The notes beneath the pieces were generated by a model. That model saw nothing but the letters and a program-made list of their open reading frames with translations, was not told the DNA's origin and did no database searches. Shown piece by piece: positions 1 through 57,173 of a stretch of DNA of 57,173 nucleotides; within the stretch, counting starts at the first letter, position 1, and each line of letters opens with the position of its first letter. This DNA is from a virus. Taxonomy: Duplodnaviria > Caudoviricetes. The DNA lies in IMG/VR virus record IMGVR_UViG_3300038974_000259, positions 1 through 57,173 of that record, one strand, 5' to 3'. Both the position numbers and the translations under genes were made by a program.

Positions 1-566
1 ACTTTTTCAGATAATGTCTTTATTTTCTTTTGAAGAGTAGACTTTTCGTCTGGAGAAGCTTTATCTAATAGTTCCATCATATCAGAAGTTAATTCATTCA
101 TATAATCTTCTAATTCTTGCATTGTTTTTGAGCTATCATGATGCATATCTTTGCTTTCCATATACATCTTTCTCTTCATTGGACTTTTTCCTTCGCGTTC
201 ATCGCGGAGATATAGCGGATAATCTCTTTCGGTATAGTAACTGCGGCCAGCGCTTCCTTGCGATTGCGAGGGGCTTCTAGTTTGGGCTGAGTTAGACTGA
301 AAGTTATCGGGATAATACATCCTCCCTGACCATTTATCCATATCTCTATAATAGTCGGAAGAAGGCATATACCTTTCTGTGTAATACTAAGGTTCTTGCT
401 TTTCTTCCATCTGCTTATAAATCTCGCAATAATACATTGTCTCGGCAAGGTCTTTGATCATATCAATAACTTCGCCAAGTTCTTTTGTGTCTACTTTTTT
501 TAAATCTCCCATCTGAGATTGAACCTAGGAGATTAATTGTTCTTTAATAGCCTCTAATTGTTTCAT
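1..566 (-). CDS. Uncharacterised protein, gene 5 of five-gene cassette (3' end truncated by window; code 15)
   Basis: ATG at 566 overlaps the upstream TAA (TAATG). The frame is open to the window edge with 2 in-frame TAG: MKQLEAIKEQLISQVQSQMGDLKKVDTKELGEVIDMIKDLAETMYYC... Confidence 0.8.
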
Positions 567-988
567 TACGCCACCCTCTCAATAATTAAATTAGCATTCT
601 GTACATTGACAGGGATAACACCTATATTTTCAACACTTACTTGACTACAACAACCAATCGGCACATCTATATATAGACTTCCGCCAACATTATTGTATTC
701 TTCTACGGCTGCTGGGGTAGAAATCATTGTTGAGGTGGCAACAGGCTCTCCATTAATTGAGATTGCGAGAGATATAGGTCCAACAGTTTCTCCAGTTGGC
801 ACTGCGATATTTGCTCCAAACTCAATTAGGAATCTTGCACGACATTGACCATTTGGTAATCCGCGCAAGCCAACTAGTCCGCTTCCTTCTCTATGAATCA
901 TTGAGCAATTCCCAGGAACTGCTGTTTCAGTAAAAAGGACAGCCTAATTTACAGCAACAGTTTGAGTTGCATTGGCAGTTATTTCCAT
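566..988 (-). CDS. Uncharacterised beta-rich protein, possibly BclA C-terminal-like fold; cassette gene 4 (code 15)
   Basis: AGGAGG RBS, ATG at 988, one TAG at codon 15 (MEITANATQTVAVNQAVLFTETAVPG), joins the 566..901 ORF; 140 aa. Confidence 0.8.
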
Positions 989-1007
989 TACTATTTACCC
1001 TCCTTGA

Positions 1008-1814
1008 TTAGCCCATAAAGCCATTACATACTGGTCCACCATACATTGCGTTATATCCATATGTGCCAAGAGTACCAGTATATGGATTTGCTACAATATA
1101 TGCGGGCTCAGCCGCAGGGCGTAAAGCGTTGATTAAATAAGCGTTCTGCTCGCTTTGAGAAATCTGTCCTTTAAGCGCAGCATTTTCAGTGGTAAGAGCT
1201 GTAATACGATCTTGCACTAAGAAGTCAAGAATTGCGCGAGTGTTGTTATTTGCGTTATCAATGACATCGCGAACACCCGTAGTGACTGCTGCACGATCAG
1301 CACAAGCTTCTGTGGCTAAGTTGTAATTAAGAGTAGCAAAACCACTATCAATAGCATTACGGGTCTGGCAGCAACACAGTTGTTCATCTGCGCTATGTGC
1401 GGCTAACTGAGCCTGAAGAGCATTGGTATTTTGTAATCCAGCAACCGTACCAGCGTTGATAGCCTGAACTGTGTCAAAGCCAGAATTACAAATCTATGAC
1501 TGAGTATTTGCAAAGCCTGTTAACAGACCAGTATTTAATCCGTAGAAGCCATTCGCTACAGCAGAAGAGAGATCTCTGACGCCGCTTGAAACATCATGCA
1601 TATCAAAGTTATAACCAATATCAGCGGTGACATTAGTTCCGGAACCGCCGCCAAAGCCGCCCCAACCATTGCCCCATCCGCCAAAAGCAAACAGGAATAA
1701 TAGAATGATCCACCAGCCGCCAGCTCCCCAGCCGTCGCCGCCAAATAGACCACCATTGCCGCCAGTGACAGCAGCAATATCAGATAAAGAATAGCCTTCG
1801 CTTGAATTAAACAT
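1008..1814 (-). CDS. Gly-rich, hydrophobic-segment, coiled-coil protein with CCC motif; cassette gene 3 (code 15)
   Basis: ORFs 1494..1814 and 1008..1217 are in one frame, joined through a single TAG at 1494; 268 aa. Confidence 0.85.
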
Positions 1815-1828
1815 AAAAAAACCTCCAT

Positions 1829-2062
1829 TTAAATTCCTAATTGTTGCCTAAAAGCAGCAAATTCTTTATCGAAATCGAGGCCTCTTTGAGCGCATAGGTT
1901 TCTCGCGACTTGCTCTATTCCTTTCGTATCATTATTTTGTGCCATTGAGATCAGGTTCTATCCAATTGGACTGTTGCCTGCGGTTTTCTACAACATATTT
2001 AGTAGCATTGCCTAAGGATTGCCACCGCTCCTAACCATTTGCATGAATTGCATAGCATTCAT
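1829..2062 (-). CDS. Small Met/Gln/Asn-rich helical protein; cassette gene 2 (code 15)
   Basis: MNAMQFMQMVRSGGNPQAMLLNMLQKTAGNSPIGQNLISMAQNNDTKGIEQVARNLCAQRGLDFDKEF; 3 TAG; absent from the ORF track. Confidence 0.8.
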
Positions 2063-2080
2063 TTAAAAAGCCTCTTTTCC

Positions 2081-2473
2081 TTAAAAATTGAATTCAGGAA
2101 TAGAAGTTTGTTCAGTTTGAGTTTGATCAGGACTCTTCTTCACAAGATTAGCCTGTGCCAATACCTGTTTTAATGCTGTCATTGTAGAATTAAATTCTTC
2201 GCGCGTGACATAATTAGTTGAATTAGTCGTAGGCGGTATTTCCTTTAATTCATACATATTTAATGAAGCTGTTCCATCTACATTGCATTGTTTAGTATAG
2301 ATCTTTCCATTGGCCAAATCTGGAAAGAAAGAAACAGTTCCATCAAAATCGACTGCGGCCGCTCGAACCTCCTCAAGACCAGACACTGGACGTCCTTTCA
2401 ACCCGAGCGCAGGTTGACGTGCCTAGACCATTGGTGGTTGATAATAATAATTTTGATTTTGTTGATATGGCAT
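2081..2473 (-). CDS. Uncharacterised protein with Q/N/Y-rich N-terminus; cassette gene 1 (code 15)
   Basis: AAGGAGG RBS, ATG at 2473, MPYQQNQNYYYQPPMVQ(TAG)ARQPALGLKGRPV; 130 aa. Confidence 0.8.
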
Positions 2474-2522
2474 ATTGACTAAACCTCCTTTTACCAAAAA
2501 TTCACGGGAATTTTTCCCTTCC

Positions 2523-2645
2523 CGCATTATTTCTTAAAAAACATTTTAGATCAACTAATAGCGTTTGACCAAAAATTCCCAGGAAATTTTGGTAATGGGC
2601 AAATCTTTATAAAAATATTATTTTAACTTATAAATTATTTTAGAA
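2523..2645. promoter_or_regulatory. Divergent pair of putative phage-specific promoters (GGNCRAR-N27-YA motif)
   Basis: GGTCAAA (minus, 2570) and GGGCAAA (plus, 2597) have the same spacing to a YA/AT-rich box as copies at 7964, 31748, 40148 and 50944. Confidence 0.5.
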
Positions 2646-2676
2646 GGGCATTGGACAAAGGAGGGATTGATTACTA

Positions 2677-3156
2677 ATGGATGTTTGGGAATGGATTGCT
2701 AAATACTGGATTAACTGGGCCTGCTTATTAGTTGCTACAGGAATCGGTATTTTTGCGAAACATTATGTGAAACTACAGAAAAAAGCATTAGAAGAAAAGT
2801 GGAAAGAAAAAGAAAAAAATATGTGCGGAAAAATAATCTGTACTTTAGAAGAGCAGATTTAGAAGGTAGAAACTTAGTCAACAGAAGAAGATGAAAAACT
2901 TCACATGGAACTAAATGAAATTTATCAAGATGTTGATATTTTAGAGTCTGGAATGTTATCTCTTCAAGGAAAACAGTTTAGGGATTTGTGTGAAAAACTA
3001 TTAGAAACTGGATATTATATTACTGTTGACGAGTATGAAGAATTTGAAACAGAATACGAGGTCTATAAAAAACTTGGCGGTAATCACCGCGGAGATGCTT
3101 TACATGATAGAGTGGTAGACAAAGTAAATGCTCAAATTAAATCCGAAAACAAATAA
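2677..3156 (+). CDS. Membrane protein with N-terminal TM and coiled coil, putative holin-like (code 15)
   Basis: ORFs 2677..2862 and 2905..3156 join in frame through 2 TAG; one TM segment (WACLLVATGIGIFA); 159 aa. Confidence 0.65.
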
Positions 3157-3200
3157 AAAAAAGGGCGATAGTCAATTAAGACTATCGCCCTTTTTTTTTA
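3154..3200. terminator. Bidirectional intrinsic terminator
   Basis: A-tract, GGGCGATAGTC-loop-GACTATCGCCC, T-tract, between convergent genes. Confidence 0.9.
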
Positions 3201-3202
3201 TT

Positions 3203-3688
3203 TTATTCACCCCAGTCATTTCCTAATGACCGAATTTTATGTGCGCCAATACAAATGGCATCGCATTCATCTTGCGTTGGTTTTACATTATAATTGGTAA
3301 TGACCCACTGTTGAGCATTTTTCTTTTGTTCAGGCCTTGTTTTACCTTTAATTCCTAAAGTTGATTTCCAAGTTCCCGCTAAAACAGCTTCAACAGGTTT
3401 TTCCATATCTATACAGAGTTCATAGAGAACTCCAAATACTTCAGCAAGAGCTTTAAATGTCTAAACATTATTTACTCGCTAACCATCCATATATATATCT
3501 TCAAGGATTACAGCGTCAATATGCTCATCATCTATTAAATGTTCCACTTCTTGACGAATTACATGGAGTCTTTCGCCTAACTCGAAGTATTTACTGACAT
3601 CAATCTTGCCATACTGCTCAAGTGTATCCCCATCAAAGATGGCCCAGCCGGACACTCGACTCGCCTGGTCTAATGCCAGGATTCTCAT
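3203..3688 (-). CDS. ruvC: Holliday junction resolvase, RuvC-like (code 15)
   Basis: ILALDQAS, VILED, NVQ(TAG)TFKALAEVFG and DECDAICI motifs; two fragments joined via 2 TAG. Confidence 0.85.
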
Positions 3689-4203
3689 GATGTGGACCCA
3701 AAGCCTCCAAGACGCTTGGCCGCTATTACCTCGCCAGTCGTAAAATACGGAAGGAAAATACCCTGTCCAATTTTCTCTCCCTTTTGGAGGATAATGTCTT
3801 GAGGGAAGAGGTTAATTATCTGGAAGAAGATATGTCCTTCGTTATCAGGATTATTATAATAGTCACTGTCAACTACGCCGACTCCATTAGCAAGGATTAA
3901 CCATGACTTAAGAGGACAGGATGACCTAACAGAGAGTTGTAGATACATATCATCGGGAATGTATGCTTTTACTCCTGTTGGAACCAATGTGGGTCTATAT
4001 CCTGTTGCTTTAGTGAAGTTTGCGACCTCTCCGAGAGTTAGGGGGCTATCAATGAAGGTATCTCCTGGAAAAGCTTTGATTGAAGGAATAATAATATCTT
4101 CAGCTACATAAAAATCATATCCGGCGCTATGAGCAGTTGCTCTCGTCGGAAGGAGTTCTGGATGCTCCTTATATTTTGTTATTAATTCAAAACTCGGTCT
4201 CAT
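3685..4203 (-). CDS. dut: dUTPase (trimeric type)
   Basis: SAGYDF, RSS, GVVDSDY and RLGGFGST motifs; start placed at ATG 4203. Confidence 0.95.
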   Translation of the reverse strand: MRPSFELITKYKEHPELLPTRATAHSAGYDFYVAEDIIIPSIKAFPGDTFIDSPLTLGEVANFTKATGYRPTLVPTGVKAYIPDDMYLQLSVRSSCPLKSWLILANGVGVVDSDYYNNPDNEGHIFFQIINLFPQDIILQKGEKIGQGIFLPYFTTGEVIAAKRLGGFGSTS

Positions 4204-4453
4204 ACCCAACGTCCTGTCCATAACTGACGTCAACCATTGACTCAGGCTCTTTTTCATTATTAAACACCTTCTTAGCTTTTACGAGCTGATACTCTTCAAT
4301 AACTTCTCCCTTTGCCTTAATTTGCTTGGTAGCATAACTAAAAGCGGTAAGTTCAAAGTTTGGGTCTGCCAGAAGCTCTTCATGAAGAGCTTCTACATCT
4401 TCTACTGTTTCGACTCTATAGGTAGTCACATCATTGATTAAATACTTTACCAT
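4187..4453 (-). CDS. Hypothetical protein
   Basis: 88-aa ORF with RBS, overlapping its neighbours. Confidence 0.75.
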   Translation of the reverse strand: MVKYLINDVTTYRVETVEDVEALHEELLADPNFELTAFSYATKQIKAKGEVIEEYQLVKAKKVFNNEKEPESMVDVSYGQDVGYETEF

Positions 4454-4715
4454 TTATTAACATCCTCACATTTTTATTTGAATAATTTAGTTTTAATTCT
4501 GCTAATAGTTTCTCGCCAACGTGTTGTACAAATTCTTGATTTCCGCTTAATTCTATCTCGCTGAAATTCTTTTCTTCCAGAAGACCCATTACTGTGTTGT
4601 TCATATTTTCAACTGTTGAGCGGACAATCTTTTCAATTTCTCCATCGTCATTTGCGATGTAAATATTCTGATGTAAAGTAAAAAGATTTACATCTATAAA
4701 CATTTTATATTCCAT
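4431..4715 (-). CDS. Hypothetical protein
   Basis: 94-aa ORF, translationally coupled within the operon. Confidence 0.7.
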   Translation of the reverse strand: MEYKMFIDVNLFTLHQNIYIANDDGEIEKIVRSTVENMNNTVMGLLEEKNFSEIELSGNQEFVQHVGEKLLAELKLNYSNKNVRMLINGKVFNQ

Positions 4716-5115
4716 AAGTCACTACTCCATTATCATAAGGAAACAGTAAATAATCTTCAACGCCCTCTTCATCCCTTAGCCATATTTCATAATGGTCATT
4801 GGCGTCTTCATCTGTAGCAATATATTTATCCATTTCCTTAATAATAGTAATTACACTTTCTCCAAGAGAAGAGAATTGATCAGATGGAAGCACCATTGGT
4901 TTTTCTCTTTTGAAGACCGTATAATAATTTTTTTGACGACATAAAAACATAAAGTAGTTTGAATCTTTATACTTTTCGTCGAATTTATTTAAGCGTTCTT
5001 GTAGATCTTGAATTTTTATCTTATCATAAGATGGGAGTTGGCTGATAATATTTTGATTCATTTCATACAGGGAAAGAGCAATTTCGCTTTTTCCCTTTAT
5101 TTTTTTATTTTCCAT
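4705..5115 (-). CDS. Hypothetical protein
   Basis: 136-aa ORF in the operon. Confidence 0.75.
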   Translation of the reverse strand: MENKKIKGKSEIALSLYEMNQNIISQLPSYDKIKIQDLQERLNKFDEKYKDSNYFMFLCRQKNYYTVFKREKPMVLPSDQFSSLGESVITIIKEMDKYIATDEDANDHYEIWLRDEEGVEDYLLFPYDNGVVTYGI

Positions 5116-5599
5116 CCTATCTTAATTCCTTCATATTTAATATTCTTTGGTTGCGGCTGCCCCTTAATGGGAGCGTTATGTCTCGTTCTTCAGAAATAAA
5201 TGGCCCATCAATAAGATAATCTATACTATTTAAAATATTATCCAACTTTGGTTCAGGTCTACTCTATAGTTCTTCATAAGTATATCCTGTCCATAGATAA
5301 ATCTTTATATTAGGATAATTATCTCTTACTGTTAGAATAATTAGATTTGTTAAGAATAAATTTTCCTAACAGAGAGGTTCGCCGCCCATAATGTTTAAAT
5401 TCCTTTGTATTCCATTTGCGCATAAATCATTTAATAGAGAAGTTAAAGTTTCTTGAGTAAATTCTTTGCCTCCGGTAAAAGACCAAGTTTGTGGATTATG
5501 GCAGTCTTTACAGTGAAGGGGACACCCCTGGACGAAGAAGGATACGCACATTCCTTCTCCGCCAGCAATGTCATTTCTTATTATTCCAGCGTACTACAT
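5105..5599 (-). CDS. nrdG: Anaerobic RNR activating protein (radical SAM; code 15)
   Basis: Starts ATG-TAG (MQYAGIIRND); QGCPLHCKDCHN, GGEPL, YLWTGY, IDGPF and LRGSRNQR motifs; 4 TAG. Confidence 0.92.
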
Positions 5600-7872
5600 T
5601 ACTCAAGCACCCCCACGTGCTTGACTCTATGATGAACTTCATCTTGCTTACCCTTATTAAAAGCCGTGGTATAGTTACCAGTAAGATAGCCTGTTACACG
5701 CCTTAACTGCTGAATATTGCTGCTGCCGCAAACAGGACAGGCATCATTGATTTCTCCTTGGAAACCGCAATCCAAGCAAGTATCACTCGGAACATTGATA
5801 GCAAAATAAGGAATATCATGTTCCATGGCGTAATTAACAATTTGCTCAAGAGCTTTTGTATTATGAATAGCAGAAGCATCAAGTTCAACATAAGTAATAC
5901 ATCCAGCATTTGAATATCCTGTCAACTGAGATTCAATATCAATCTTTTCAAACGGGCTAAGATTGTGCCATACTGGAACGTGAATAGAGTTTGTGAAGAA
6001 TTCTTTATCGCTTACGTGCTCAATAATTCCCCACTTATCTCTAAACTTTTTAAGCGCGGTATAGCAAAGGTTTTCCGCAGGCGTATAATACACTCCAAAA
6101 TTCAGATGATATTCCTATTTGAATTCTGCGCAACGATTCTTAAATAGTTGCTCAATATGCTTAGCAACTTCCATTCCTTTTTGATCAGTATGGTCACAAT
6201 TCAACATAATCTGTAAAGCTTCCGCGAGTCCTAACTAACCAATTACTAATGTACCATGTTTTAACGCACTACGGATTCCTTCTTCTGGCTTATAACCCAT
6301 CATAGTGTGATTTTCATACATAAACTTTGCGCTTGAAGCATCTTGTGAGCATATCCAATCAAATCTCTCTATTAACATATCTTTTGCTTCATGAATTTTC
6401 TTATCAAGGAGAATTAAGAAAGCATCAACAATATCTATGTCTTCCCCTTTTAAAATTGTCTGTCTTGCTTGCATAGCTAATTCAGGAAGAATAATAGTAA
6501 CAGGACAAATATTGCCACGACCATCTTTTGTCTACGAATTAGTCCCAGGTTCGGCATTGATATCTATCCCGTTCGCTGTGCGGCATCCCATTGTTGAAAA
6601 ATAGGTCTTCGGGTCATTTACATCATATCCAGCATTTCCAGACCAGTCTATATTAGCATAGTTTGGATAGAGCCTCTTTGCTGTACTCTTTAATGCTAAT
6701 TGATATAGATCATAATTAGGGGTCCCAGGTTTATCATTTACACCTTTCATATATTGGAAGATTCCACATGGGAAAATACTTGTCTTATATAAAGTTCCAA
6801 GTCCTTCTATACTTACATCTAACAGAGCTTTTGTAAACATTCTTCCTTCTGGAAGTGTACAAGTTCCATAGTTGATGCTTGTGAAAGGTAATTGATTTCC
6901 AGATCTACTTTGAAGGGTATTAAGATTATGATAAAGACCTTCTACCGCTTGATGAACCTCTCTCTGTGTCATTTTTAAAGCATAATTATAGACTTTCTCA
7001 ACGCAATCATACGGATGAGGTTGTCCAGCTGTTTTATAAACTTCGTCTTCTATAGAAGTTTCCATTGGGTTAATATTAGCTCGTAAAAAGTTTCTTTCTG
7101 GCTCTCTGGCATCTTTAACTTCCCAAACAAAGTCTAATCCATCCATATAGTGTTTAAAGAAACTTTTCCGAATATAAGGAACCATGGTCCAGTCTATATG
7201 AGTTGCGGCTACACCACCAAACTACTGTAGGCTTTGTAGCTAAAAAATTACCGCAACAAGCTGGCACGCTGTGTTCACAGAACCGGCCGGCCGCACGTCT
7301 GTCTGACGAGTATTAAAACCTTTTGCGAGCAACTCGTCAAAGGGAATACTTAAACAGTTGTGAGAGCCAACAGCATAGGCATCAAGGTCATGAATATAAA
7401 TCATATTGCCTTCATGGTTCTCTCTTGCCATTTTTGAAACCAAATTATCCAAAGCATATTGCTTTGTCATATAGGAAGAAGCTTCGCCTATCCGCCCGCC
7501 AAAAGAGTGTTCATCAACGTTAGCATTTTGATTCTACACATTTCTTGCTTCCAGCTTTTCGCCAATAGCGTCAAAGAAATCTGACTTAATATCTCTTGCC
7601 ACTTCTTTCTTATAACGATAGCGGATGTATGCGCGGGCGACATCAGGCCGCTCTGAACGCATTAGATAATCTTCTACCCAATCTTGAATAGTTTCAACAT
7701 TAACTGTAATAGGACTTTTTTCAACCGCTTGTTGAATTTCTGCTGCTATATCTTTAGCAGTGTCATCTTCATAAAGCTATCCATCAACCTCTTTAAAAGC
7801 TGCATTGATGGCTGATATAATTTTTCTTCTATCAAAAATAACGAGAGAACCATCTCTCTTTTCAATAAACAT
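5599..7872 (-). CDS. nrdD: Class III anaerobic ribonucleoside-triphosphate reductase (code 15)
   Basis: ATP cone MFIEKRDG, FQLQSLQQFGG (two Q are TAG), MGCRT, TPAENLC and RRVTGY glycyl-radical motif; one frame of 757 aa with about 7 TAG. Confidence 0.95.
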
Positions 7873-7916
7873 TTTTTAATCCTCCAACACAATATTTAGT
7901 TAATCATAAAATGACC

Positions 7917-7964
7917 ATCTATATATATTGTGATTTTAATTAAAACAATTAATCACTCTTGCCC
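7917..7964 (-). promoter_or_regulatory. Putative phage-specific promoter upstream of nrdD
   Basis: GGGCAAG-N27-CAATATATATAGA. Confidence 0.5.
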
Positions 7965-8305
7965 AATTCCTCTATGAGTCTATTTATATACCAAATACTT
8001 TTCTTTAAATCTTCAACGCCATTTTTATTTTTCCAACGCCAAAGATATTTAATGGCGTTGGCCGTGCATACTGCCTCAATGCCCTCTAAACCAACGGTTG
8101 CTGCTTTAAGAGCATCGATACATTCTATTCCTCCAGCTGTGTAATGCGCTGGGTGATTTACCATATCGGCGGGTTGGGATTCTTGTTTTGGCCTATCCTC
8201 TAGTTCACACTTATCCATATTTCCATAACAACTCACAGGGGGAGCATATTTCTAACCCATGCAATTTCCAAAAACCCCGTTTTCTTCAAAATACTTACAT
8301 TTCAT
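7949..8305 (-). CDS. DUF3310-like phage protein (code 15)
   Basis: VNHPAHY...NAIKYLWRW..KNGVEDLKKS; extended to ATG 8305 through one TAG. Confidence 0.8.
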
Positions 8306-11300
8306 TCTCCGCTCTCTCCTTTGTATCTTTCATTCTAAAGGACTAAATCTCCTTCTGGGGAGACTTCAAGAATGTGATAGAGTTGATGTCCACCTGAAGA
8401 CGCATATTTTTTTGTTATAAACGTATCCCCTGAACGAATACCTTGAACCATAATCATATTTCCTCTATCAAACCATGATTTCTCTACCACATGTCGTACA
8501 CCATCTTCTCCGCGTTCTGAAATGCGTTTATCGAACAAAGCAAAATACTCTTTTCTAAATTTAACATTCACAACACCATCTGTGGTAAGAATAGTTACAA
8601 CACCTTTTGTTTTATTCTTTGCTATACAAGTTCCAGCAATTCGAGTGAGTTTAAATAGATGTATAGCTTTATTCCCCTTGTAAAATGTTCTATCTATTTC
8701 TGGATCTTCTGGCAAATCGTTAAAATTGCTTAATCCATATTTAGGCATGTCAACTTTTGCTAATTCATGGTCATGGCTATAGAAACAAAGAACTTCCATT
8801 TCCCAAGCAGAATAGTTTGCGTCACCAGCATATTTTTTCCAGTCGGCTTCAAATATTCTACTATTAAGCTCAGAAAGAACTTCTTCTCCATCTACGCGCA
8901 GCCACTCTCTGAATACATCCATAAAAGTTTGATACTTTTTATCCCACTTCTTCATATTAAGAAAATGGTCATTTTCAATTAAATTTTCAAATCCTAACTT
9001 ATATAAAAATTCAATAGCTCTTGTATCAAGACTATATTCGGTTGTAAGATTTGGAAGTTTACATACTGCTTTTAAATATCTATTAAACTCATAAACGCTA
9101 TATGCTATTTGTCGTTCCTCTGTGTCTCGCGGAACCATATCTTGTCTTATTAAGGTTGGGAAGTTTTGTAATGTTAATCTTGACTTTTTATCACAAGTTT
9201 CCCAAATGTACCAAGCCATCGCAAGTTTTCTTTCCATCATATCATCAAAAGCTCCTGCTTTGATCAATGATACCATAGCCTACTTTGTTGGTTTAATGCG
9301 TTTATAAAAATCTTTAATTCCTCTATATGGACGATTCTCGATAATCTTATTTACCAAATCATCGTTAACGTTCAGCAATGCTTTCATTCCAAAGAGGATT
9401 CTGTTGTTCTTTACATCTGGCTTAAAACCAAAATCTGAACCATTTATATCTACAAGACTGACTTTTATACCAGCGTTAATAATATCATTTAACGCTTTTG
9501 CGACTTTTCCGTAATCAGTGCTTGTTGCTTTCTTTTTCTTATCATCCTCAACTTCTTCTTCATCGGCATCATATAATGCTTCGCCTTCTTCATCAATAGC
9601 ATCCTCAAGAGAACCACTATTAACTACTAAACACGCAGTATCCCAATATATAGGGTTCCAGTGAGTGCCAAGGTATAATGTTTGCGCGCCGATGAAACTA
9701 TATGCCAGGGCATGAATTACACTGAACGAATAACCCATCTGCGGCCCAGCTCCAAAGCGCCAAACGTATTGGCCAAGGCGAGGACTTTTTGCGCGTTTGA
9801 GAACCTGCTCGCGCAGTTGAGGAATCTTTGACATTTGTTTCTTACCGACAATCTTTCTGGCACTATTTGCTTCACCTAAGCTGAAGCCGCAAATATCATC
9901 GTCCATCAACATTTTCATTAACTGCTCTTGGCTTGGCGGCACTCCATAAGATGGTTTAAAATATGGCTCAAGAGTTTTCTGCTCTTTTTTAGTCAAACCA
10001 AAATTATCCATCTCTTCATACCACAAACTAATATCATTTTTATAACGATAATATTTATCAATCGGACGCTCTTGGCCTTCCTCACCCATTAAACGAATTA
10101 AACCATTTGCGTCTGCCATTTCTAATATTGTTCGAGGTTTTAATTGTTTTGCCGCTTTAGAACCTTCTGCGCTATCAAACTGGAAGGTATTGATAACGGA
10201 TACATCACCAAGAGCATCCCACATTTTTGTATCTGTCTTAATCGGCAATACGCTCGGATGGAGATATTTATTATATATCTCTCGCAGGCTTAAATCTTTT
10301 TCAATTTCTCCATCCTCTTGGAGGAACTGAATAGTTTGAACTATCTTATCTTGAACTTCTGTTACCAGAAAGTCATATTTAGTATTTCCACAATATTCTA
10401 CGTCGTGTAGATTCCACTGTGTTATAATTTCTCCTTTTGGAGTTTTCATAAAAGCACAATGCTCAAAAGGGTCTTTATCAAAAAGAAGAATTCCAGAAGC
10501 ATGAGAACTGCGCTTATTAACAAGTCCTTCTATACCCTCAATGATTTCTAAAAGACCTGGATAATTGTTTACTTCATTTATAAAGGTTTGAACGGGCTTA
10601 CGATTCTTTTCTTCATTACCATATATAACATCATGTATCGGCCAAAGGAATCCTCTCTCTTGAGGAATTAATGATGCCATATATTGCGCTTCATTAACAT
10701 CAATACCATCATGATATTCTTCTATAACTTCTTCGTGCCCACTCGGTACGCCAGTGGTTGTATACCCACTTCCTGGGCCACGATAGCCTCTACACGCAGT
10801 AAGAACAGCAGATTTTGTACCTTCTGTTCCAAAAGTAGAAATTCTGGTACATCCAAAGAGTTTCTTTGCCCATTCTGGAACACTTTCATAGAACATCTTA
10901 CTGCGCTCTGCCGCAATTTTCTGAAGGATTAGACCAATCTTTGATGGACATAGATCAATATCGATATCACCGAGTTCGACTCTCTCTTCGTTTAGATATC
11001 TGAAGAATGGAAGTTCCCATTCTATCGGGTCTAATTGAGTTATGCCTAAAAGATAATGGTTTAGCGCAGCGCAAGATGAACCACGTCCTGCTCCAACCAT
11101 TGAGCCACAATCCCAAATTAAATCAATATAATGTTGAAGTGTATTAGGATAACGAAACATATTTGTTTCTAATTTTTCACCGATTACACTTTTTACTCTG
11201 GCTTCTTCTTCCAGCTCTTTCAGATATAGCTCATTAAGTCCAATTTTCTTATCAATGAGTGATTCAAAGCATTGATTTACCCAATAACGATTTTGAATAT

Positions 11301-12333
11301 CATCAGATAAAAATAATGATTTTAATGTAGGATATTTTTCCATTTCATCAGCATAATCATTATTATTACCCCACCAGGCTGTTTTTGGATAATCTTTCAC
11401 TTCTACAGAAGGAATATCTTGCTTATGAAAAAGAGAATACTTTTTTATTTTATTTTGTATTTCTAAAGTATTCTCTAATATCTTTTCAATATAGTCTGCT
11501 TCAAAAGACCATTTTAGTAAATATGAAACTTCATCGTAATCCATAAGGTATGTAAATTCATAGAATGAGTCTACTTCTCTATCTCCTTCTTTAGAGTTAA
11601 GATATGCCTTATGAACCGACCTTTCATTCTTTGTAAGATAATGTGCGTCTGTGCCAACAACCATCTTTATTTTATAGAAGTCAGCTATCTTTTGACACAC
11701 CTGATTTACTGTTATCTGTTCGGGGGATGTGCCTGGCGCGCACTCAACATAAAAATCTTCCCCAAATAAATCTAAACAATATGTTAAAAAATCATTTATT
11801 TGTTTATAATATACCATAGCATTGTTCATATCATTTATCATCTTTGCTTTGGTATACATTAAAGCCGTACTTGGAAGTTCTCCTCCTATACATGCTGTAG
11901 TTGCTATTAAATGACCTTTAAATTTATTTACAATTTCACTTAACTCTTCTTTTGTGGTTGGAACTCTTTCCATTTTTCTATCAACATAAGAGTTCATCCA
12001 TGCTTTTGAACTTAATTCACGAAGAGCCCTATGCCCAATTTCATCCTTTGCGATAAGAATGAAATGATAATACTGTTGTCTTGAAAATCTTTCATTGATA
12101 AGATATATTTCATTTCCAAAAGCAACTATGAAGTCTGGATGCTTCTCCTTGACTTCTTTCATATATTTCTCAACTTCAATATGAGCTGATAAGCACTCGT
12201 GGTCTGTTATCGCAATTCCTGAAAGACCTAACTCGATAGCTTTGTCTATAACATCTTTAGGCTTATTGATTGAATCAATTAGCCTTAAATTACTATACAT
12301 CGTATGTGTATGACAATTAAAGTATGGTTTCAT
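8302..12333 (-). CDS. dnaE: DNA polymerase III alpha subunit (family C; code 15)
   Basis: PHP domain (HTHTMYS, TDH, TDAHY), GRGS, DIDID and OB tail; the 1019-aa and 313-aa ORFs fuse via TAG 9280 and read on past TAG 8335 to TGA. Confidence 0.95.
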
Positions 12334-12361
12334 TGGCAACCTCCACTTTTATCATACTTAT

Positions 12362-12390
12362 ATTATACCATATTTTTTAATATATCACAA
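12362..12390 (-). promoter_or_regulatory. Sigma-A-like promoter
   Basis: TTGTGA-17-TATAAT with extended TG. Confidence 0.65.
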
Positions 12391-13582
12391 CTAATTTGTC
12401 TATCGCTCTTGTTATACCTGTATACATATATCTGCGGCGCTCATCTGCCTACCGCGGCCATCCTGATTCTTGGAAGAGTAGGACTTTACTCCATTCGCTA
12501 CCTTGAGCTTTCCATACCGTAATGGCATATCCAAAGTTTGCGTGAAGAGGAACAGCTAATTCGTATCTATTAGTTAGTATATACTCTTCTTTGCTCGTTA
12601 GCGCAGGTTGACCTGTCATAATTTCTGTATAGTCAAAAGGTAGAAAGTCAAACTTCTCTCCCTCTTCATCGCCAGAAATAGTCGCTACTAATACTGGAAC
12701 GCTTAATGGAGTTTTTCTTAACATGTATGGATACGGCCAATCTTGTCTCTCCATTTGTATAATCTTCCCAATAACTCCATTAGTTAATGGGTTTTCATAA
12801 TTAGAGGTAATTTCCCATTCGTTATGAATATTGATTATTTTATCTCCTAACTGAACTTCTGGAAGAAAACCATAAGCATTACGCATACGCTGATTAAGAG
12901 CGATTTTATTTTTATTTGTCGCACATAATACTTGGTCAGCCCATGTAAGCATTGAGTCAGAAACATCATTTTTGTTAAAAATCATAACTTGCTCATTGCG
13001 GCACGGGAATGTCAGGAGAGGTTTTCCTTCTCTAATGTGCATTGAAAGACGAATAATCTCACTTTCTTGCGCCTGCCTCATAATCTCATCAAGAAAGATA
13101 TGGGGATTATCAAGAACGTGATTGTTTGGATCTTCCTTTCCATCTGGAACTGGCGGAAGTTGTTCTGGATCTCCACAAGCAAGAATGTAAAAGTCGTATC
13201 CGCAAAGAAGGTCCCACATGCTCTTTGGAAGCATTGATACTTCATCTACTACCACTACCCTGATACCTTCCTTCAGCATTTCAGCTCTCTTCTTTGCTGT
13301 AAAAAGGTATTTACCATTTGGCATAAGTTTTGCGTGGTAGATAAGTTTATGGGCGGTAGTCGCACCATGGCATCCTTTATTTTTAAGGACGTTAGCGGCC
13401 TTGCCTGTGTACGCTACATAACGAACCTCATCTGGCTCTAGACCCATCGCCGCAATTATAAATTTAATTAAAGTTGACTTACCTGTTCCAGCATAGCCAC
13501 TTATGACAGTATATTTTTCTTTATCATACCATCTCTTGAGAGCTATCTTCAATCCTTCTTCTTGCTTTTTCGTAAGCTCCAT
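12377..13582 (-). CDS. SF1 RecD/Dda-like helicase (code 15)
   Basis: GYAGTGKS, DEVSM, GDPEQL and KAQGSE motifs; motif VI YTGITRA lies downstream of the TAG at 12449. Confidence 0.92.
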
Positions 13583-13871
13583 TGTCGTGTCTCACCACCC
13601 AATCTTGATACTCTTGGAACCAAACATTATATCTGCTTTCAAAGTACATGCATGTATCATACCCATCTAATATTTCAAAAGTATAAACGCCATAGACATT
13701 CTTAAACATTTCATCATATTTATTTTCTATTGCTTCTCTAACGCTCCAAATGCTTCTTCCATGTGTTAAATATTCACTGAAATCGTAATTATCTAAAAGC
13801 TCCACCTGTCTCTTAAAATCGATGTCAGCCTCGCTCTGTTCTTTGATGTATTCAGTCGCAAGTTCTTTCAT
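13524..13871 (-). CDS. Hypothetical protein
   Basis: 115-aa ORF with RBS downstream of a promoter. Confidence 0.7.
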   Translation of the reverse strand: MKELATEYIKEQSEADIDFKRQVELLDNYDFSEYLTHGRSIWSVREAIENKYDEMFKNVYGVYTFEILDGYDTCMYFESRYNVWFQEYQDWVVRHDNGAYEKARRRIEDSSQEMV

Positions 13872-13906
13872 TATCTATAAAAACTCCTATTTTATTATAT
13901 ATAAAT

Positions 13907-13935
13907 ATTATACCATATATTTTCATTATACGCAA
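13907..13935 (-). promoter_or_regulatory. Sigma-A-like promoter
   Basis: TTGCGT-17-TATAAT with extended TG. Confidence 0.7.
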
Positions 13936-14033
13936 GACTTTGAGAAAATAAGGTTTTCTGGTAAATGCGCCATTTTGGACTAAAATTTTGAAAAGGCACT
14001 TTTAATTCGGCGGGACGATTGTATCCAGCGTGT

Positions 14034-14095
14034 GCGGCCGGAGCTGTCATAATGCGCATGGGGGTGTGGTGTAAGGAACTTTTACCCGCGGCCGC
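14034..14095. repeat. GC-rich intergenic element bounded by GCGGCCGG and GCGGCCGC (divergent copy of the 60-nt element)
   Basis: Minus strand reads GCGGCCGCGGGTAAAA, matching the arms of the elements at 46382 and 55496. Confidence 0.45.
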
Positions 14096-14104
14096 AAATA
14101 AAAA

Positions 14105-14133
14105 TAAGGGGCTATGAAATAAATCATAGCCCC
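14105..14133 (-). terminator. Intrinsic terminator
   Basis: GGGGCTATGA/TCATAGCCCC stem followed by a U-rich tract on the minus strand. Confidence 0.8.
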
Positions 14134-14139
14134 AGTCTG

Positions 14140-14703
14140 TTATCCTTCAATAATATATACATCGTAATAACCTGTTATAGCATAACACTCTGCGTGGTTA
14201 TTACAAAGCACATCTATCCGACCTCCGGTGATTGCTCCACCTCGATCTTCAACCACTCGCTCTCCAATCCCATCTATATATAATCTTGTACCAAATGGGA
14301 ACTCTCTACTTGTGGCAATGGTTCTACCTACCGTAGCATAAGCTCCAGAAGCGGTTATACCATCTATCTTGCCACAACATTCATAACAAATGTCGTAGCC
14401 GGTAATATAATACTCACCGACATATCTCATTACTGGTTCGGGCTCAGGCTCTGGCTCGGGAGTTTTCTACTTCCCAGGCATTTTTTCATAGTCAGCCCAC
14501 CATAATTCCTATGCTCTCTTTATTATAGGGTCATCCTCTGGAAGACCTAATGACCTTGCTAAATCGGCTATTTCATGGGCAATATTCTGTTGTTCAGTCC
14601 AATTATCATGCCAGACCTTCTCGGCGGCGATGGCAGTGATATTTGAACAAAAAGCGCAAATAATTAATACCACTATAATAGTTGCTATTATTTTTTTCTT
14701 CAT
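14140..14703 (-). CDS. Secreted 3D-domain (peptidoglycan-related) protein (code 15)
   Basis: Signal peptide, PEPEPEP linker, GITASG, EDRGGAI and RIDV; joined via 2 TAG. Confidence 0.85.
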
Positions 14704-14751
14704 AAGACTTTCCTCCTAATTTTTGAGATTAGGCCGAAAGTTGTGTATGAA

Positions 14752-16527
14752 TTAGAAGTAATAGGCAGATTTACTTACAATTTCATAATCTTTTATAATA
14801 ATTTGAGGACTCGTATTACCTTGCCAAAAGTTTAGATTACAAGTGCCAACAATATTGATTATAACACAACCCATTTCAGAATACAAACTATCATATTCTT
14901 CTTGACTCGACCCAAATTTAATTAGGGATAGGTTGCCTGGAAGAACGATTTTTAGTGTCGGTTTTTTATCTGGAGACATAAGGATAATATTATCGCGGTG
15001 TAGCTAAATATTTTCTATTGCTATTTGTGGCTCGGGTAATTCTTGTCCCCAAACACTATTTAAACCGCCAATATCCATTATATCATTTCTATATTTTTCA
15101 ACTTCATTGGCAATCCAGATAAAGTCAACACGATAACAATTACTAAAATCAAAATCTTTTAACTCTTCATCAATATACTTTTTAAACTTATCTAAATTCT
15201 CGTCCAAAATAGATACGCCAAATGCGCTTGCGTGCCCTTGCGCGTACTCAACATACTCACAATTGGCTAAAAATTCGCGGAAGTTTTCCAATTTAGAATA
15301 AGTCGCATTTCTGCCTGAACCCCTCCAAGCGAATTTTATTACCTCGCCTGTTGACTCGTCAACTTCAATGTATCGGTTGAGTAGAAGCACCGGCCGCATG
15401 TACTCGCCCATAATCTAATTAGCTATTAATCCTGTCAAGTTTTCCTCTATTGGAGTATCAAGCTAAATAATTAGAACTGGATGGCTAAGCAAATCGTTCT
15501 TTTTAATAATATCCCTAATTATTTCTAGGCTTGTATCTCTTGCTTTAGTTTGTCTATTCTTGATATTTTTACAATTCCTACAAGCCTGCTCTACTCTTGT
15601 CTCAAACTATCCTTTACAGCCTCTTTTTGTTGATGGAATTACTTCATAGGCTTTAAATTCCAGCATCGACTCAAATAGAAGCATTTTTTCATCATACGTA
15701 CCAACGCGAATTGTAGCGTTAATATATGGAGCAATATAAAAGGAAATTCCAATCGGAGTGACTTCTCCTTTCAGAGAATACTCCTGCTCTTTTACAAAGC
15801 TCTGGATGAAAGGATTTTTCAGATTATGAACACCAAGTTTTATTAGTTGTTTAGTTTCAAAACTACGAATGTCCATCATATCTGAAACAACCCCAAAGAC
15901 AGCTAAATCTAAAAGGTCCTCGGCGTAATCTGTCCCTATTAAACTATCTATGAAAGCGCAGAATTTGTATACCATTCCTGCGCCGGATAAGGTCTTATTA
16001 GGATAATTACAAGTCTAATTATTAATGATACAAGCATAATCAGAAACTTTATCAGCTTCGTGATGATCTATCACAAGAACATCAATACCCTATGAAGCTA
16101 ATTGTTCATGTTCTTCAAATTGATTACTGCCAGCATCAGGAATAATGACCAATTTAGTCCCTTCTGGAATAGTGTCTATTAAAATTCCATGTTGTTTCCC
16201 GTCATGGATACGGTAGGAGATATTCTATTGCGCATGACCAGGAGCAATCTTATTTATATAGTTAATCAGTATGGCTGCTGATGTATAGCCGTCAACATCA
16301 CTGTCCACTTGAATAAATATTTTATCACCCGCAGAAAGGTGAGAAATAAGCATTTTTGCTCCTTGCTAAATATTATCAATTAGCCTGGGGTCAAGAATAT
16401 CATCCTGGTTAGTATGCAAATAGTGATTAATATCTTGAGGATAAATACCTCTATTAACAAAAACCTGCTCAATAGGTGATAAACTAGAATTAACCTATAT
16501 GGGAGGCGTTAATAACTGATATTCCAT
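14752..16527 (-). CDS. recJ: RecJ-like ssDNA exonuclease, DHH family (code 15)
   Basis: DSDVDG, PDAGS, IDHH, SGAG, GSGR and GHASAFG motifs in one 591-aa frame with many TAG. Confidence 0.9.
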
Positions 16528-16596
16528 ACCTGCATAATATATTTGAGTTTTGTTTTAAATAAATTAATCACTATTACCCTTCCTTTTATTCAAAAT

Positions 16597-16641
16597 CTAT
16601 ATAAGGAGAAAATAATATTAAGATACTCTCTCCTTATATAG
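16597..16641. repeat. 13-bp perfect inverted repeat over the primase stop codon
   Basis: CTATATAAGGAGA-N19-TCTCCTTATATAG. Confidence 0.7.
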
Positions 16642-17724
16642 CTGTAAAAATTTTCCTTTTCCATGGTCTATGGGAGAAGACTTATATCCTGTTATCTTCT
16701 TTCTATCTAAAATATAAGAAATAAGCACATAATTTTTATATTTCATCTAAATCTTTTTCAAATTGTTAAGTAGATGGCAGTATTCTTCATCCCCAACATT
16801 TTGAAATTGTCTATCAAAAGCTATCGTAATTTCTTGCGCGCCTGCGTCAATAAGGAGTTGTATCTAGTAGGCTGATAGGCTACTGCCGCAGCAAGCTACT
16901 GAAATGTCATTTTCAAATCCAAAATAAGTTTGATATAGCAAGCAGCTTTTCTCGCCCTCAAATACAACAGCTTTCTTTGCGCGAGGGATAATACAACGGC
17001 TATTATTAAAGTTATAAAGGTTTAATCCAAGAGGATGATTATAGAGTTGCCCATTGACCTTTAAAGGACGGTATTTTCCATACCTTTCAGCGTCTTCTTG
17101 AACCACTGTTCGCCCTCTTAAACCAATAAAACGACCATTTTTATCAAAATGAGGAATCGTTATCTGGTCTCCGCCTGGATAAAATCCTATTTCAGCATGG
17201 TCTAGCACTTGCTGTGAAATTCCCTCTTTAAGCCAGGGAGTAATTCTAACCTAATAGTTAAAATTTTCTAGGATTTTATCATCATACTCCTGGAGAATTA
17301 TGTGCGGGGCGGCAATTTGTATATCCTATATTCTCGCATAATTTGCTAAAAATTTCCAATCTTCAAGCCCATCTTCTTCTGGACTATCTTCTTCTCTTCC
17401 GGAAAAACCAAACTTTCTGGCTATATATCTAACTGCTTCATTTAAGTCATAGATAATATTATGCTATAGGTTCATGACTTTAATACAAAGCTAAAAGATG
17501 TCAAAAACTGGTTCTTCACACCCTGTATAACATCTAAACAGTGCTGTATTGCTATAATAATACAACTTTCGAGAAGAATCTTCGGAAAGAGCATTATGAC
17601 AAATTGTTTTTGAAATAAGTCCAGTAGGGCAATATTCAGGCTCTCCGCCCCACTCCTCCAAGAGGTCTCTTATATCGTCAAGAGAAAGATTATCCTTTAT
17701 CTCTTGCTTATCAAAGACTAACAT
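16618..17724 (-). CDS. dnaG: DNA primase (Zn-binding + TOPRIM; code 15)
   Basis: TICHN...CYTGC zinc module, GLRGR, FEGEKS and IAFD; 368 aa with multiple TAG. Confidence 0.88.
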
Positions 17725-17727
17725 TGT

Positions 17728-17952
17728 TTAGTTAATCGTGACTTTAGTACACTTTCTTAAGAGTCCAGCTTCCTCATTAATATATTTTACTAAATAGTCT
17801 CGCGGCCGCATGTTCTTATCCGTGCCTTTTCTAGACCGAAGAATCTCATCAGCGGCTGCCGCACTCATCTGATATTCTACCGCGCCGACCTTCTCATGGA
17901 GAGTGCCAACCTTTATAATATCTACTTTAAAATTTTCATTTGTTCTAAGCAT
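17728..17952 (-). CDS. Hypothetical protein
   Basis: 74-aa ORF with GAGG RBS. Confidence 0.7.
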   Translation of the reverse strand: MLRTNENFKVDIIKVGTLHEKVGAVEYQMSAAAADEILRSRKGTDKNMRPRDYLVKYINEEAGLLRKCTKVTIN

Positions 17953-17964
17953 ATCTTTTACCTC

Positions 17965-19509
17965 TTAATCATCATCTTCATCATCTGGAAAAGCGCTTGC
18001 TATGTAAATCCTTGTGTCATCTATTGGAACTAATTCATAATCCCATCCAGTGGCAAACATAGGGGTAATTCTACAAGTTCCAAGATCAGCTTTACACCAG
18101 AGATAAATACCTTTATATCTTCCTCGTCTATTTTTATAAATAGAAATCTTTAACGTTGGAACTTCGAATGTTCCGCTCTGAAGAACTTTTTCTAAACCTT
18201 TTTTATCTTCTTCTTTGGCCATCAATAGGATAGCACCAAGATCTATCTTATCAGCTATGCTTTTTGCTCCTCGAAGAAGATTTTGGTCGGGGGTTTCACT
18301 TGTCTGATAATCAGCGTTTAACTGGGTGGCAGACATAATAAAAATACCATACTGATTACAAATATCTTTTAAACGATTTGAAAGCATAAATAAAATATTA
18401 TCCTCTCTTAACTTTATGCCTCCACTACGTCGAGTAATTTCTTCAAGAATCTTCATACTCGTATGTATATAATCCATAAAACAATACTTTATATCATGGT
18501 CTCGAATATTTCTTTTGATTTTATTCTCTACATCCTACAAAGAAAAATCCGGAAGGTGTTCGACATAAAGAGGAGAATTCTTTAATAGCCGAGCGGCTTC
18601 AAGAACTCTATCTTCTTCGTCCCCTTCATATTTCCCATCAATAATATGCTCTTCATTCACGTTTGACAGGAAAGCTAACATCATAGTCTGAATTTCTGAG
18701 AGGTCTTGCTCTGTAGCAATATAAAGTGTTGGTTGCATCGGACCAGTCTTAATCCAACCAAAAATTTCATCGTACATCTTATTACAGCCTATGTAGCAGG
18801 CATCTGCTATCATTGAACGAGATTTACCTACTCCAGTAGCCGCCGACCGCAGATAAAACTTTTTTAGTCTTGCTCCTCTTGTAACTGTATTAATCAGAGG
18901 ACCATAAAGAGGAACTCCTGCTTCTGGATTATCTTTAAATCCTTGAATTAACTCAAAAATTCCTTCTCCTGCTTGAGAAGCTTCATCAATCACTTCATCA
19001 ACGTACTTTAATCTAATATCTTCAATCTTTTTATCAACTTCATCAGCTATTTGAATAAGAGTCATATTATCCAGGCGGTCTTCTTGAAGTTGTCTTTTTT
19101 TAGTATCAAGAATATCATCAGGATCATAAATGTCTGAAATATTGACGCCATAGTTGTCATATGCTCTTAATAGAGTAAATTTCTTTAATCTATTATAATA
19201 GTAGTCAAAAGTTTTGTCATTACTATTTTCGGCTACTTTAAGAAGCCATTCTTCTCCTTTTTGCTGTTTGAATATGGCTTCACTTTTGGGTCTTGAAGAT
19301 AAAAAATCTGCTATACTATTTAAAGTTATCTTTTGAACGCCGAGCTCATGTAATTTATAAATTGCTCCAAAAGCTATTCGATGAAACTGGTCCGGAAAAT
19401 CTTCATCAGTAATTGTATATTTATCTGTGAAATCCAAAAGTTGAGGATTATTGAATACATTACCAATTACTTGCATTATAGCAATAGTGTCTACAAATTT
19501 ACTTGGCAT
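17965..19509 (-). CDS. dnaB: Replicative DnaB-like helicase (code 15)
   Basis: SAATGVGKS Walker A, MDYIH, ATQLN and KNRRG; two ORFs fused via TAG 18535. Confidence 0.92.
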
Positions 19510-20026
19510 CTTCTTCCTCCTCATCCAGAAAAGTAAAAATCTTTCTCTTCTTTGGTTCTCGCCTTGGCGGCTTGATAATAATTTTCTTTACTTTTGGAAC
19601 ATAACTTTGTATATCTTTTTCAGCATTTTTCTAACTTAAAAGCCATTGATTATAAAAATATCTTTTTGCTTCGTCGTAAACCCATGGAACAATTCCTATC
19701 CCGCCATTAGATTTTTCTATAGAATTACCTTTTATCTCATAGAAATATTCTAATGTCCTTTTAATTCCTGAATAGGTATATTCGGGGTGGTCTTGCATGA
19801 ACTTTTTAATTTGTAAAGTAATCCGACCATTCATATGTTCTAAATTAAAAAGTTTAATAATATATTTTTCAAGGTCTTGCTAATCTTGATAAGTCTATTC
19901 GTCCTCTTTAGATAATTTTCCGGCGCACGCGGCGTGGGCATATCGGCGTGAACTAACAAGCACAGCCGGATATTTATCGCGGTCAAATCGCTATTTACAA
20001 ATGGAACATATTACATAATGTGCCAT
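19499..20026 (-). CDS. Zn-finger protein next to the helicase, possible loader/initiator (code 15)
   Basis: CSICKQ...HAAC; 4 TAG; 175 aa. Confidence 0.7.
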
Positions 20027-20049
20027 TAGTCCACCTCTTCTTCTGATTC

Positions 20050-20247
20050 TTATACAAACATAATTAGACTTCCATAGTCATCTGAAATAAACACTCCTAA
20101 TTCATCAAGAGCCTCTAAATCTTCTTTAGAAATAATTTCATAGTCTACATTGAAGCCTATAACATCATGCTCTGCCCAAAAAGGATACTACTTTTGTACT
20201 TCTGAAAAATACTTCTCTAAAATTTTCAATATAGTATATATTTTCAT
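20050..20247 (-). CDS. Hypothetical protein (code 15)
   Basis: 65-aa frame with one TAG, fills the intergenic gap. Confidence 0.55.
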
Positions 20248-20259
20248 TTTTTTAATATG

Positions 20260-20287
20260 CGAGCCCCGTAGTTTCCCACAGGGCTCA
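20260..20287 (-). terminator. Possible terminator hairpin
   Basis: GAGCCC...GGGCTC stem after the ATPase stop; U-tract is weak. Confidence 0.5.
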
Positions 20288-20291
20288 TTTA

Positions 20292-21290
20292 TTACTTATT
20301 AAGCTCTCGCAGGTCGTAGAGAATCAAATCGAGCTGCGGAGCATTCGCTTCTGTACAGTCAACGACTTTCTTTCCCTTGCCAAGGCGCTTATCTACGATA
20401 GCAGTAATTTTAGCTGCCATGTTCGGACTCTTCTGAACTAATGAACCAACCAGTTCCTGGAACTCTTCAATCATACCCTTAAAATCATATGATTCTTCTT
20501 CAGCATAAACCTGAGAAGCCTGACTCTTATCAGTCACTCTATCTGCTCCATGGGCAGCCTCTTTTTCAACCGCATCCGCAATAGCATTTACAAGAGCATC
20601 ATAAGAAAACTCAATGGAATCAGGGGTATAGCGGAAGCGTGAACCTGCTTCAAATCTGGGAGTTCCACGAAGGAATAACCGAGTTTGCTGCCCTTCTTCT
20701 GTGTTAACTTCACGAGCATATCCAATGATGTCGCAAGTGCGCTCACATACAAGGGCTGCTCGATTATCAAGAGTAGGAACAATCTTATTATATTCCTAAC
20801 CAGATTCATCCTTAAAAACTTTATCCTTATCATGCGAGATAATTACAAGTCCATAATTCAACTGAAGAATCTTGCGGAACTGTTCGTCATACTCCTGCAT
20901 GGCAAGGGCATAACCTTTACCGTAAGGAATATCTCCAATGGTTTCATAAGTCTTATCCGCTGTAGACTCGCGGGCGCAAATATATTTTACGCACAAATCA
21001 TAGGCAATGTCGCCTGTATCAACAATAACCGTCTGAAATTTCTCTGCGACCGCAGGTTGTTTCAGCTGATTAACTACTTTCTTAAAATCTGACCAAGAAC
21101 TAATCGGTTGCGCATATACATCAGCAAGAGCATTATAGCCCTTTTCAAATGCGCAGAGAAGAGCTCCTGGGAAATGACTGGAGATGGTTGTCTTACCAGT
21201 CTTTGGTGCTCCATAAAAGAGCATCGAATAACCTCTCAAATCACGAGAGATTTTATGAGGCTAAAGGTCTAATAGGGAAATTTCTGCCAT
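20292..21290 (-). CDS. AAA_24 / Sak4-like ATPase, putative recombinase (code 15)
   Basis: YGAPKTGKTT, IVDT, YGKGY and IISH motifs; 2 TAG; lies near the putative SSB. Confidence 0.85.
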
Positions 21291-21292
21291 AA

Positions 21293-21442
21293 TTATGTCT
21301 CCTTTGCTTTATCTACGGCATCCAGGAGCGACTGCAAGATAAATGCAGCCACTCCAATATCCGTTTTATCCAATAAATATTTGCTAAAATCATCACTTGA
21401 TATAAACTTTTCTACTTCTTCAATATCAACAGAGATTTCCAT
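21293..21442 (-). CDS. Small hypothetical protein
   Basis: 49-aa ORF MEISVDIEEVEKF filling the gap. Confidence 0.55.
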   Translation of the reverse strand: MEISVDIEEVEKFISSDDFSKYLLDKTDIGVAAFILQSLLDAVDKAKET

Positions 21443-21448
21443 TTTTTA

Positions 21449-22381
21449 TTAGAAATTAAACCCTCCGGCGGTAGGTGCTGCGGCCGCGGGAGCAGCCTTT
21501 GAAGCTTTATACTCATCTTGCCGCTGCTTAATACCAGCAAGATAAACTTCACGATTCGCCATAGCCTCGGTGAGCTCCTTAGCAGTAATAGTCTCTTCGC
21601 TATCCCACTCATAAGGCTCGGTATTACTACCAGTGATTACCCAATCACGACGAGTGCTGGTGCTCTCCTGGACATTAGCCTCGCCCCAACCAGACTCTTC
21701 AACTCTGCTATTAGTAACAGTCTGAGAAACCTGACGGCCCCAAACCTTTGTAAATACAGGGCTCTTCGGGGAAGCATCGAGCCCCTCAAAATAATCCATT
21801 CCACGAGGATTGGTAACAGAGAACTCAATCGGAAGAACAGCCTTGCGGAAGTCAAAGACGCAACCACGCACAAGAGCCTTCTCTTTAGTACCTCTCTCGT
21901 CATCAGCATCAACGTGGGTCACACTGGTGATAAGCATATCAGCAGTAAAAGTATTTCTGACTTTTTCATCAGGATTTAGAGCAGCAACAGTATGAACGAA
22001 GCCGCCCTCATTACGCTTGGCGCTAACAAGCTCTTCCTTACCATTACGGTCAGAATAGAACTCGTTTAGGCCAATAGCAGAATCAATACGAACCTTACCT
22101 GCTCCATCCTTGCCATTAGCCATCACAGTGCCAATCTTACCATCAATAACATCCTTAAGGACACTAAATGTCGCATTAGCATTGCCCTTGGAAGTAGTGG
22201 CGGTAACATAGGTAAAGTGAACAGGAACAATGTTGGTACAATCATCGTTAGTGGCAATATTCAGATTACCCATAATAAACTCTGTACCAGGATTCTTGGA
22301 GTTCTATCCAGAGGTGCGAAGCTCAAGTGTGGACTCATAAACTAATCCTTCGATATGGGTGCTGTTAATCATATTCTTCAT
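21449..22381 (-). CDS. Putative single-stranded DNA-binding protein (code 15)
   Basis: 310 aa, beta-rich, flexible tail ending GGFNF; one TAG at codon 26; near the Sak4-like gene. Confidence 0.65.
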
Positions 22382-22393
22382 TTTAAAATCTCC

Positions 22394-22744
22394 TTAATCA
22401 TTATCAATTTTTGTGTTAATACCTTTTTCAGTAATACTATAAATCACGGGGTCTTGTCCAACCTTTTCAACATAGCCGTCGCTGACCAGCTTGCGAATCG
22501 CGCCAGATACAGTGCGGGAAGCAACAAACATTCCCTCTGCTATCTCCTTCGATTTCCAGGTTCTCGTCTCGGTGTTCTGCTGTAGAAAAGCCAGAATCTT
22601 TTTTCCGTTTTCAGTAAACTGCGGTGTATCTCCGCTGTTAAAGTTACCCTTGAATTTTGCCCAATATTCAGTCAAACTTTCGGGCATTGGATTTGAATCA
22701 AAATTACTCTCAACATAGTTAATAAAATCTTGTTTTAATGACAT
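22394..22744 (-). CDS. Winged helix-turn-helix DNA-binding protein
   Basis: SKEIAEGMFVASRTVSGAIRKLVSDGYVEK. Confidence 0.8.
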   Translation of the reverse strand: MSLKQDFINYVESNFDSNPMPESLTEYWAKFKGNFNSGDTPQFTENGKKILAFLQQNTETRTWKSKEIAEGMFVASRTVSGAIRKLVSDGYVEKVGQDPVIYSITEKGINTKIDND

Positions 22745-22776
22745 AATATTTTTCCTTCTTTTTTTATTATATAAAT

Positions 22777-22805
22777 ATTATATCATATTTTTTTAAGAGA
22801 AGCAA
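22777..22805 (-). promoter_or_regulatory. Sigma-A-like promoter
   Basis: TTGCTT-17-TATAAT with extended TG. Confidence 0.7.
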
Positions 22806-23589
22806 CCATTTTTTCAATTTCAGGTTGTTCTTCTTCCATCAATTCTTTCCAATAACCATTATAGTAATATGCAACATCACTTGCGGCCGCAGCTATTTTT
22901 ATTCTATTAACATATTGCTCCAGCATTGGAAAGTCTTTTTCATAACAGTGAAAACTGTTAGCTCTATGTGTATATGTTCCTATTTCTACTCCTAATTCAT
23001 CCGCAATTTTCTTTTGAATCATAATCAAAGCAAAAGCGTTCATAAAAGTGGCTTTACAAGCATCATTGCTTCTAAATAATACCTTTAAATGAAGTTTATC
23101 GTTGCGGATAAAAAATTGTAGATGTTGGAGGCAAGCTGGATCGTCTGAATACATATCCTCACTATTATCTCTTATATCTATCACGGCCCTGCGAGAATAT
23201 GGATTACGTTTCAATTCATCAATGATAAATTGTATTTGATCCTTATAAGGCTCACCTGGAAACTTAATTTGATTATCAATAGGGTATCTTGCCATTCTAT
23301 CGTGGTAAGTATATGCCCATTTTCCTTTATCAACTTCAAAATCCAGAATACCATCAAGCATCTCTTGGCGATACTGTTCTAAACTTCTGGGGTCGCAAAA
23401 TGAGCATTTAGAAATTAATGGCTCTTGTAGGGGTTTCTCCACAACTAAAGTCATAGAACATTCTTTTTGATTAGTATTCCAATCTGGACACGGCACTATC
23501 GCCGCCTGATTTAGACAAACCAGGGCGTCGTGGTAGGCCGCAGGTAAACTATTATTCCAACAAATAAATTCAAAAAACTCGTTATCCAT
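22783..23589 (-). CDS. thyA: Thymidylate synthase
   Basis: SRRA, PACL, FRSND and HCYE motifs. Confidence 0.9.
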   Translation of the reverse strand: MDNEFFEFICWNNSLPAAYHDALVCLNQAAIVPCPDWNTNQKECSMTLVVEKPLQEPLISKCSFCDPRSLEQYRQEMLDGILDFEVDKGKWAYTYHDRMARYPIDNQIKFPGEPYKDQIQFIIDELKRNPYSRRAVIDIRDNSEDMYSDDPACLQHLQFFIRNDKLHLKVLFRSNDACKATFMNAFALIMIQKKIADELGVEIGTYTHRANSFHCYEKDFPMLEQYVNRIKIAAAASDVAYYYNGYWKELMEEEQPEIEKMVASLKKI

Positions 23590-23590
23590 T

Positions 23591-23866
23591 TTAATCCTCG
23601 TTTGTTAAAGAATAACCATCAAACCTCTTATTTAACGATTTAACATAATTCTCCAGTTCATCAATATAAACAGGTTTATCAAATTCATAATTATGAACAG
23701 AATAATCATAATAAGAAACAATATCAAATCCTGTTAATCCATAAGCGTGGGCTTTTGCTGTCATAGCTTGCGGATTTGCGCAAACCAAAATACCATTATT
23801 TTCTTTTGCAAGGGTCATTAAACGATTTGTTTTTCCATTCCCCCTGCTATCAATAATTCGTTGCAT
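23591..23866 (-). CDS. Small P-loop-like protein
   Basis: RGNGKT...YIDE; 91 aa. Confidence 0.65.
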   Translation of the reverse strand: MQRIIDSRGNGKTNRLMTLAKENNGILVCANPQAMTAKAHAYGLTGFDIVSYYDYSVHNYEFDKPVYIDELENYVKSLNKRFDGYSLTNED

Positions 23867-24152
23867 TTGTCTTCCATCCTTCAAAATAAGTTGGAGCATC
23901 ACTGTTTAGAACGCTATCCCCAGATGAAGCTATACTTGTATTGCTCGTTGTAGTTTGTTCAAGCCCGTTGTACTGCAATGTTCCAGTGTTTGTCCAAGTA
24001 TATGGACTTGTTCCAGTGTATGGGTAAGTTATAGTTGTATAATGAGAATTAGCCTTATATCCTTCCCAATAAGCCTCATTTAACATATCTTCTAACTCTT
24101 TTTTTGACAATTCAATTTTATTATTTTTATTAAGGGTAAAAACTTTTATCAT
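23850..24152 (-). CDS. Hypothetical protein
   Basis: AGGAG RBS before MIKVFTL; T/Y-rich tail. Confidence 0.65.
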   Translation of the reverse strand: MIKVFTLNKNNKIELSKKELEDMLNEAYWEGYKANSHYTTITYPYTGTSPYTWTNTGTLQYNGLEQTTTSNTSIASSGDSVLNSDAPTYFEGWKTNATNY

Positions 24153-24165
24153 AGATTTTTTCTCC

Positions 24166-25176
24166 TTACTTAATACTATATCCAAAATCCTTTGCATGGA
24201 AATAGTTTTGCCAATAGTCTTCTCGTTCATTTAGTTTAGAACGGTCACATTCTTCAACAACTTCAAAAGTAAAATTTTCTACTCCTATAGAATACATTGC
24301 TGGATATAGCTTATTCTGTGTCCAGTCTTCTGCGCCAACGCCTCTTTTGACGTGTTGCTTCCATCTTGAAGCTAAATCAACAGCCTATCCAACATAACAC
24401 ATCTAATTTTCTATATTTGTTATTTTATAAATTCCCGTATGAGTACCAGGACCAATTACTCGACCTATCATATCTGTTAATGGTCTTTCGTAGTATATTT
24501 TATAAATAACTTTATTTAAAGGGGTTTTATCTCGCAGATATGGAAGCACTTCGCGCAAGCGTTTTATCTCTATTATATCTTCATCATTTAAGCATATGCG
24601 GTAATAGTCTTGCTATGTTTCTAAAGCTAATTTTCTCTATGCGGCATCCAACGCAGTCTAAACATCGTGCTATAGTGAAATAAGACGACCATTCCAATAA
24701 GAAAATTCTTTCTGTTTATCTTCTATTTCCTTTTGGAAATCAGCTACAGCTTCTTCCATAGTTTCCAAATAGATTTTTTTAGCTTCCTCTCTTTTTTCAA
24801 ACAGAGTATCACTTATTCTATCTATCTCATTATCAAAGCTTCGCTCCGCAATATTTAACGCTTGACTATATAAATCCTTAGCTGCCTTCTCTTGGATTTC
24901 TTTTAAATTACTTATATTTTTCTGAATCTCATGCTATTGAGTGTATAATTTATCATTATCTACTTTTATCTAACACTACTCATTAAATAAAGAATTATTT
25001 TTACTTGTTAAATCTGCGTTTTTTGCTGATAAATAATTATTTTTTATTTCTAATTCTTTATTTGCTTTTTCAATATCAGAATTTTTCTATTGAGTAATTT
25101 TTATTTTTGGTTTTAGTAGTAGGTAAACCCCTAAACCGCCTACTACTATCCCCAATAGAACATATAAAATAATCAT
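24166..25176 (-). CDS. Membrane-anchored coiled-coil protein with C-terminal GIY-YIG nuclease (code 15)
   Basis: N-terminal TM (MIILYVLLGIVVGGLGVYLLL), long coil, GIYKITN...YVGQ(TAG)A...RWKQH; 10 TAG; absent from the ORF track. Confidence 0.85.
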
Positions 25177-25183
25177 AAGAACA

Positions 25184-25211
25184 AAGGCGGAGTAAATAAA
25201 TCACTCCGCCA
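25184..25211 (-). terminator. Intrinsic terminator
   Basis: GGCGGAGT/ACTCCGCC stem followed by TTTGTT. Confidence 0.75.
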
Positions 25212-25216
25212 ACAAA

Positions 25217-25483
25217 TTATTCCTCTTCAGCATCTGGGTCATAAGCCATACCAGCCTCTGTAAGAGACAGGAACTTTACGGGCTTATGAGTGCCATCATC
25301 AAGCTCAATCTCGGCAGGAGTGCGAATGCCAAGTCCTTTACGCTGAATAGCGCTGGTAAAAATACCATCAACAGAGCGCTTTTCAAGACCAAGGGCTTCA
25401 GCAACATCTGCTGCTGTCACGTTCTAACCATTAATCTCCTTAAGATAAGCGAGCACCTTGCGGGAATTTTCTTTCATAGCCAT
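25217..25483 (-). CDS. Small winged-helix DNA-binding protein (code 15)
   Basis: TAADVAEALGLEKRSVDG; extended to ATG 25483 via one TAG; AGGAG RBS. Confidence 0.8.
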
Positions 25484-25506
25484 AAAATAAAATCTCCTTT
25501 AATTAT

Positions 25507-25692
25507 TTATTTTGCGTAAAAATTTTGAATAATTTCATCTATTTCAAACATATCTTCTGGGCCTAAATGTCCAGAGATAGAGAGAATCTCATTCTATGCG
25601 TTCTGTATATCTTTATCATTAGAACTTGATTCGATGATTGATTCTAACTCCATGATTCTGTGAGCTATTTTTTTCAATTCTTTTTTCTTCAT
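25507..25692 (-). CDS. Hypothetical protein (code 15)
   Basis: 61-aa frame with one TAG, directly after a promoter. Confidence 0.6.
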
Positions 25693-25718
25693 AATTTATC
25701 CTTAATTTTTACAATGTA

Positions 25719-25747
25719 ATTATAAAAAATTTTTTTTATAATGTCAA
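25719..25747 (-). promoter_or_regulatory. Consensus sigma-A promoter
   Basis: TTGACA-17-TATAAT. Confidence 0.85.
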
Positions 25748-27664
25748 ACCACAAGAAGCTAACAAATCATCTTCTGATATAATCGGAATACCCAACTTCT
25801 TTGCGGTCAAATTCTTACTTGAAGTAGAATTTATATTGTTATTGATTAGATAATTTGTGTTGCCAGAGATAGAAGAAACAACTTTTCCACCTCTTGCCTC
25901 AATAAAATCCTTCAGTTCGTTACGATTTTTGAAGTGATTAACTGAACCTGTGATAACATATTTTTGTCCAGCAAAGCACTGGTCAGCTGCATTAGTCTGT
26001 GGAATAACTATTGTAAGGATTTCTGAAAGCTTATTTGCCTCTGTATAATCAAAGTTTAATAAAGCGCTTGATTTAGCATCAGCAAAACCATCAAATTCAG
26101 AAAAATCAAAGCGATTTTCTATAGCTGTAATGAAATCTTCATAGCTATTGAAATGTTTTACTAAATCTGCGGCGATAGTCTTTCCAATCATTGGGATTCC
26201 AAGAGAGGCGATAAAGGAGTCAAATGGACATGTTTTACTGTTTTCAATCGAATTAAGAATATTATCAACTGACTTAATACCAAAACCTGGCTGATTAATC
26301 CACTCACTGCGAAAATTCTTAAGATAGAATATGTCTGTCAGATTAGTAATCCAGCCCCAATCAACAAGCTTTTCAAGAGTAGCCTTTGATAAGCCCTTAA
26401 TATCAAGACCTTTCTTTCCACAGAAGTGGTCAAGCCTATTGATTAGTTTACCCTCACAGGCAGGATTTGAGCAATATAGCTCGACCGTTCCAGAGTCAGC
26501 TTCTACGACCTGCGTCGGCTGGCCGCAAACAGGACACTCTTTAGGATAACCAAAATGAAAATCATCAAGACTAACTCTTTTTTCGGCTCTTACTATTTGT
26601 GGAATAATCATATTGATTTTTGCTACATAAACTTTTTCTCCACGATAGGGATAACCAAGAGTATCTTCCATAATATTGAGATTATGTAAACTTGCCCTGG
26701 TGACAGTTGCTCCATCTATCTCAACTGGATTGAATACAGCAACTGGAGTTAAGACACCTGTCCTACCCATTGTCCAAGATATATCGACGAGATTTGTTTC
26801 ATAAGTTTCATCGTAAAATTTAAACGCAATAGCATCTTTCTTATGATGCGCGGTTTCTCCTTGTTGCTTTCCGTACTCAATATCGTTAAATTTAAAAACT
26901 ACTCCATCTATTGGAATAGAATGCTCTTCACAGTAATCTTGAATATCGGAGATTGCATAAGATATGTCCTCTTGTACCCAAGGAACAACTATGAATCCAA
27001 AAGAATCAAGCACGTCAAGTTTGTCCACAAATGTTTTATATTTATCAGAAATTAGCTCCCAAGCCATAAAAGTGAGTTTGCGGCGAGAGCATTCCTGACT
27101 ATTTAGCAATCTTATAGAGCCGGCCGCAAAATTTCGAGGATTCTTATATTCATCCTCAAAATCTTTAAAATCATTATATAAACAAATTATTTCTCCATCA
27201 ATAGTAGTATCCTCTTTACAAGGAATTCTTTGAGGAATTGTTGGGAGCACATACGCGTTATGAGTAATATCTTCGCCAACAATGCCATTTCCTCTGGTTT
27301 CGGCAGAAAATAATTTTCCATCTATATATCTTAATGAACAAGTTAGTCCATCCAGTTTTGCCATAGCGACATAACTATTATTGTTGAGAAAACTCTCAAC
27401 TTCTGAAGGCTCTTTAGTTTTATCTAAAGAAAGCATTTTATGATTATGTTCAACCTTTTTTAATTCATTAACAACTTGATAGTTGATAGTTCTGGTAGGA
27501 GAATCCTCATAATACTTGTCCTCTAAAGCTTCTCTTTTTATCAGCTCAAAATAAAGGTTATCCCATTCCTCATCTGTAATTTCAGGATTTCCTTCGTCAT
27601 ACTTTTTTGTATAATAATTTAGAGCATCTATTAAATCTCTCTGCTTATTCCTTAGATTCATCAT
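25736..27664 (-). CDS. ligA: NAD-dependent DNA ligase
   Basis: KLDG, TRGNG, NPRN, Zn finger, HhH and BRCT; TAG-free. Confidence 0.97.
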   Translation of the reverse strand: MMNLRNKQRDLIDALNYYTKKYDEGNPEITDEEWDNLYFELIKREALEDKYYEDSPTRTINYQVVNELKKVEHNHKMLSLDKTKEPSEVESFLNNNSYVAMAKLDGLTCSLRYIDGKLFSAETRGNGIVGEDITHNAYVLPTIPQRIPCKEDTTIDGEIICLYNDFKDFEDEYKNPRNFAAGSIRLLNSQECSRRKLTFMAWELISDKYKTFVDKLDVLDSFGFIVVPWVQEDISYAISDIQDYCEEHSIPIDGVVFKFNDIEYGKQQGETAHHKKDAIAFKFYDETYETNLVDISWTMGRTGVLTPVAVFNPVEIDGATVTRASLHNLNIMEDTLGYPYRGEKVYVAKINMIIPQIVRAEKRVSLDDFHFGYPKECPVCGQPTQVVEADSGTVELYCSNPACEGKLINRLDHFCGKKGLDIKGLSKATLEKLVDWGWITNLTDIFYLKNFRSEWINQPGFGIKSVDNILNSIENSKTCPFDSFIASLGIPMIGKTIAADLVKHFNSYEDFITAIENRFDFSEFDGFADAKSSALLNFDYTEANKLSEILTIVIPQTNAADQCFAGQKYVITGSVNHFKNRNELKDFIEARGGKVVSSISGNTNYLINNNINSTSSKNLTAKKLGIPIISEDDLLASCGLTL

Positions 27665-27878
27665 TTTCTCCTTCTGTTGGAGGAACTAATTCATACATTA
27701 ATTCTGTCAACATATCAAATTTATTAGTGTTTCCAGAATGAAACCTTTTATAAGGTTTTGAGAATTGCTCTTTGGTTTTCAAATTGGTGGCAAGGATTTT
27801 GCCACCAATTAAACCTTTGGGAGATTGTACATCTTCAAATCTAAAATCTCCTACGTTTAAAAGAAAAACTTTCTTCAT
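27645..27878 (-). CDS. Hypothetical protein
   Basis: 77-aa ORF coupled to gyrA and ligA. Confidence 0.65.
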   Translation of the reverse strand: MKKVFLLNVGDFRFEDVQSPKGLIGGKILATNLKTKEQFSKPYKRFHSGNTNKFDMLTELMYELVPPTEGENDESKE

Positions 27879-30223
27879 ACTTTACTAACTCCAGTAACAA
27901 TGTTATCTTTAATTACAATACAACCCATTGTTGTTCTTGAAACGGTCTCTGCTGGGAGGTCTTTTGCTTTTATACAAAGTGAGCTTTTGTTTCCACAGAT
28001 TAGAATTGTATCATCATCTGAAACTAAACAAGCTCCTGCGCAATTAGCATCTTTAGCGTATACAGTGCCACGACCATTTCTTGCCTGAATCGGGAAGGCA
28101 CTCAATGCGACTCTGCGGCCGAGCCCCTCTTTAGAGAAGATAGCTACAGAATCTGTTTCATCCCTTATAGGCAGGGCACAAATGACAGAATCATTTGGCT
28201 GTAGATTAATACCCTTACAACCCATAGTAACTCTTCCAGAAGCAGGAAATTCAGAACCTTTACATCTAATAGCATATCCGTTTTTGGTAAGCATTAAGAT
28301 TTGTTCATCGCTGACAAGGAAGACTGCGGCCAGGCTATCTCCTTCGTGTAGATTTAGAGCTTTAGTTCCAGTTTTCTTTCTGATACTGCTATATTCGTCG
28401 ATAGATGTGCGCTTAACATAGCCTTGCTTGGTCACAAACATAATAAACTTGGCATCTGTGTCGTGATATATTGAGTAGATAATGGTTGGATTTTCATTTG
28501 AATCCATAGATAGAAGAGCTTTTACAGGAGTACCTTTAGAAGTATTTGTACCTTCTGGAATATCATCAACTATCAGTCGATACATATTACCCTGGTCTGA
28601 AAACACCATTAAACTATCAATAGTGTTCGTGCGGAGCACCATAGAAGTTATATCGTCTTGGGTTTTAACTCCCTTTCCGCCTCTTCTTTGCGCACGGAAT
28701 GAAGTAGTATTTATTCTTTTAATACTTCCACCTTCAGTAAGAATAACTACACATTTTTCTGGAGGAATGGAAGCAATTTTCTTTTCTTCTGTGTCTTTAG
28801 GCTCTGCTATTTGCGCAAGCTCTGTCCTACGAGCGTCACCATATTTATCTACTATAGCTCTCAAACGAATTAAAAGTTCATCTGTGGGATTTTCAAGAAT
28901 AGCATTATAATGTTTAATCTCTTCCTGTAGGGCAGCTATTTCTTCATTCAGTTCAATTTTTTCCAAACCAGCAAGCCTACCAAGTTTCATATCAACAATC
29001 GCCTGGGCTTGCGGCTCGGTGAAATTATATCTGGAACAAAGTTCCGTTTTAGCGGCGGCCGCAGATTTTGAACCTTTAATTAACGCAATAATATTATCAA
29101 TATCTTCAAGAGCTTTTAGCAAGCCCATATCAATTTCTAATTTATTTTGCGTCTTTTTTAAATCGTGTTCTGTTTCGCGTATAATACATTTGCTATTATG
29201 GTCTACATAAATTTTACAACAATCTTTTAAATTTAATTCAGTAGGAGTTTTTCCAACCAGTCCTACCATATTATATGAAAAAGAAGTTTGTAAGTCAGTA
29301 TATTTAAACAACTGTGTAATTATTCGACTAAAATTAGCATCTTTGCCACACTCCAGCACCAATCTAAATCCTTTTTTTCTGGTGCTTTCATTTCTAATAT
29401 GCTTAATTCCTTCGATATTACCTTCGTCGCAAGCTTTACCAATCTGCTCCATAAGGGCTTCGGTCAGGACACCATATGGGATTTCGTAGAAAACTATGTT
29501 ATTATCTTCAAAATCATACTTTCCTCTAATCCTTACAGTGCCATGACCAGTTCGCATAATGGAAGAAATATCATCCTTGTTGATAATAATTCCTCCAGTT
29601 GGAAAGTCTGGGCCAGGAAGCATTGGTTCTTTACCATCAATATAATCAAAGATGGCTTTTGCCACTTCGTTCAAATTATGCGGCGCCCAATTACACGCCA
29701 TCGCAACGCCGATACCAGTATTTGGATTACAAAGAAGATTTGGGAAATAAGAAGGAAGAGTAACTGGCTCATCTTTTGTTTCAGAGTAATTTGGAATAGT
29801 GTCAACAACACCTTTCTTCATACCCATTAACATACCTTCCTCGACTAATGTGCTTAATCTTGCTTCGGTATAACGATATGCGGCAGGTCCATCACCATCT
29901 CTATTTCCCTTTGACCCATGAAAGTCAATAAGTGGATAGCGCATTACCCATTCTTGAGACAATCTGACTAAGGCTCCGTAAATGGAGCTATCACCGTGCG
30001 GATGCCAGTCAGCCATTACATTACCAACTATATTAGCGCACTTAACGTGAGGTTTTTTAGAATAAAAACCTTGATCATAGGCTCCATAGATAATTCTTTT
30101 AGCTACTGGCTTTAACCCGCTTGTAGCATCAGGAATCGCTCGATCGGTATTAACAGCAACAGCATATTCAATAAAGTTTTCACCCAGTTCATCAACAAGG
30201 TCGGTCAAAATTTCATTTGCCAT
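27875..30223 (-). CDS. gyrA: DNA gyrase subunit A
   Basis: GLKPV, HPHGD, AAYRYTEARL, GyrA-box QRRGGKG and pinwheel repeats; TAG-free. Confidence 0.95.
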   Translation of the reverse strand: MANEILTDLVDELGENFIEYAVAVNTDRAIPDATSGLKPVAKRIIYGAYDQGFYSKKPHVKCANIVGNVMADWHPHGDSSIYGALVRLSQEWVMRYPLIDFHGSKGNRDGDGPAAYRYTEARLSTLVEEGMLMGMKKGVVDTIPNYSETKDEPVTLPSYFPNLLCNPNTGIGVAMACNWAPHNLNEVAKAIFDYIDGKEPMLPGPDFPTGGIIINKDDISSIMRTGHGTVRIRGKYDFEDNNIVFYEIPYGVLTEALMEQIGKACDEGNIEGIKHIRNESTRKKGFRLVLECGKDANFSRIITQLFKYTDLQTSFSYNMVGLVGKTPTELNLKDCCKIYVDHNSKCIIRETEHDLKKTQNKLEIDMGLLKALEDIDNIIALIKGSKSAAAAKTELCSRYNFTEPQAQAIVDMKLGRLAGLEKIELNEEIAALQEEIKHYNAILENPTDELLIRLRAIVDKYGDARRTELAQIAEPKDTEEKKIASIPPEKCVVILTEGGSIKRINTTSFRAQRRGGKGVKTQDDITSMVLRTNTIDSLMVFSDQGNMYRLIVDDIPEGTNTSKGTPVKALLSMDSNENPTIIYSIYHDTDAKFIMFVTKQGYVKRTSIDEYSSIRKKTGTKALNLHEGDSLAAVFLVSDEQILMLTKNGYAIRCKGSEFPASGRVTMGCKGINLQPNDSVICALPIRDETDSVAIFSKEGLGRRVALSAFPIQARNGRGTVYAKDANCAGACLVSDDDTILICGNKSSLCIKAKDLPAETVSRTTMGCIVIKDNIVTGVSKV

Positions 30224-30347
30224 TGCTCTTCTCCTCCCGTTCAATATCCTTCTTGATTTCTTCCATCAGTTTATCTTTTATAATTTTTATAGTTGTATTA
30301 AAGTCTGTTACGCCGGTAATAAAATTAGTGAGTATATTATTCGGCAT
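30213..30347 (-). CDS. Small hypothetical protein
   Basis: 44-aa ORF overlapping the gyrB stop and gyrA start. Confidence 0.45.
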   Translation of the reverse strand: MPNNILTNFITGVTDFNTTIKIIKDKLMEEIKKDIEREEKSNGK

Positions 30348-33305
30348 TATATCTTGCCTCCTCACTGTGTTCTTTAATATAAATCTTCCTTGGAGTAATT
30401 GCCGTCCCCATTAAGTCATCAAACAGCTTTTTTGCCGCATCAGCATCACTAATAGTAACTCGACGAATAATTCTTTGTTCAGGGTCAGTGAGAGTTTCTT
30501 CAGTCTCTTCAACATCCATCTCTCCTAATCCTTTCATTCTGTTCACTTTATAGGATTTACCGACATTTTCTTTACGATATTCCTCTAAAGCTTCATCATT
30601 TTTAATATATTTATAACCTTTGCTGGTAGTTATCTTATAAAGAGGAGGAACGCCCGCATAGATAAAACCATCTTCTATCAATTGTGGGCAGAAATTCCAA
30701 ATGAAAGTATAGAACAAATTCTTTATATGCGCGCCATCGCGTGTTATTCTTATGTTTCCATAAGCACTGACTATCTTTTACTATAGTTATTACTATAGGA
30801 GACCTTTTCGAGCTGCGTATCAATAGCAGCCCTACTCCCCCGCCCAGAAGGCATAGGGGATAGTCGATACAGGTTTAAGTGTTAATCCATCTTTTTTCTT
30901 TTTTCTTATAAATGGGAAGTTCTGAGTAATATCTTCCCCAAAGAATTTGCTAAAAAGAAGTAAAATTTACTCTGTCTTTATAATCTTCGTATATCGCTTT
31001 AGCGCTTTCGTTTACATATCTTGTTCTAATCAATATTACTTCTTCATTTGTAAATTTCGCAGATGAACCATTTTGTCCTTTGCTCTGTTCTGTTTTGTAA
31101 TATTGTTTATTTTCTTCTGTAAACACTTCTGGCATAATATGCCCCCAAGCGCGTCCTTGCCAAAGATTCTAAAAATATTGAAAGCTAATTATATCTTTGT
31201 AGTTTTCATATACTTCTTTTTGCTTTTTATGATTTGCGTAAGCAATTCTAATTTTTATAACATCTTCTTCAGAAAGTTTGACTCTAGGGTTATTTTCCCC
31301 TACTACATCTGTTAATCCACCCTCAAAGACGTTTCCAGATTTTGTTGCTTGAAGTTTTTCTATCCAGTATTTTTCTTTTTCGTTTAATTGTTCAACTGAA
31401 CACTCTTCAAGGATTTCATAAGTAAAAGCATCTTTTCCTTTTATCTAAATTTCTTTATCAAAAGGAATTCGAGATTGCTCATAAGATTTTGTCTTATGTT
31501 CATTAAACCTTCTTTGAATATCATTGCTTTTGCCAATATAAAAATTGTTTGGGTTCTAAATTTCAGTAATTTTATAAATTCCTACCATAAATCATTCTCC
31601 TTTTTTATAAAATTTTAAAGAGAATGAAGATTAACACTTATTTCCCACGGGATTTTCATGCATAATTGATTATGTTTAGAATTCCCCGTTAGCATCATTC
31701 TCTTGTTATATATAAGATTTATATGGGACACATAAATCTTATTTGTCCAAAAAAATGATACCCGCTTGATTAAGCGAAAAGTCTTTCATACGCCATTTTG
31801 CTGACGTCAGCATCACTCATTATAATAATTTTTCCATATCTTACTTTATCCTTATTATAAGCAACTTTCATTGTCTTTAAATCTACTTCCAGTCCAAAAG
31901 CATCCATCATAGTCATAATTTCAGCATTTTTCTGAATTTTTGACATATCAGCTTTATGAGTGTTTAAAATTTTCCCTCGCACAGGAAGGACTGCTTGAAA
32001 CTCATTATCTCTCGCAGTCTTCATATTTCCAGAAGCAGAATCGCCTTCTGTGATATACAGTTCACATTTCTTGCGGTTTTTACTAAAACAATCTGCTAAT
32101 TTAGAATCAAATTTAAGAGCTTTTTCCTTTTTAGCTTGTTTATCTCGAATCGCATCCCTTGCCTTCGCTGCGGCCTCACGAGCTTTTTTAGCCATTTTAG
32201 CTTTATCGGCAATAGCTTTTATCTCTTTTTCGTTTGCCGCAAACCATACGCGCAATTCTTCAGCAATCGCCGCAGTATAAGGACTCATTTCAATTTTAGT
32301 GATTCGAGTTTTTACTTGAGCATCATAAGCAACATTAGGAGCTGTGATATTGAACACAATATATAATCCCTCTTGGATGTCTTCTCCAGAGAGATTCTCT
32401 TCTCCATCTTTTAACCACTTCTTATCTTTAAAGAACTTATTAAATTCTCTTGTTAGTAAAGACTTGATTTGAGTGATATGAGGTCCAACAGAGGTTAGAC
32501 CTGTGTTTACATATGGAACCATGGTCATAGAATAATTTGATGTATAGGTAATAACCATATCAATTTTATTCTTACCATTTTCATATTTCAAATTAAATCG
32601 ATGGTCAATTAGCTCTTTTCCTTTTACTGCTTCATCGACCAAGTCTTCAATTCCATTTTTAGAAAAGTAAGAAGTCTTTTCTCCATTATTATCTAACTCA
32701 ATAGTCAAACCTGGACAAAGACAAGATACTGTTTTAAAAAGCATTTTTAATTCACTAATATTTACTTCTGGATGTGTAAAGAATTCTTCACTTGGTTCCC
32801 ATTGAACCAATGTGCCTGTTGTCTTATTCTTCCACTCGCCAGAATCACGATGGTCAAATTCACCCTCTTTGAACCATAGATGTTCATACTGACCATCTCT
32901 ATAAGTAATTACTTCCAGCCAGTGAGATAGAAAAGTTGTAATTTTTGAACCGATGCCAAAAGAACCTAACGATGTTCCTTCATATGTTCCATCTTCTCTA
33001 TATTTTCCGGAAGTGTTTAGCACACTAAAAGCTGCCTCAAGGATTGTCTTTCCGTCGTCCCTGAAGCTATTAGGAATAAAACCTTGTCCATTGTCTTCAA
33101 CGATACAAGTTTTACCTTTTATAGTAACTTTAACAATTGAACCATGACCAAGACGATATTCATCCACTGCGTTAGAAAAAATCTCTACTAATAGCTGTGT
33201 TGAATATGTTGTATCTCCGGCATATACGCCTGGTCTTAAACGAGTAAATTCAAGAGGAGAAAGGCTTTCTATGCTCTCTTCTGTGTATAAAGTCTTATCT
33301 ACCAT
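30337..33305 (-). CDS. gyrB: DNA gyrase subunit B, spliced: exon 1 33305..31804, exon 2 30739..30337
   Basis: GHKL and TOPRIM (EGDSA, PVRGK); splicing restores DADV-DGAHIK; 1905 nt, 634 aa. Confidence 0.93.
30740..31803 (-). ncRNA. Group I self-splicing intron in gyrB
   Basis: Exon ends in U within P1 (ACGUCA/UGGCGU with U-G wobble), terminal G at 30740, P7 GACUAUC/GAUAGUC, P/Q-like GCUAACGGGGAA and AAUCCCGUGGGAA. Confidence 0.9.
30875..31588 (-). CDS. Intron-encoded GIY-YIG homing endonuclease (code 15)
   Basis: MVGIYKITEIQ(TAG)NPNNFYIGKS...RFNEH, two C-terminal helical DNA-binding repeats; 237 aa with several TAG. Confidence 0.9.
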
Positions 33306-33546
33306 CTATGTCTTCTCCTTCTGGTTTTATAGACATAACAAAATCAAGAAGTCTTTTCCATTCAACAAAATCTAATGTTATCCCGTCTGGAACAAGTATT
33401 ACTTCATGTTCTGGAAATTCTTGCTTAATGTTATCATAAATAGTCCTTGCTTGCTCGGGGCTGATTTTATCAAAATCTGCCTTTGCAACGATAAAATAAT
33501 ATGGTTTTATTTCATATTTAGATAATTTAATCCCTTTGTATTCCAT
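33295..33546 (-). CDS. Hypothetical protein
   Basis: 83-aa ORF overlapping the gyrB start. Confidence 0.7.
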   Translation of the reverse strand: MEYKGIKLSKYEIKPYYFIVAKADFDKISPEQARTIYDNIKQEFPEHEVILVPDGITLDFVEWKRLLDFVMSIKPEGEDIDGR

Positions 33547-33548
33547 TA

Positions 33549-34046
33549 TTATTTTATTTTATGATAATAAGCGTATCTATTATTTTCCCATATCGCTTCA
33601 TACCCAGGATACCTTTGGTGAAATATTTCTTTTGTCAAATCATCTTGGATATGAATTTCCCACTTATTGCCATAAATTTCTCCTTGTTTATATAAAAATG
33701 GGACAGCAACAATCATATCTTTACAACGAGTACCTGCATAGGCAAGCACTTTTTGAGCTTTTTCAATAGACATATGCTCTATAACATCACCGAATATAAT
33801 ACAATCATAGTAAGAATATTCTAAATCAACAATATCCTAATTAAAGACTTTATTATATTTTTTATCCAGCTAATGATTTTTTATATTCGGTTCAAAAATT
33901 TCTACCGCGTCCATAGTAAAAAATTGTCCCAGTAGATTATACCATTTTCCATCGCAGGGGCCTACGTCTAAGCAAGTATCCCCCTATTTAAAGTTGCTGT
34001 GAATCCATTTAATTACCTCTGTTTTCCCATCTTCGTAAGAACCCAT
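33549..34046 (-). CDS. Class I SAM-dependent methyltransferase (code 15)
   Basis: CLDVGPCDG, DAVEIF and YDCIIFGDVIEH; 3 TAG; 165 aa. Confidence 0.85.
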
Positions 34047-34056
34047 ATTTTTCTCC

Positions 34057-34491
34057 TTACTATGTTGTAGCTAACTTGTCAGCTAATTCATTCCATTTAT
34101 TACCAGCATGACCTTTGACCTTTTTTAGATTTATTCTATAACCTAACTGATAACAGTTAAAGAATGGTTGAATTAAATCTAAATTTTCTGGAGGTTTATT
34201 ATCAGATTTTAACCATCCTTTTTTCTCCCAGGAGAACATCCAACAGGTCAAAGCGTTTACACAATAAGCACTATCACTGTAAACTACTGGAGGCTGTGAA
34301 CCTGCGGCCGCAGGTTTTCCATACTGTATCATAGCCCATAAAATAGCTTTTAATTCTTCTCTATTATTGGTAGTATTTTCGGTTCTTTCTTTATGAGTAA
34401 GTATTAAATTCCCTTCATTGTCTAATACAACTACGCCGAACCCTCCAGGGCCCGGATTACCGAGAGAACTACCGTCTGTGTAAATCTCCAT
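34057..34491 (-). CDS. rnhA: Ribonuclease HI
   Basis: IYTDGS..GNPGPGG, TTNNREEL, SDSAY and VKGHAGNKWNELAD; ends TAG-TAA. Confidence 0.95.
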
Positions 34492-34517
34492 AGTTCTCCT
34501 TATTTTCTTCTTTTAAA

Positions 34518-34546
34518 TTGACAAAAAATAAAATGTTTTTTATAAT
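34518..34546 (+). promoter_or_regulatory. Consensus sigma-A promoter pointing antisense into ung
   Basis: TTGACA-17-TATAAT on the plus strand with no plus-strand gene downstream. Confidence 0.65.
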
Positions 34547-34577
34547 ATAAATGAGATATGAATCTTATTATATTTAT

Positions 34578-34606
34578 ATTATAATATAAATTATTATAAA
34601 TGTCAA
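34578..34606 (-). promoter_or_regulatory. Consensus sigma-A promoter for rnhA-gyrB
   Basis: TTGACA-17-TATAAT. Confidence 0.8.
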
Positions 34607-35301
34607 TCTAAAGTCCAATTAATTTCAGAAGAACCCATTTGCTTTAACCATTTATTAGCAATAGAAAAGCAATGACTACCAATAAAAGGACTATTACCTC
34701 TGGTAGCGCTTAATGGACTTGGATGACTGGAAAAGAGGCAAGCTTTATGCTGTTGAGTAATTACATCCTTCCAATTTGTTGTTGCTTTTGGAAAGCTTTT
34801 ATATACAATTTCATGTGCGAAATTACCCCAAGCCAGAAAAACAACTGGCTGATTTAGTTTTGCGCTTGCGGAGAAAATTTCACCAGTGAACTTATTCCAC
34901 CCCCACCCGGAGTGGCTATTTGCTTTATGCGCTTCTACAGTCAGAGAAGCATTAAGTAGTAGAACACCTTGTTCTGCCCAAGGTGTTAAGTCAGTTGTAG
35001 TCGGCATTGGACAACCTATATCACTAACTAATTCTTTAAATATATTTCTTAAACTTGGTTGAATAGGATTACCATTAGCTATTGAAAAAGCTAATCCATT
35101 CGCTTGTCCAGGAGTATGATATGGATCTTGGCCTATAATTACAACTTTCACTTTGTCTGGAGGAGTTAACTCTAAAGCTCTAAAAAGCTAATCTTGCGGC
35201 GGGCAGATAATTTTGCCATTTTCTCTTTCTACTTTGGCTGAAGCCGCAAGACACTACGCGATAAAAACTGCGTCTGGAGATATTATATCAATCCATTTCA
35301 T
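34603..35301 (-). CDS. ung: Uracil-DNA glycosylase, family 1 (code 15)
   Basis: GQDPY, GVLLLN and HPSPLS; N-terminus extends through 2 TAG. Confidence 0.95.
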
Positions 35302-35323
35302 AAAAACAAATCCTTTTATTTTT

Positions 35324-35352
35324 ATTATAACATATTCTTTTATAAAAAGCAA
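35324..35352 (-). promoter_or_regulatory. Sigma-A-like promoter
   Basis: TTGCTT-17-TATAAT with extended TG. Confidence 0.7.
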
Positions 35353-35375
35353 AATGGCTTGTTAAACAAGCCATT

Positions 35376-36035
35376 TCACTCTATTCTTCCTGTCGAAAAG
35401 TATTGCTACATATTAGAGCCCAATCTTCCATAGTTGTAATAATATACCGTATGATTTATATTAACATAATGCCTATCTGATAGCTTTTGAATTATCTCTT
35501 TCATAAATTCTACATCTTCATTTGGCTATATATTCTTAAATCTTGTTTCACCTATAATGTCCCTTCTGAATATATACTACCATAACATGGCATTATTCTA
35601 ACTTTGATTTCTTTCTTCAAATGGAAACCACTCTGAGTAGTCCCACTTGAATTTACCTAATGAATAATCGGGGTATTTTAACATAGACTATAGAGTTATT
35701 GCCAATGAATTGTTTCCAACTATCCAATCATCGCCGTCAAAAAAGATTATATAATCTCCGTGGGCATTGTCTAATCCAACATTTCTGGATTGCCCGGCGG
35801 ATGAGAAAGAAACAGTAAAAATGTGTATAGCCGCATAATCACAATCAAAAGGCAAGAATCGTTCTATTACTGATTTTGTGTTATCAGTGCAGTTATCGCA
35901 AACAAAAATTAGCTCTATTTTATAATTATGTAAATCCTATGAATTTAGAGAATCCAACATTTTAGAAATCCAATCTTCTAAATTATGACAGGGGATAATA
36001 ATAGATAAATCATATTTTACTAAGGTGTTATCCAT
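35376..36035 (-). CDS. Glycosyltransferase family 2 (code 15)
   Basis: LSIIIPCHN, SLNSQ(TAG), DNCTDNT and SRNVGLDNAHGDYIIFFDGDD; absent from the ORF track. Confidence 0.9.
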
Positions 36036-36793
36036 TCGTTAATATCTCCTTTCGATATAGAAAAAGGGTGATAGGTATTATGCCTATTTTCTACGTCGCA
36101 AAATTTACACGCCTCTATTGGAGTTGATAAAAATTCTTTTATCTCTTTTAGAGAATGGTCATGAACTGATATCGATACATCTTCTAAACTTGTCCATATT
36201 GGCTGCTTTAACTATTCTTTAAAATGCTCATTAAAGAAATGAATATTTCCCATTACGCAACAGGGGTAAAATCTTCCTCTCTGGAAGTAATACCACTTGT
36301 AATTGTGCATGTCACATCTGTTATATGAAGCTATATTATCCTATTTTCCATCTGGATCTAAACAAAGATTATACATTTCTTCTTTTTTTGTATAAAATCG
36401 GATATATTTGAATCCTTCAAGCCTTTCGGGCACGTTAAATAATCCATAATCGCTTATGCATATGTAAATTCCATACTTATTACAAACATCTAATATTTCA
36501 TCTTTTCTTTTCTTTAATAAAAGCCCATTTGTTACTAATTCAATCTTTGAAAATGGAAATAGTTCTCTTGCTTTAATTAAAAAGTCATTAACATTTGGAT
36601 GCATTAGCGGTTCTCCGCCCATTATTCGAAGATTGCCTACTCGTCCTTTTGTTAAAAGAGATAGTCTCTTAAAATCTATAGTAAATTCTTCTATAGTTTC
36701 AAACCAGTCATCACAAAAATTGCTAAAATGAGAGCATCCTTGGCATTTTAAATTACACTAATCTACGATATGATGTTCTAAATATTCCAGCAT
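36017..36793 (-). CDS. Radical SAM protein with Cys-rich C-terminal region (code 15)
   Basis: Q(TAG)CNLKCQGCSH (CxxxCxxC), GGEPLMHP, VTNG, YPCC and CKFC; ends TAG-TAA. Confidence 0.9.
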
Positions 36794-36824
36794 ATAAGCT
36801 CTCCTTTTTTCATATTATATTTAT

Positions 36825-36853
36825 ATTATATAATATTTTTTGATAAAAAACAA
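36825..36853 (-). promoter_or_regulatory. Sigma-A-like promoter
   Basis: TTGTTT-17-TATAAT. Confidence 0.6.
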
Positions 36854-36855
36854 AA

Positions 36856-36889
36856 AAGAGGGATTAGAATAAAAATTCTAATCCCTCTT
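36856..36889 (-). terminator. Intrinsic terminator
   Basis: AAGAGGGATTAGAAT/ATTCTAATCCCTCTT stem with U-tract. Confidence 0.85.
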
Positions 36890-36892
36890 AAA

Positions 36893-37240
36893 TTAAATTA
36901 TATAATCATCATCGTAAGAAGCTTCTTCTTCCTCTTCAGCTTGTATTTCATAATTCCTTAAGACAGTTTCGTATTTTATTCCACCAACAGTATTTTCTTC
37001 TTTTGACTTGTTATAATAGAAGCATTGACTTACGCCATAAGCAGCCCAAGGTAAACTAATCATTGCTGTTAACCAGGGTAGTGAACCGGTATAGTTCTTA
37101 AGGATGCATAAGGCAGCGAGACCTAAAAAAGATAAAGTCATAATCCAAATGAGCGCTGACTCCTGGATTAATAGGACTTTGCTAAATTCTTTTCTGTTTT
37201 TCTTATGAATTAACGAGAAAAGTTTTCTTTTTCTTCTCAT
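36893..37240 (-). CDS. Two-TM membrane protein, putative holin
   Basis: Basic N-terminus, two hydrophobic helices, directly after the lysin. Confidence 0.6.
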   Translation of the reverse strand: MRRKRKLFSLIHKKNRKEFSKVLLIQESALIWIMTLSFLGLAALCILKNYTGSLPWLTAMISLPWAAYGVSQCFYYNKSKEENTVGGIKYETVLRNYEIQAEEEEEASYDDDYII

Positions 37241-38523
37241 TTTTTTACTCCAAGAATTCTGTAAAGAACTGTGACAAATTCTTCACGAGTTAGGAATTTC
37301 TTATACATCTTACGACCTCTATCGTCACCTTGAATATATCCATTGTCTTCAGCCCACTTACGTGCGGCAGCAGACCAGTCAGCATTAGTAGCGCGATTAG
37401 CTTGTTGATCAAGCCAAGTTGCCATCATTTCATTAAATTTCTCTTGAGTCATTTCTTCTTCCTCCTCTTCTTCCTCCTGTGGAGGTTGTTCAATTTCGTA
37501 TCTTGGACGTCCATATCCTGCTATATAAGAGTCTGTTAAAAGATATTTTCTGCGCTCAACTTGATTATTTGAATTTCCTTCAATAGTGTAGACATATTTC
37601 TTATCAACATCCTCTACAATACCAGTATGTTCTTCGTCTCCTCTGGGACCGAAGAAAATCTGATCTCCAACAGCAGGGGAATTAAAGTAGCGGCCTGCGC
37701 TACGATAATATTGAGAAGAGTATGTACATCCTGCTCCAAGAGGCCCAGTCTAACATTCGAGATACTGAGCTTTTACGCTATCTTTTCCTGTAAGTTGATA
37801 GAAACACCAGTCTACAAAAACATCGCACCAAGCATAGCCATTCTTGTTGCCATTGTAGTATCCTGCGGCCGCCAGGTCTCTGGCGTATTTAGTCCAGTTC
37901 TTTGACCCGGCATTAGCTGTCTTACTATCAAGAGAAGAGTTTGAAGCTTTTTCTTTATATCCAAGTTCATTTCTCGCAATAGTAAGCAGCTTCTCAACGG
38001 TACATGCGCCAGTTATTACGAGCTCTTCAGCGCCGGCCGCATACTTATCGTAATACTCCTATCCATATGATGCTCTTCTCTATTGGACAGAAATACCTTG
38101 ATCAGCTGGTCTTTCAAAGTTTTTCAGAATATAATCTGAAACTTCTCTGATAGAATGGGACGTCTTTAAAATAGAATATCCTGATAATTCTGTGAGAAGA
38201 TACTCTAACTACATATTTAAATCTCCGATAGAGGTTCCTTTTGTTTTAGCATAGTTTAATAAACCTTGCTTTCTGGACCAATAAGTCCATTGAGCAAGCC
38301 CGTATCCAGCACTATCATTAACAAAGTTTTTATATGTTCCATTGTCAACTGCTAAAGTATATTCAACGTCATTCATACCAAATTTATTTTCATAGTAATT
38401 CTCTAAATTAGTAGGTACGAGAGCCGATTCCGCATAAAGATTTCCCATTAAACCTGCTACGCCTTCATCTGTATAACCTTGTTTCTTTAAAAAATCCCAA
38501 ATTTGTTTACTTATCTCGGCCAC
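37237..38523 (-). CDS. Modular peptidoglycan hydrolase: tail-lysozyme + CHAP + C-terminal SLH-like module (code 15)
   Basis: AGLMGNLYAES, GYGLAQWT and FERP; WCDVFV, HTGIV and TIEGN; LTREEFVTVLYR; 428 aa with 4 TAG. Confidence 0.9.
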
Positions 38524-38549
38524 ATTTTTTCCTCCTTCCTTAAAGCAAA

Positions 38550-38578
38550 AACTCATAGATATTGCTATCTATGAGTTT
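38550..38578 (-). terminator. Intrinsic terminator
   Basis: AAACTCATAGATA/TATCTATGAGTTT stem. Confidence 0.7.
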
Positions 38579-39830
38579 ACATAAAGTCCGCCAAGCTGGC
38601 TATTTCACTTCTGTGAATTTGCCGCAAAGCGACCTCTCCATATATTGAGTGATTTCTGAAAACTTTTGAGGCTCTTCTCATTCCATTATTAAAGCCATCA
38701 TAATCTACTAAATCTACTTGACTCTTGGTATCTCCATCTAAAATAAAAATACAATCTTCTCCAGCCCTCTATAAAGCGAGCTTTAATAATGGTATGTCTA
38801 AATTTTGAGCTTCTGAAATATATATACCAGCATTCATTCCAGAAGTATCATAACCTCTAATATCGCTCATAGGAAGTAAAAGAAGTTTTTCTTCGTTTAT
38901 AAGCTATTCAACAATAATCTTACTTCCTAATTTGCTTGCTAATAGGTTTCCAATTTGCGAATCGAGAAGTTTCTCGTCTCTGGTTCCTGGATAGAAACCT
39001 AATTTAGCAGAATTTTTTGTTGCTACAGTATTACAAAAGATTATAATTTTACTTATTTTTTCTTTATCTAAAAGGTAAAACAAGTATCCCAATGCCAAGT
39101 GTGTCTTTCCTGACCCCGATGGACCTCTTAACATTGTTATTTTATTATTCATTAGACTATCAGCCGCCATAGCCTAATAAACATCATTTTTATAAGGCTT
39201 AATATCTCCTAATTGTTTAGAAGAAAAGACTTTATATTTTAATGGTCTAAATTTCTCTCCTGTCCAACATAGAGTGTCTACGCACTAATTTGTTTGAGCG
39301 GCGTAAATATTTACATATTCGTTAATATTTAGTCGTTCGCCATAATTATTTGGAAAAGAATAAAAATCTGCCATTTCTGTATCATTCAAATATAAATCTG
39401 TGTAGCCTGTATATTTATCTTTAAACTAAATACTCGCAACTTTTGAACCAAAGAATGTTTCAGCTATTTTTTTCAAAGATAAGTCATTTGTATAGAAGTA
39501 TACATCTTCTTCGGGATGCTCTGAATAATAATAATAAGCTGTAATTAAAATCTTACTATCATTATTATCTTCTAAACAGAATTTACTTAATAATTTATCA
39601 AAAGAAGGTTTATACATAATCCAAGTATATTTATTTGGATTACTGTCTAATCGCTATAATAATTGACGAGCCTAATATTTTACACTAATATCTTTATAGG
39701 GAGAAGTCTTGATATTCTCTAATTCCTTTAGAGTAATATTAGTGATAACAATTTTTTCTTCCGGTTGGAATAATTCATCGTCTGATAAAACTAATAAACT
39801 GCTCGTATCATATATTTTAGTCATCTTCAT
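38577..39830 (-). CDS. phoH: PIN-PhoH protein (code 15)
   Basis: PIN motifs YDTSSL, NNDSKIL and TNDL; GPSGSGKT, LGFYPG, IRG, SEAQN and DGD..SQVD. Confidence 0.9.
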
Positions 39831-40083
39831 AATAGTCGTCGCCGTCCTCTTGTTCTGGAATTACGAATCCAATAGCTCGAGCTGAAGAAGAACCTCCTTC
39901 GCCAAGTTCTTCTTTAAGTTTAGAGATATGAACTGTTGATTCTGTCGTTTTTTCAACAAGTTGAATTTTTATAGTTTCAACCCATTGACACAGTAAACTT
40001 AAAAAGCTGTCAACCAAAGGAACGACCCACTAACAAAAAGCTACGCCAAGTAAAAAGATTATTAAAATATTTATAAGTGTCAC
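39817..40083 (-). CDS. Small membrane protein (code 15)
   Basis: GTG start after AGGG, hydrophobic N-terminus, one TAG, C-terminal AIGF. Confidence 0.6.
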
Positions 40084-40101
40084 CCCTTTTTATTCTAAGG
40101 T

Positions 40102-40148
40102 TCATATAATTATGAAAAAATAAAAAGGAATATTATTTAGATTCGGCC
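40102..40148 (-). promoter_or_regulatory. Putative phage-specific promoter for the phoH-lysin region
   Basis: GGCCGAA-N27-CATAATTATATGAA. Confidence 0.5.
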
Positions 40149-40564
40149 TTTCTAATACTTCTTATCCTTTTATATAATTTTGCTTTATCAGATAAATAAT
40201 TTTTTAGATATTCCTTTTCCTGTCGAATTAAATCTGATACTGTGATAATATCATCTTCGCGCATTATAATTTGACGATTTAACATCCTTGCCATATAGCT
40301 TTTTTTATCATACTACTTACTTTGGCATACTGAATAATAATACTTTTTTAGACCACTTAATTCAGCTTTTAAAGTTTCTTTATAGTCAAGTAAAGAATTT
40401 AAGACAGCTCTATGATAAGCAATTTCACATCCAGTTTTTTCACTCATCATATCGCGGTCATCGTCAGCACATTGCGCAGTGCCTATATATGTTTTTGTTT
40501 TAGACTCAAGAATACAAATTGAAGAGCCTGTTTCTGAATCAAAACAAAATGAAGGTTTAGACAT
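40133..40564 (-). CDS. Hypothetical protein (code 15)
   Basis: 143 aa after reading through TAG 40313. Confidence 0.7.
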
Positions 40565-40596
40565 TTTATAAAATCCTTTCTATAATTTATACTGTA

Positions 40597-40625
40597 ATTA
40601 TATAATATTTTTTTAGATAAAGCAA
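40597..40625 (-). promoter_or_regulatory. Sigma-A-like promoter
   Basis: TTGCTT-17-TATAAT. Confidence 0.65.
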
Positions 40626-40656
40626 AAGAAAGAGAGTAATTATACTCTCTTTCTTT
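40626..40656 (-). terminator. Intrinsic terminator
   Basis: AAGAAAGAGAGTA/TACTCTCTTTCTT stem. Confidence 0.7.
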
Positions 40657-40921
40657 AATATTCGCTTCCGCAGTATTCACATTTATTATTATGAAGTGGT
40701 GCACCGCAATTTTTACAGTTTATTACTTTTACCCTTGCTTTTTCTTTTTTGATATACTCTTTTTTTACTATATTATATCCTATATTAATGAAAGAATTGC
40801 CATCATATATATAACAACCTTCTTTACAATAATAAAGATTTCCTATCTATGGTGATAGTATATAGGATAAGTCATCAACGCTCGCTACGAAGCTAATTGT
40901 TGGAGTCAAAGCAACCTACAA
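40655..40921 (-). CDS. Small zinc-ribbon protein (code 15; start uncertain)
   Basis: C-terminal NCKNCGAPLHNNKCEYCGSEY; GGAGG upstream of TTG; contains TAG. Confidence 0.6.
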
Positions 40922-41436
40922 CAGTCTTGAGCCTCCTCATGCACGTTAACCGCAGTTAAAATCTCTTCATTGGCACGACCTTTTAATTTTTCTATATCAT
41001 TTAGAACGTGATTATAATATCGTATTGTGCTTATCTTTTGGTTTTCTACAAGTTCTTTCTCCTTTTGAATATCAGTCTGTTTATTCTTTTTATTTACAAA
41101 ATGTAGATATTTTAAGAAACTGGAGAAAGAGCTAAAAACTATGTTAATTCTTTCAGCTGCTTCAGCGTCATGTTGATATGTTAGATATCCGCACGAGCGG
41201 TGTGCATCAAATAATCCTATTTTCTATGTTTGCCCGTCCCGATATGCTTCTGGATTGAGATAATAATAGGATTCGAATTGTTCAAAAGAAATCACGGCAC
41301 AGTCTTCTATATCTTTACTTACTTTGTACGTGCCATATTTAGACGCAAGAGAGTCATCATAAAGCACTTCAAAAACGATTATTAAACCAACAATAGCAAT
41401 AAGAGCTACCACAATAGGAAAAATAATTGCGAGCAA
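40906..41436 (-). CDS. Membrane-anchored hypothetical protein (code 15)
   Basis: N-terminal TM; open for 176 aa through one TAG. Confidence 0.7.
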
Positions 41437-41538
41437 AATATATCTCCTTCTTTCTTTTATATTATGACAAAGATAGTTTTTAATAGGTTAAAATATGTAG
41501 CCTTTGGCACATATCTACCATTCCAATGGGAAAATTTA

Positions 41539-41781
41539 TCATCCGTAATAGCCCCCATCGGGCGGGTCACTCTTGTATGACCATCCAAGAGGACAGCGGT
41601 ATCTGGATATAACATCATAGTTTGGGAAAATATAAACAGGCGTCGGTCCTTGGCACATATAAGGAATAAAACCGTAATGCACACATTTATCACATTTTTG
41701 TCTAACGTATTCCTCTCTGTTGGCCGATTTTATTTCATCTTGCTTTACTTTTACTTTTAGTTTATATCTTCTCATTAGCAT
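41539..41781 (-). CDS. Hypothetical Cys-containing protein
   Basis: 80-aa ORF with CDKC...C...C. Confidence 0.55.
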   Translation of the reverse strand: MLMRRYKLKVKVKQDEIKSANREEYVRQKCDKCVHYGFIPYMCQGPTPVYIFPNYDVISRYRCPLGWSYKSDPPDGGYYG

Positions 41782-41808
41782 TCACTCCCATCGAATTCGC
41801 GTTTCTTA

Positions 41809-42366
41809 TTAAAGAAAGTCGTAGCATTCGTCAATCTTTTCTTTCATCTGTTCAATAATTGCGTCTAAATCTACAGGATAACAATTATGAGCATCGACTG
41901 CAACATTATACATATATGGCATATCCATATAGAATAAATCCTTTGAGTGAGTGTGCCCAAATAAGTTTAAAGTCATCTGTGAAAGGGATTCTTTTTCCAG
42001 ATTACCAGTAAGAGTTGGAAAATGAGAGAGATAAAAGTGATATTTTCCGTATTTTAGATAGATTGCGGCCGCCTGTTCTACGACGTTATGAAGCTGGCTG
42101 TAAGCTTCCCAGCGTCTATCTGTATCATGATTACCTCGAACCAGATGAATGTTGCCAGGTAATTCAGATAAAAGAAGCATTCCTGCTTCTAAATCTTGTC
42201 CCAGCATTATATCACCAAGGATATAGAGATGATCGCTGGGCTCCACACAATAATTGAAACGCTCAATGATAGCGTTATTCATTTCTTCTATAGAATTAAA
42301 ACCTCTCGGCTTATAGATAAATTCTCTGTTATGATTAAAATGAAGGTCGCTCGTTATCCAATTCAT
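41809..42366 (-). CDS. Calcineurin-like metallophosphoesterase
   Basis: SDLHFNH, LGD, RGNHD and GHTH. Confidence 0.92.
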   Translation of the reverse strand: MNWITSDLHFNHNREFIYKPRGFNSIEEMNNAIIERFNYCVEPSDHLYILGDIMLGQDLEAGMLLLSELPGNIHLVRGNHDTDRRWEAYSQLHNVVEQAAAIYLKYGKYHFYLSHFPTLTGNLEKESLSQMTLNLFGHTHSKDLFYMDMPYMYNVAVDAHNCYPVDLDAIIEQMKEKIDECYDFL

Positions 42367-42372
42367 TTTTTA

Positions 42373-42843
42373 TCACCACACCTTAAAAATTTGATTGTAG
42401 TTGAAGGAGTCCTCTTCTGGATTGGTCTTACTGAAAAACATTCTGCGAATCACGCCATTTGGTACGAAAGCTCGACCTTCTCTTTGAGCATTTCTTTCGA
42501 GGCACTCTTCGAGAGGAATATCAAACTGAACCACATTAACCTTACATTCTTTTGGAAGTTTAAGATGGTTCAGAAGATTAAGGCGAGATTTTTCATTAAG
42601 ATGGGTAGCGTCCGCAATAACATCAGTAATATTATTGTTATCCAACCCATCTTGAATATTCTTCCAAAAGAGTTTGGTCACTTCTTTTTCATGGGCGAAA
42701 TAGTCTTCTCCCTCCTTAAGGAGGGAGAAGCGAATTTCATCGCGCGATACATATGCCGGAGATTCACAAGAAGGGACTTTTGTATGCTTTGCCCAGTAAG
42801 TTTTTCCGCTGCCAGGGACTCCGCAAAGAATCCAAAGAGTCAT
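42373..42843 (-). CDS. Polynucleotide kinase-like P-loop kinase (AAA_33)
   Basis: GVPGSGKT, SRDEIR, DATHL and ERNAQR. Confidence 0.88.
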   Translation of the reverse strand: MTLWILCGVPGSGKTYWAKHTKVPSCESPAYVSRDEIRFSLLKEGEDYFAHEKEVTKLFWKNIQDGLDNNNITDVIADATHLNEKSRLNLLNHLKLPKECKVNVVQFDIPLEECLERNAQREGRAFVPNGVIRRMFFSKTNPEEDSFNYNQIFKVW

Positions 42844-42849
42844 TTTTTA

Positions 42850-42975
42850 TTAGTTCCTTTCGAGAGTTCTGTAAATTCTCTGCCACTTCTTGATAATTTT
42901 CGCATTTTCTACGGGCTTATTGGAGAGTTTTGCTATGCGATTCTCAATACTCTCCTTTGTTCTGTTAATAATCAA
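42850..42975 (-). CDS. Small basic hypothetical protein
   Basis: 41-aa TTG-start ORF after AGGAG. Confidence 0.45.
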   Translation of the reverse strand: MIINRTKESIENRIAKLSNKPVENAKIIKKWQRIYRTLERN

Positions 42976-43249
42976 AATAATCCGTCTCCTTGTCAAGATG
43001 AGCAGTGGCCTTATATACCATGCTCTTTTTCAGTCTGGACTGAGCCTTCTGAACAACACCCATATCTACGAGGTAGTTCAACTCTCTTGCCATCTTTTGT
43101 GTCGTGAGAGAATTGAGGATCATGTCCTGAGCCTGCATCTCTTTCATTGACATCGACTCCTGATTGTTGTTAAGGACATCTATGAGGCGAGAACGAATCT
43201 CGCCATTTTTTTCGCTGGAGTATTTTGAAGATTTACGATAACCAGGCAT
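42965..43249 (-). CDS. Winged-helix-like DNA-binding protein
   Basis: TTQKMARELNYLVDMGVVQK. Confidence 0.65.
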   Translation of the reverse strand: MPGYRKSSKYSSEKNGEIRSRLIDVLNNNQESMSMKEMQAQDMILNSLTTQKMARELNYLVDMGVVQKAQSRLKKSMVYKATAHLDKETDYFDY

Positions 43250-43504
43250 TTAATTCTCTCCTTTACAAATTGCTATTGATTCTTTTGCTTCTTCGAGATA
43301 AACCCCATTGGAGAAATCCTCTTTGAACTTTCTTTCTTCTTCAAGGTTTCTTACTTCAATGTGATTAACCTCCTGTCCACACCAAGGACAAAACATTTTC
43401 TTTCTGTGGAATGACTTATGCTGAAAACCGAGTTTTCTCCGTAGAGGAATACCCTCTTTGCCACAATTAAGGCAATAAAACTTATGCTCTTCACATTTTG
43501 CCAT
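43250..43504 (-). CDS. Zinc-ribbon protein
   Basis: CLNCG...CPWC...H. Confidence 0.7.
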   Translation of the reverse strand: MAKCEEHKFYCLNCGKEGIPLRRKLGFQHKSFHRKKMFCPWCGQEVNHIEVRNLEEERKFKEDFSNGVYLEEAKESIAICKGEN

Positions 43505-43508
43505 TATA

Positions 43509-43724
43509 TCACCTATCCTTATTAAGAATTTCTGATGAAATATTAAAGGGAAGAATTAAATGAACTAACCAAATAATTCCATACATCTGTAGAGCAGTTA
43601 AATGAGGAAATCCAAACACAGATACCGCTACTGAATTCCAAATCCAAGAGGCGATAACTGCTATGGGGAGTAGAATAGCTGCGATGATTACTATTACCCA
43701 AAGAAGCGCAAGCAGTTTTAACAT
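43509..43724 (-). CDS. Small membrane protein
   Basis: Two hydrophobic segments. Confidence 0.7.
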   Translation of the reverse strand: MLKLLALLWVIVIIAAILLPIAVIASWIWNSVAVSVFGFPHLTALQMYGIIWLVHLILPFNISSEILNKDR

Positions 43725-43756
43725 ACTTATATAATCCTTTCCTACTTTATATTATA

Positions 43757-43811
43757 ATTATAACATAAAAATAAATAAAAATCAAAAAAGCCCCTATTAA
43801 CAGGGGCTTTT
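43757..43811 (-). promoter_or_regulatory. Terminator hairpin followed by a sigma-A-like promoter
   Basis: AAAAGCCCCT/AGGGGCTTTT hairpin; TTGATT-17-TATAAT at 43785..43757. Confidence 0.7.
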
Positions 43812-43821
43812 AAAACAGAAT

Positions 43822-44115
43822 TTACCTGCGGCCGCAGGTGCAGTCGGAGGACTTGTAAAGCATACATTTTTCTTCAATGCAAGGTTGAAATTCTTCTTCC
43901 ATAAATTCCGCCCTTTCAGCAACTATACTCCATGAGTGTTTTTCATTACCTGCCATAAAATATGTCTTTTTCCGGAAAGGGCAGAGTTTTGGAGTTTTTT
44001 CAATATATTGAGGAACTTTTTTTATAGCTTCACAAAAACGCTTCAGGTTTTCAGAGAGTGTATTAAGCTCTGGATCCTCTTGGAAGGTTGGTTTATTTGG
44101 ATACTCGTAGTCCAT
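43822..44115 (-). CDS. Hypothetical protein
   Basis: 97-aa ORF coupled to the RNA ligase. Confidence 0.65.
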   Translation of the reverse strand: MDYEYPNKPTFQEDPELNTLSENLKRFCEAIKKVPQYIEKTPKLCPFRKKTYFMAGNEKHSWSIVAERAEFMEEEFQPCIEEKCMLYKSSDCTCGRR

Positions 44116-45524
44116 TAAACTTCCTCCTGGATATCCTGCGCCTCTTCCATATCTGGTTCAGCAGCCAAATCTTTAGCTATACCTTCCAGAACCTTGAAGT
44201 TAAAGTTTTTGTGCTTATAAGCACAGAATTTTGGACGATTGACAATGCGGATTACAACACCCTCGCGGACATGAGTCTTACCAATAGGGTCTGGACCGTC
44301 ATAGAACTGTTCTGCGATATTTTTGATATATTCTCCAGCAGATACCTCATAGCCTACTGTCATAGTCATATCCTCCATATCGCTACCATTGATATAATCC
44401 TGCCATAGAACAGGAACGCACTTCGCCCCCATTTGCTCGCAACGATAACGCATAAAGTCAGGAGTGTACTCCACAACATCGCCATCTTCGTTAGTCATGG
44501 TCATACGATAGACGTAGAAGTCAGATTGCGGAACTTCAACAGGAAGCTCAAAAGCTCCTATATCATCTATTCCATACTTAACAGCGCATCCATCTGGGTC
44601 GCAACCATAAGAGAAAATAGTAGTCTTGCCGTACTGCTTGGTAAATTCCTTATCTGAAATCTTGCTATTCGCTACAGAAGGCATGATAGGAGTGCCGTTT
44701 GTAGTGAATCCAACAATTTCATAATATACGGTTTCACCCTTGTTTAGCTTGCCTTCGAAGAACAGAGCATGCTGCTTACGGAATTCATTGGAACCGTAGA
44801 AGCCGCCCTCCTCGAAGTTATTGAGAACAACGCGACGAGTTCCAGATACGTAGCCCCAATCATAAATAGGAGTTCCTTCACGCCGCAGGATTCTATCCAG
44901 AAGAGTGCGCTTATATTTTTGAAGCTTCGGTAGATAACCAGTGCGGCCAGAGGTACCATGCATTTTAAGGGTAATCTCAATAAGATCTCCAGGGCGGAAA
45001 GCTTCGAGATTATAAGCAAGCTGTTCAGTATCAGCATGTTCCGCAAACAGTGGCGCTATAGGAACTCTCTTCTTTCGAGTACGATTTCCATCGCTGACAT
45101 GTCCGCGGCGGACATCAACTCTGGGGATATACTTCCGGCAGATTTCATGTCCGTTAACAATTTCAATTTTATCTCCGACTTCAAACTTTGTTTCGCCGGT
45201 ATACTTGAGAGATTCCAGAGGCATAAATAGTCCTTCGGATTTCTCGCCTCGGAGCTTCATCGCGCGGATATTTCGTTTGTCAGGGTCAAGATAACCGCCA
45301 ATATTATTGCCATTTTCGTCCTTTTTACGAACGAGATTATTTTCAGCGCAATATTCTTCGCTTAGCTGGAGGTCTATGGGAAAATAAATTCCCAAATCAT
45401 CAATTTGAGTATTTAAGCCTACGATAACAGAAGCTCCAAAGATTACCGCGATTTGGAGTCTGTCAGCGTTATTATGAGGATGTAGTTCTTTTATTTGAAC
45501 TACATAGCCGCAATGTTCAGACAT
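44115..45524 (-). CDS. RNA ligase (Rnl2/DRB0094-like) with N-terminal OB-like domain
   Basis: HNNADRL N-terminus; TLKMHGT (motif I), YYEIVG, REGVV and YKHK. Confidence 0.85.
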   Translation of the reverse strand: MSEHCGYVVQIKELHPHNNADRLQIAVIFGASVIVGLNTQIDDLGIYFPIDLQLSEEYCAENNLVRKKDENGNNIGGYLDPDKRNIRAMKLRGEKSEGLFMPLESLKYTGETKFEVGDKIEIVNGHEICRKYIPRVDVRRGHVSDGNRTRKKRVPIAPLFAEHADTEQLAYNLEAFRPGDLIEITLKMHGTSGRTGYLPKLQKYKRTLLDRILRREGTPIYDWGYVSGTRRVVLNNFEEGGFYGSNEFRKQHALFFEGKLNKGETVYYEIVGFTTNGTPIMPSVANSKISDKEFTKQYGKTTIFSYGCDPDGCAVKYGIDDIGAFELPVEVPQSDFYVYRMTMTNEDGDVVEYTPDFMRYRCEQMGAKCVPVLWQDYINGSDMEDMTMTVGYEVSAGEYIKNIAEQFYDGPDPIGKTHVREGVVIRIVNRPKFCAYKHKNFNFKVLEGIAKDLAAEPDMEEAQDIQEEV

Positions 45525-45528
45525 ATAA

Positions 45529-46311
45529 TCACTTCTCCTTTATCCAATACCAGTCCATGTATGGAGTATGGTTTGTTAATGCTTTAGAAACGTTATGTGC
45601 GACAGTCTTCTTGTTTGCTTTTGGCTGACTCTTTACAATACGATTGTATGCCCAGGTAATAGCCTGTTCTTTAGATTTAAAATACTTTGGTTTAGCTTCC
45701 TTATTCTTAGCATGAGTGAGTTTGATAATATGCGGCGGGGCTTTAGGCGCTTCTATAATCTTTTGCTCTTCAAATGGACTCTCAATAAGAGGGGGACTAT
45801 TTTTAATATAAGTCATCAATTTTCGCAGTTCAATCGCATCATCCAGAGGGTCATGGGTTTGGTCAGAAATATCAGGTTCAAAATATTTAAGAGCCTTATG
45901 AAGTCCAATAGACTTGGAGTGAAAGAACTTTTTGACCTTGTGCGAATCATCCAAGAGAGAATTCGCAAGATTGAGTACAAAATCTCGGATTTCAGAATCA
46001 TCCATTTTATTTGCTGTGTTAATTAAAAAGATAGGGTCACTATCTCCATAACAGTGGTAAAATACTGGTGTATTTGATTCTGCGCACATTTCACAAATCC
46101 AATTATATAGGTCAGAAAAAGCTTGTTTTGCTTTTGGAGCTCCTATCAGCATCTCTTTTGTGATACCAGTGAGGTTTGTTATGAAGTTTGTAAGTTTGTC
46201 GCCTTTTCGCAGACCTACAAGGCAATCAAAATCACCATATTCGCATGATGCTCCTATAGCAATTACTCTTTCAGAAAATTGAGTTGCCTCAAAGTCAAAA
46301 TATATGTCCAT
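45529..46311 (-). CDS. DEDDh 3'-5' exonuclease
   Basis: YFDFEAT, ITNLTGIT, YGDSD and HDPLDDA. Confidence 0.85.
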   Translation of the reverse strand: MDIYFDFEATQFSERVIAIGASCEYGDFDCLVGLRKGDKLTNFITNLTGITKEMLIGAPKAKQAFSDLYNWICEMCAESNTPVFYHCYGDSDPIFLINTANKMDDSEIRDFVLNLANSLLDDSHKVKKFFHSKSIGLHKALKYFEPDISDQTHDPLDDAIELRKLMTYIKNSPPLIESPFEEQKIIEAPKAPPHIIKLTHAKNKEAKPKYFKSKEQAITWAYNRIVKSQPKANKKTVAHNVSKALTNHTPYMDWYWIKEK

Positions 46312-46343
46312 TGGCTTACCAACCCTTTCATTTTTATATTATT

Positions 46344-46372
46344 ATTATATTATATTTTTATATAAAAATCAA
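46344..46372 (-). promoter_or_regulatory. Sigma-A-like promoter
   Basis: TTGATT-17-TATAAT. Confidence 0.65.
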
Positions 46373-46381
46373 AAAGAAGCT

Positions 46382-46441
46382 GCGGCTGGCGGTGAAGAGG
46401 TCTGAAAGACCAGACCAAAAGTTCATTTCACCGCCGGCCGC
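46382..46441. repeat. 60-nt structured intergenic element, copy A
   Basis: GCGGCTGGCGGTGAA...TTCACCGCCGGCCGC stem; aligns without gaps to 55496..55555. Confidence 0.8.
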
Positions 46442-46444
46442 TAT

Positions 46445-47269
46445 TCACCTTTCAAAAATTGTCGGGAAAACATCATCAGCATAAAACATAGGCGACTTGC
46501 TCAACCACCAGTCAAGTTGTTCTCCGTCTGACTTAAGATAGTCTATCCATCTTTCCCAAATAGCTTTAATATCTTCAGTATCATTAAAGAACTGTTCAAC
46601 ACCAGGTCGCTCAAGTCGGTCAGAGTGATAGTGTGCAAAACACCAAACAGTCCACTTGAAGCACTGACCAAGCTCTTCCAGGAACAGCTCCATAGATTTA
46701 TCAACTTTACTCTGGTCAATACCATTAAGGAATAAGTCAGTAGGCTCCCAGTTAATGGGGCAGGTATGAGAAAGTACAATGTCAACTTCTTCATTAGTTA
46801 AATCTGCTGTACATTGAAGCATTTCCTCTTCAGAAAGTTGTTCATTGTCATACCACCTATATCCCTTTTCAAGTCGATACCACTTATCAACAGAATAAGC
46901 TCCGCCAATCACAGCGACTTTGAATTTCCCAATTCGATAAATACCCCAGTCTTTAAAATACTTGATATTTGGCCACTTCTTTTGGACATAAACTTCACCT
47001 TCTACATCTTCGTCGAAAACAAGCTCCATACCAGGAACATCTTGCGGCCGAGCCTCATGGTTGCCACGGACGCAGTATACCTTAAACTTATACCTTTTGG
47101 ATAAGAAATTTTTCATATGGCTGTCATTCTCGTCCAGGGACCAATTAAGTCCAGCATCGCCAAGGATGATTACAGCGGTTTCTTCGTCTTGTTGAACTTT
47201 TTTATCATAGTTTTTGAACTTGGTGAAATTTCCGTGGCAATCGCCGGTTAAAAGCCAGTGCTTAATCAT
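46445..47269 (-). CDS. Calcineurin-like metallophosphoesterase
   Basis: TGDCHG, LGDAG, RGNHE, GGAYSVD, SHTCP and AHYH. Confidence 0.9.
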   Translation of the reverse strand: MIKHWLLTGDCHGNFTKFKNYDKKVQQDEETAVIILGDAGLNWSLDENDSHMKNFLSKRYKFKVYCVRGNHEARPQDVPGMELVFDEDVEGEVYVQKKWPNIKYFKDWGIYRIGKFKVAVIGGAYSVDKWYRLEKGYRWYDNEQLSEEEMLQCTADLTNEEVDIVLSHTCPINWEPTDLFLNGIDQSKVDKSMELFLEELGQCFKWTVWCFAHYHSDRLERPGVEQFFNDTEDIKAIWERWIDYLKSDGEQLDWWLSKSPMFYADDVFPTIFER

Positions 47270-47355
47270 ATAAATGGTCTCCTTTTATAATTAAAGAGAG
47301 TATGATATAGAAAAACGCTTTTTAAAATGAAATCATTATATAGCCACTTCATTTT

Positions 47356-47637
47356 TTATTTATCCCATCTATGTTCTAAATCAAGAGGACGATTTGATAT
47401 TATTCTCAAATGTCCACAGACTTTACAATAGCACTCTGTTTTATCCTCTGATAAGTATACTCGGTCAGTCTTAAGAGGCTGAGAACAACATAGATATTTA
47501 TCTTTTTTGCTGCGGCCGCAAGGAATAGTCCTTTTCTTGCCAAAATGTTTATATAAAAACCAGTCTATCTCAGCAAAGAAGCGTCTATTTATATCTATAT
47601 ATATTTCAAGAGGCAGGTATTTATTGTTAATTTTCAT
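47356..47637 (-). CDS. Hypothetical Cys-rich protein
   Basis: 93-aa ORF with CKVCG. Confidence 0.6.
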   Translation of the reverse strand: MKINNKYLPLEIYIDINRRFFAEIDWFLYKHFGKKRTIPCGRSKKDKYLCCSQPLKTDRVYLSEDKTECYCKVCGHLRIISNRPLDLEHRWDK

Positions 47638-47962
47638 TAGTTTTCCTCCTGGGCTTTCGTATAATTTTTACAATCTTCGGCTGCTGCGGCCTCATATCCG
47701 CCCCGCAATTAGGGCAAAAGTTCACCAAGTAATCTTCTATGAACCCGCACAATGGGCATTCGTAATAGTCTATCATGTGTGCATAATCTCTGTTTTTTGG
47801 AGGGGTTATCCATCGTGCCCGAACCACAGGCCGAACATCGGCGTCAGGAATGGATTCAATATTGCTTAAGCAAGCGTTCCATCCCGCATTGAAATAATCT
47901 GCTTCGAAGAATCCTCGCTCTTTCTCTTTTGGCAGCGCCTCGCGTTCAATATATTTAGCCAT
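47627..47962 (-). CDS. Zinc-ribbon phage protein
   Basis: IPDADVRPVVRARW...CPLCG...FCPNCGADM. Confidence 0.75.
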   Translation of the reverse strand: MAKYIEREALPKEKERGFFEADYFNAGWNACLSNIESIPDADVRPVVRARWITPPKNRDYAHMIDYYECPLCGFIEDYLVNFCPNCGADMRPQQPKIVKIIRKPRRKTNEN

Positions 47963-47971
47963 TTTTTCACC

Positions 47972-48220
47972 TCATAGCAAAGTAATTAGTTTTAATATAA
48001 AAAGTATTGCTAATGTAAAAACAGAGCAGACAAGTATGGCAGAAGATATAAGTACAGCTATCCATAGTATCTTTAGAAGAAGAGAATTTTCCTCATCTTT
48101 ATCAAGTTTATACGAGAGAAAAGAATATAACATAAATAAAAAAACAGTTATAAGTACTGATATATAGGATATCAAGAGTGTAATTACAGGCATTGAGTAG
48201 TTCATTATATCTTTTCCCAT
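47972..48220 (-). CDS. Two-TM membrane protein
   Basis: Hydrophobic 82-aa ORF in the operon. Confidence 0.6.
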   Translation of the reverse strand: MGKDIMNYSMPVITLLISYISVLITVFLFMLYSFLSYKLDKDEENSLLLKILWIAVLISSAILVCSVFTLAILFILKLITLL

Positions 48221-48501
48221 TCCTCCAACGCGCGTTGTTTGTAATACTTGTATTCATCAATGGAAGCACAATGATTCCAAATGAATCCATCAATACTGTG
48301 TTCTACGCAAGATCTTGAGTCCCACAAAATCCAATCTTTAAAATAACGAAGTTCTGCTATTTTCTCCCAAAAGGTTTCTGGAAAGGGGTGCTGTTTCATT
48401 ATAATTGCCTTTATCCTAACATAGTTTTTATATTCTCTTTTTATTATTTTAACTGTATATCCAGTTTGATCAACATAATAATCTTTATACTTCACTTCCA
48501 T
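48205..48501 (-). CDS. Hypothetical protein
   Basis: 98-aa ORF overlapping its neighbours. Confidence 0.6.
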   Translation of the reverse strand: MEVKYKDYYVDQTGYTVKIIKREYKNYVRIKAIIMKQHPFPETFWEKIAELRYFKDWILWDSRSCVEHSIDGFIWNHCASIDEYKYYKQRALEEWEKI

Positions 48502-48688
48502 CGAATTCTACCTCCATACTCCCATCCGGATTTTTTGCTATTATCATTTGATCCAGCTCAGCAAAAAAGGCATCTCTTCTCTGAATAATCTCCACCTGCT
48601 GGCATCTCTCAATGAGAGCGTTAATTTCATCTTCACTCATCACAAGGTATGAGTCTTCATAATGAGCCATTAGCAATACCTTCCTCAA
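48485..48688 (-). CDS. Hypothetical protein
   Basis: 67-aa ORF. Confidence 0.55.
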   Translation of the reverse strand: MRKVLLMAHYEDSYLVMSEDEINALIERCQQVEIIQRRDAFFAELDQMIIAKNPDGSMEVEFDGSEV

Positions 48689-48701
48689 TCATTTGTGTTC
48701 A

Positions 48702-48914
48702 TTACTCCTTATACTTACCTTGTTCATAAACGTATTCCAAGTATCTAAAATGGTCTTCTGCGGCCCTTTCTGTTTCAAAAGACCGTTTTGAGCTCCAGCC
48801 GCAGCTTCTACAATATGGGTAGCACACTGGACTGAGAGTATCCCAATCTATGAACCTTGTAATGGTTATCTCACCGCCGCAATAAAAACAGCGCATGATA
48901 TTATCGCTCATCAA
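48702..48914 (-). CDS. Lar-like zinc-finger protein
   Basis: CFYCGG...CRSCG...FETERAA. Confidence 0.55.
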   Translation of the reverse strand: MMSDNIMRCFYCGGEITITRFIDWDTLSPVCYPYCRSCGWSSKRSFETERAAEDHFRYLEYVYEQGKYKE

Positions 48915-49226
48915 TTACCCTTCCTCTGCCGGAATGATAGTGGGAGCGTTTTCTATATTATCAATGTGAACATATCGATAAGGCTTTCCGTTAAGTGGAA
49001 CAGCCGTACTTATTGGCAACGCATCCAGATCGCCCAGTCGTCCATGCGGTGGAACTGAGATTACGTTGTATGTTCCTTCAAATGTGCCAATATAGCTTTT
49101 TAACTCTACTTTACCATCTGGATAAACTACTATTGCGCCGTTGAGATTATATACCTCAGGAGTGTTATTTCTCTTTGAATAATCAGACAATTCCGGAAGA
49201 TTTACGCCTTCAATATAAATACTCAT
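48915..49226 (-). CDS. Hypothetical phage protein
   Basis: PPHGRLGD...IENAPTIIPAEE. Confidence 0.7.
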   Translation of the reverse strand: MSIYIEGVNLPELSDYSKRNNTPEVYNLNGAIVVYPDGKVELKSYIGTFEGTYNVISVPPHGRLGDLDALPISTAVPLNGKPYRYVHIDNIENAPTIIPAEEG

Positions 49227-49639
49227 TACTGACCTCCGAAATCTTCGGCGATCTCATGGGCGGTAATCCTTACGGGCTTTAGCATTTGCGGCAGAAACTC
49301 AAGCTCATAACTATACGGACTTACTTCTGTTCCGCTCAGATCCTCTACCGTATACATCGTATAATCGTTCAGATATACAAAGTGCTTTTGGTATACACCT
49401 TTTTCAACCTCTACAATCACAGACAGTTCATCATTGCCCTCGTTTTTCAGAGCAAAATTTCCGGTCATCTGCATGAGCACAGTATCGGTGCGGATATTGA
49501 ACACGGTCAACCGGCGCGTCACGTTGAAATTGTCTGCTTCTTTTGATACATTATATGCGACACGGTCGCTCTCGCGGCATCCAGCCAGAACGCTACACAT
49601 CAAAACAAGTGCAATAACGATTACGAGGATTTTCTTCAC
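49226..49639 (-). CDS. Putative lipoprotein
   Basis: Signal peptide with LAGC lipobox. Confidence 0.8.
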   Translation of the reverse strand: MKKILVIVIALVLMCSVLAGCRESDRVAYNVSKEADNFNVTRRLTVFNIRTDTVLMQMTGNFALKNEGNDELSVIVEVEKGVYQKHFVYLNDYTMYTVEDLSGTEVSPYSYELEFLPQMLKPVRITAHEIAEDFGGQ

Positions 49640-49749
49640 TGTTTTTTCTCCTTTCGCTTTCCTTTTTGTTCATTTACTGCTCTTTTTAAGACTTTACATC
49701 CACCGCATCTATTTCTATTTCTACAAAACCAACAGTTATCATTATCCAT
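49636..49749 (-). CDS. Small Cys-rich hypothetical protein
   Basis: 37-aa ORF MDNDNCWFCRNRNRCGGCK, GTGA overlap with the next gene. Confidence 0.4.
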   Translation of the reverse strand: MDNDNCWFCRNRNRCGGCKVLKRAVNEQKGKRKEKKQ

Positions 49750-49789
49750 GAAAAACCACGGCGGCGGTTGAGGTCTTGGCTTTCTTTTT

Positions 49790-50650
49790 TTATATTTCAT
49801 TCTTTTGTTTTATTTCTACACTTATAACTTCTTTTACAGTGAATAAATCATTTATTACAGAATGTTTCATAATTTGATAAGCTATGTCATCAAGAAGGAA
49901 ATCAACAGAGCTGTCTACTGGGTCATTTTTATGTTTTTCCACAAAATCATCGCAGACATTGTGAATATGATTATAGCTTTTATTTGCTATTTCACGGGCG
50001 TCTTCAAGGTTATAATAACCCATTTTAACATCTTTGAGGTAGTCAGACTTTTTTGAAATTAAACAATCTCCATATGGTTCACCTGCTAAATATCTATCAA
50101 GATATTCTTCAACTCTTAAAAGATGATGTAGTTGTTTTGGATCGTATCCAAACTTCTCAATCCAAGTCATGCGAGAGGGATAATGATGTTCCATAGCGAA
50201 ATATTTTTCAGATGCGATACCCATCATAGATTTTACACTTCTGACAGGATTATAATGCGTAATTTCTTCTCTGTGCTCAATTAATCTATTCCACTGTTTC
50301 TGATATTCAAAATTCCTTATAATAAAATAAGGAGTATATAAAATCTCCAGAAAATTAAGATTTTGCTTTCTAAAAGTCGTCATATATAAACGGACATCTT
50401 TTAGGTCAATGTGTTCGTTGTTTTCTCTGATATGAGTGGTACTACGTGGTTTATACGCAAGAGCAATTTCTTTGAAAGTTGGTGTAGTAATACACTTTGT
50501 GTCTATATCAGAGTTTTCGTGCTCTAAACCATAGTTTTGTGAACCTTGTAAAAAAACTCCAACGACATTTCTCTCTGGAATCATACTGATAGCTTCTGTA
50601 TAGTGATTAAGGACTTTGTCCATGATATAAGAATCAGAATGAAAATTCAT
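49790..50650 (-). CDS. Pol-beta-superfamily nucleotidyltransferase
   Basis: QGSQNYGL...SDIDT, NFLEILYT and YDPKQLHH. Confidence 0.85.
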   Translation of the reverse strand: MNFHSDSYIMDKVLNHYTEAISMIPERNVVGVFLQGSQNYGLEHENSDIDTKCITTPTFKEIALAYKPRSTTHIRENNEHIDLKDVRLYMTTFRKQNLNFLEILYTPYFIIRNFEYQKQWNRLIEHREEITHYNPVRSVKSMMGIASEKYFAMEHHYPSRMTWIEKFGYDPKQLHHLLRVEEYLDRYLAGEPYGDCLISKKSDYLKDVKMGYYNLEDAREIANKSYNHIHNVCDDFVEKHKNDPVDSSVDFLLDDIAYQIMKHSVINDLFTVKEVISVEIKQKNEI

Positions 50651-50874
50651 TTCAACTTCTCCTTTCCAAAATCACTGAGCCAGTATACCATTTTGCCAGA
50701 AGAGTCGGGGCTCTTTCCAGCATATCCGGCGGAGATAAGAGGTCTCATAGTTCCAGAAATAGATTGAGGAGAAATCGACTCGCCAAATTTGCGATAGATA
50801 GCACCTTTAATCTGTACGCTATTCATACAGTCAAAGTCTTTCAGCACACTGATAATCATTTCTTTATTAGTCAT
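50647..50874 (-). CDS. Winged-helix DNA-binding protein
   Basis: AGGAGG RBS, MTNKEMI...SPQSISGTMRPLISAG. Confidence 0.7.
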   Translation of the reverse strand: MTNKEMIISVLKDFDCMNSVQIKGAIYRKFGESISPQSISGTMRPLISAGYAGKSPDSSGKMVYWLSDFGKEKLK

Positions 50875-50910
50875 ATTGAGAACCTCCTTATATAATTCTT
50901 TTATATTATT

Positions 50911-50991
50911 ATTATATAATAATTTTAATAAAATATCAACTTGGGGCAAATTTAATTAAGTTCTCTTCTTTATTTTTCATCTATTATAGAA
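50911..50991. promoter_or_regulatory. Back-to-back promoters: sigma-A-like (minus) and phage-specific (plus)
   Basis: TTGATA-17-TATAAT at 50939..50911; GGGCAAA-N27-CATCTATTATAGAA from 50944. Confidence 0.6.
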
Positions 50992-51016
50992 TAGGTTTAA
51001 AATAAGGAGGGTTTTT

Positions 51017-51361
51017 ATGCCTTTAATGACGTGGTTAAGTTCAGAGGGCCGTTGTCATTATAATACAGAGGAAGGAGATTATTCTAATCCAATTCCAGTA
51101 GATTATATGATGATTCCTCCGACTTTTATTACTTATAATGTTTAGCCAATAGAAAAGATAGACGAACAGAAAGTTAGAGAGACCTTATCTAAGATTTTTG
51201 AAGAAAAATCTGAAAGTTTTATTTCTCGCATATAGCTTTTAGTTGAAGAAAAAATGTCTGCTGACATAAATATGTCTATTGATGAGGCCATTCGGCAAGC
51301 ATTTTCTGAGTTAGGCGCGATTTCTAACGAAGAAATTGATGTAATTGTAGAAAATAATTAA
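51017..51361 (+). CDS. Putative virion fibre-associated protein (code 15)
   Basis: AAGGAGG RBS; 114 aa, 2 TAG; ends AISNEEIDVIVENN. Confidence 0.7.
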
Positions 51362-51380
51362 AAGAAAGGAAGATAATAAG

Positions 51381-52388
51381 ATGCCCTATACAAACAAAAA
51401 GTTTCTTGATTCCGCAGGTACCACTCATTTATGGGAAAAGATTAAGGCGGAATTAGATAAGAAAGGTCAAGTAAATAGTGTTTCTGCTGCTGATAATTCA
51501 ATTATCGTTGGAGGAACTGCTTCTGCCCCAACTCTATCAGTAAGAATTTCTCCAAGAGAAGGCAACTCATTAAGCCTTATTGCTCAAAACGGCAGTGAAG
51601 GTTTATATGTTAACGTTCCTACCGCTGCTGTATACAGCATTTCCAAAGATGATGAAGCTGCTTCTGGATATGCCGCAACCTATCACTTAACTGCGGACGG
51701 CGTTGAAACGGGCGCCGCAATCAACATTCCTAAAGATATGGTAGTATCTTCTGGTCAAGTTAAGACTGTTTCTACCGCAGATACCCCATATACTGGCGCT
51801 GCAGTTGGTGATACTTATATTGAACTGACTCTGGCAAATGCTACAAATGACAAGATTTATATTCCTGCTAATAGCCTGGTTGAATATGTCACTTCTGGCT
51901 CTGGCGCAAATGACGCAATTCAAATCGCAATTGATTCTAATCATTAGGTCACTGCTTCTATTAAAGCAGGTAGTATTACTGAAACAGAGTTAGATTCTAA
52001 CATAGTTGCTGCTTTAAGCAAGGCAGATAGCGCAATACAGAGCGTCACTGCTGGATCAACCAACGGCACCATTAGTGTTGATGGCTCTGAGGTTAGTGTT
52101 GCTGGTCTTGGAACGGCTGCCTTTGCTTCCGCTGCGACATTTGCGACAGCTGCTCAAGGAGCATTAGCTGATACTGCTGTTCAAAGCGTTATTGATGGTA
52201 CTGCTTCAAGTGGAAATGGTACTATTATTGTTGATGGTTCTGCTGTGACCGTTTATGGGTTAAGTACTGCTGCCTTTATGTCTGCTGATTCATTCGATGC
52301 TGCTGGTGAAGCAGCTGCCGTATATAGCGCAATTATTGCTCTAACAAATTCTGAAATTGATGCTGCTATTTCTGCGGCTAGCGTATAA
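51381..52388 (+). CDS. Putative virion fibre/decoration protein (code 15)
   Basis: 335 aa via one TAG at 51945; internal repeat ADxAxQSV..G..NGTI.VDGS.V.V.GL.TAAF; ends ALTNSEID. Confidence 0.75.
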
Positions 52389-52394
52389 GTAAAA

Positions 52395-52420
52395 TAAGGG
52401 GAGAGAAATCTCCCCTTATA
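52395..52420 (+). terminator. Intrinsic terminator
   Basis: ATAAGGGGAGA/TCTCCCCTTAT stem. Confidence 0.75.
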
Positions 52421-52444
52421 TTTTGAGAAAAAGGAAGTTTAGAT

Positions 52445-53965
52445 ATGTTAGCAAAGAAATTTCTTGATGCAGACGGCTTAACATACTTTGCCCAATTACT
52501 AAATGATTATCCGAATAATGAAATTCTTGGAGCAGTTATTGATGCAATAGACGGAGAATTAAGCACAAAAGCACCCAATACGTTAGCCACATAGTCTACT
52601 CCTGGACTCATGTCTCCAGCAGATAAAACCGTTATAGATAGTTTTAGTCCAAATATTGCTGAGACATTAACCCCATTAGCAAGCACTTTATATATAGCAA
52701 ATGCTAAGCAAGAAAATGCATTAGGATGCTTGTTAAACTTTGAGCCTAGAATTGGTGCTCGAATTCGTACTACTAATTTATTAAATGTGAATTTGATTAT
52801 TAGTGAATCATATCTTAGCGCGAGTGGAACGGTCACTTCAAGCATTAATGACTATTTAGGAGATTTTATTCCTGTTTCTCCAGGAGATGACATATATTAC
52901 ACTGGAATAGTTGGACCAACAACAGCATCTTCAGTAAACCGTCGTCTTCATGTATATACTGCAAATAAAACGTGGATTAAATAGATGAATTATGCTGGTA
53001 GTTTAAGAGTTGGAGATAGTTGGAGTGCGCATGGTACGGTGCCATCAAACGGCGCATATGTAAGAGTTTCTTGGGGTATTACAGATTATAATATTTAGAT
53101 AACTGTTGGAGCTCCAAGCGGCTATATGCCTTATGAAATTACTCCATTTATACCTCTTTCTACTACAGAAGATCCTGGCACATTAACATTATCGCATTAT
53201 ACCGATTAGACACAAGCAACAGGATAGACCTATAATATTTCCATTCCATCTAATGCAGGCTCAATTTATGCTTGTTAGGTTGACCCTATTGCAGGAATTT
53301 TAACTTCTACTGCTGGATATATAGGGTCTTATAATGGAGAATCCTTGCCTGGTTAGTGGTTTTCCGATAGAGACACTTATGTTGAGAATACTTCGCCAAG
53401 CATTGGCGCACAGGTTATTTATATGCTTGATGAGGAAGATTATGTAGAATATAATCTTACACCTATAATAATTTCTATGTATTATCATACAAATTACTTT
53501 TGTTGTGATTAGAATAGTACAATATTGTCTTTTATTTATTATGCTGAGACTTTAGCAGCTAATCATATTACCGCATACGAAGGTATAAAAGTAGGAAGTA
53601 TGGATTTTTCTGATGCGGATGTAGTGACTTGGAATAATACAGTGAATTTGATTTCTACTAAAGCAAATATAGACTCTCCAACTTTTACTGGAACGCCAAG
53701 AGCTCCTAATCCTACCATTGGAGATAGTTCTACTCGATTAGCAACTACAAGTTATGTTTCGGCAAGAATGAGTAATAATATTGCTCCTTCTGAATCAACT
53801 GCGAAAGCAACAAAAGACTATTCGGTTGGAAAGTATTTAATGTATAATGGATAGTTGTATAAAGTAATTAGTCCAATTTCAAATGGAGAATCTTTAACTA
53901 TAAATACAAATATATCAGCAACAGATGTTGCTACAGAGTTGAATTTATTATTCTCTCAAATTTAA
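52445..53965 (+). CDS. Tail fibre / receptor-binding protein (code 15)
   Basis: ATQ(TAG)STPGLMSPADK, SPTFTGTPRAP...LATTSYV fibre repeat, C-terminal YSVGKYLMYNGQLY; 506 aa with about 9 TAG. Confidence 0.8.
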
Positions 53966-53986
53966 GATAAAGGAGATTTAATAAAA

Positions 53987-54268
53987 ATGCAAAGACAAAT
54001 TTATGAAGTATATGCGAAAGTCGTTGATAGCACCGGAGCATATAATACTCTAAGTGGTTATCCAAAAGTATTTGACTCTCGTTCTTATGATAATGATATA
54101 GACAAAACTTTAAAGCGCGCTACTGGTGAATTTGCTGATACATGGGGCGCTTTTTGTAAGAGAGATGATCATCAATTACAAATGGTTCTTTTAATGACCG
54201 CAAGTGGTTATGTTATTGATAAAAAATGCTTAGGAGATATTGCAGATTTACCTGATGAAGAAAGCTAA
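53987..54268 (+). CDS. Hypothetical protein
   Basis: 93-aa ORF with AGGAG RBS. Confidence 0.75.
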   Translation: MQRQIYEVYAKVVDSTGAYNTLSGYPKVFDSRSYDNDIDKTLKRATGEFADTWGAFCKRDDHQLQMVLLMTASGYVIDKKCLGDIADLPDEES

Positions 54269-54307
54269 AAAAGGGGAGATACCTTAATTGGTATCTCCCC
54301 TTTTTTT
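54267..54307. terminator. Bidirectional intrinsic terminator
   Basis: A-tract, GGGGAGATACC/GGTATCTCCCC, T-tract. Confidence 0.9.
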
Positions 54308-54309
54308 AT

Positions 54310-54735
54310 TTATTCTAAAAAGTAATTAGAAAATAAATTAAAAATCTTTTGCCAGTCTTCTTCTCTAATTCCACCACAGCGATACTTTTCCAAAAGGTTG
54401 TAATAACAGATTGTCAAATATTCGCTGTCCATCCATCCTCGATAAAGGTTATCAAAACTTACTTCATTCCAATCTGGCTTTAATGAAACTATTTTGTCCC
54501 ATACGCTATTCATCGTGCGATAATTTCTGGAAGTCATTTCATCGCGGATTAGTTTGGAGTATGTGATAAAATGGTCAAAATCATAATCGAGAACTTTATT
54601 TACCAAGATATGATTTGGAGTACCCTTTGTTTGAATACTGCCAGCTATGGCGGAGCATTCTCTCCATTGAGCCACAAGCTGTTCTCTTGGTAATACGGAA
54701 ATTAAAGATTTGTGCCAGAGACGAATGATAATCAA
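54310..54735 (-). CDS. Pyrimidine dimer DNA glycosylase-like protein (DenV superfamily)
   Basis: RLWHKSLISVLPREQLVAQWREC...NHILVN. Confidence 0.75.
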   Translation of the reverse strand: MIIIRLWHKSLISVLPREQLVAQWRECSAIAGSIQTKGTPNHILVNKVLDYDFDHFITYSKLIRDEMTSRNYRTMNSVWDKIVSLKPDWNEVSFDNLYRGWMDSEYLTICYYNLLEKYRCGGIREEDWQKIFNLFSNYFLE

Positions 54736-55439
54736 CCCTCTTTCTAATATAAAAATTGTGTTGTTTCTAACTATAAATCCTGTATTGTAATTTTATCTTT
54801 CTGCGTATAAGGGATGCGAATTAATGGTATCTTATGATCTAGGCAATATTGATTTTTTTGTAAATCATGTTTTTGTGTTTTTTCAAAATTTTCTTGAGAA
54901 TTCCATCCAGTTTTTGAGATATATTGTGAAAAATGTTGCTCTCCGTCATATTCAATTAAATACACTAATTGATTATTTTGAAAAATCCCAAAATCAAAAC
55001 GCAGTTTTCTGCCGCTTTCACTGATTAAATCTTTAAAACTATACTAAGTTTTAAATAATATCTGATTTTTTCGTAATATTTCAGCAATAAGAATTTCTAT
55101 TTTTGAATTAATACATCCACAACTCTACTATAACCCCTATCTAAGAGCGTCTCCTTTTACAGTGATTTTATTTCCACAATCACAAACACAATCCCAGTAT
55201 AATCTTCTATCACTTCTAATTGATTTATTTAATACGGTTAGTTTACCAAACCTCTATCCGGTTAAATCTTCATAAAACTTTTTTGGATGAATTCCATTTT
55301 CTTTTAGCCTTCTACTTATTGTATCATTAGAACATCCAAAATATTTTGCTAATTCATAAGTATTCATTTTATGAGAAGTATAATTTTTTATAATAAAATT
55401 AATTTTTTCAGCATCCCACTAAATTCTTTTTCCAGGCAT
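54732..55439 (-). CDS. Free-standing putative homing endonuclease: HTH + Zn module + Vsr/DUF559-like nuclease (code 15)
   Basis: DLTGQ(TAG)RFGKLTV, WDCVCDCG, SCGC, LRFDF, IEYDGEQH and LIRIPY; 8 TAG including a TAG-TAG pair. Confidence 0.85.
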
Positions 55440-55495
55440 ATTTATCACTTTCCTTTTTATTTTATTATATAATATTTTTTTAATAAAATAAAAGT

Positions 55496-55555
55496 GCGGC
55501 TGCCGGTAAAACGCTCTCTGTGATTAGACAAAAAGTTCGTTTTACCTGAGGCCGC
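55496..55555. repeat. 60-nt structured intergenic element, copy B
   Basis: GCGGCTGCCGGTAAAACG...CGTTTTACCTGAGGCCGC, extended by AAAAGT/ACTTTT. Confidence 0.8.
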
Positions 55556-55565
55556 ACTTTTTATT

Positions 55566-57113
55566 TTAGTGGATACAGGCGTATCTCTCGCTGTCCAACT
55601 TATCGTACATCAGGTCGTACGCCGTGACGCCCTTGAGCACCTGTTCGAAGATGACAGGACTGAAGCCGGAGACGTAGCTCACATGGCCGGAGACACGCAT
55701 AGGAATGTTGTCCTGACGAGCCTGAACATTCCAAAACACAAGGTTCGGCATCTTGTAGCCCGCAGCATTCCAACGCTTCTCGATGGTCTCGAAAAGGGTC
55801 TCGTTAGCGAACTGGCCACCGTAACTCCAGCGGTCGCGAGAACGACTGCCGCCGCGCACGCAGTCATTAAACTCCATGTCGGAGATAATGATTACGGAAG
55901 CAGGAATCTCGTCCTGAGAGCAGTGGTTCTGCTTCGCGATGCGGAGCATCTGGTCGAAGACAGCCTCGACGTTGGTGCTTCCACCCCAGTCAGAACGAAC
56001 CATACGATTGATCTTATCGACGAAGTCGACACCCTCAATCTCCACAAAGGTAGGATCGTTGCTGAAGGTGAAAAAGTGGTTGGCGAAGTCGCCCTTATTG
56101 CGCTCGGCGCAATACATGGCGATAGACAGAGCGACAGCCAGAGGGTCGCCATACATGGAACCGGAAGTATCCGCAACGCAGATACCGTTGAAGGTGCAGC
56201 CCTGGAAGTAATCCGCGAGGTTCTCCCAGTACTTGTTGACCATCAGACGCTCAGTATCATCGAGAGCCTGAGACTTGCGGTTGCTACCATAGTAGTAGCC
56301 CCAGTTGCCGAAGGCCATAGCCTCCTTGACAACCTCGTAAGGATAGAGCGCCTTGGCGTTAACCTTGGTGTTCTTGTCCTTGGCGAAATCCTCGTAGGAC
56401 TGGATATCCTTCTCGGATTTCATGCGCTCGAGATCATGACGCGCGAACGCGTTCTTGTAGATCATGCCAGCGCGAGAAGGAATCTTATCGAACTCGATCT
56501 CGTCCCAACGTCCAGCGGACATGAGGCGCTCCAGAACGCGGATGCGCTCACGGAGGATAGACAGAGTCTTGCGGTACTCCTTGTGGTTCATGCCCAGGAA
56601 GCGGCGAGTCTTGTCGGCCAAGACGCGGGAGTCGCGAGAGCTGGTGTTCTCGGATTTCAGCCACTTCGCCAGCAGGGAAGGAGTCTGACACTGGACATCA
56701 AGTTCCAGCTGCTTACGCATAAGCGTAAAAGCGTCCTTCTCCAGTGGAGTACCTACGAAGGTGTAGAGGTCGTCCCAGCGACCAAACTCGGGGACGTACT
56801 TGAGGTTCCGCCTCATCGCGGGAGTATGCTCGCGCGCAAGCCACTTGGTGACTATGCGGAAAAATCTGCGCTCGCCCTGTCCACCACGCACGTCGCGCAG
56901 ATAGAACAGACACTTCAGCGCATATGCCTCATCCTCGTTAAATGCTTTCGCGAAGAGGTTGATAACATCGGCATCGGAGCGAGTTCTATATGCTCCACCG
57001 AGAGCGAACAGGTCGAGCAGACCGTTCAGGGTGGACTTATAGGTAAGAGCGCCATTCTCGGTATAGGTGTAGTTGGACTCACTCTTAAGAGCGCTCATAA
57101 AAGTATTCGCCAT
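55566..57113 (-). CDS. DUF2828-family protein with C-terminal vWA domain
   Basis: TENGA, LRDVRGGQGER, GRWDDL, LLAKW, DTSGSM MIDAS, STN, ISDMEF and VFWNV; TAG-free and GC-rich. Confidence 0.88.
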   Translation of the reverse strand: MANTFMSALKSESNYTYTENGALTYKSTLNGLLDLFALGGAYRTRSDADVINLFAKAFNEDEAYALKCLFYLRDVRGGQGERRFFRIVTKWLAREHTPAMRRNLKYVPEFGRWDDLYTFVGTPLEKDAFTLMRKQLELDVQCQTPSLLAKWLKSENTSSRDSRVLADKTRRFLGMNHKEYRKTLSILRERIRVLERLMSAGRWDEIEFDKIPSRAGMIYKNAFARHDLERMKSEKDIQSYEDFAKDKNTKVNAKALYPYEVVKEAMAFGNWGYYYGSNRKSQALDDTERLMVNKYWENLADYFQGCTFNGICVADTSGSMYGDPLAVALSIAMYCAERNKGDFANHFFTFSNDPTFVEIEGVDFVDKINRMVRSDWGGSTNVEAVFDQMLRIAKQNHCSQDEIPASVIIISDMEFNDCVRGGSRSRDRWSYGGQFANETLFETIEKRWNAAGYKMPNLVFWNVQARQDNIPMRVSGHVSYVSGFSPVIFEQVLKGVTAYDLMYDKLDSERYACIH

Positions 57114-57173
57114 ATTAATTTCTCCTTTTTCTCTTATTGATTTCCTCTTGGACAAGAGGATTTATAAAATCTT

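Follow-up and report, generated by a model that had tools for sequence, protein, structure and literature searches.

The 57,173-nt stretch analyzed here (the window), which is the entire IMG/VR record IMGVR_UViG_3300038974_000259 (positions 1..57173), is very probably a fragment of an uncultured large tailed phage in which UAG is read as glutamine (genetic code 15) by a tRNA(CUA) encoded beyond the window, with early genes kept free of TAG. TAG was the only stop codon within conserved reading frames, and it was located where relatives have CAA or CAG. The record is a linear fragment with a CheckV completeness estimate of 35%, and the window represents about one third of a source genome of about 140–200 kb. 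No terminase or capsid gene was found in the 57-kb window. No metagenome contig contained an exact match to the 45 bases at the right end of the window, and the contig could therefore not be extended.

Reading frames and in-frame TAG codons

Treating TAG as sense raised the share of the window covered by stop-to-stop open reading frames of at least 100 codons from 68% (code 11) to 92%. Gene structure was compared across codes using greedy non-overlapping gene models. Code 11 yielded 88 genes with a coverage of 73.0% and a median length of 99 aa, compared with 76 genes, 93.3% and 147 aa when TAG was treated as sense, a gain in coding density that is in line with the recoding proposed in an initial annotation of the sequence. 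The gain was far smaller in the controls with TGA as sense (91 genes, 77.3%, median 101 aa) or TAA as sense (91 genes, 85.2%, median 115 aa). Removal of six antisense ORFs and addition of five minus-strand ORFs, two of them backed by PHROG matches, gave a curated model of 75 genes, among which 40 (53%) contained at least one TAG. The 17,818 codons of this model included 125 in-frame TAG and not a single in-frame TAA or TGA, whereas all three triplets were common out of frame. Fifty-five genes terminated with TAA and 19 with TGA, and one was open at the window edge. The initial annotation had stated that all of its reconstructed genes end in TAA or TGA, which agrees with these counts, but termination by TAA or TGA in the 74 complete genes follows partly from model construction, and TAG is the codon immediately 5' of TAA in two genes (34057-34491 and 36017-36793), where it could be a genuine stop with a back-up. 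TAGs were scarcer in the last 40% of genes (30, 30, 34, 18 and 13 per fifth; KS p 0.005). A TAG occurred within the first 12 codons of twelve genes, so some counted TAGs may precede true starts.

Stop codons were also counted without dependence on a gene model by tblastx against Enterocloster phage PMBT24 and phAss-1, a comparison limited to distant phages and the coding (minus) strand. The HSPs contained 21 TAG, one TAA and no TGA, the single TAA being the true stop of gene 24166-25176. The same search against close relatives was discarded because nucleotide similarity produced HSPs in all six frames and made the stop counts meaningless.

Pfam profile matches continued across in-frame TAGs. 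The anaerobic ribonucleotide reductase gene nrdD (5599..7872, minus strand) carries seven TAGs at codons 32, 113, 211, 217, 447, 546 and 586, all spanned by a match to positions 2-562 of the 562 in the NRDD profile (E 3e-145). On the same strand lie the genes for the NrdG activase (5105..5599; four TAGs), a RecJ-like DHH exonuclease (14752..16527; nine), a DNA primase (16618..17724; six) and an SF1 helicase (12377..13582), whose only TAG (codon 378) precedes a C-terminal TGITRA motif at 388, just as the initial annotation had placed the helicase motif past a TAG. A TAG-rich run (33549..39830, minus strand) encodes a methyltransferase (five TAGs), RNase H (one), UDG (two), a GT2 glycosyltransferase (six), a radical SAM protein (four), a lysozyme/CHAP lysin (four) and a PhoH/PIN protein (seven). 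The homing endonuclease genes and the tail fibre gene were TAG-rich. They comprise a GIY-YIG homing-endonuclease-like gene (24166..25176, minus; 10 TAGs, 48% of its Gln-type codons), a GIY-YIG homing endonuclease gene (30875..31588, minus; four TAGs), a homing-endonuclease-like gene with a DUF2726 region (54732..55448, minus; eight TAGs) and the tail fibre gene (52445..53965, plus strand; nine TAGs, 64% of its Gln-type codons).

Recoding is uneven: TAG is avoided in one contiguous run of 18 genes and is missing from several replication genes. The description of the recoding as genome-wide was thus too strong, since 35 of the 75 curated genes contain no TAG. The gyrA gene (27875-30244) and the two gyrB exons (31770-33305 and 30337-30717), all on the minus strand, contained no TAG in ~1,426 codons (27875..33305), and the thymidylate synthase gene was likewise TAG-avoiding. 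What interrupts gyrB is an inserted homing-endonuclease element, which includes the GIY-YIG gene at 30875..31588, rather than a TAG; this break is an exception to the earlier statement that nearly all gene breaks are in-frame TAGs. An Rfam search at the gyrB insertion found no group I intron, even at E values up to 1.

Glutamine at TAG positions

The assignment of TAG to glutamine (NCBI code 15) in the window was supported by alignment with homologs. A tblastn comparison with 24 loci covered 64 of 134 TAG positions, and glutamine filled 296 of 632 residue cells (47%) at TAG columns, compared with 55% at genuine Q columns and a background of ~3%. The subject codons opposite window TAGs were CAA (234), CAG (62) and TAG (61). 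In all 24 loci, the share of Q at TAG columns followed the share at real Q columns. Q was the plurality residue at only 28.8 of 62 TAG positions, versus 156.6 of 267 real Q columns. In the standard-code phage PMBT24, Q occupied 3 of 28 TAG columns (11%), compared with 17% of real Q columns. For NrdD, 704 of 840 cells at the seven TAG columns were Q (real Q columns, 71%; background, 4.2%), and four of these columns were Q in all 120 full-length homologs. This set of 120 may contain proteins already predicted under code 15, a possible circularity that leaves the DNA-level CAA/CAG/TAG counts from tblastn untouched. NrdD alignments to PDB structures showed Q at codon 217 in two of three structures and at codon 211 in none of three, too few to weigh. 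The enrichment for Q supported the central claim of the initial annotation, and the five motifs that it cited all carried TAG at the residue indicated, namely F-TAG-LQSLQ-TAG-FGG in NrdD (codons 211 and 217), SLNS-TAG in GT2, YVG-TAG-A in the GIY-YIG gene, DLTG-TAG-RFG in the homing-endonuclease-like gene at 54732..55448 and the helicase TAG ahead of TGITRA.

The predicted decoder and the TAG-free genes

No tRNA gene was found in the 57-kb window, and an Rfam scan of the window returned no RNA family. The last gene in the window (55566..57155, minus strand) encodes a TROVE/Ro-like RNA-binding protein (DUF2828/DUF7788, phrog_850), contains no TAG and has its start just 18 nt inside the window's end. 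In all four closest relatives, a pair of tRNA(CUA) genes was located 2.9-4.7 kb upstream of its ortholog; the pair precedes the main leftward gene array and shares its strand. Relatives with a DnaE 83% identical to that of the window had 32-35 tRNA matches, two of them tRNA(CUA), and a relative at 69% DnaE identity had one tRNA(CUA) (a pair in both G002 and G003, a single gene in G005). The window was collinear with G003 for 49 of 76 genes and ended ~3 kb short of the tRNA(CUA) pair of that relative. Among 80 loci, tRNA(CUA) occurred within 8 kb of the TROVE gene in 38, including 4/4 of the closest, and tRNA(UCA) in none. Synteny with these relatives, whose flanking protein was 79-87% identical to that of the window, supports the prediction of a suppressor tRNA(CUA) 2.9-4.7 kb past the window's right end.

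One tRNA(CUA) family of the relatives was common to phAss-1 (76-83% identity), and its closest ordinary tRNAs were those for Gln and Trp. The relatives' tRNA regions gave only tRNAs in Rfam, with no ribozyme family at gathering score beside the suppressor tRNAs. Neither a release factor (PF00472) nor a GlnRS/GluRS-type class-Ic synthetase (PF00749) was detected in the window or in the records of four relatives, two of them 92-100% complete. Decoding is therefore likely to be carried out by tRNA(CUA) alone, without a release factor or phage synthetase. The initial annotation had placed a suppressor tRNA and/or a release-factor modifier outside the window; the tRNA has the support of synteny, and no release factor was found in the four records.

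An 18-gene block (41539..50949, minus strand), the first in the leftward gene array, is compatible with the standard code. It encodes an RNA ligase, a polynucleotide kinase, two phosphoesterases, an exonuclease and an RlaP-like nucleotidyltransferase, and it contained one TAG versus 73 CAA+CAG, compared with 124 versus 464 elsewhere (Fisher p 2e-6). The sole TAG precedes an alternative ATG start. Orthologs of the block in G003 had one in-frame stop in 1,559 codons, compared with 49 in 10,578 elsewhere. From gene order and content, we infer that the block is expressed early.

Taken together, a phage-encoded amber-suppressor tRNA(CUA) just beyond the right end would decode UAG after being charged by a host enzyme, as suggested by the lack of a phage synthetase or release factor in the relatives, and a standard-code host is most likely. 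Genes required before the suppressor builds up would avoid TAG, that is, the first 18 leftward genes with their RNA-repair set, gyrase and thymidylate synthase. Full-length products of many replication, lysis, tail-fibre and homing-endonuclease genes would be possible only after the switch. Such temporal gating is the model proposed for other recoded phages.

A different amino acid at UAG (Trp, Glu, Leu, Lys or pyrrolysine) was considered, given that the tRNA(CUA) carries the ARAGORN default label 'Pyl', that tRNA-Trp is among the nearest ordinary tRNAs of one tRNA(CUA) family of the relatives (65-68% identity), and that K and E rank next after Q at TAG columns. The counts make this highly unlikely, as the 632 cells held 70 K, 57 E, 42 N, 41 R, 12 L and no W, a scatter similar to that at genuine Q columns, and the log-likelihood for Q (-1298) lay ~700 units above that of the next best, K (-2004). 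The invariant Q at four NrdD columns points the same way. Assembly errors, or nonsense mutations of an element that is decaying or defective, would account for 40 of 75 genes being broken under code 11, yet such damage is refuted by its codon specificity (TAG, never TAA or TGA, in frame), by the position of TAGs on Gln columns, by the full-length Pfam matches across them and by relatives from many samples, in which 198 in-frame TAGs faced a Gln of the window; we regard its probability as negligible.

A host that itself reads UAG as Gln, with the phage sharing its code and no switch taking place, would fit the lack of a visible decoder in the window and is only slightly less improbable than a different amino acid. 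A host-wide code would not need the avoidance of TAG in the contiguous 18-gene block and gyrase, which is kept in a relative, and the relatives own tRNA(CUA) genes. Furthermore, the hosts of the cultured distant relatives are Bacillota with the standard code, PMBT24 lacks in-frame stops, and we know of no bacterium in which TAG is read as Gln. Decoding as glutamine by a phage-encoded tRNA(CUA) remains the preferred reading.

Relation to known recoded phages and significance

Code 15 gut phages described in bioRxiv 10.1101/2021.08.26.457843 include Lak, crAss-like and Garnet/Amethyst/Sapphire/Agate/Topaz clade phages, for which that account gives a layout and model of standard-code early and recoded late genes, a recoded gene share of 26-71%, and RF2 in some Lak and Agate phages. 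Recoding in crAss-like phages has metaproteomic validation, as reported in PMC9523058. The window resembles the phages of these accounts in its in-frame TAGs aligned to Gln, in a phage tRNA(CUA) (here predicted from relatives that carry it), in partial recoding (40/75 genes, within the published range), and in recoded lysis and tail genes alongside variable replication genes and some standard-code-compatible genes. Unlike in the Lak and Agate phages reported to carry RF2, none was found in its relatives. TAG was avoided in the first genes and used by the lysin and tail fibre genes, and this layout matches the published model, with the timing deduced from sequence.

The large siphovirus-type phage phAss-1 ('Phassvirus', OQ749652) is described in PMC10607447 as having a 136-kb genome, 36 tRNAs including tRNA-Sup-CTA, TAG in 41 of 147 ORFs and no dedicated synthetase, and Phassvirus members as sharing 80-86% nucleotide identity. 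Its group, placed by NCBI in the taxon 'Caudoviricetes code 15 clade', is kin to Enterocloster phage PMBT24 and Enterococcus phage EF1, as is the window. Homologs in phAss-1 were found for only 18 of the 76 window genes, at 24-44% amino-acid identity, which places the window in a different genus-level or higher lineage, and phAss-1 was absent among the best 25 DnaE matches. The window falls outside the proposed genus Phassvirus, membership of which rests on nucleotide identity and synteny with phAss-1. Its close relatives measure 139-200 kb. PMBT24 (OQ326496.2), Thomasclavelia phage TR-TP1 and the Enterococcus EF1/VRE9 phages have a replication module (DnaE-type polymerase, NrdDG, RecJ, primase and DnaB) in common with the window but use the standard code, and PMBT24 contains no in-frame stops in the genes aligned. 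Amino-acid identity to the window was 25-46% for the PMBT24 replication module and below 40% for the DnaE of the cultured phages, whose hosts are Enterocloster, Thomasclavelia and Enterococcus. The record G004, labelled 'provirus' in IMG/VR, had nothing resembling a host flank in its terminal 15 kb and gave no host identity; GC was ~0.37 throughout this region, and TAG as sense still raised ORF coverage.

A further, rather doubtful idea is that the standard-code RNA-repair genes and the Ro/TROVE protein beside the tRNA array form a unit insuring the code switch, with the homing endonucleases, whose genes are the richest in TAG, silent until it occurs. If so, the block products could repair or protect tRNAs, suppressors included, against host anticodon nucleases, making the TAG switch unblockable, and the recoded codon would also keep the selfish elements of the phage itself in check.

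The window is a clear new example of a TAG-to-Gln change already known from gut phages; the phenomenon itself is not new, and knowledge of phage recoding is unchanged by it. Standard-code annotation splits or truncates 40 of the 75 genes of the record, and without code 15 this contig and many relatives would be wrongly annotated and clustered and assigned a wrong host or function, with 284 viral contigs sharing one flanking gene with the window. It is a well-resolved representative of a lineage whose phages measure 140-200 kb and carry ~30 tRNAs, it shows a sharp border between standard-code-compatible and recoded genes that is kept in a relative, and it predicts, in a form open to testing, the location of the missing suppressor tRNAs.

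In-frame TAG codons in the gene models

The initial annotation had proposed that TAG is read as glutamine (genetic code 15) throughout the window, and the observation behind this proposal was confirmed. ORFs bounded by stops and spanning 100 codons or more covered 92% of the window with TAG as sense, compared with 68% under code 11, in which TAG is a stop. Greedy non-overlapping gene models were compared for code 11 and for TAG, TGA or TAA as sense. Code 11 yielded 88 genes with a median length of 99 aa and 73.0% coverage, whereas TAG as sense yielded 76 genes with a median of 147 aa and 93.3% coverage; the TGA (77.3%, 101 aa) and TAA (85.2%, 115 aa) controls improved the models much less. Removal of six antisense ORFs and addition of five minus-strand ORFs (two of the five with a PHROG match) gave a curated model of 75 genes, 40 of which contained at least one TAG. 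Its 17,818 codons included 125 in-frame TAGs and not a single in-frame TAA or TGA, although TAA and TGA occurred hundreds of times out of frame within the genes. For all five motifs that had been cited, a TAG lay exactly at the position given.

A test independent of gene models gave the same picture. Coding-strand tblastx alignments of the window with two distant phages, Enterocloster phage PMBT24 and phAss-1, contained 21 TAG, one TAA and no TGA within HSPs, and the sole TAA was the true end of the gene at 24166-25176. The corresponding stop count against close relatives was uninformative and was discarded.

The genes ended in TAA (55) or TGA (19), partly as a consequence of how the models were built, and one gene was open at the window edge. 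In the RNase H and radical-SAM genes, a TAG codon lay immediately 5' of the TAA stop (34057-34062 and 36017-36022), representing either a terminal Gln or a tandem stop that leaves a near-identical protein under both codes; such ends, in 2 of 75 genes, were not clearly above chance. In-frame TAGs were scarcer in the last 40% of genes (30, 30, 34, 18 and 13 per successive fifth; KS p 0.005). In twelve genes a TAG was present among the first 12 codons. Either some starts were called too far upstream or TAG is favoured near gene starts.

Evidence for glutamine as the residue encoded by TAG

Window genes translated with X at TAG were aligned by tblastn to PMBT24 and 23 viral contigs (24 loci in all), covering 64 of the 134 TAG positions of the uncurated greedy model. 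Gln stood opposite the window TAGs in 296 of 632 aligned cells (47%), against a background of ~3%, followed by K (70), E (57), N (42) and R (41); Trp was found in none of the 632 cells. At genuine Gln codons of the window, Gln was kept in 55% of cells. At the DNA level, the facing codons were CAA (234) and CAG (62), and a further 61 cells had TAG in the relative as well. The likelihood calculated from these alignments was -1298 for Q and -2004 for the second-best residue, K. From one locus to the next, the share of Q at TAG columns followed its share at true Q columns, including in PMBT24, which uses the standard code (11% versus 17%). Among the 15 commonest categories listed, the in-frame stops of the relatives were TAG in all cases and most often faced a window Gln (198 cells); the code is therefore common to the whole lineage.

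The seven TAG columns of NrdD held Q in 704 of 840 cells from 120 full-length homologs, and four of these columns were Q in 120/120; some of these homologs may themselves be code-15 predictions, a weakness from which the DNA-level codon counts are free. Q was the plurality residue at 28.8 of 62 TAG positions, compared with 156.6 of 267 true Q positions, and TAG therefore tends toward somewhat less constrained Gln sites. The interpretation of TAG as Gln is thus supported, with two corrections concerning the extent of recoding and the release factor.

Gene content and patchy recoding

The window, a single linear contig, is 57,173 bp long, has a G+C content of 36.5% and constitutes the entire record for this phage; no terminal repeats were found at its ends, and CheckV estimated 35% completeness. 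Pfam and PHROG scans of the code-15 translations identified a phage replication and nucleotide-metabolism region. It encodes a DnaE-type polymerase, NrdD/NrdG, an SF1 helicase, a RecJ-like exonuclease, primase, DnaB, NAD-ligase, GyrA/GyrB, RNase H, UDG and RuvC, together with thymidylate synthase and dUTPase. Other genes specify a lysozyme/CHAP lysin, a PhoH/PIN protein, a tail-fibre cassette, three homing-endonuclease-like proteins and an RNA-repair set.

Recoding was patchy rather than genome-wide, as 35 of the 75 curated genes lacked TAG. Eighteen genes at 41539-50949 (-), which open a long leftward array, contained one TAG versus 73 CAA+CAG codons, compared with 124 versus 464 in the remaining window (Fisher p 2e-6). 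The single TAG lay six codons from the start of an ORF whose codon 9 is an ATG. This block includes an RNA-repair-like set (41809-47269 and 49790-50650) comprising RNA ligase, polynucleotide kinase, two phosphoesterases, a DEDD exonuclease and an RlaP-like nucleotidyltransferase. TAG was also absent from gyrA, both gyrB exons, and the thymidylate synthase and TROVE genes. TAG avoidance in the 18-gene block was conserved in G003, a relative's record, whose orthologs of the block showed one in-frame stop over 1,559 aligned codons versus 49 over 10,578 elsewhere. Individual TAG positions turned over rapidly, 12 of 68 aligned window TAGs (summed over per-gene rows) being common to G003.

At the other extreme, TAG made up 22 of 56 Gln-type codons in the three homing-endonuclease-like genes versus 103 of 606 elsewhere (p 2e-4), and 9 of 14 in the tail fibre gene. 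Encoded on the opposite strand (51017-54268, +), the tail-fibre cassette was one of the window regions richest in TAG. It had no tblastn match in the syntenic G003, as would be expected of a swappable host-range module.

The gyrB gene was interrupted at its Toprim motif (...MSDADV / DGAHIKNLF...; minus strand, ~30739-31802) by ~1.06 kb of intervening sequence bearing a GIY-YIG homing endonuclease gene with four TAGs, while gyrB of G003 was contiguous. No Rfam intron family matched the insertion, even at E up to 1; the interruption may be a group I intron, or the gene may be genuinely split.

Suppressor tRNAs and relation to known code-15 phages

The sequences nearest to the window were contigs of uncultured viruses, 139-200 kb in length, whose DnaE was 83% identical. 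Cultured relatives were distant, the DnaE being <40% identical to those of Enterococcus EF1/VRE9 and SPbeta-like phages; Thomasclavelia and Enterocloster phages showed partial nucleotide similarity.

ARAGORN and Rfam detected no tRNA genes within the window, and the initial annotation had placed a CUA-anticodon tRNA, a release-factor modifier or both beyond it. The tRNA part of this prediction gained support. Relatives' records contained 22-35 tRNA matches. By ARAGORN, G002 and G003 (both with DnaE 83% identical to that of the window) each had a pair of tRNA(CUA) genes, and G005 (69%) had one. The window was collinear, in reverse, with G003 at 32.0-90.9 kb (49 of 76 genes matching), and its last gene, for a TROVE/Ro-like RNA-binding protein (55566-57155), corresponded to G003 32001-33500. 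The tRNA(CUA) pair of G003 (28654-29001) lay on the same strand ~3 kb beyond this counterpart. Among 80 viral loci with a TROVE protein, 38 had tRNA(CUA) in the flanks and none had tRNA(UCA); each of the four closest (79-87% identity) carried two tRNA(CUA) genes 2.9-4.7 kb upstream. With the window ending 18 nt upstream of the TROVE gene, this synteny indicates that the contig most likely stops shortly before the suppressor tRNA locus. The TROVE-like gene, which adjoins the site of the tRNA array in relatives, used 14 CAG, no CAA and no TAG for Gln, against ~2:1 in favour of CAA in the window overall, a hint that its origin or its expression regime may differ.

The relatives' tRNA(CUA) genes formed two families, represented in loci L058 (1155-1229, 1428-1502), L059 (18325-18400, 18609-18683), L062 (2988-3062) and L064 (12536-12610). 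The nearest ordinary tRNA of the first was tRNA-Gln; the second was common to phAss-1 (76-83% identity), its nearest ordinary tRNAs being Gln and Trp. Because these similarities are modest, the alignments rather than the tRNAs are the basis for the amino-acid assignment of TAG. Searches of the window and of the records of four relatives, two of which are 92-100% complete, detected neither a release-factor domain nor a GlnRS/GluRS-type domain, so the release-factor part of the prediction was not borne out. In seven more distant loci (L076, L092, L100, L112, L137, L138 and L146), the tRNA(CUA) genes were unusually long, at 89-95 nt. G004, a relative's record labelled 'provirus' by IMG/VR, had genes with in-frame TAGs yet no tRNA matches in 127.7 kb, and its terminal 15 kb (end loci L069 and L070) showed no flank resembling host DNA.

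The window matches the published picture of code-15 gut phages. In diverse gut phage clades, TAG is reported to align best with Gln, suppressor tRNAs are present, 26-71% of genes are recoded, replication genes are recoded variably, and standard-code-compatible genes are proposed to be expressed first (bioRxiv 10.1101/2021.08.26.457843). Metaproteomic evidence for code 15 is reported for crAss-like phages (PMC9523058). The 136-kb phAss-1 is described as having 36 tRNAs, three tRNA-Sup-CTA genes, no synthetase and TAG in 41 of 147 ORFs, and was grouped with Enterocloster and Enterococcus phages, with Clostridia as tentative hosts (PMC10607447). Only 18 of the 76 window genes were common to phAss-1, at 24-44% identity, and the window therefore represents a different lineage within, or beside, its broad group; NCBI taxonomy has a 'Caudoviricetes code 15 clade'. 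The window is thus a clear, well-documented further example of an already known phage recoding; its main value lies in correct annotation and in predicting precisely where the suppressor tRNAs absent from it would be located.

Follow-up and report, generated by a model that had tools for sequence, protein, structure and literature searches.

The palindrome GCGGCCGC forms the invariant core of a longer palindrome of ~16 bp, consensus A-C-C-T-GCGGCCGC-A-G-G-T, and this longer word characterises a single clade of large gut and rumen phages in which TAG is read as sense (records of 45–200 kb). The window, the 57,173-nucleotide stretch of DNA analysed here, is a genome fragment from a phage with TAG as a sense codon, and it holds 11 exact copies of the core, each where the initial annotation had placed it. 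Tentatively, and at somewhat less than an even chance, we take the word to act in cis as a selectively maintained recognition site for some phage-specific factor. The sites, the outer-position variants and a hairpin lie as follows:

2355..2362: GCGGCCGC, ORF 2081-2527(-), frame 0, peptide V-R-A-A-A-V
14088..14095: GCGGCCGC, between ORFs 13895-14059(-) and 14140-14703(-), the sole intergenic copy of the window
17802..17809: GCGGCCGC, small ORF 17728-17952(-), frame 2, M-R-P-R
21480..21487: GCGGCCGC, ORF 21449-22381(-), phrog_2367 of unknown function, frame 0, P-A-A-A-A-P
22883..22890: TGCGGCCGCA, thymidylate-synthase-like ORF 22783-23589(-), frame 0, I-A-A-A-A-S
29055..29062: GCGGCCGC, gyrA 27875-30244(-), frame 0, S-A-A-A-A-K
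34299..34316: 18-bp perfect palindrome AACCTGCGGCCGCAGGTT, RNase H loop, ORF 34057-34491(-), frame 0, K-P-A-A-A-G
37865..37872: GCGGCCGC, lysozyme/CHAP ORF 37237-38556(-), frame 0, L-A-A-A-G
42065..42072: GCGGCCGC, metallophosphoesterase ORF 41809-42366(-), frame 0, Q-A-A-A-I
43824..43839: 16-bp perfect palindrome ACCTGCGGCCGCAGGT, 3' end of ORF 43822-44115(-), frame 1, T-C-G-R-R-stop
47511..47520: TGCGGCCGCA, probably ORF 47356-47637(-), frame 1 (C-G-R), overlapped by ORF 47507-47869 on the + strand
7287, 14034, 15390, 27120, 38033 and 46434 (span 7287..46441): six outer-position variants, CCGGCCGC/GCGGCCGG
55490..55560: long imperfect hairpin between ORFs 54732-55448(-) and 55566-57155(-), a one-mismatch copy in each arm

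The window is 36.5% GC as a whole (33–38% along its length), and dinucleotide-preserving shuffles of it contained 0.10 copies on average (maximum 1; 0 of 100 reached 11). Shuffling synonymous codons within ORFs while keeping the proteins (68 hand-curated ORFs, TAG = Q, 87% of bases shuffled, n = 500) gave 1.9 ± 0.9 copies (mean ± sd) and never more than 6, so that the huge over-representation claimed in the initial annotation was borne out by the very codon- and amino-acid-preserving shuffle that it had named as a refuting test. The copy at 14088 was retained in every such run because it lies outside the curated ORFs; gene calls in the window are our own greedy or curated ORFs, made with no gene finder. 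Among all-G/C 8-mers of the window, 82 in number, 11 are GCGGCCGC (binomial P 3.5e-14 at 1/256). As had been stated beforehand, copies fall in all three frames and once between genes (7 in frame 0 as Ala-Ala-Ala, 2 in frame 1 as Cys-Gly-Arg, 1 in frame 2 as Arg-Pro-Arg, 1 intergenic), and Ala-Ala-Ala is spelled GCG-GCC-GCN in 7 of 15 cases (0.3 expected). Since the excess survives the codon shuffle, extends to every frame and to non-coding DNA, and holds synonymous positions fixed, this is a DNA-level signal, in agreement with the earlier claim. The + strand carries 23 one-mismatch words; the seven singled out before (14034, 15390, 27120, 28115, 38033, 46434 and 47044) are all present, and the two longer palindromes, 18 bp at 34299-34316 and 16 bp at 43824-43839, are real.

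At least 11 related phage records are enriched in the word, with copies in frame within conserved genes, which rules out the cloning or assembly artefact that had been named as another refutation. Enrichment is uneven: relatives of 45–200 kb carry 17, 11, 7, 6, 6, 5, 4, 2 and 0 sites per record, and density in the clade varies between 0 and some 20 per 100 kb; because it falls to 0, at least one member can do without the word. Pooling six enriched relatives (761 kb) gave 56 sites, compared to 3.5 expected from a second-order Markov model or 0.84 from base composition. Ala-Ala-Ala is spelled GCG-GCC-GCN in 8/39 cases in G001 (0.94 expected), 4/20 in G004 (0.69), 9/38 in G008 (1.09) and 6/44 in G009 (0.63), or 34/156 against 3.66 for these four and the window together; 21 of 58 sites lie outside the Ala-Ala-Ala frame, in other frames or non-coding DNA. 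Within the pooled relatives, one-mismatch variants were most enriched at the outer positions, led by CCGGCCGC (36 vs 4.9 expected, second-order Markov) and with TCGGCCGC at 22 vs 5.7, the pattern to be expected were the inner CGGCCG the most important part. Base preferences continue outside the 8-letter core: half-sites (n = 70) have T at -1 in 47, C at -2 in 42, C at -3 in 29 and A at -4 in 32, and the G008 flank consensus is longer (TTcACCT...AGGTgAA). Of the 19 IMG/VR loci in which the 16-mer was found, 13 are AT-rich; this clade accounts for 10 of the 13.

Sites turn over rapidly, arising by stepwise substitutions and by small in-frame indels. Relatives spell the Ala-Ala-Ala of site 2355 in other codons at equal length (GCGGCAGC, GCAGCAGC, GCTGCTGC), variants that trace a stepwise substitution path; TGCGGACGC and TGTGGTCGC stand at the place of site 17802, and TCGGCCGC, TCTGCCGC or GCTGCTGC at that of the gyrA site 29055. 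Such step-by-step series of equal length at orthologous positions are signs of directional gain. Some gains are not synonymous (QNA or KNS to AAA, EAR to AAA, K to A), and the Ala-Ala-Ala at 42065 is itself new because metallophosphoesterase orthologues read L-Q-N-A-I or T-K-N-S-I there. At 22883, relative G008 is 9 bases shorter. Its homologue of the hairpin at 55490..55560, whose arms hold GCGGCTGC (55496) and GAGGCCGC (55548) in the window, has exact sites as arms (163618 and 163670, 52 bp apart). Most sites lack positional conservation between genomes (G008 and G009 have none of their 23 sites in common), so a function, if any, cannot depend on particular positions. Nucleotide-level conservation is nevertheless seen locally in RNase H, where ACCTGCGGCCGCAGGT is identical at 16/16 positions in four lineages while the 90-nt flanks are only 68–75% identical and the adjoining codons differ between lineages, with an indel; the palindrome stretch is missing in G001 and has a different sequence in G008.

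The candidate host lineage, inferred from the binning of a single Clostridia MAG (G006, 2.4 Mb), is nearly without the word. Every one of the 10 sites in that MAG falls on one of three contigs that belong to the phage clade, and its 20 relatives, about 28.5 Mb together, have 8 sites between them (0–2 each), which supports assigning the word to the phage rather than to this lineage.

If the word is a recognition site, its reader would be a sequence-reading, phage-specific protein, probably a symmetric dimer acting on the DNA duplex. In an AT-rich cell hardly any word is rarer than an all-G/C 8-mer, so such a factor could tell phage from host DNA. Copies sit where their cost is small, in Ala-Ala-Ala or P-A-A-A-G stretches, intron-like insert stems and the terminator-like hairpin. 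The word might serve genome organisation, packaging, replication or recombination. The left and right flanks are complementary beyond what independent half-sites would give (148 vs 124 of 336, P 0.0012), although this could reflect structure instead of dimer binding. Searches of the phage records, including one that is CheckV 100% complete, returned no match to the C5, N4/N6 and Dam methyltransferase and Vsr families (PF00145, PF01555, PF02086, PF03852) or to ParB_N, and PF02384 (N6_Mtase) gave a single sub-threshold match in one relative; the phage-encoded methylation raised in the initial annotation thus found no support in these family searches. We also observed that both winged-helix candidates (22394-22744 and 25220-25483) have counterparts in the siteless relative G005, and none of the candidates emerged as a reader, which counts against the recognition-site reading.

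Molecular drive with no function for the organism is, in our view, rather unlikely: a phage-encoded nuclease or repair activity would change near-cognate words to GCGGCCGC, whether through repair of a very-short-patch-like or mismatch-directed kind or, in mixed infections, through biased gene conversion, and the word would accumulate like a selfish trait. It follows models of uptake-sequence drive and has its precedent in Elhai's mismatch-repair model for HIP1 (PMC4390886). The window protein 54732-55448(-) has a Vsr-fold nuclease domain (VIA-align to Vsr 1cw0_A, Z 10.4, rmsd 3.3, 115 residues; Foldseek probability 0.97–0.98 with a weak E-value of 0.04–0.08) and belongs to a multi-copy family in these phages (eight G008 paralogues aligned with it, with 1–4 Cys4 repeats). 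Drive fits gains by single substitutions through one-mismatch intermediates and would also account for tolerated amino-acid changes and the fixed 16-mer; RNase H conservation does not separate selection from drive, because a self-correcting drive would fix the 16-mer too. However, besides the empty methyltransferase and Vsr searches, the variant GCAGCCGC (= GCGGCTGC), which T:G-to-C:G repair ought to deplete, was seen 34 times, no rarer than other third-position variants (32, 25), and G005 has homologues of the Vsr-fold nuclease but 0 sites and 0 CGGCCG. The nearest solved relative of the family after Vsr is a homing endonuclease (I-Bth0305I 3r3p_B, VIA-align Z 9.2), and this kinship fits ordinary homing genes, as does the proximity of 5 of 17 G008 sites to such genes (<200 bp; 1.4 expected, P 0.01). 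We consider it less likely still that the word works by folding, in RNA or single-stranded DNA, into a hairpin (stem ACCUGC/GCAGGU, loop GGCC), a structural or processing element as opposed to a duplex site. Relatives carry sites in the stems of putative structured non-coding segments, among them two in G006 gyrB inserts (one replacing an AT-rich hairpin found there in the window) and both arms of the G008 terminator-like hairpin; the flank pairing exceeds that of shuffled partners, and extension reaches at least 4 bp at 6/56 sites (2.7 expected). Yet the palindrome extends by only 0 or 1 bp at 35/56 sites, too short for a stable hairpin, the 47 coding sites show no G.U excess on the sense strand (G.U 23 vs 22.0; A.C 34 vs 32.6), the core is kept as sequence and not via compensatory changes, and an Rfam search of segments around sites gave no match.

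GC clusters and palindromic mini-elements are found in AT-rich genomes, and a miniature mobile palindrome that inserts 16–20 bp, tolerated because all frames give harmless peptides (PAAAG, TCGRR, LRPQV), would resemble mitochondrial GC clusters, Rickettsia palindromic elements and cyanobacterial small dispersed repeats. We regard this as improbable. The RNase H 18-bp block is present or absent as a unit in the relatives compared, in both G008 and G006 the palindrome stands in place of an intron-like hairpin, indels lie beside the sites at 22883 (window) and 155059 (G009), and 4 of 7 G006 sites are within segments absent from the 92%-identical G002; but most alignable sites arose by substitution in existing Ala runs of unchanged length, most extend little or not at all past the 8-mer, and a non-systematic look revealed neither target-site duplication nor transposase association. 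A signal imposed by the host, through a methyltransferase with repair or a NotI/EagI-type restriction system that shapes the phage in the manner proposed for HIP1 in cyanobacteria, seems very unlikely: a host-wide process should mark the host, yet the MAG with a clade member has sites on its phage contigs alone and the 20 relatives have 0–2 each, and a restriction system would favour loss of the word rather than its gain. The sole analogy is HIP1, which has a CGATCG methyltransferase in cyanobacteria according to PMC4390886 and shares the outer-position bias of one-mismatch variants. Chance, codon bias or an artefact such as NotI linkers we reject as having almost no probability. Ala-rich peptides do lift GCN-GCC-GC words about four-fold, even in motif-less relatives, but the codon shuffle stops at 6 against 11, in-frame sites recur across many independent assemblies, and the three other Ala-Ala-Ala palindromes were unenriched in the 761 kb.

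The recognition-word reading can be set against known systems. Haemophilus USS, Neisseria DUS and Chi are short G/C-rich self words scattered in genes of AT-rich genomes, placed where proteins tolerate them, with inverted pairs as terminator stems, and they accumulate by point mutation under drive or selection; they are asymmetric and cellular, with known reading machineries. The phage word is likewise short, G/C-rich, placed where tolerated and paired in a terminator-like stem, but it is palindromic and viral and its reader is a putative factor. The sites parS (read by ParB), Noc NBS, SlmA SBS and MatP matS are dimer-read palindromes of 12–16 bp, few to tens per replicon, often in genes and positionally conserved. 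Ours is similar in length, low density and frequent location within genes; unlike them, its sites are mostly not positionally conserved and the records searched lack a ParB_N match.

HIP1 (GCGATCGC), together with the alternate highly iterated palindromes found in cyanobacteria (Elhai 2015, PMC4390886; Xu et al. 2018, PMC5861425), was judged a fair choice of closest precedent, and the phage palindrome can be viewed as the virus counterpart of the unexplained HIP1. Both are 8-bp G/C-framed palindromes over-represented by one to two orders of magnitude, found in all coding frames and non-coding DNA beyond the reach of codon bias, with one-mismatch variants biased to the first and last letters and some nucleotide-level conservation. 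The phage word differs in its letters, in belonging to a virus and not a cell with the candidate host lineage lacking it, in density (~1 per 5–25 kb vs ~1 per kb), in having no cognate methyltransferase in the records searched, in flanks extending to a ~16-bp palindrome and in sites that are mostly not positionally conserved. Mitochondria of Nematomorpha, according to Mikhailov et al. 2019 (PMC6649704), also carry palindromes in frame within working protein genes of an AT-rich genome; those can be as long as 284 bp and vary in sequence between locations, whereas the phage iterates one short word.

The 57,173-base window (36.5% G+C) contains 11 exact copies of the palindrome GCGGCCGC, an eight-letter word of the NotI type, each confirmed at the position reported in the initial annotation; 100 dinucleotide-preserving shuffles gave a mean of 0.10 copies and a maximum of 1. 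The one-mismatch copies that had been named were also found (7/7), out of 23 in the whole window, and the two longer palindromes built on exact copies are perfect (18 bp at 34299-34316; 16 bp at 43824-43839). All-G/C 8-mers number 82 in the window, which is above the composition-based prediction, and GCGGCCGC makes up 11 of these 82 (P = 3.5e-14).

It had been proposed that the signal lies at the DNA level, a view that counts within the range of a codon- and protein-preserving shuffle would have contradicted. When synonymous codons were permuted within each of 68 curated ORFs (87% of bases covered), the mean was 1.9 copies (sd 0.9; maximum 6 in 500 shuffles) against 11 observed, a mean that counts the intergenic copy, left in place by every shuffle because it is outside the ORFs, and that draws on a codon pool including the codons contributed by the GCGGCCGC sites themselves. 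Ala-Ala-Ala is written GCG-GCC-GCN at 7/10 coding sites of the window, and across the curated proteome this spelling accounts for 7/15 Ala-Ala-Ala windows, where Ala codon usage predicts 0.3 (P = 8e-9). The codon-shuffle excess and the spelling bias therefore place the signal at the nucleotide level, and the proposal stands: frame 0, the other frames and non-coding DNA are all occupied, with GCGGCCGC placed mostly where the cost to the protein is lowest. A cloning artefact such as a NotI linker would be expected to place sites where unrelated sequences meet and to be missing from independent assemblies; neither holds, as the sites lie within continuous conserved ORFs and recur across many independent records, which rules out the linker. 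We regard artefact or chance of any kind as scarcely credible.

IMG/VR searches based on GyrA and on a 16-mer, ACCT-GCGGCCGC-AGGT, together with a DnaB-based search of a genome collection, recovered a clade of related phage records that differ widely in their number of sites.

Table. Exact GCGGCCGC sites in related records.
Record; length; sites; remark
G008; 200 kb; 17; 100% complete (CheckV)
G001; 128 kb; 11
G006:C101; 121 kb; 7; phage contig of a metagenome-assembled genome (MAG)
G009; 158 kb; 6
G013; 45 kb; 6
G012; 47 kb; 5
G004; 97 kb; 4
G007; 55 kb; 3
G015; 13.5 kb; 3
G014; 8.7 kb; 2
G002; 140 kb; 2
G005; 158 kb; 0; CGGCCG absent too

As a control we counted the reversed word, and each tabulated relative has 0-1 copies of it. 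Site density in the clade runs from 0 to about 20 per 100 kb among close relatives, and pooling the six enriched genomes (761 kb) gives 56 sites where a second-order Markov model predicts 3.5. GCG-GCC-GCN is again over-used for Ala-Ala-Ala (G001, 8/39; G004, 4/20; G008, 9/38; G009, 6/44; about 1 expected in each), and sites in seven genomes fall in frame 0 (37/58), in other frames (10/58) and in non-coding DNA (11/58). Other palindromes that can spell Ala-Ala-Ala (GCAGCTGC, GCTGCAGC and GCCGCGGC) show no enrichment in the pooled relatives. Regional clustering was considered, given that 9/11 sites of G001 and 6/7 of G006 lie in the replication module, yet it was abandoned because the sites of the complete G008 are spread genome-wide. 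Regular spacing was likewise rejected: five consecutive gaps of 20-28 kb in G008 were spotted post hoc and are not repeated in other genomes.

The word extends beyond its eight letters. In symmetrised flanks of 35 sites, T stands at -1 in 47/70 half-sites, C at -2 in 42/70, C at -3 in 29/70 and A at -4 in 32/70, giving the consensus ACCT-GCGGCCGC-AGGT, which in G008 is longer still (TTcACCT...AGGTgAA). The exact 16-mer was found at 19 IMG/VR loci, 13/19 of them AT-rich, which is unexpected for a word of 75% G+C, and 10/13 of the AT-rich loci encode proteins of this clade, so that the 16-mer serves as a sharp metagenome marker for it. Among one-mismatch words in the pooled relatives, the most enriched deviate at an outer position (CCGGCCGC, 36 against 4.9 expected; TCGGCCGC, 22 against 5.7), and ACGGCCGC is at expectation (5 against 5.0).

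The word appears to be the property of the phage. One clade member lies on a contig of 121 kb in a MAG (2.4 Mb, title 'Clostridia bacterium'), a candidate host only, as binning does not prove the association. This MAG holds 10 sites, of which 7 are on the 121-kb contig, 2 on a 7.5-kb contig duplicating part of it, and the tenth on a 30%-GC contig encoding structural proteins of the same clade; elsewhere in the MAG there is no site. Eight sites were counted across about 28.5 Mb from 20 relatives of the MAG (0-2 per genome), not above the control word. The absence of non-phage sites from the MAG and the 0-2 sites of its relatives together indicate that the word belongs to the phage. Thus the host abundance that marks uptake sequences and Chi was not found here, for a host assigned by binning only, and nothing points to a host-wide process.

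Sites turn over rapidly. In alignments among the relatives most sites lack an orthologous placement: none of the alignable window sites is a site in G001 or the reverse, and G008 and G009 have 0 of their 23 sites in common. At 2355 the relatives form an equal-length stepwise series (GCTGCTGC, GCAGCAGC, GCGGCAGC, then GCGGCCGC), as they do at 29055 in gyrA (TCTGCCGC, TCGGCCGC, then GCGGCCGC). Several gains altered the encoded amino acids: L-Q-N-A-I or T-K-N-S-I became Q-A-A-A-I at 42065, E-A-R became A-A-A in the G001 ligase, and K became A in a DUF3310 protein. The conserved GyrB stretch R-L-R-P-G/Q-V holds a site in G001 and G008, and in G004 it has the identical Q without the site. G002 and G006, 92% identical across 48 kb, have one site in common, and 4/7 G006 sites lie in segments missing from G002. 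The RNase H 16-mer is identical (16/16) in four lineages (the window, G009/G007 and the loci L055 and L059) with 90-nt flanks that are just 68-75% identical and with adjoining codons that differ and include an indel. These patterns fit a word under phage-specific directional pressure, gained by ordinary mutations wherever tolerated, sometimes at an amino-acid cost, and retained letter-perfect in at least one place.

We tentatively favour the reading that GCGGCCGC is a putative recognition site under selection for a phage-specific symmetric factor whose identity and purpose we infer, a 'self' tag spelled with the rarest word that an AT-rich cell offers, though our confidence in it stops short of even. 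Three other processes might also have shaped the sites. Sites that arrive as mini-insertions would explain the small in-frame indels that accompany a few of them, the clearest case being the 18-bp RNase H loop palindrome, which is absent in G001 and replaced by other sequence in G008; block presence, absence or replacement was seen in RNase H and in one intron-like hairpin, most other sites being constant-length substitutions, and we consider this origin improbable. A role of the word in hairpins would suit the G008 terminator-like hairpin, both arms of which are sites (the window arms, at 55496 and 55548, are one-mismatch versions), as well as the pairing of left and right flanks, seen in 148 of 336 cases against 124 for shuffled partners (P = 0.0012). 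The palindromic extension is 0 or 1 bp at 35/56 sites, and on the sense strand of 47 coding sites G.U pairs (23 against 22.0) have no advantage over A.C pairs (34 against 32.6), which leaves RNA pairing without specific support; a hairpin role is rather unlikely, if a little less so than mini-insertion.

A self-propagating repair or conversion drive, by which the word would spread itself, is unlikely. In its favour, the window encodes a protein (54732-55448, minus strand) made up of an HTH, a Cys4 ribbon and, at its C-terminus, a domain that resembles the repair nuclease Vsr in fold (VIA Z 10.4, rmsd 3.3, 115 residues). The same domain resembles the homing endonuclease I-Bth0305I (Z 9.2), Vsr and I-Bth0305I both being among the fold-search matches listed. 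Members of this family combine an HTH or 1-4 Cys4 ribbon repeats (W-x-C-x-C-D-C-G-N...S-C-G-C) with a C-terminal Vsr-fold nuclease, give a weak DUF2726 match only in Pfam, and number at least 8 paralogues in G008 (1-4 ribbons each, e.g. L077:2143-3039). Homologues also occur in the site-free G005, which makes the family more simply one of homing endonucleases, and we conclude that these multi-copy Vsr-fold proteins are probably modular homing endonucleases. T:G-to-C:G repair would deplete GCGGCTGC, and no depletion was seen (34, against 32 and 25 for other third-position variants in the pooled relatives); PF03852 (Vsr) had no match in the phage records searched. A NotI-like enzyme was also considered for 54732-55448 but gained no support: there was no sequence match to solved structures, and NotI was not among the fold matches listed. 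The drive, hairpin and mini-insertion readings do not exclude one another.

Methylation imposed by the host would recall HIP1, the highly iterated palindrome of cyanobacteria, for which an orphan methyltransferase of the inner hexamer is characteristic; no such enzyme was found in the phage records. PF00145 (C5), PF01555 (N4/N6) and PF02086 (Dam-type) had no match in 11 phage records, one of them 100% complete and the window record 35% complete by CheckV estimate, and PF02384 gave a single 16-bit, sub-threshold match, in G009. Given the scarcity of the word in the candidate host lineage, we judge host-imposed methylation very unlikely. A 218-aa NPPY protein with weak N6_Mtase/EcoRI_methylase similarity sits between the helicase and DnaE in G008 (26468-27124; L070:6468-7124) and occurs otherwise only in G009 (77141-77431); the corresponding place of the window does not encode it.

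Candidates for a protein that would read the putative recognition site are the winged-helix-like protein 25220-25483, the MarR-like protein 22394-22744, the Cys4/Vsr-fold nuclease 54732-55448 with its paralogues, and the small terminase of the phage. A cognate ParB-family protein, as in ParB/parS systems, was not found, ParB_N (PF02195) having no match in 6 records, and no gene correlates in its presence with site density across the few genomes compared. Of the 262 ORFs of G008, those shared with site-bearing relatives but missing from G005 are limited to the NAD-ligase, a small HExxH-like protein and a few tiny ORFs; none resembles a sequence reader. UDG is found only in records G000, G001, G008 and G009 and looks like an ordinary uracil glycosylase, judging from its GQDPY and HPSPLS motifs, which we take to be the marks of family-1 UDGs. 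PHROGs searches of ten small window proteins returned a sole annotation, 'transcriptional regulator', for the MarR-like protein. The other winged-helix-like protein of the window (25220-25483, minus strand; 88 aa, one in-frame TAG) is among the best-conserved small proteins compared (79-92% identity in G001, G005 and G008; 50% in G004) and in Pfam resembles the Z-alpha domain weakly, below the threshold.

HIP1, named as the closest precedent in the initial annotation, is indeed the nearest in statistical behaviour. The excess over composition surpasses the at least 15-fold typical of HIP1-type octamers (11 against 0.10 in the window; 56 against 3.5 in the pool), codon and amino-acid usage do not suffice to explain it in coding and non-coding DNA, and one-letter deviations are biased to the first and last positions, as Elhai also reported for the one-mismatch variants of HIP1 (PMC4390886). 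HIP1 occurs about once per kb in cyanobacterial cells, whereas GCGGCCGC occurs once per 5-25 kb in a phage, and since replicon, word and density differ and no methyltransferase was found, we do not class it as HIP1. Uptake sequences and Chi follow a similar 'self-word' logic, but their words are asymmetric and host-owned; ParB- and Noc-type sites are alike in geometry, but no such protein was found in the phage. Full-text searches outside subscription journals and supplementary files found no description of an iterated palindrome of the GCGGCCGC type in phages.

For about three decades HIP1-type hyper-iterated palindromes have lacked an explanation, and those known to us all come from cellular genomes. 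Here a HIP1-like signal is carried by a virus whose candidate host lineage is without the word and for which a methyltransferase was not found. A reader protein would have to be encoded by the phage or to act on it alone. It is possible, though we would not expect it, that the clade has its own genome barcode, the rarest word iterated despite its amino-acid cost, by which a phage factor picks out its own DNA. The factor could then tell phage DNA from that of the host and of competing phages, with uses in packaging, replication-coupled recombination or protection. Such a barcode, if true, would be the first iterated word owned by a virus alone and would give uptake sequences, Chi and HIP1 an equivalent among viruses. 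Finding its reader would reveal the means by which viral DNA is tagged as the virus's own. The small size of the replicon and the spread among close relatives, from none to about 20 sites per 100 kb, make the question tractable.

The window uses a variant genetic code. ORF coverage rises from 79% with the standard bacterial code to 94% with TAG as sense, and the gain is far smaller with TGA or TAA; the relatives tested (96-200 kb) likewise use TAG as sense. ARAGORN found no tRNA genes in the window, and thus no suppressor tRNA there. Many window genes carry 1-10 in-frame TAG codons and the block 41809-50949, with its RNA-repair-like genes, carries none. Almost all genes are on the minus strand, and megablast of 25000-45000 against GenBank phages gave no match. 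The main gene groups are:

Replication and nucleotide metabolism: NrdD/NrdG, DnaE-type polymerase, SF1 helicase, RecJ, DnaB, NAD-ligase, GyrA, split GyrB, RNase H, UDG, RuvC and dUTPase
Endolysin: a lysozyme/CHAP protein
41809-50650, minus strand, RNA-repair-like cluster: two metallophosphoesterases, an AAA_33 kinase, an RNA ligase with a PHA02142 OB domain, an RNase T-type exonuclease and an RlaP-type nucleotidyltransferase

The gyrB gene is split within the D-A-D-V-D-G run of its Toprim domain by a 1065-nt insert (30739-31803, minus strand) containing a GIY-YIG ORF (30875-31588), and in contigs from three other runs position 30738 is joined directly to 31804 or 31810, which restores a continuous D-V-D-G-A-H-I. 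Inserts in the relatives sit at other gyrB positions; two G006 sites lie in such inserts, one of them taking the place of an AT-rich hairpin in the window. Rfam gave no match at the gathering threshold in the window and three relative loci, nor at E up to 1 in two gyrB insert regions, so that the name 'group I intron' is unconfirmed for these inserts.

Several window genes have a narrow distribution. A thymidylate-synthase-like protein (22783-23589, minus strand; partial match) is common only to G008 and G009, and a cluster of Methyltransf_23, family-2 glycosyltransferase and radical-SAM genes (33549-36793, minus strand) is unmatched in all relatives compared; together these might serve nucleotide or DNA modification. 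A pyrimidine-dimer DNA glycosylase of the T4 endonuclease V type (54310-54735, minus strand) is common only to G001, G008 and G009. Perfect palindromes at 4371-4394 (24 bp) and 42705-42730 (26 bp) bear no relation to GCGGCCGC. An island of 55-60% G+C, against 36% overall, encodes a DUF2828/DUF7788/VWA protein (55566-57155, minus strand), carries another long open frame on its complementary strand and looks like a recent acquisition; a long imperfect hairpin (55490-55560) adjoins it.

Follow-up and report, generated by a model that had tools for sequence, protein, structure and literature searches.

The closest described systems to the locus considered here are the promoter-early stem-loop (PeSL) cassettes of T4-type phages (Arbiol et al. 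2010, PMC2839356; Comeau et al. 2014, PMC4122927). As far as these two accounts set out their organization, PeSLs have the order stop codon, AT-rich tract, stem-loop and sigma-70 promoter, their stem-loop terminates as strongly as rrnB T1, and they are linked to indels. The window, a stretch of 57,173 nucleotides of viral DNA, carries two copies, A and B, of a 60-nt hairpin that resembles the PeSL, as outlined there, in the same order of stop codon, AT-rich tract, G+C-rich stem-loop, strong sigma-70-type promoter and RBS, and in forming repeated cassettes at junctions where relatives differ in gene content. However, the phage group of the window, in which TAG is a sense codon, is unrelated to the T4-type phages, and its replication genes (PolIII-alpha, gyrase A/B and NAD ligase) make the element an analogue of the PeSL rather than a member of the family. 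The element also differs in its 60-nt stem-loop with a conserved interior, which always lies upstream of the -35 hexamer and occurs in one or two copies per genome, and recombination at the element is suggested by comparison of sequences. The other natural comparison is with Rho-independent terminators, particularly bidirectional ones, which likewise place a G+C-rich hairpin, flanked 3' by a T-tract and 5' by an A-tract, right after the stop codon. In contrast to the ordinary terminators of these phages, which have stems of 7–21 bp and loops of 3–10 nt, the element has a stem of 17 bp and an interior of 26 nt, and its sequence is conserved across loci as well as across genomes. The source record is a large gut or rumen phage of ~200 kb, of which the window is a 35%-complete fragment; a megablast search of the phage GenBank collection with window positions 44000–52000 gave no match.

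Copy A (46382..46441, minus strand) and copy B (55496..55555, minus strand) are matched by the covariance model at 81.1 and 83.9 bits, respectively, and are also recognized by fold and alignment. Each is exactly 60 nt long and the two align without gaps, as the first-pass annotation had recorded; the sequence blocks that it named as common to both are present in the alignment, and its two compensatory pairs, 13/48 (G-C to A-T) and 8/53 (G-C to C-G), are correct. Pair 9/52 is altered on both sides as well once further copies join the alignment. The two copies are identical at 43 of 60 positions, whereas all other 60-mers of the window, on both strands, match copy A at a mean of 14.4 +/- 3.3 positions and the best unrelated one at 32. 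The strand of the element is set by the loop motif GAACTTTT, which for copy A gives the sense strand of the flanking genes. The G+C-rich stem is accompanied by a structured interior, the terminal inverted repeats (the arms) are 15–17 bp long, and the similarity between A and B ends exactly at the ends of these repeats. Compared with shuffled sequences, copy A folds at -36.7 kcal/mol on the minus strand (z -4.6) and -41.5 kcal/mol on the plus strand (z -7.2), and copy B at -37.0 kcal/mol (z -9.1) and -34.8 kcal/mol (z -7.0). The stem of copy B continues into the A-tract and T-tract on its flanks, so that it is shaped like a bidirectional terminator.

Both copies lie just after a minus-strand stop codon and just before a promoter, again as first annotated. 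Copy A begins 3 nt past the TGA stop of a metallophosphoesterase gene (46445..47269, minus strand), in a cluster with RNA ligase, exonuclease and phosphoesterase genes. It is followed after 9 nt by the sigma-70-type promoter TTGATT-N17-TATAAT (46344..46372, minus strand), which serves the RNase_T-type exonuclease gene (45529..46311, minus strand) and is conserved upstream of that gene in relatives. Copy B begins 10 nt past the TAA stop of a DUF2828/DUF7788/VWA gene (55566..57155, minus strand; PHROG 850, 'RNA-binding protein') and is followed after 3 nt by the promoter-like TTTATT-N17-TATAAT (55464..55492, minus strand). Between this promoter and the denV-like gene for a pyrimidine-dimer glycosylase (54310..54735, minus strand) lies an HTH + DUF2726-type nuclease gene (54732..55448, minus strand) with eight in-frame TAG codons, whose product looks like a free-standing homing endonuclease. 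Contig X2 covers 52314–56724 at ~97% identity, so the B locus is present in a related strain.

Five full copies were found, in four related phage records (the window with A and B, and G001, G002 and L130 with one copy each), and nowhere else in the viral, metagenome and prokaryote collections scanned, in which no record holds more than one or two. Pattern scans of the viral contigs gave real copies in G001 and G002 only, L003 and L182 being chance matches that lack the second arm; of the 31 loci from the metagenome contigs, L130 and L146 (which is the G002 record) are the only related ones, the others being unrelated and of high G+C, and all 22 loci from the genome contigs are chance matches whose second arm agrees at no more than 8 of 17 positions. 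The covariance model that the first-pass annotation had proposed was built (model R1) and found A and B; run over three whole records and 80 DUF2828 loci, it gave no additional copy, and its weak match at 29008–29065 (E 0.013) is an Ala-run site in gyrA. The discrete, repeated and co-varying hairpin unit is real: the arms stay paired through change in 91.8% of cells, against 40–53% when the partners are slid, and three pairs change on both sides, with 4–5 of 500 shuffles attaining the observed values. All five copies retain the exact length of 60 nt and the loop block R-AACTTTT, and two copies bear the full octamer palindrome GCGGCCGC at both ends. A 'looser third copy' at 14034..14095 (minus strand) did not hold up as such. 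It is a degenerate half copy with one intact arm (TTTTACCCGCGGCCGC) and an outer GCGGCCG, it has no stable fold (z +0.07 on the minus and -1.18 on the plus strand against shuffles), it is missed by the model at E <= 10, and it sits between a canonical terminator and a promoter.

Each of the five copies has a stop codon or terminator before it and a sigma-70-type promoter after it, and forms with the latter a composite between stop codon and RBS. Within 3–14 nt downstream of every copy a TTGAYT-like hexamer begins (TTTATT in the case of B), which a spacer of 17 nt separates from TATAAT, and the copy in L130 is followed by a promoter near-identical to that of copy B. A T-rich tract is found 3' of the hairpin in all five and an A-rich tract 5' in four; as a U-tract, the former is well formed in B, G001 and G002, but in A it is displaced by 3 nt and in L130 it is interrupted. 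The first-pass annotation held the element to be more than a terminator, which is not supported: in the slots of both window copies, relatives carry short canonical terminators that directly adjoin the same promoter. At the A locus, canonical hairpins of 8–10 bp stand next to this TTGATT...TATAAT promoter, in front of the exonuclease orthologue, in G002, G003, G004 and G006. At the B locus, an uninterrupted hairpin with a T-tract starts within ~15 nt of the stop codon, by a simple stem finder, in 63 of the 77 assessable DUF2828 loci (80 were fetched and three were too short), including those of the closest relatives, L011, L012 and L013, which have a short terminator instead of the element. 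Orthologues of the denV-like gene follow the hairpin in G001, G002 and L130, and gene content near the denV-like/DUF2828 locus varies among relatives, with a homing-endonuclease-like gene, a 115-aa ORF and a tRNA as variable items. The suggestion that the hairpin is part of a recombination-prone cassette agrees with its patchy occurrence among close relatives and its joint presence or absence with its promoter: at the same gene junction, G001 has terminator, element and promoter, and G003 the terminator alone. In G001 the element is redundant as a terminator because a canonical one already lies between the DUF2828 stop codon and the element. The promoter part of the cassettes recurs at dozens of sites in G002, G003 and G006. 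A second G+C-rich hairpin family, centred on GCCCGGGC, has 15 sites in G001 and 17 in G002, the latter clustered and with promoter-like tails.

With modest confidence, we favour the reading of the 60-nt element as an intrinsic terminator that makes up the stem-loop half of a PeSL-like terminator/promoter cassette. It would be transcribed with the upstream gene, and its 17-bp G+C-clamped stem, short distal helix and T-rich tract would end or attenuate transcription, thereby insulating the strong sigma-70-type promoter 3–14 nt downstream. One regional locus, which lies downstream of the DUF2828 gene at the start of the denV-like operon, holds copy B and the copies of G001, G002 and L130. The paralogous copy A has taken the place of an ordinary terminator ahead of the exonuclease gene in the window phage only, probably by ectopic recombination between intergenic cassettes. 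The sequences show the anatomy and number of the copies, their equivalence in position to terminators, the covariation of the arms and the link to the motif; from these we infer termination itself and the route of spread. The RNA runs compared contain a fraction of 0.04–0.05 of the words. Some features speak against a plain terminator. The T-tract begins 3 nt past the stem in copy A, the 60-nt hairpin with its 26-nt interior far exceeds the ordinary terminators of these phages, and the fixed length and loop block are not required for termination, although common descent could explain them. Two copies per genome at most is also few for a PeSL-type repeat.

The stems are built from the over-represented palindrome of the clade (GCGGCCGCAGGTRAA), and the hairpin may be the cheapest place for two more copies of the motif. 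A known motif of this kind is HIP1 (GCGATCGC), the highly iterated palindrome of cyanobacteria, which is 8 bp long, G+C-rich, mostly within genes and without an agreed function. Like HIP1, GCGGCCGC is a G+C-rich 8-bp palindrome that is strongly over-represented, mostly inside genes and by way of codon choice. Unlike HIP1, it belongs to a phage clade, has a longer consensus of 22 bp and occurs at about one site per 5–26 kb; it clearly prefers one reading frame, most of it being coded as Ala-Ala-Ala, and its positions turn over fast. In the window there are 11 sites where 0.10 would be expected (~100-fold), one of them encoding Ala-Ala-Ala in gyrA (29055..29062) and the others starting at 2355, 14088, 17802, 21480, 22883, 34304, 37865, 42065, 43828 and 47512. 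Among 8-mers in G000, GCGGCCGC (z 15.9) is second in over-representation to TGCGGCCG alone (z 17.6), which overlaps it, and 6 of 12 Ala-Ala-Ala windows there are coded GCG-GCC-GCN against 0.26 expected, an unusual codon choice. Orthologues keep the same length at these sites with other residues or other Ala codons; the dispersed sites are codon substitutions, not insertions. The motif is specific to one sub-clade, is absent from G006 and turns over fast between relatives.

The proposed relation between the arms and these dispersed sites is borne out by their extended consensus TTYACCTGCGGCCGCAGGTRAA, which is the two arms fused: joining the right arm to the left arm, with the NotI core as their overlap, gives the consensus of 34 dispersed sites from G000, G002 and G003. 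The arm consensus has 10 matches at no more than one mismatch against 0.29 expected, and its single occurrence near 43828 and near occurrence at 23534, both noted earlier, correspond to a match at 43821–43835 (minus strand) and to the near match AGGCCGCAGGTAAA. A short form, the palindrome ACCTGCGGCCGCAGGT (43824..43839), overlaps the TAA stop of the ORF at 43822–44115 (minus strand); after it come a canonical terminator and a TTGATT-N17-TATAAT promoter. The short palindrome alone also occupies terminator slots. Site counts, codon choice and the comparison of orthologues point to DNA-level selection or drive on the motif. A tentative extension of this idea, which we regard as doubtful, is that the 22-bp palindrome is a clade-specific signal of a TAG-recoded jumbo-class lineage, perhaps comparable to HIP1, Chi or uptake sequences, which is written into genes as Ala-Ala-Ala and read by some factor, and that the 60-nt hairpin is its intergenic hairpin or cruciform form with a role beyond termination in recombination, DNA-end protection, nicking or modification.

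It is likewise unlikely, though compatible with the cassette, that the element is primarily a DNA-level site displaying TTYACCTGCGGCCGCAGGTRAA between genes, as hairpin, cruciform or two sites, for a phage or host factor in recombination, replication, nicking, modification or nucleoid binding, with termination incidental or additional. The fused-arm consensus, the excess of GCGGCCGC, its replacement in orthologues, the use of the short palindrome in terminator slots and the spacing of the two NotI cores within a copy (52 bp, ~5 helical turns) would suit such a site. However, the arms co-vary within each copy rather than keeping a fixed consensus, so a hairpin fits better than two independent binding sites, and the paired operator proposed in the first-pass annotation leaves this covariation unexplained. 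Close relatives manage without the element, and no reader protein was found, ParB_N and C5-methylase being absent in all five records searched. The homing-endonuclease-like family was rejected as a reader, as it also occurs in the motif-free G006. Among 50 G002 ORFs with a homologue in G003 and none in G006, ten were scanned and gave no obvious DNA-binding reader; one of the ten has N6/N4-methylase-like motifs by eye and no Pfam hit.

Intercistronic hairpins of T7 early mRNA offer a comparison for an RNA processing or stability element, in which the irregular hairpin of ~22–25 bp would be an RNase III-type site, a 3' stabiliser or the source of a 3'-UTR-derived small RNA. The helix length and internal loop suit a substrate of a double-strand RNase, and the inner helix alternates U-G and U-A (pairs 23-40 and 24-39) on the GAACTTTT strand, with mismatches on the other; this strand is the sense strand in four of five copies. 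This use is nevertheless improbable: the interior is inverted in G001 with all else kept, the inner helix of copy A is in a different register, and the T-tract and the site directly before a promoter suit a terminator. The inversion also bears on an undescribed structured RNA, which may be entertained as a candidate reading, but only five copies exist and there is no match to an Rfam family; the Rfam 15 gathering-score scan of the window gave no matches, and when L006, L007 and L130 were scanned by E-value, the element drew only miRNA-type hairpin matches far below threshold. Small hairpin-loop inversions are known from chloroplast non-coding DNA and resemble the flip of the interior between the close relatives G001 and G002, so such an inversion could account for the change of orientation without a programmed switch.

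REP/BIME, MITE-like repeats and mitochondrial GC clusters are small, imperfect, G+C-rich palindromes, and the element is similarly a small imperfect palindrome at a gene 3' end, G+C-rich in an A+T-rich genome. A miniature mobile element of one of these kinds inserting into GCGGCCGC with partial duplication could explain the terminal inverted repeats, the exact ends of the A/B similarity, the patchy distribution and the two orientations at one locus, yet it is very unlikely. Copy number is tiny, and the search for empty GCGGCCGC alleles that the first-pass annotation had suggested yielded none at either window locus, where relatives have unrelated terminators; insertion into GCGGCCGC is consequently unsupported, and its 3-bp duplication fits ill with the two copies that end in full GCGGCCGC on both sides. 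The dispersed sites did not arise by insertion, and an ordinary terminator of the same phage group flips its loop in a like manner (L070 vs L073), so that a change of orientation needs no transposition. Hardly credible is a Y-RNA-like partner of the adjacent DUF2828/VWA protein, which by its PHROG name may be Ro/TROVE-like: copy B is 10 nt past its gene and copy A lies in the cluster with the RNA ligase, exonuclease and phosphoesterase genes, but the element has neither an Rfam match nor a tRNA-like module and is found at one of 80 DUF2828 loci (G002), 1.5 kb away there, a distribution on which the idea was rejected.

By itself the hairpin is a modest result. It is an unusually long stem-loop of the terminator type with a conserved sequence, and it carries the idea of mobile PeSL terminator/promoter cassettes over to large phages of an unrelated, uncultured lineage in which TAG is a sense codon. 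The arm motif is the larger and more interesting point, as a G+C-rich palindrome of 8–22 bp is ~100-fold over-represented in an A+T-rich phage. A literature search on GCGGCCGC as an over-represented palindrome in phages returned nothing relevant. The sub-clade limit, unusual codon choice and quick turnover of the motif point to DNA-level selection or a repair/recombination drive of a kind that, to our knowledge, has not been described for phages and that is directly testable on virion DNA.

The hairpins at 46382-46441(-) (copy A) and 55496-55555(-) (copy B), reported in the first-pass annotation as both exactly 60 nt and alignable without gaps, proved to be so, with identity at 43 of 60 positions; 60-mers of the window scored against copy A gave a random value of 14.4 ± 3.3, and the best unrelated one reached 32. 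Both copies fold far more stably than their shuffles (z of -4.6 to -9.1). Pattern and covariance-model searches yield a census of five full copies, each exactly 60 nt: A, B, one in each of the related phage records G001 and G002, and one in L130, a locus from a relative. All remaining pattern matches either miss the second arm or lie within unrelated high-G+C DNA. Across the five copies, 91.8% of the cells in the 17-bp outer and 5-bp inner helices are paired, versus 40–53% when the partners are slid, and three outer pairs (8-53, 9-52 and 13-48) are altered on both sides; the compensatory pairs earlier noticed at 13/48 and 8/53 are real in the alignment. Only 4–5 of 500 shuffles match the observed pairing and covariation, statistics that are weak with five related sequences. 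As judged from this alignment, the evolution of the two arms is clearly that of a hairpin or inverted repeat. The proposed looser third copy at 14034-14095 fared less well: beyond a single good arm it retains just the outer GCGGCCG, it folds no better than shuffled sequence (z of 0.07), and it escapes the covariance model. It may represent a copy that has decayed; apart from the palindrome itself, nothing in relatives corresponds to its G+C-rich part. The surrounding region (13950-14095) includes this degenerate half copy within about 120 nt of G+C-rich non-coding sequence, which is without counterpart in relatives and has a canonical terminator on one side and a promoter on the other.

The copies at B and in L130, G001 and G002 stand at the head of an operon with a denV-like glycosylase (54310-54735(-) in the window), downstream of the DUF2828 region, and the promoters 3' of B and of the L130 copy are nearly identical in sequence. 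The most fitting reading of these four copies is a single regional locus. Copy A is paralogous and seen in the window phage only; at its locus in G002, G003, G004 and G006, a short canonical hairpin abuts the TTGATT...TATAAT promoter that copy A also precedes, upstream of the orthologue of the exonuclease gene (45529-46311(-)). The closest relatives (DUF2828 proteins 87%, 87% and 85% identical, among the best 80 of 284) carry ordinary terminators at the B locus, and a hairpin with a T-tract lies right behind the DUF2828 stop in 63 of the 77 assessable relatives among those best 80 of 284. Since the same junction holds a terminator, the element and a promoter in G001 and a terminator alone in G003, the hairpin and its promoter are gained or lost as one unit. 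We lean towards the view that the 60-nt hairpin is part of a cassette resembling PeSL, the promoter-early stem-loop that forms a terminator/promoter cassette in T4-type phages, and that it combines terminator action, spread by recombination and palindrome stems.

The interior of the hairpin has a fixed polarity, with loop identities of 14–25 of 26 in one orientation versus 7–11 of 26 in the other. The motif R-AACTTTT adjoins the 5' arm, and its strand is the sense strand in four of the five copies. The G001 copy has its interior turned around with respect to the orthologous flanks; between G001 and G002, DUF2828 is 91% identical and the element matches at 56 of 60 positions. An ordinary terminator just after the DUF2828 stop also has its loop inverted between two loci of relatives (AGAAAA in L070 versus TTTTCT in L073), a small hairpin-loop inversion, and therefore the G001 flip needs neither a programmed switch nor transposition.

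The octamer palindrome GCGGCCGC occurs at 11 sites in the window (2355, 14088, 17802, 21480, 22883, 29055, 34304, 37865, 42065, 43828 and 47512) against 0.10 expected, and none of 100 shuffles had more than one; together with its overlapping neighbours TGCGGCCG and CTGCGGCC it makes up the three most over-represented 8-mers. The counts in relatives (17 in G002, 6 in G003, 5 in G001, 3 in G004, 2 in G007, none in G005 or G006) therefore confine the motif to one sub-clade. Its over-representation is about 100-fold, clade-specific and subject to turnover between relatives. The suggestion that the hairpin arms are linked to these dispersed sites is borne out by the consensus of 34 pooled sites, TTYACCTGCGGCCGCAGGTRAA, which equals the right and left arms of the element overlapped on the NotI core, position -1 being T in 56 of 68 half-sites. 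Seven of the 10 coding sites of the window read Ala-Ala-Ala, by rare codons, and GCG-GCC-GCN accounts for 6 of 12 Ala-Ala-Ala windows in the same phage (0.26 expected), 9 of 40 in G002 (1.07), 6 of 44 in G003 (0.62) and 0 of 28 in G006. Orthologues without the site keep their length at 6 of 8 assessable positions, with NNV or GHV at 42065 and an Ala run in other codons, free of GCGGCCGC, in gyrA of G006; at 22883 and 34304 the alignments show gaps of 1–4 residues. Of 8 assessable positions, only one is shared with G003 and none with G002. Because orthologues keep length with other residues or Ala codons and few positions are shared, most sites (6 of 8 assessable) are, on these comparisons, DNA-level substitutions that turn over quickly rather than traces of insertion. 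The short palindrome also stands alone in terminator slots, at 43824-43839, where it overlaps a stop codon, and in G002 after a tRNA gene and before a promoter much like that of B. A possible but unlikely reading, and one compatible with termination, is that the element acts at the DNA level as a site connected with the palindrome.

Other palindromes are also over-represented. GCCCGGGC is absent from the window phage, G003 and G006 but present at 17 sites in G002 and 15 in G001; those of G002 cluster within 15 kb (106020-121422, L100-L101), where they lie in G+C-rich hairpins between genes, each with a promoter-like tail behind it. TTCCGGAA, fourth among the over-represented 8-mers of the window (z 9.2), occurs at 1637, 17397, 33005, 43970 and 49191.

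The window is an entire IMG/VR virus record, linear, with 57,173 bases, a CheckV completeness of 35%, 36.5% G+C and most genes on the minus strand. Its replication and nucleic-acid metabolism module includes PolIII-alpha, a Dda-like helicase, NAD ligase, gyrase A and B, RNA ligase, an RNase_T-type exonuclease, two metallophosphoesterases and the DUF2828/DUF7788/VWA protein (PHROG 850). The gene region of the last (55566-57155(-)) has about 55% G+C versus 36.5% for the genome, and relatives of the protein are encoded in at least 284 IMG/VR contigs. Several ORFs open only with TAG as sense, among them 54732-55448(-) with 8 TAGs, 52445-53965(+) with 9 and 51345-52388(+) with 2, and the complete relative G002 (200 kb) has 28 tRNA genes within 20 kb (L102), including two that have the anticodon CTA (15824-15899 and 16108-16182); thus the window is a fragment of a phage of about 200 kb that reads TAG as sense, a phenomenon known from gut phages. 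The product of 54732-55448, with an HTH, a DUF2726-type nuclease and Cys-rich repeats, resembles a free-standing homing endonuclease; it has about 11 paralogues in G002 and 2 in G006, and some GCGGCCGC sites of G002 and G003 fall within such paralogues. At L102 12327-15432 (G002 152327-155432) a radical-SAM enzyme adjoins a 200-aa protein dense in Cys-x-x-Cys repeats, and a Thg1-like tRNA-His guanylyltransferase comes next. The five DNA sequence sets with the highest shares (0.54–1.00) are one bioreactor metagenome, perhaps the sample of origin, and four sheep-metagenome runs of a single study.

HIP1, REP/MITE repeats, T7 RNase III sites and chloroplast loop inversions offer systems for comparison. 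A role in RNA processing or stability is improbable. Insertion into GCGGCCGC with a 3-bp duplication, as first proposed, would make the element a target-duplicating miniature mobile element, a reading weakened to a slim chance by the orthologous A and B loci, none of which has an empty GCGGCCGC. A Y-like RNA serving the DUF2828 protein is hardly credible, being contradicted by the distribution of the element, which occurs at 1 of the 80 DUF2828 loci scanned (in G002; these loci were the 80 best among the 284 relatives found). In the PeSL-like cassette that we favour, the hairpin and T-tract would stop transcription arriving from upstream and would thereby insulate the promoter 3' of the hairpin, the stems consist of the palindrome favoured by the clade, and the family may have spread, or been replaced, via recombination among intergenic cassettes.
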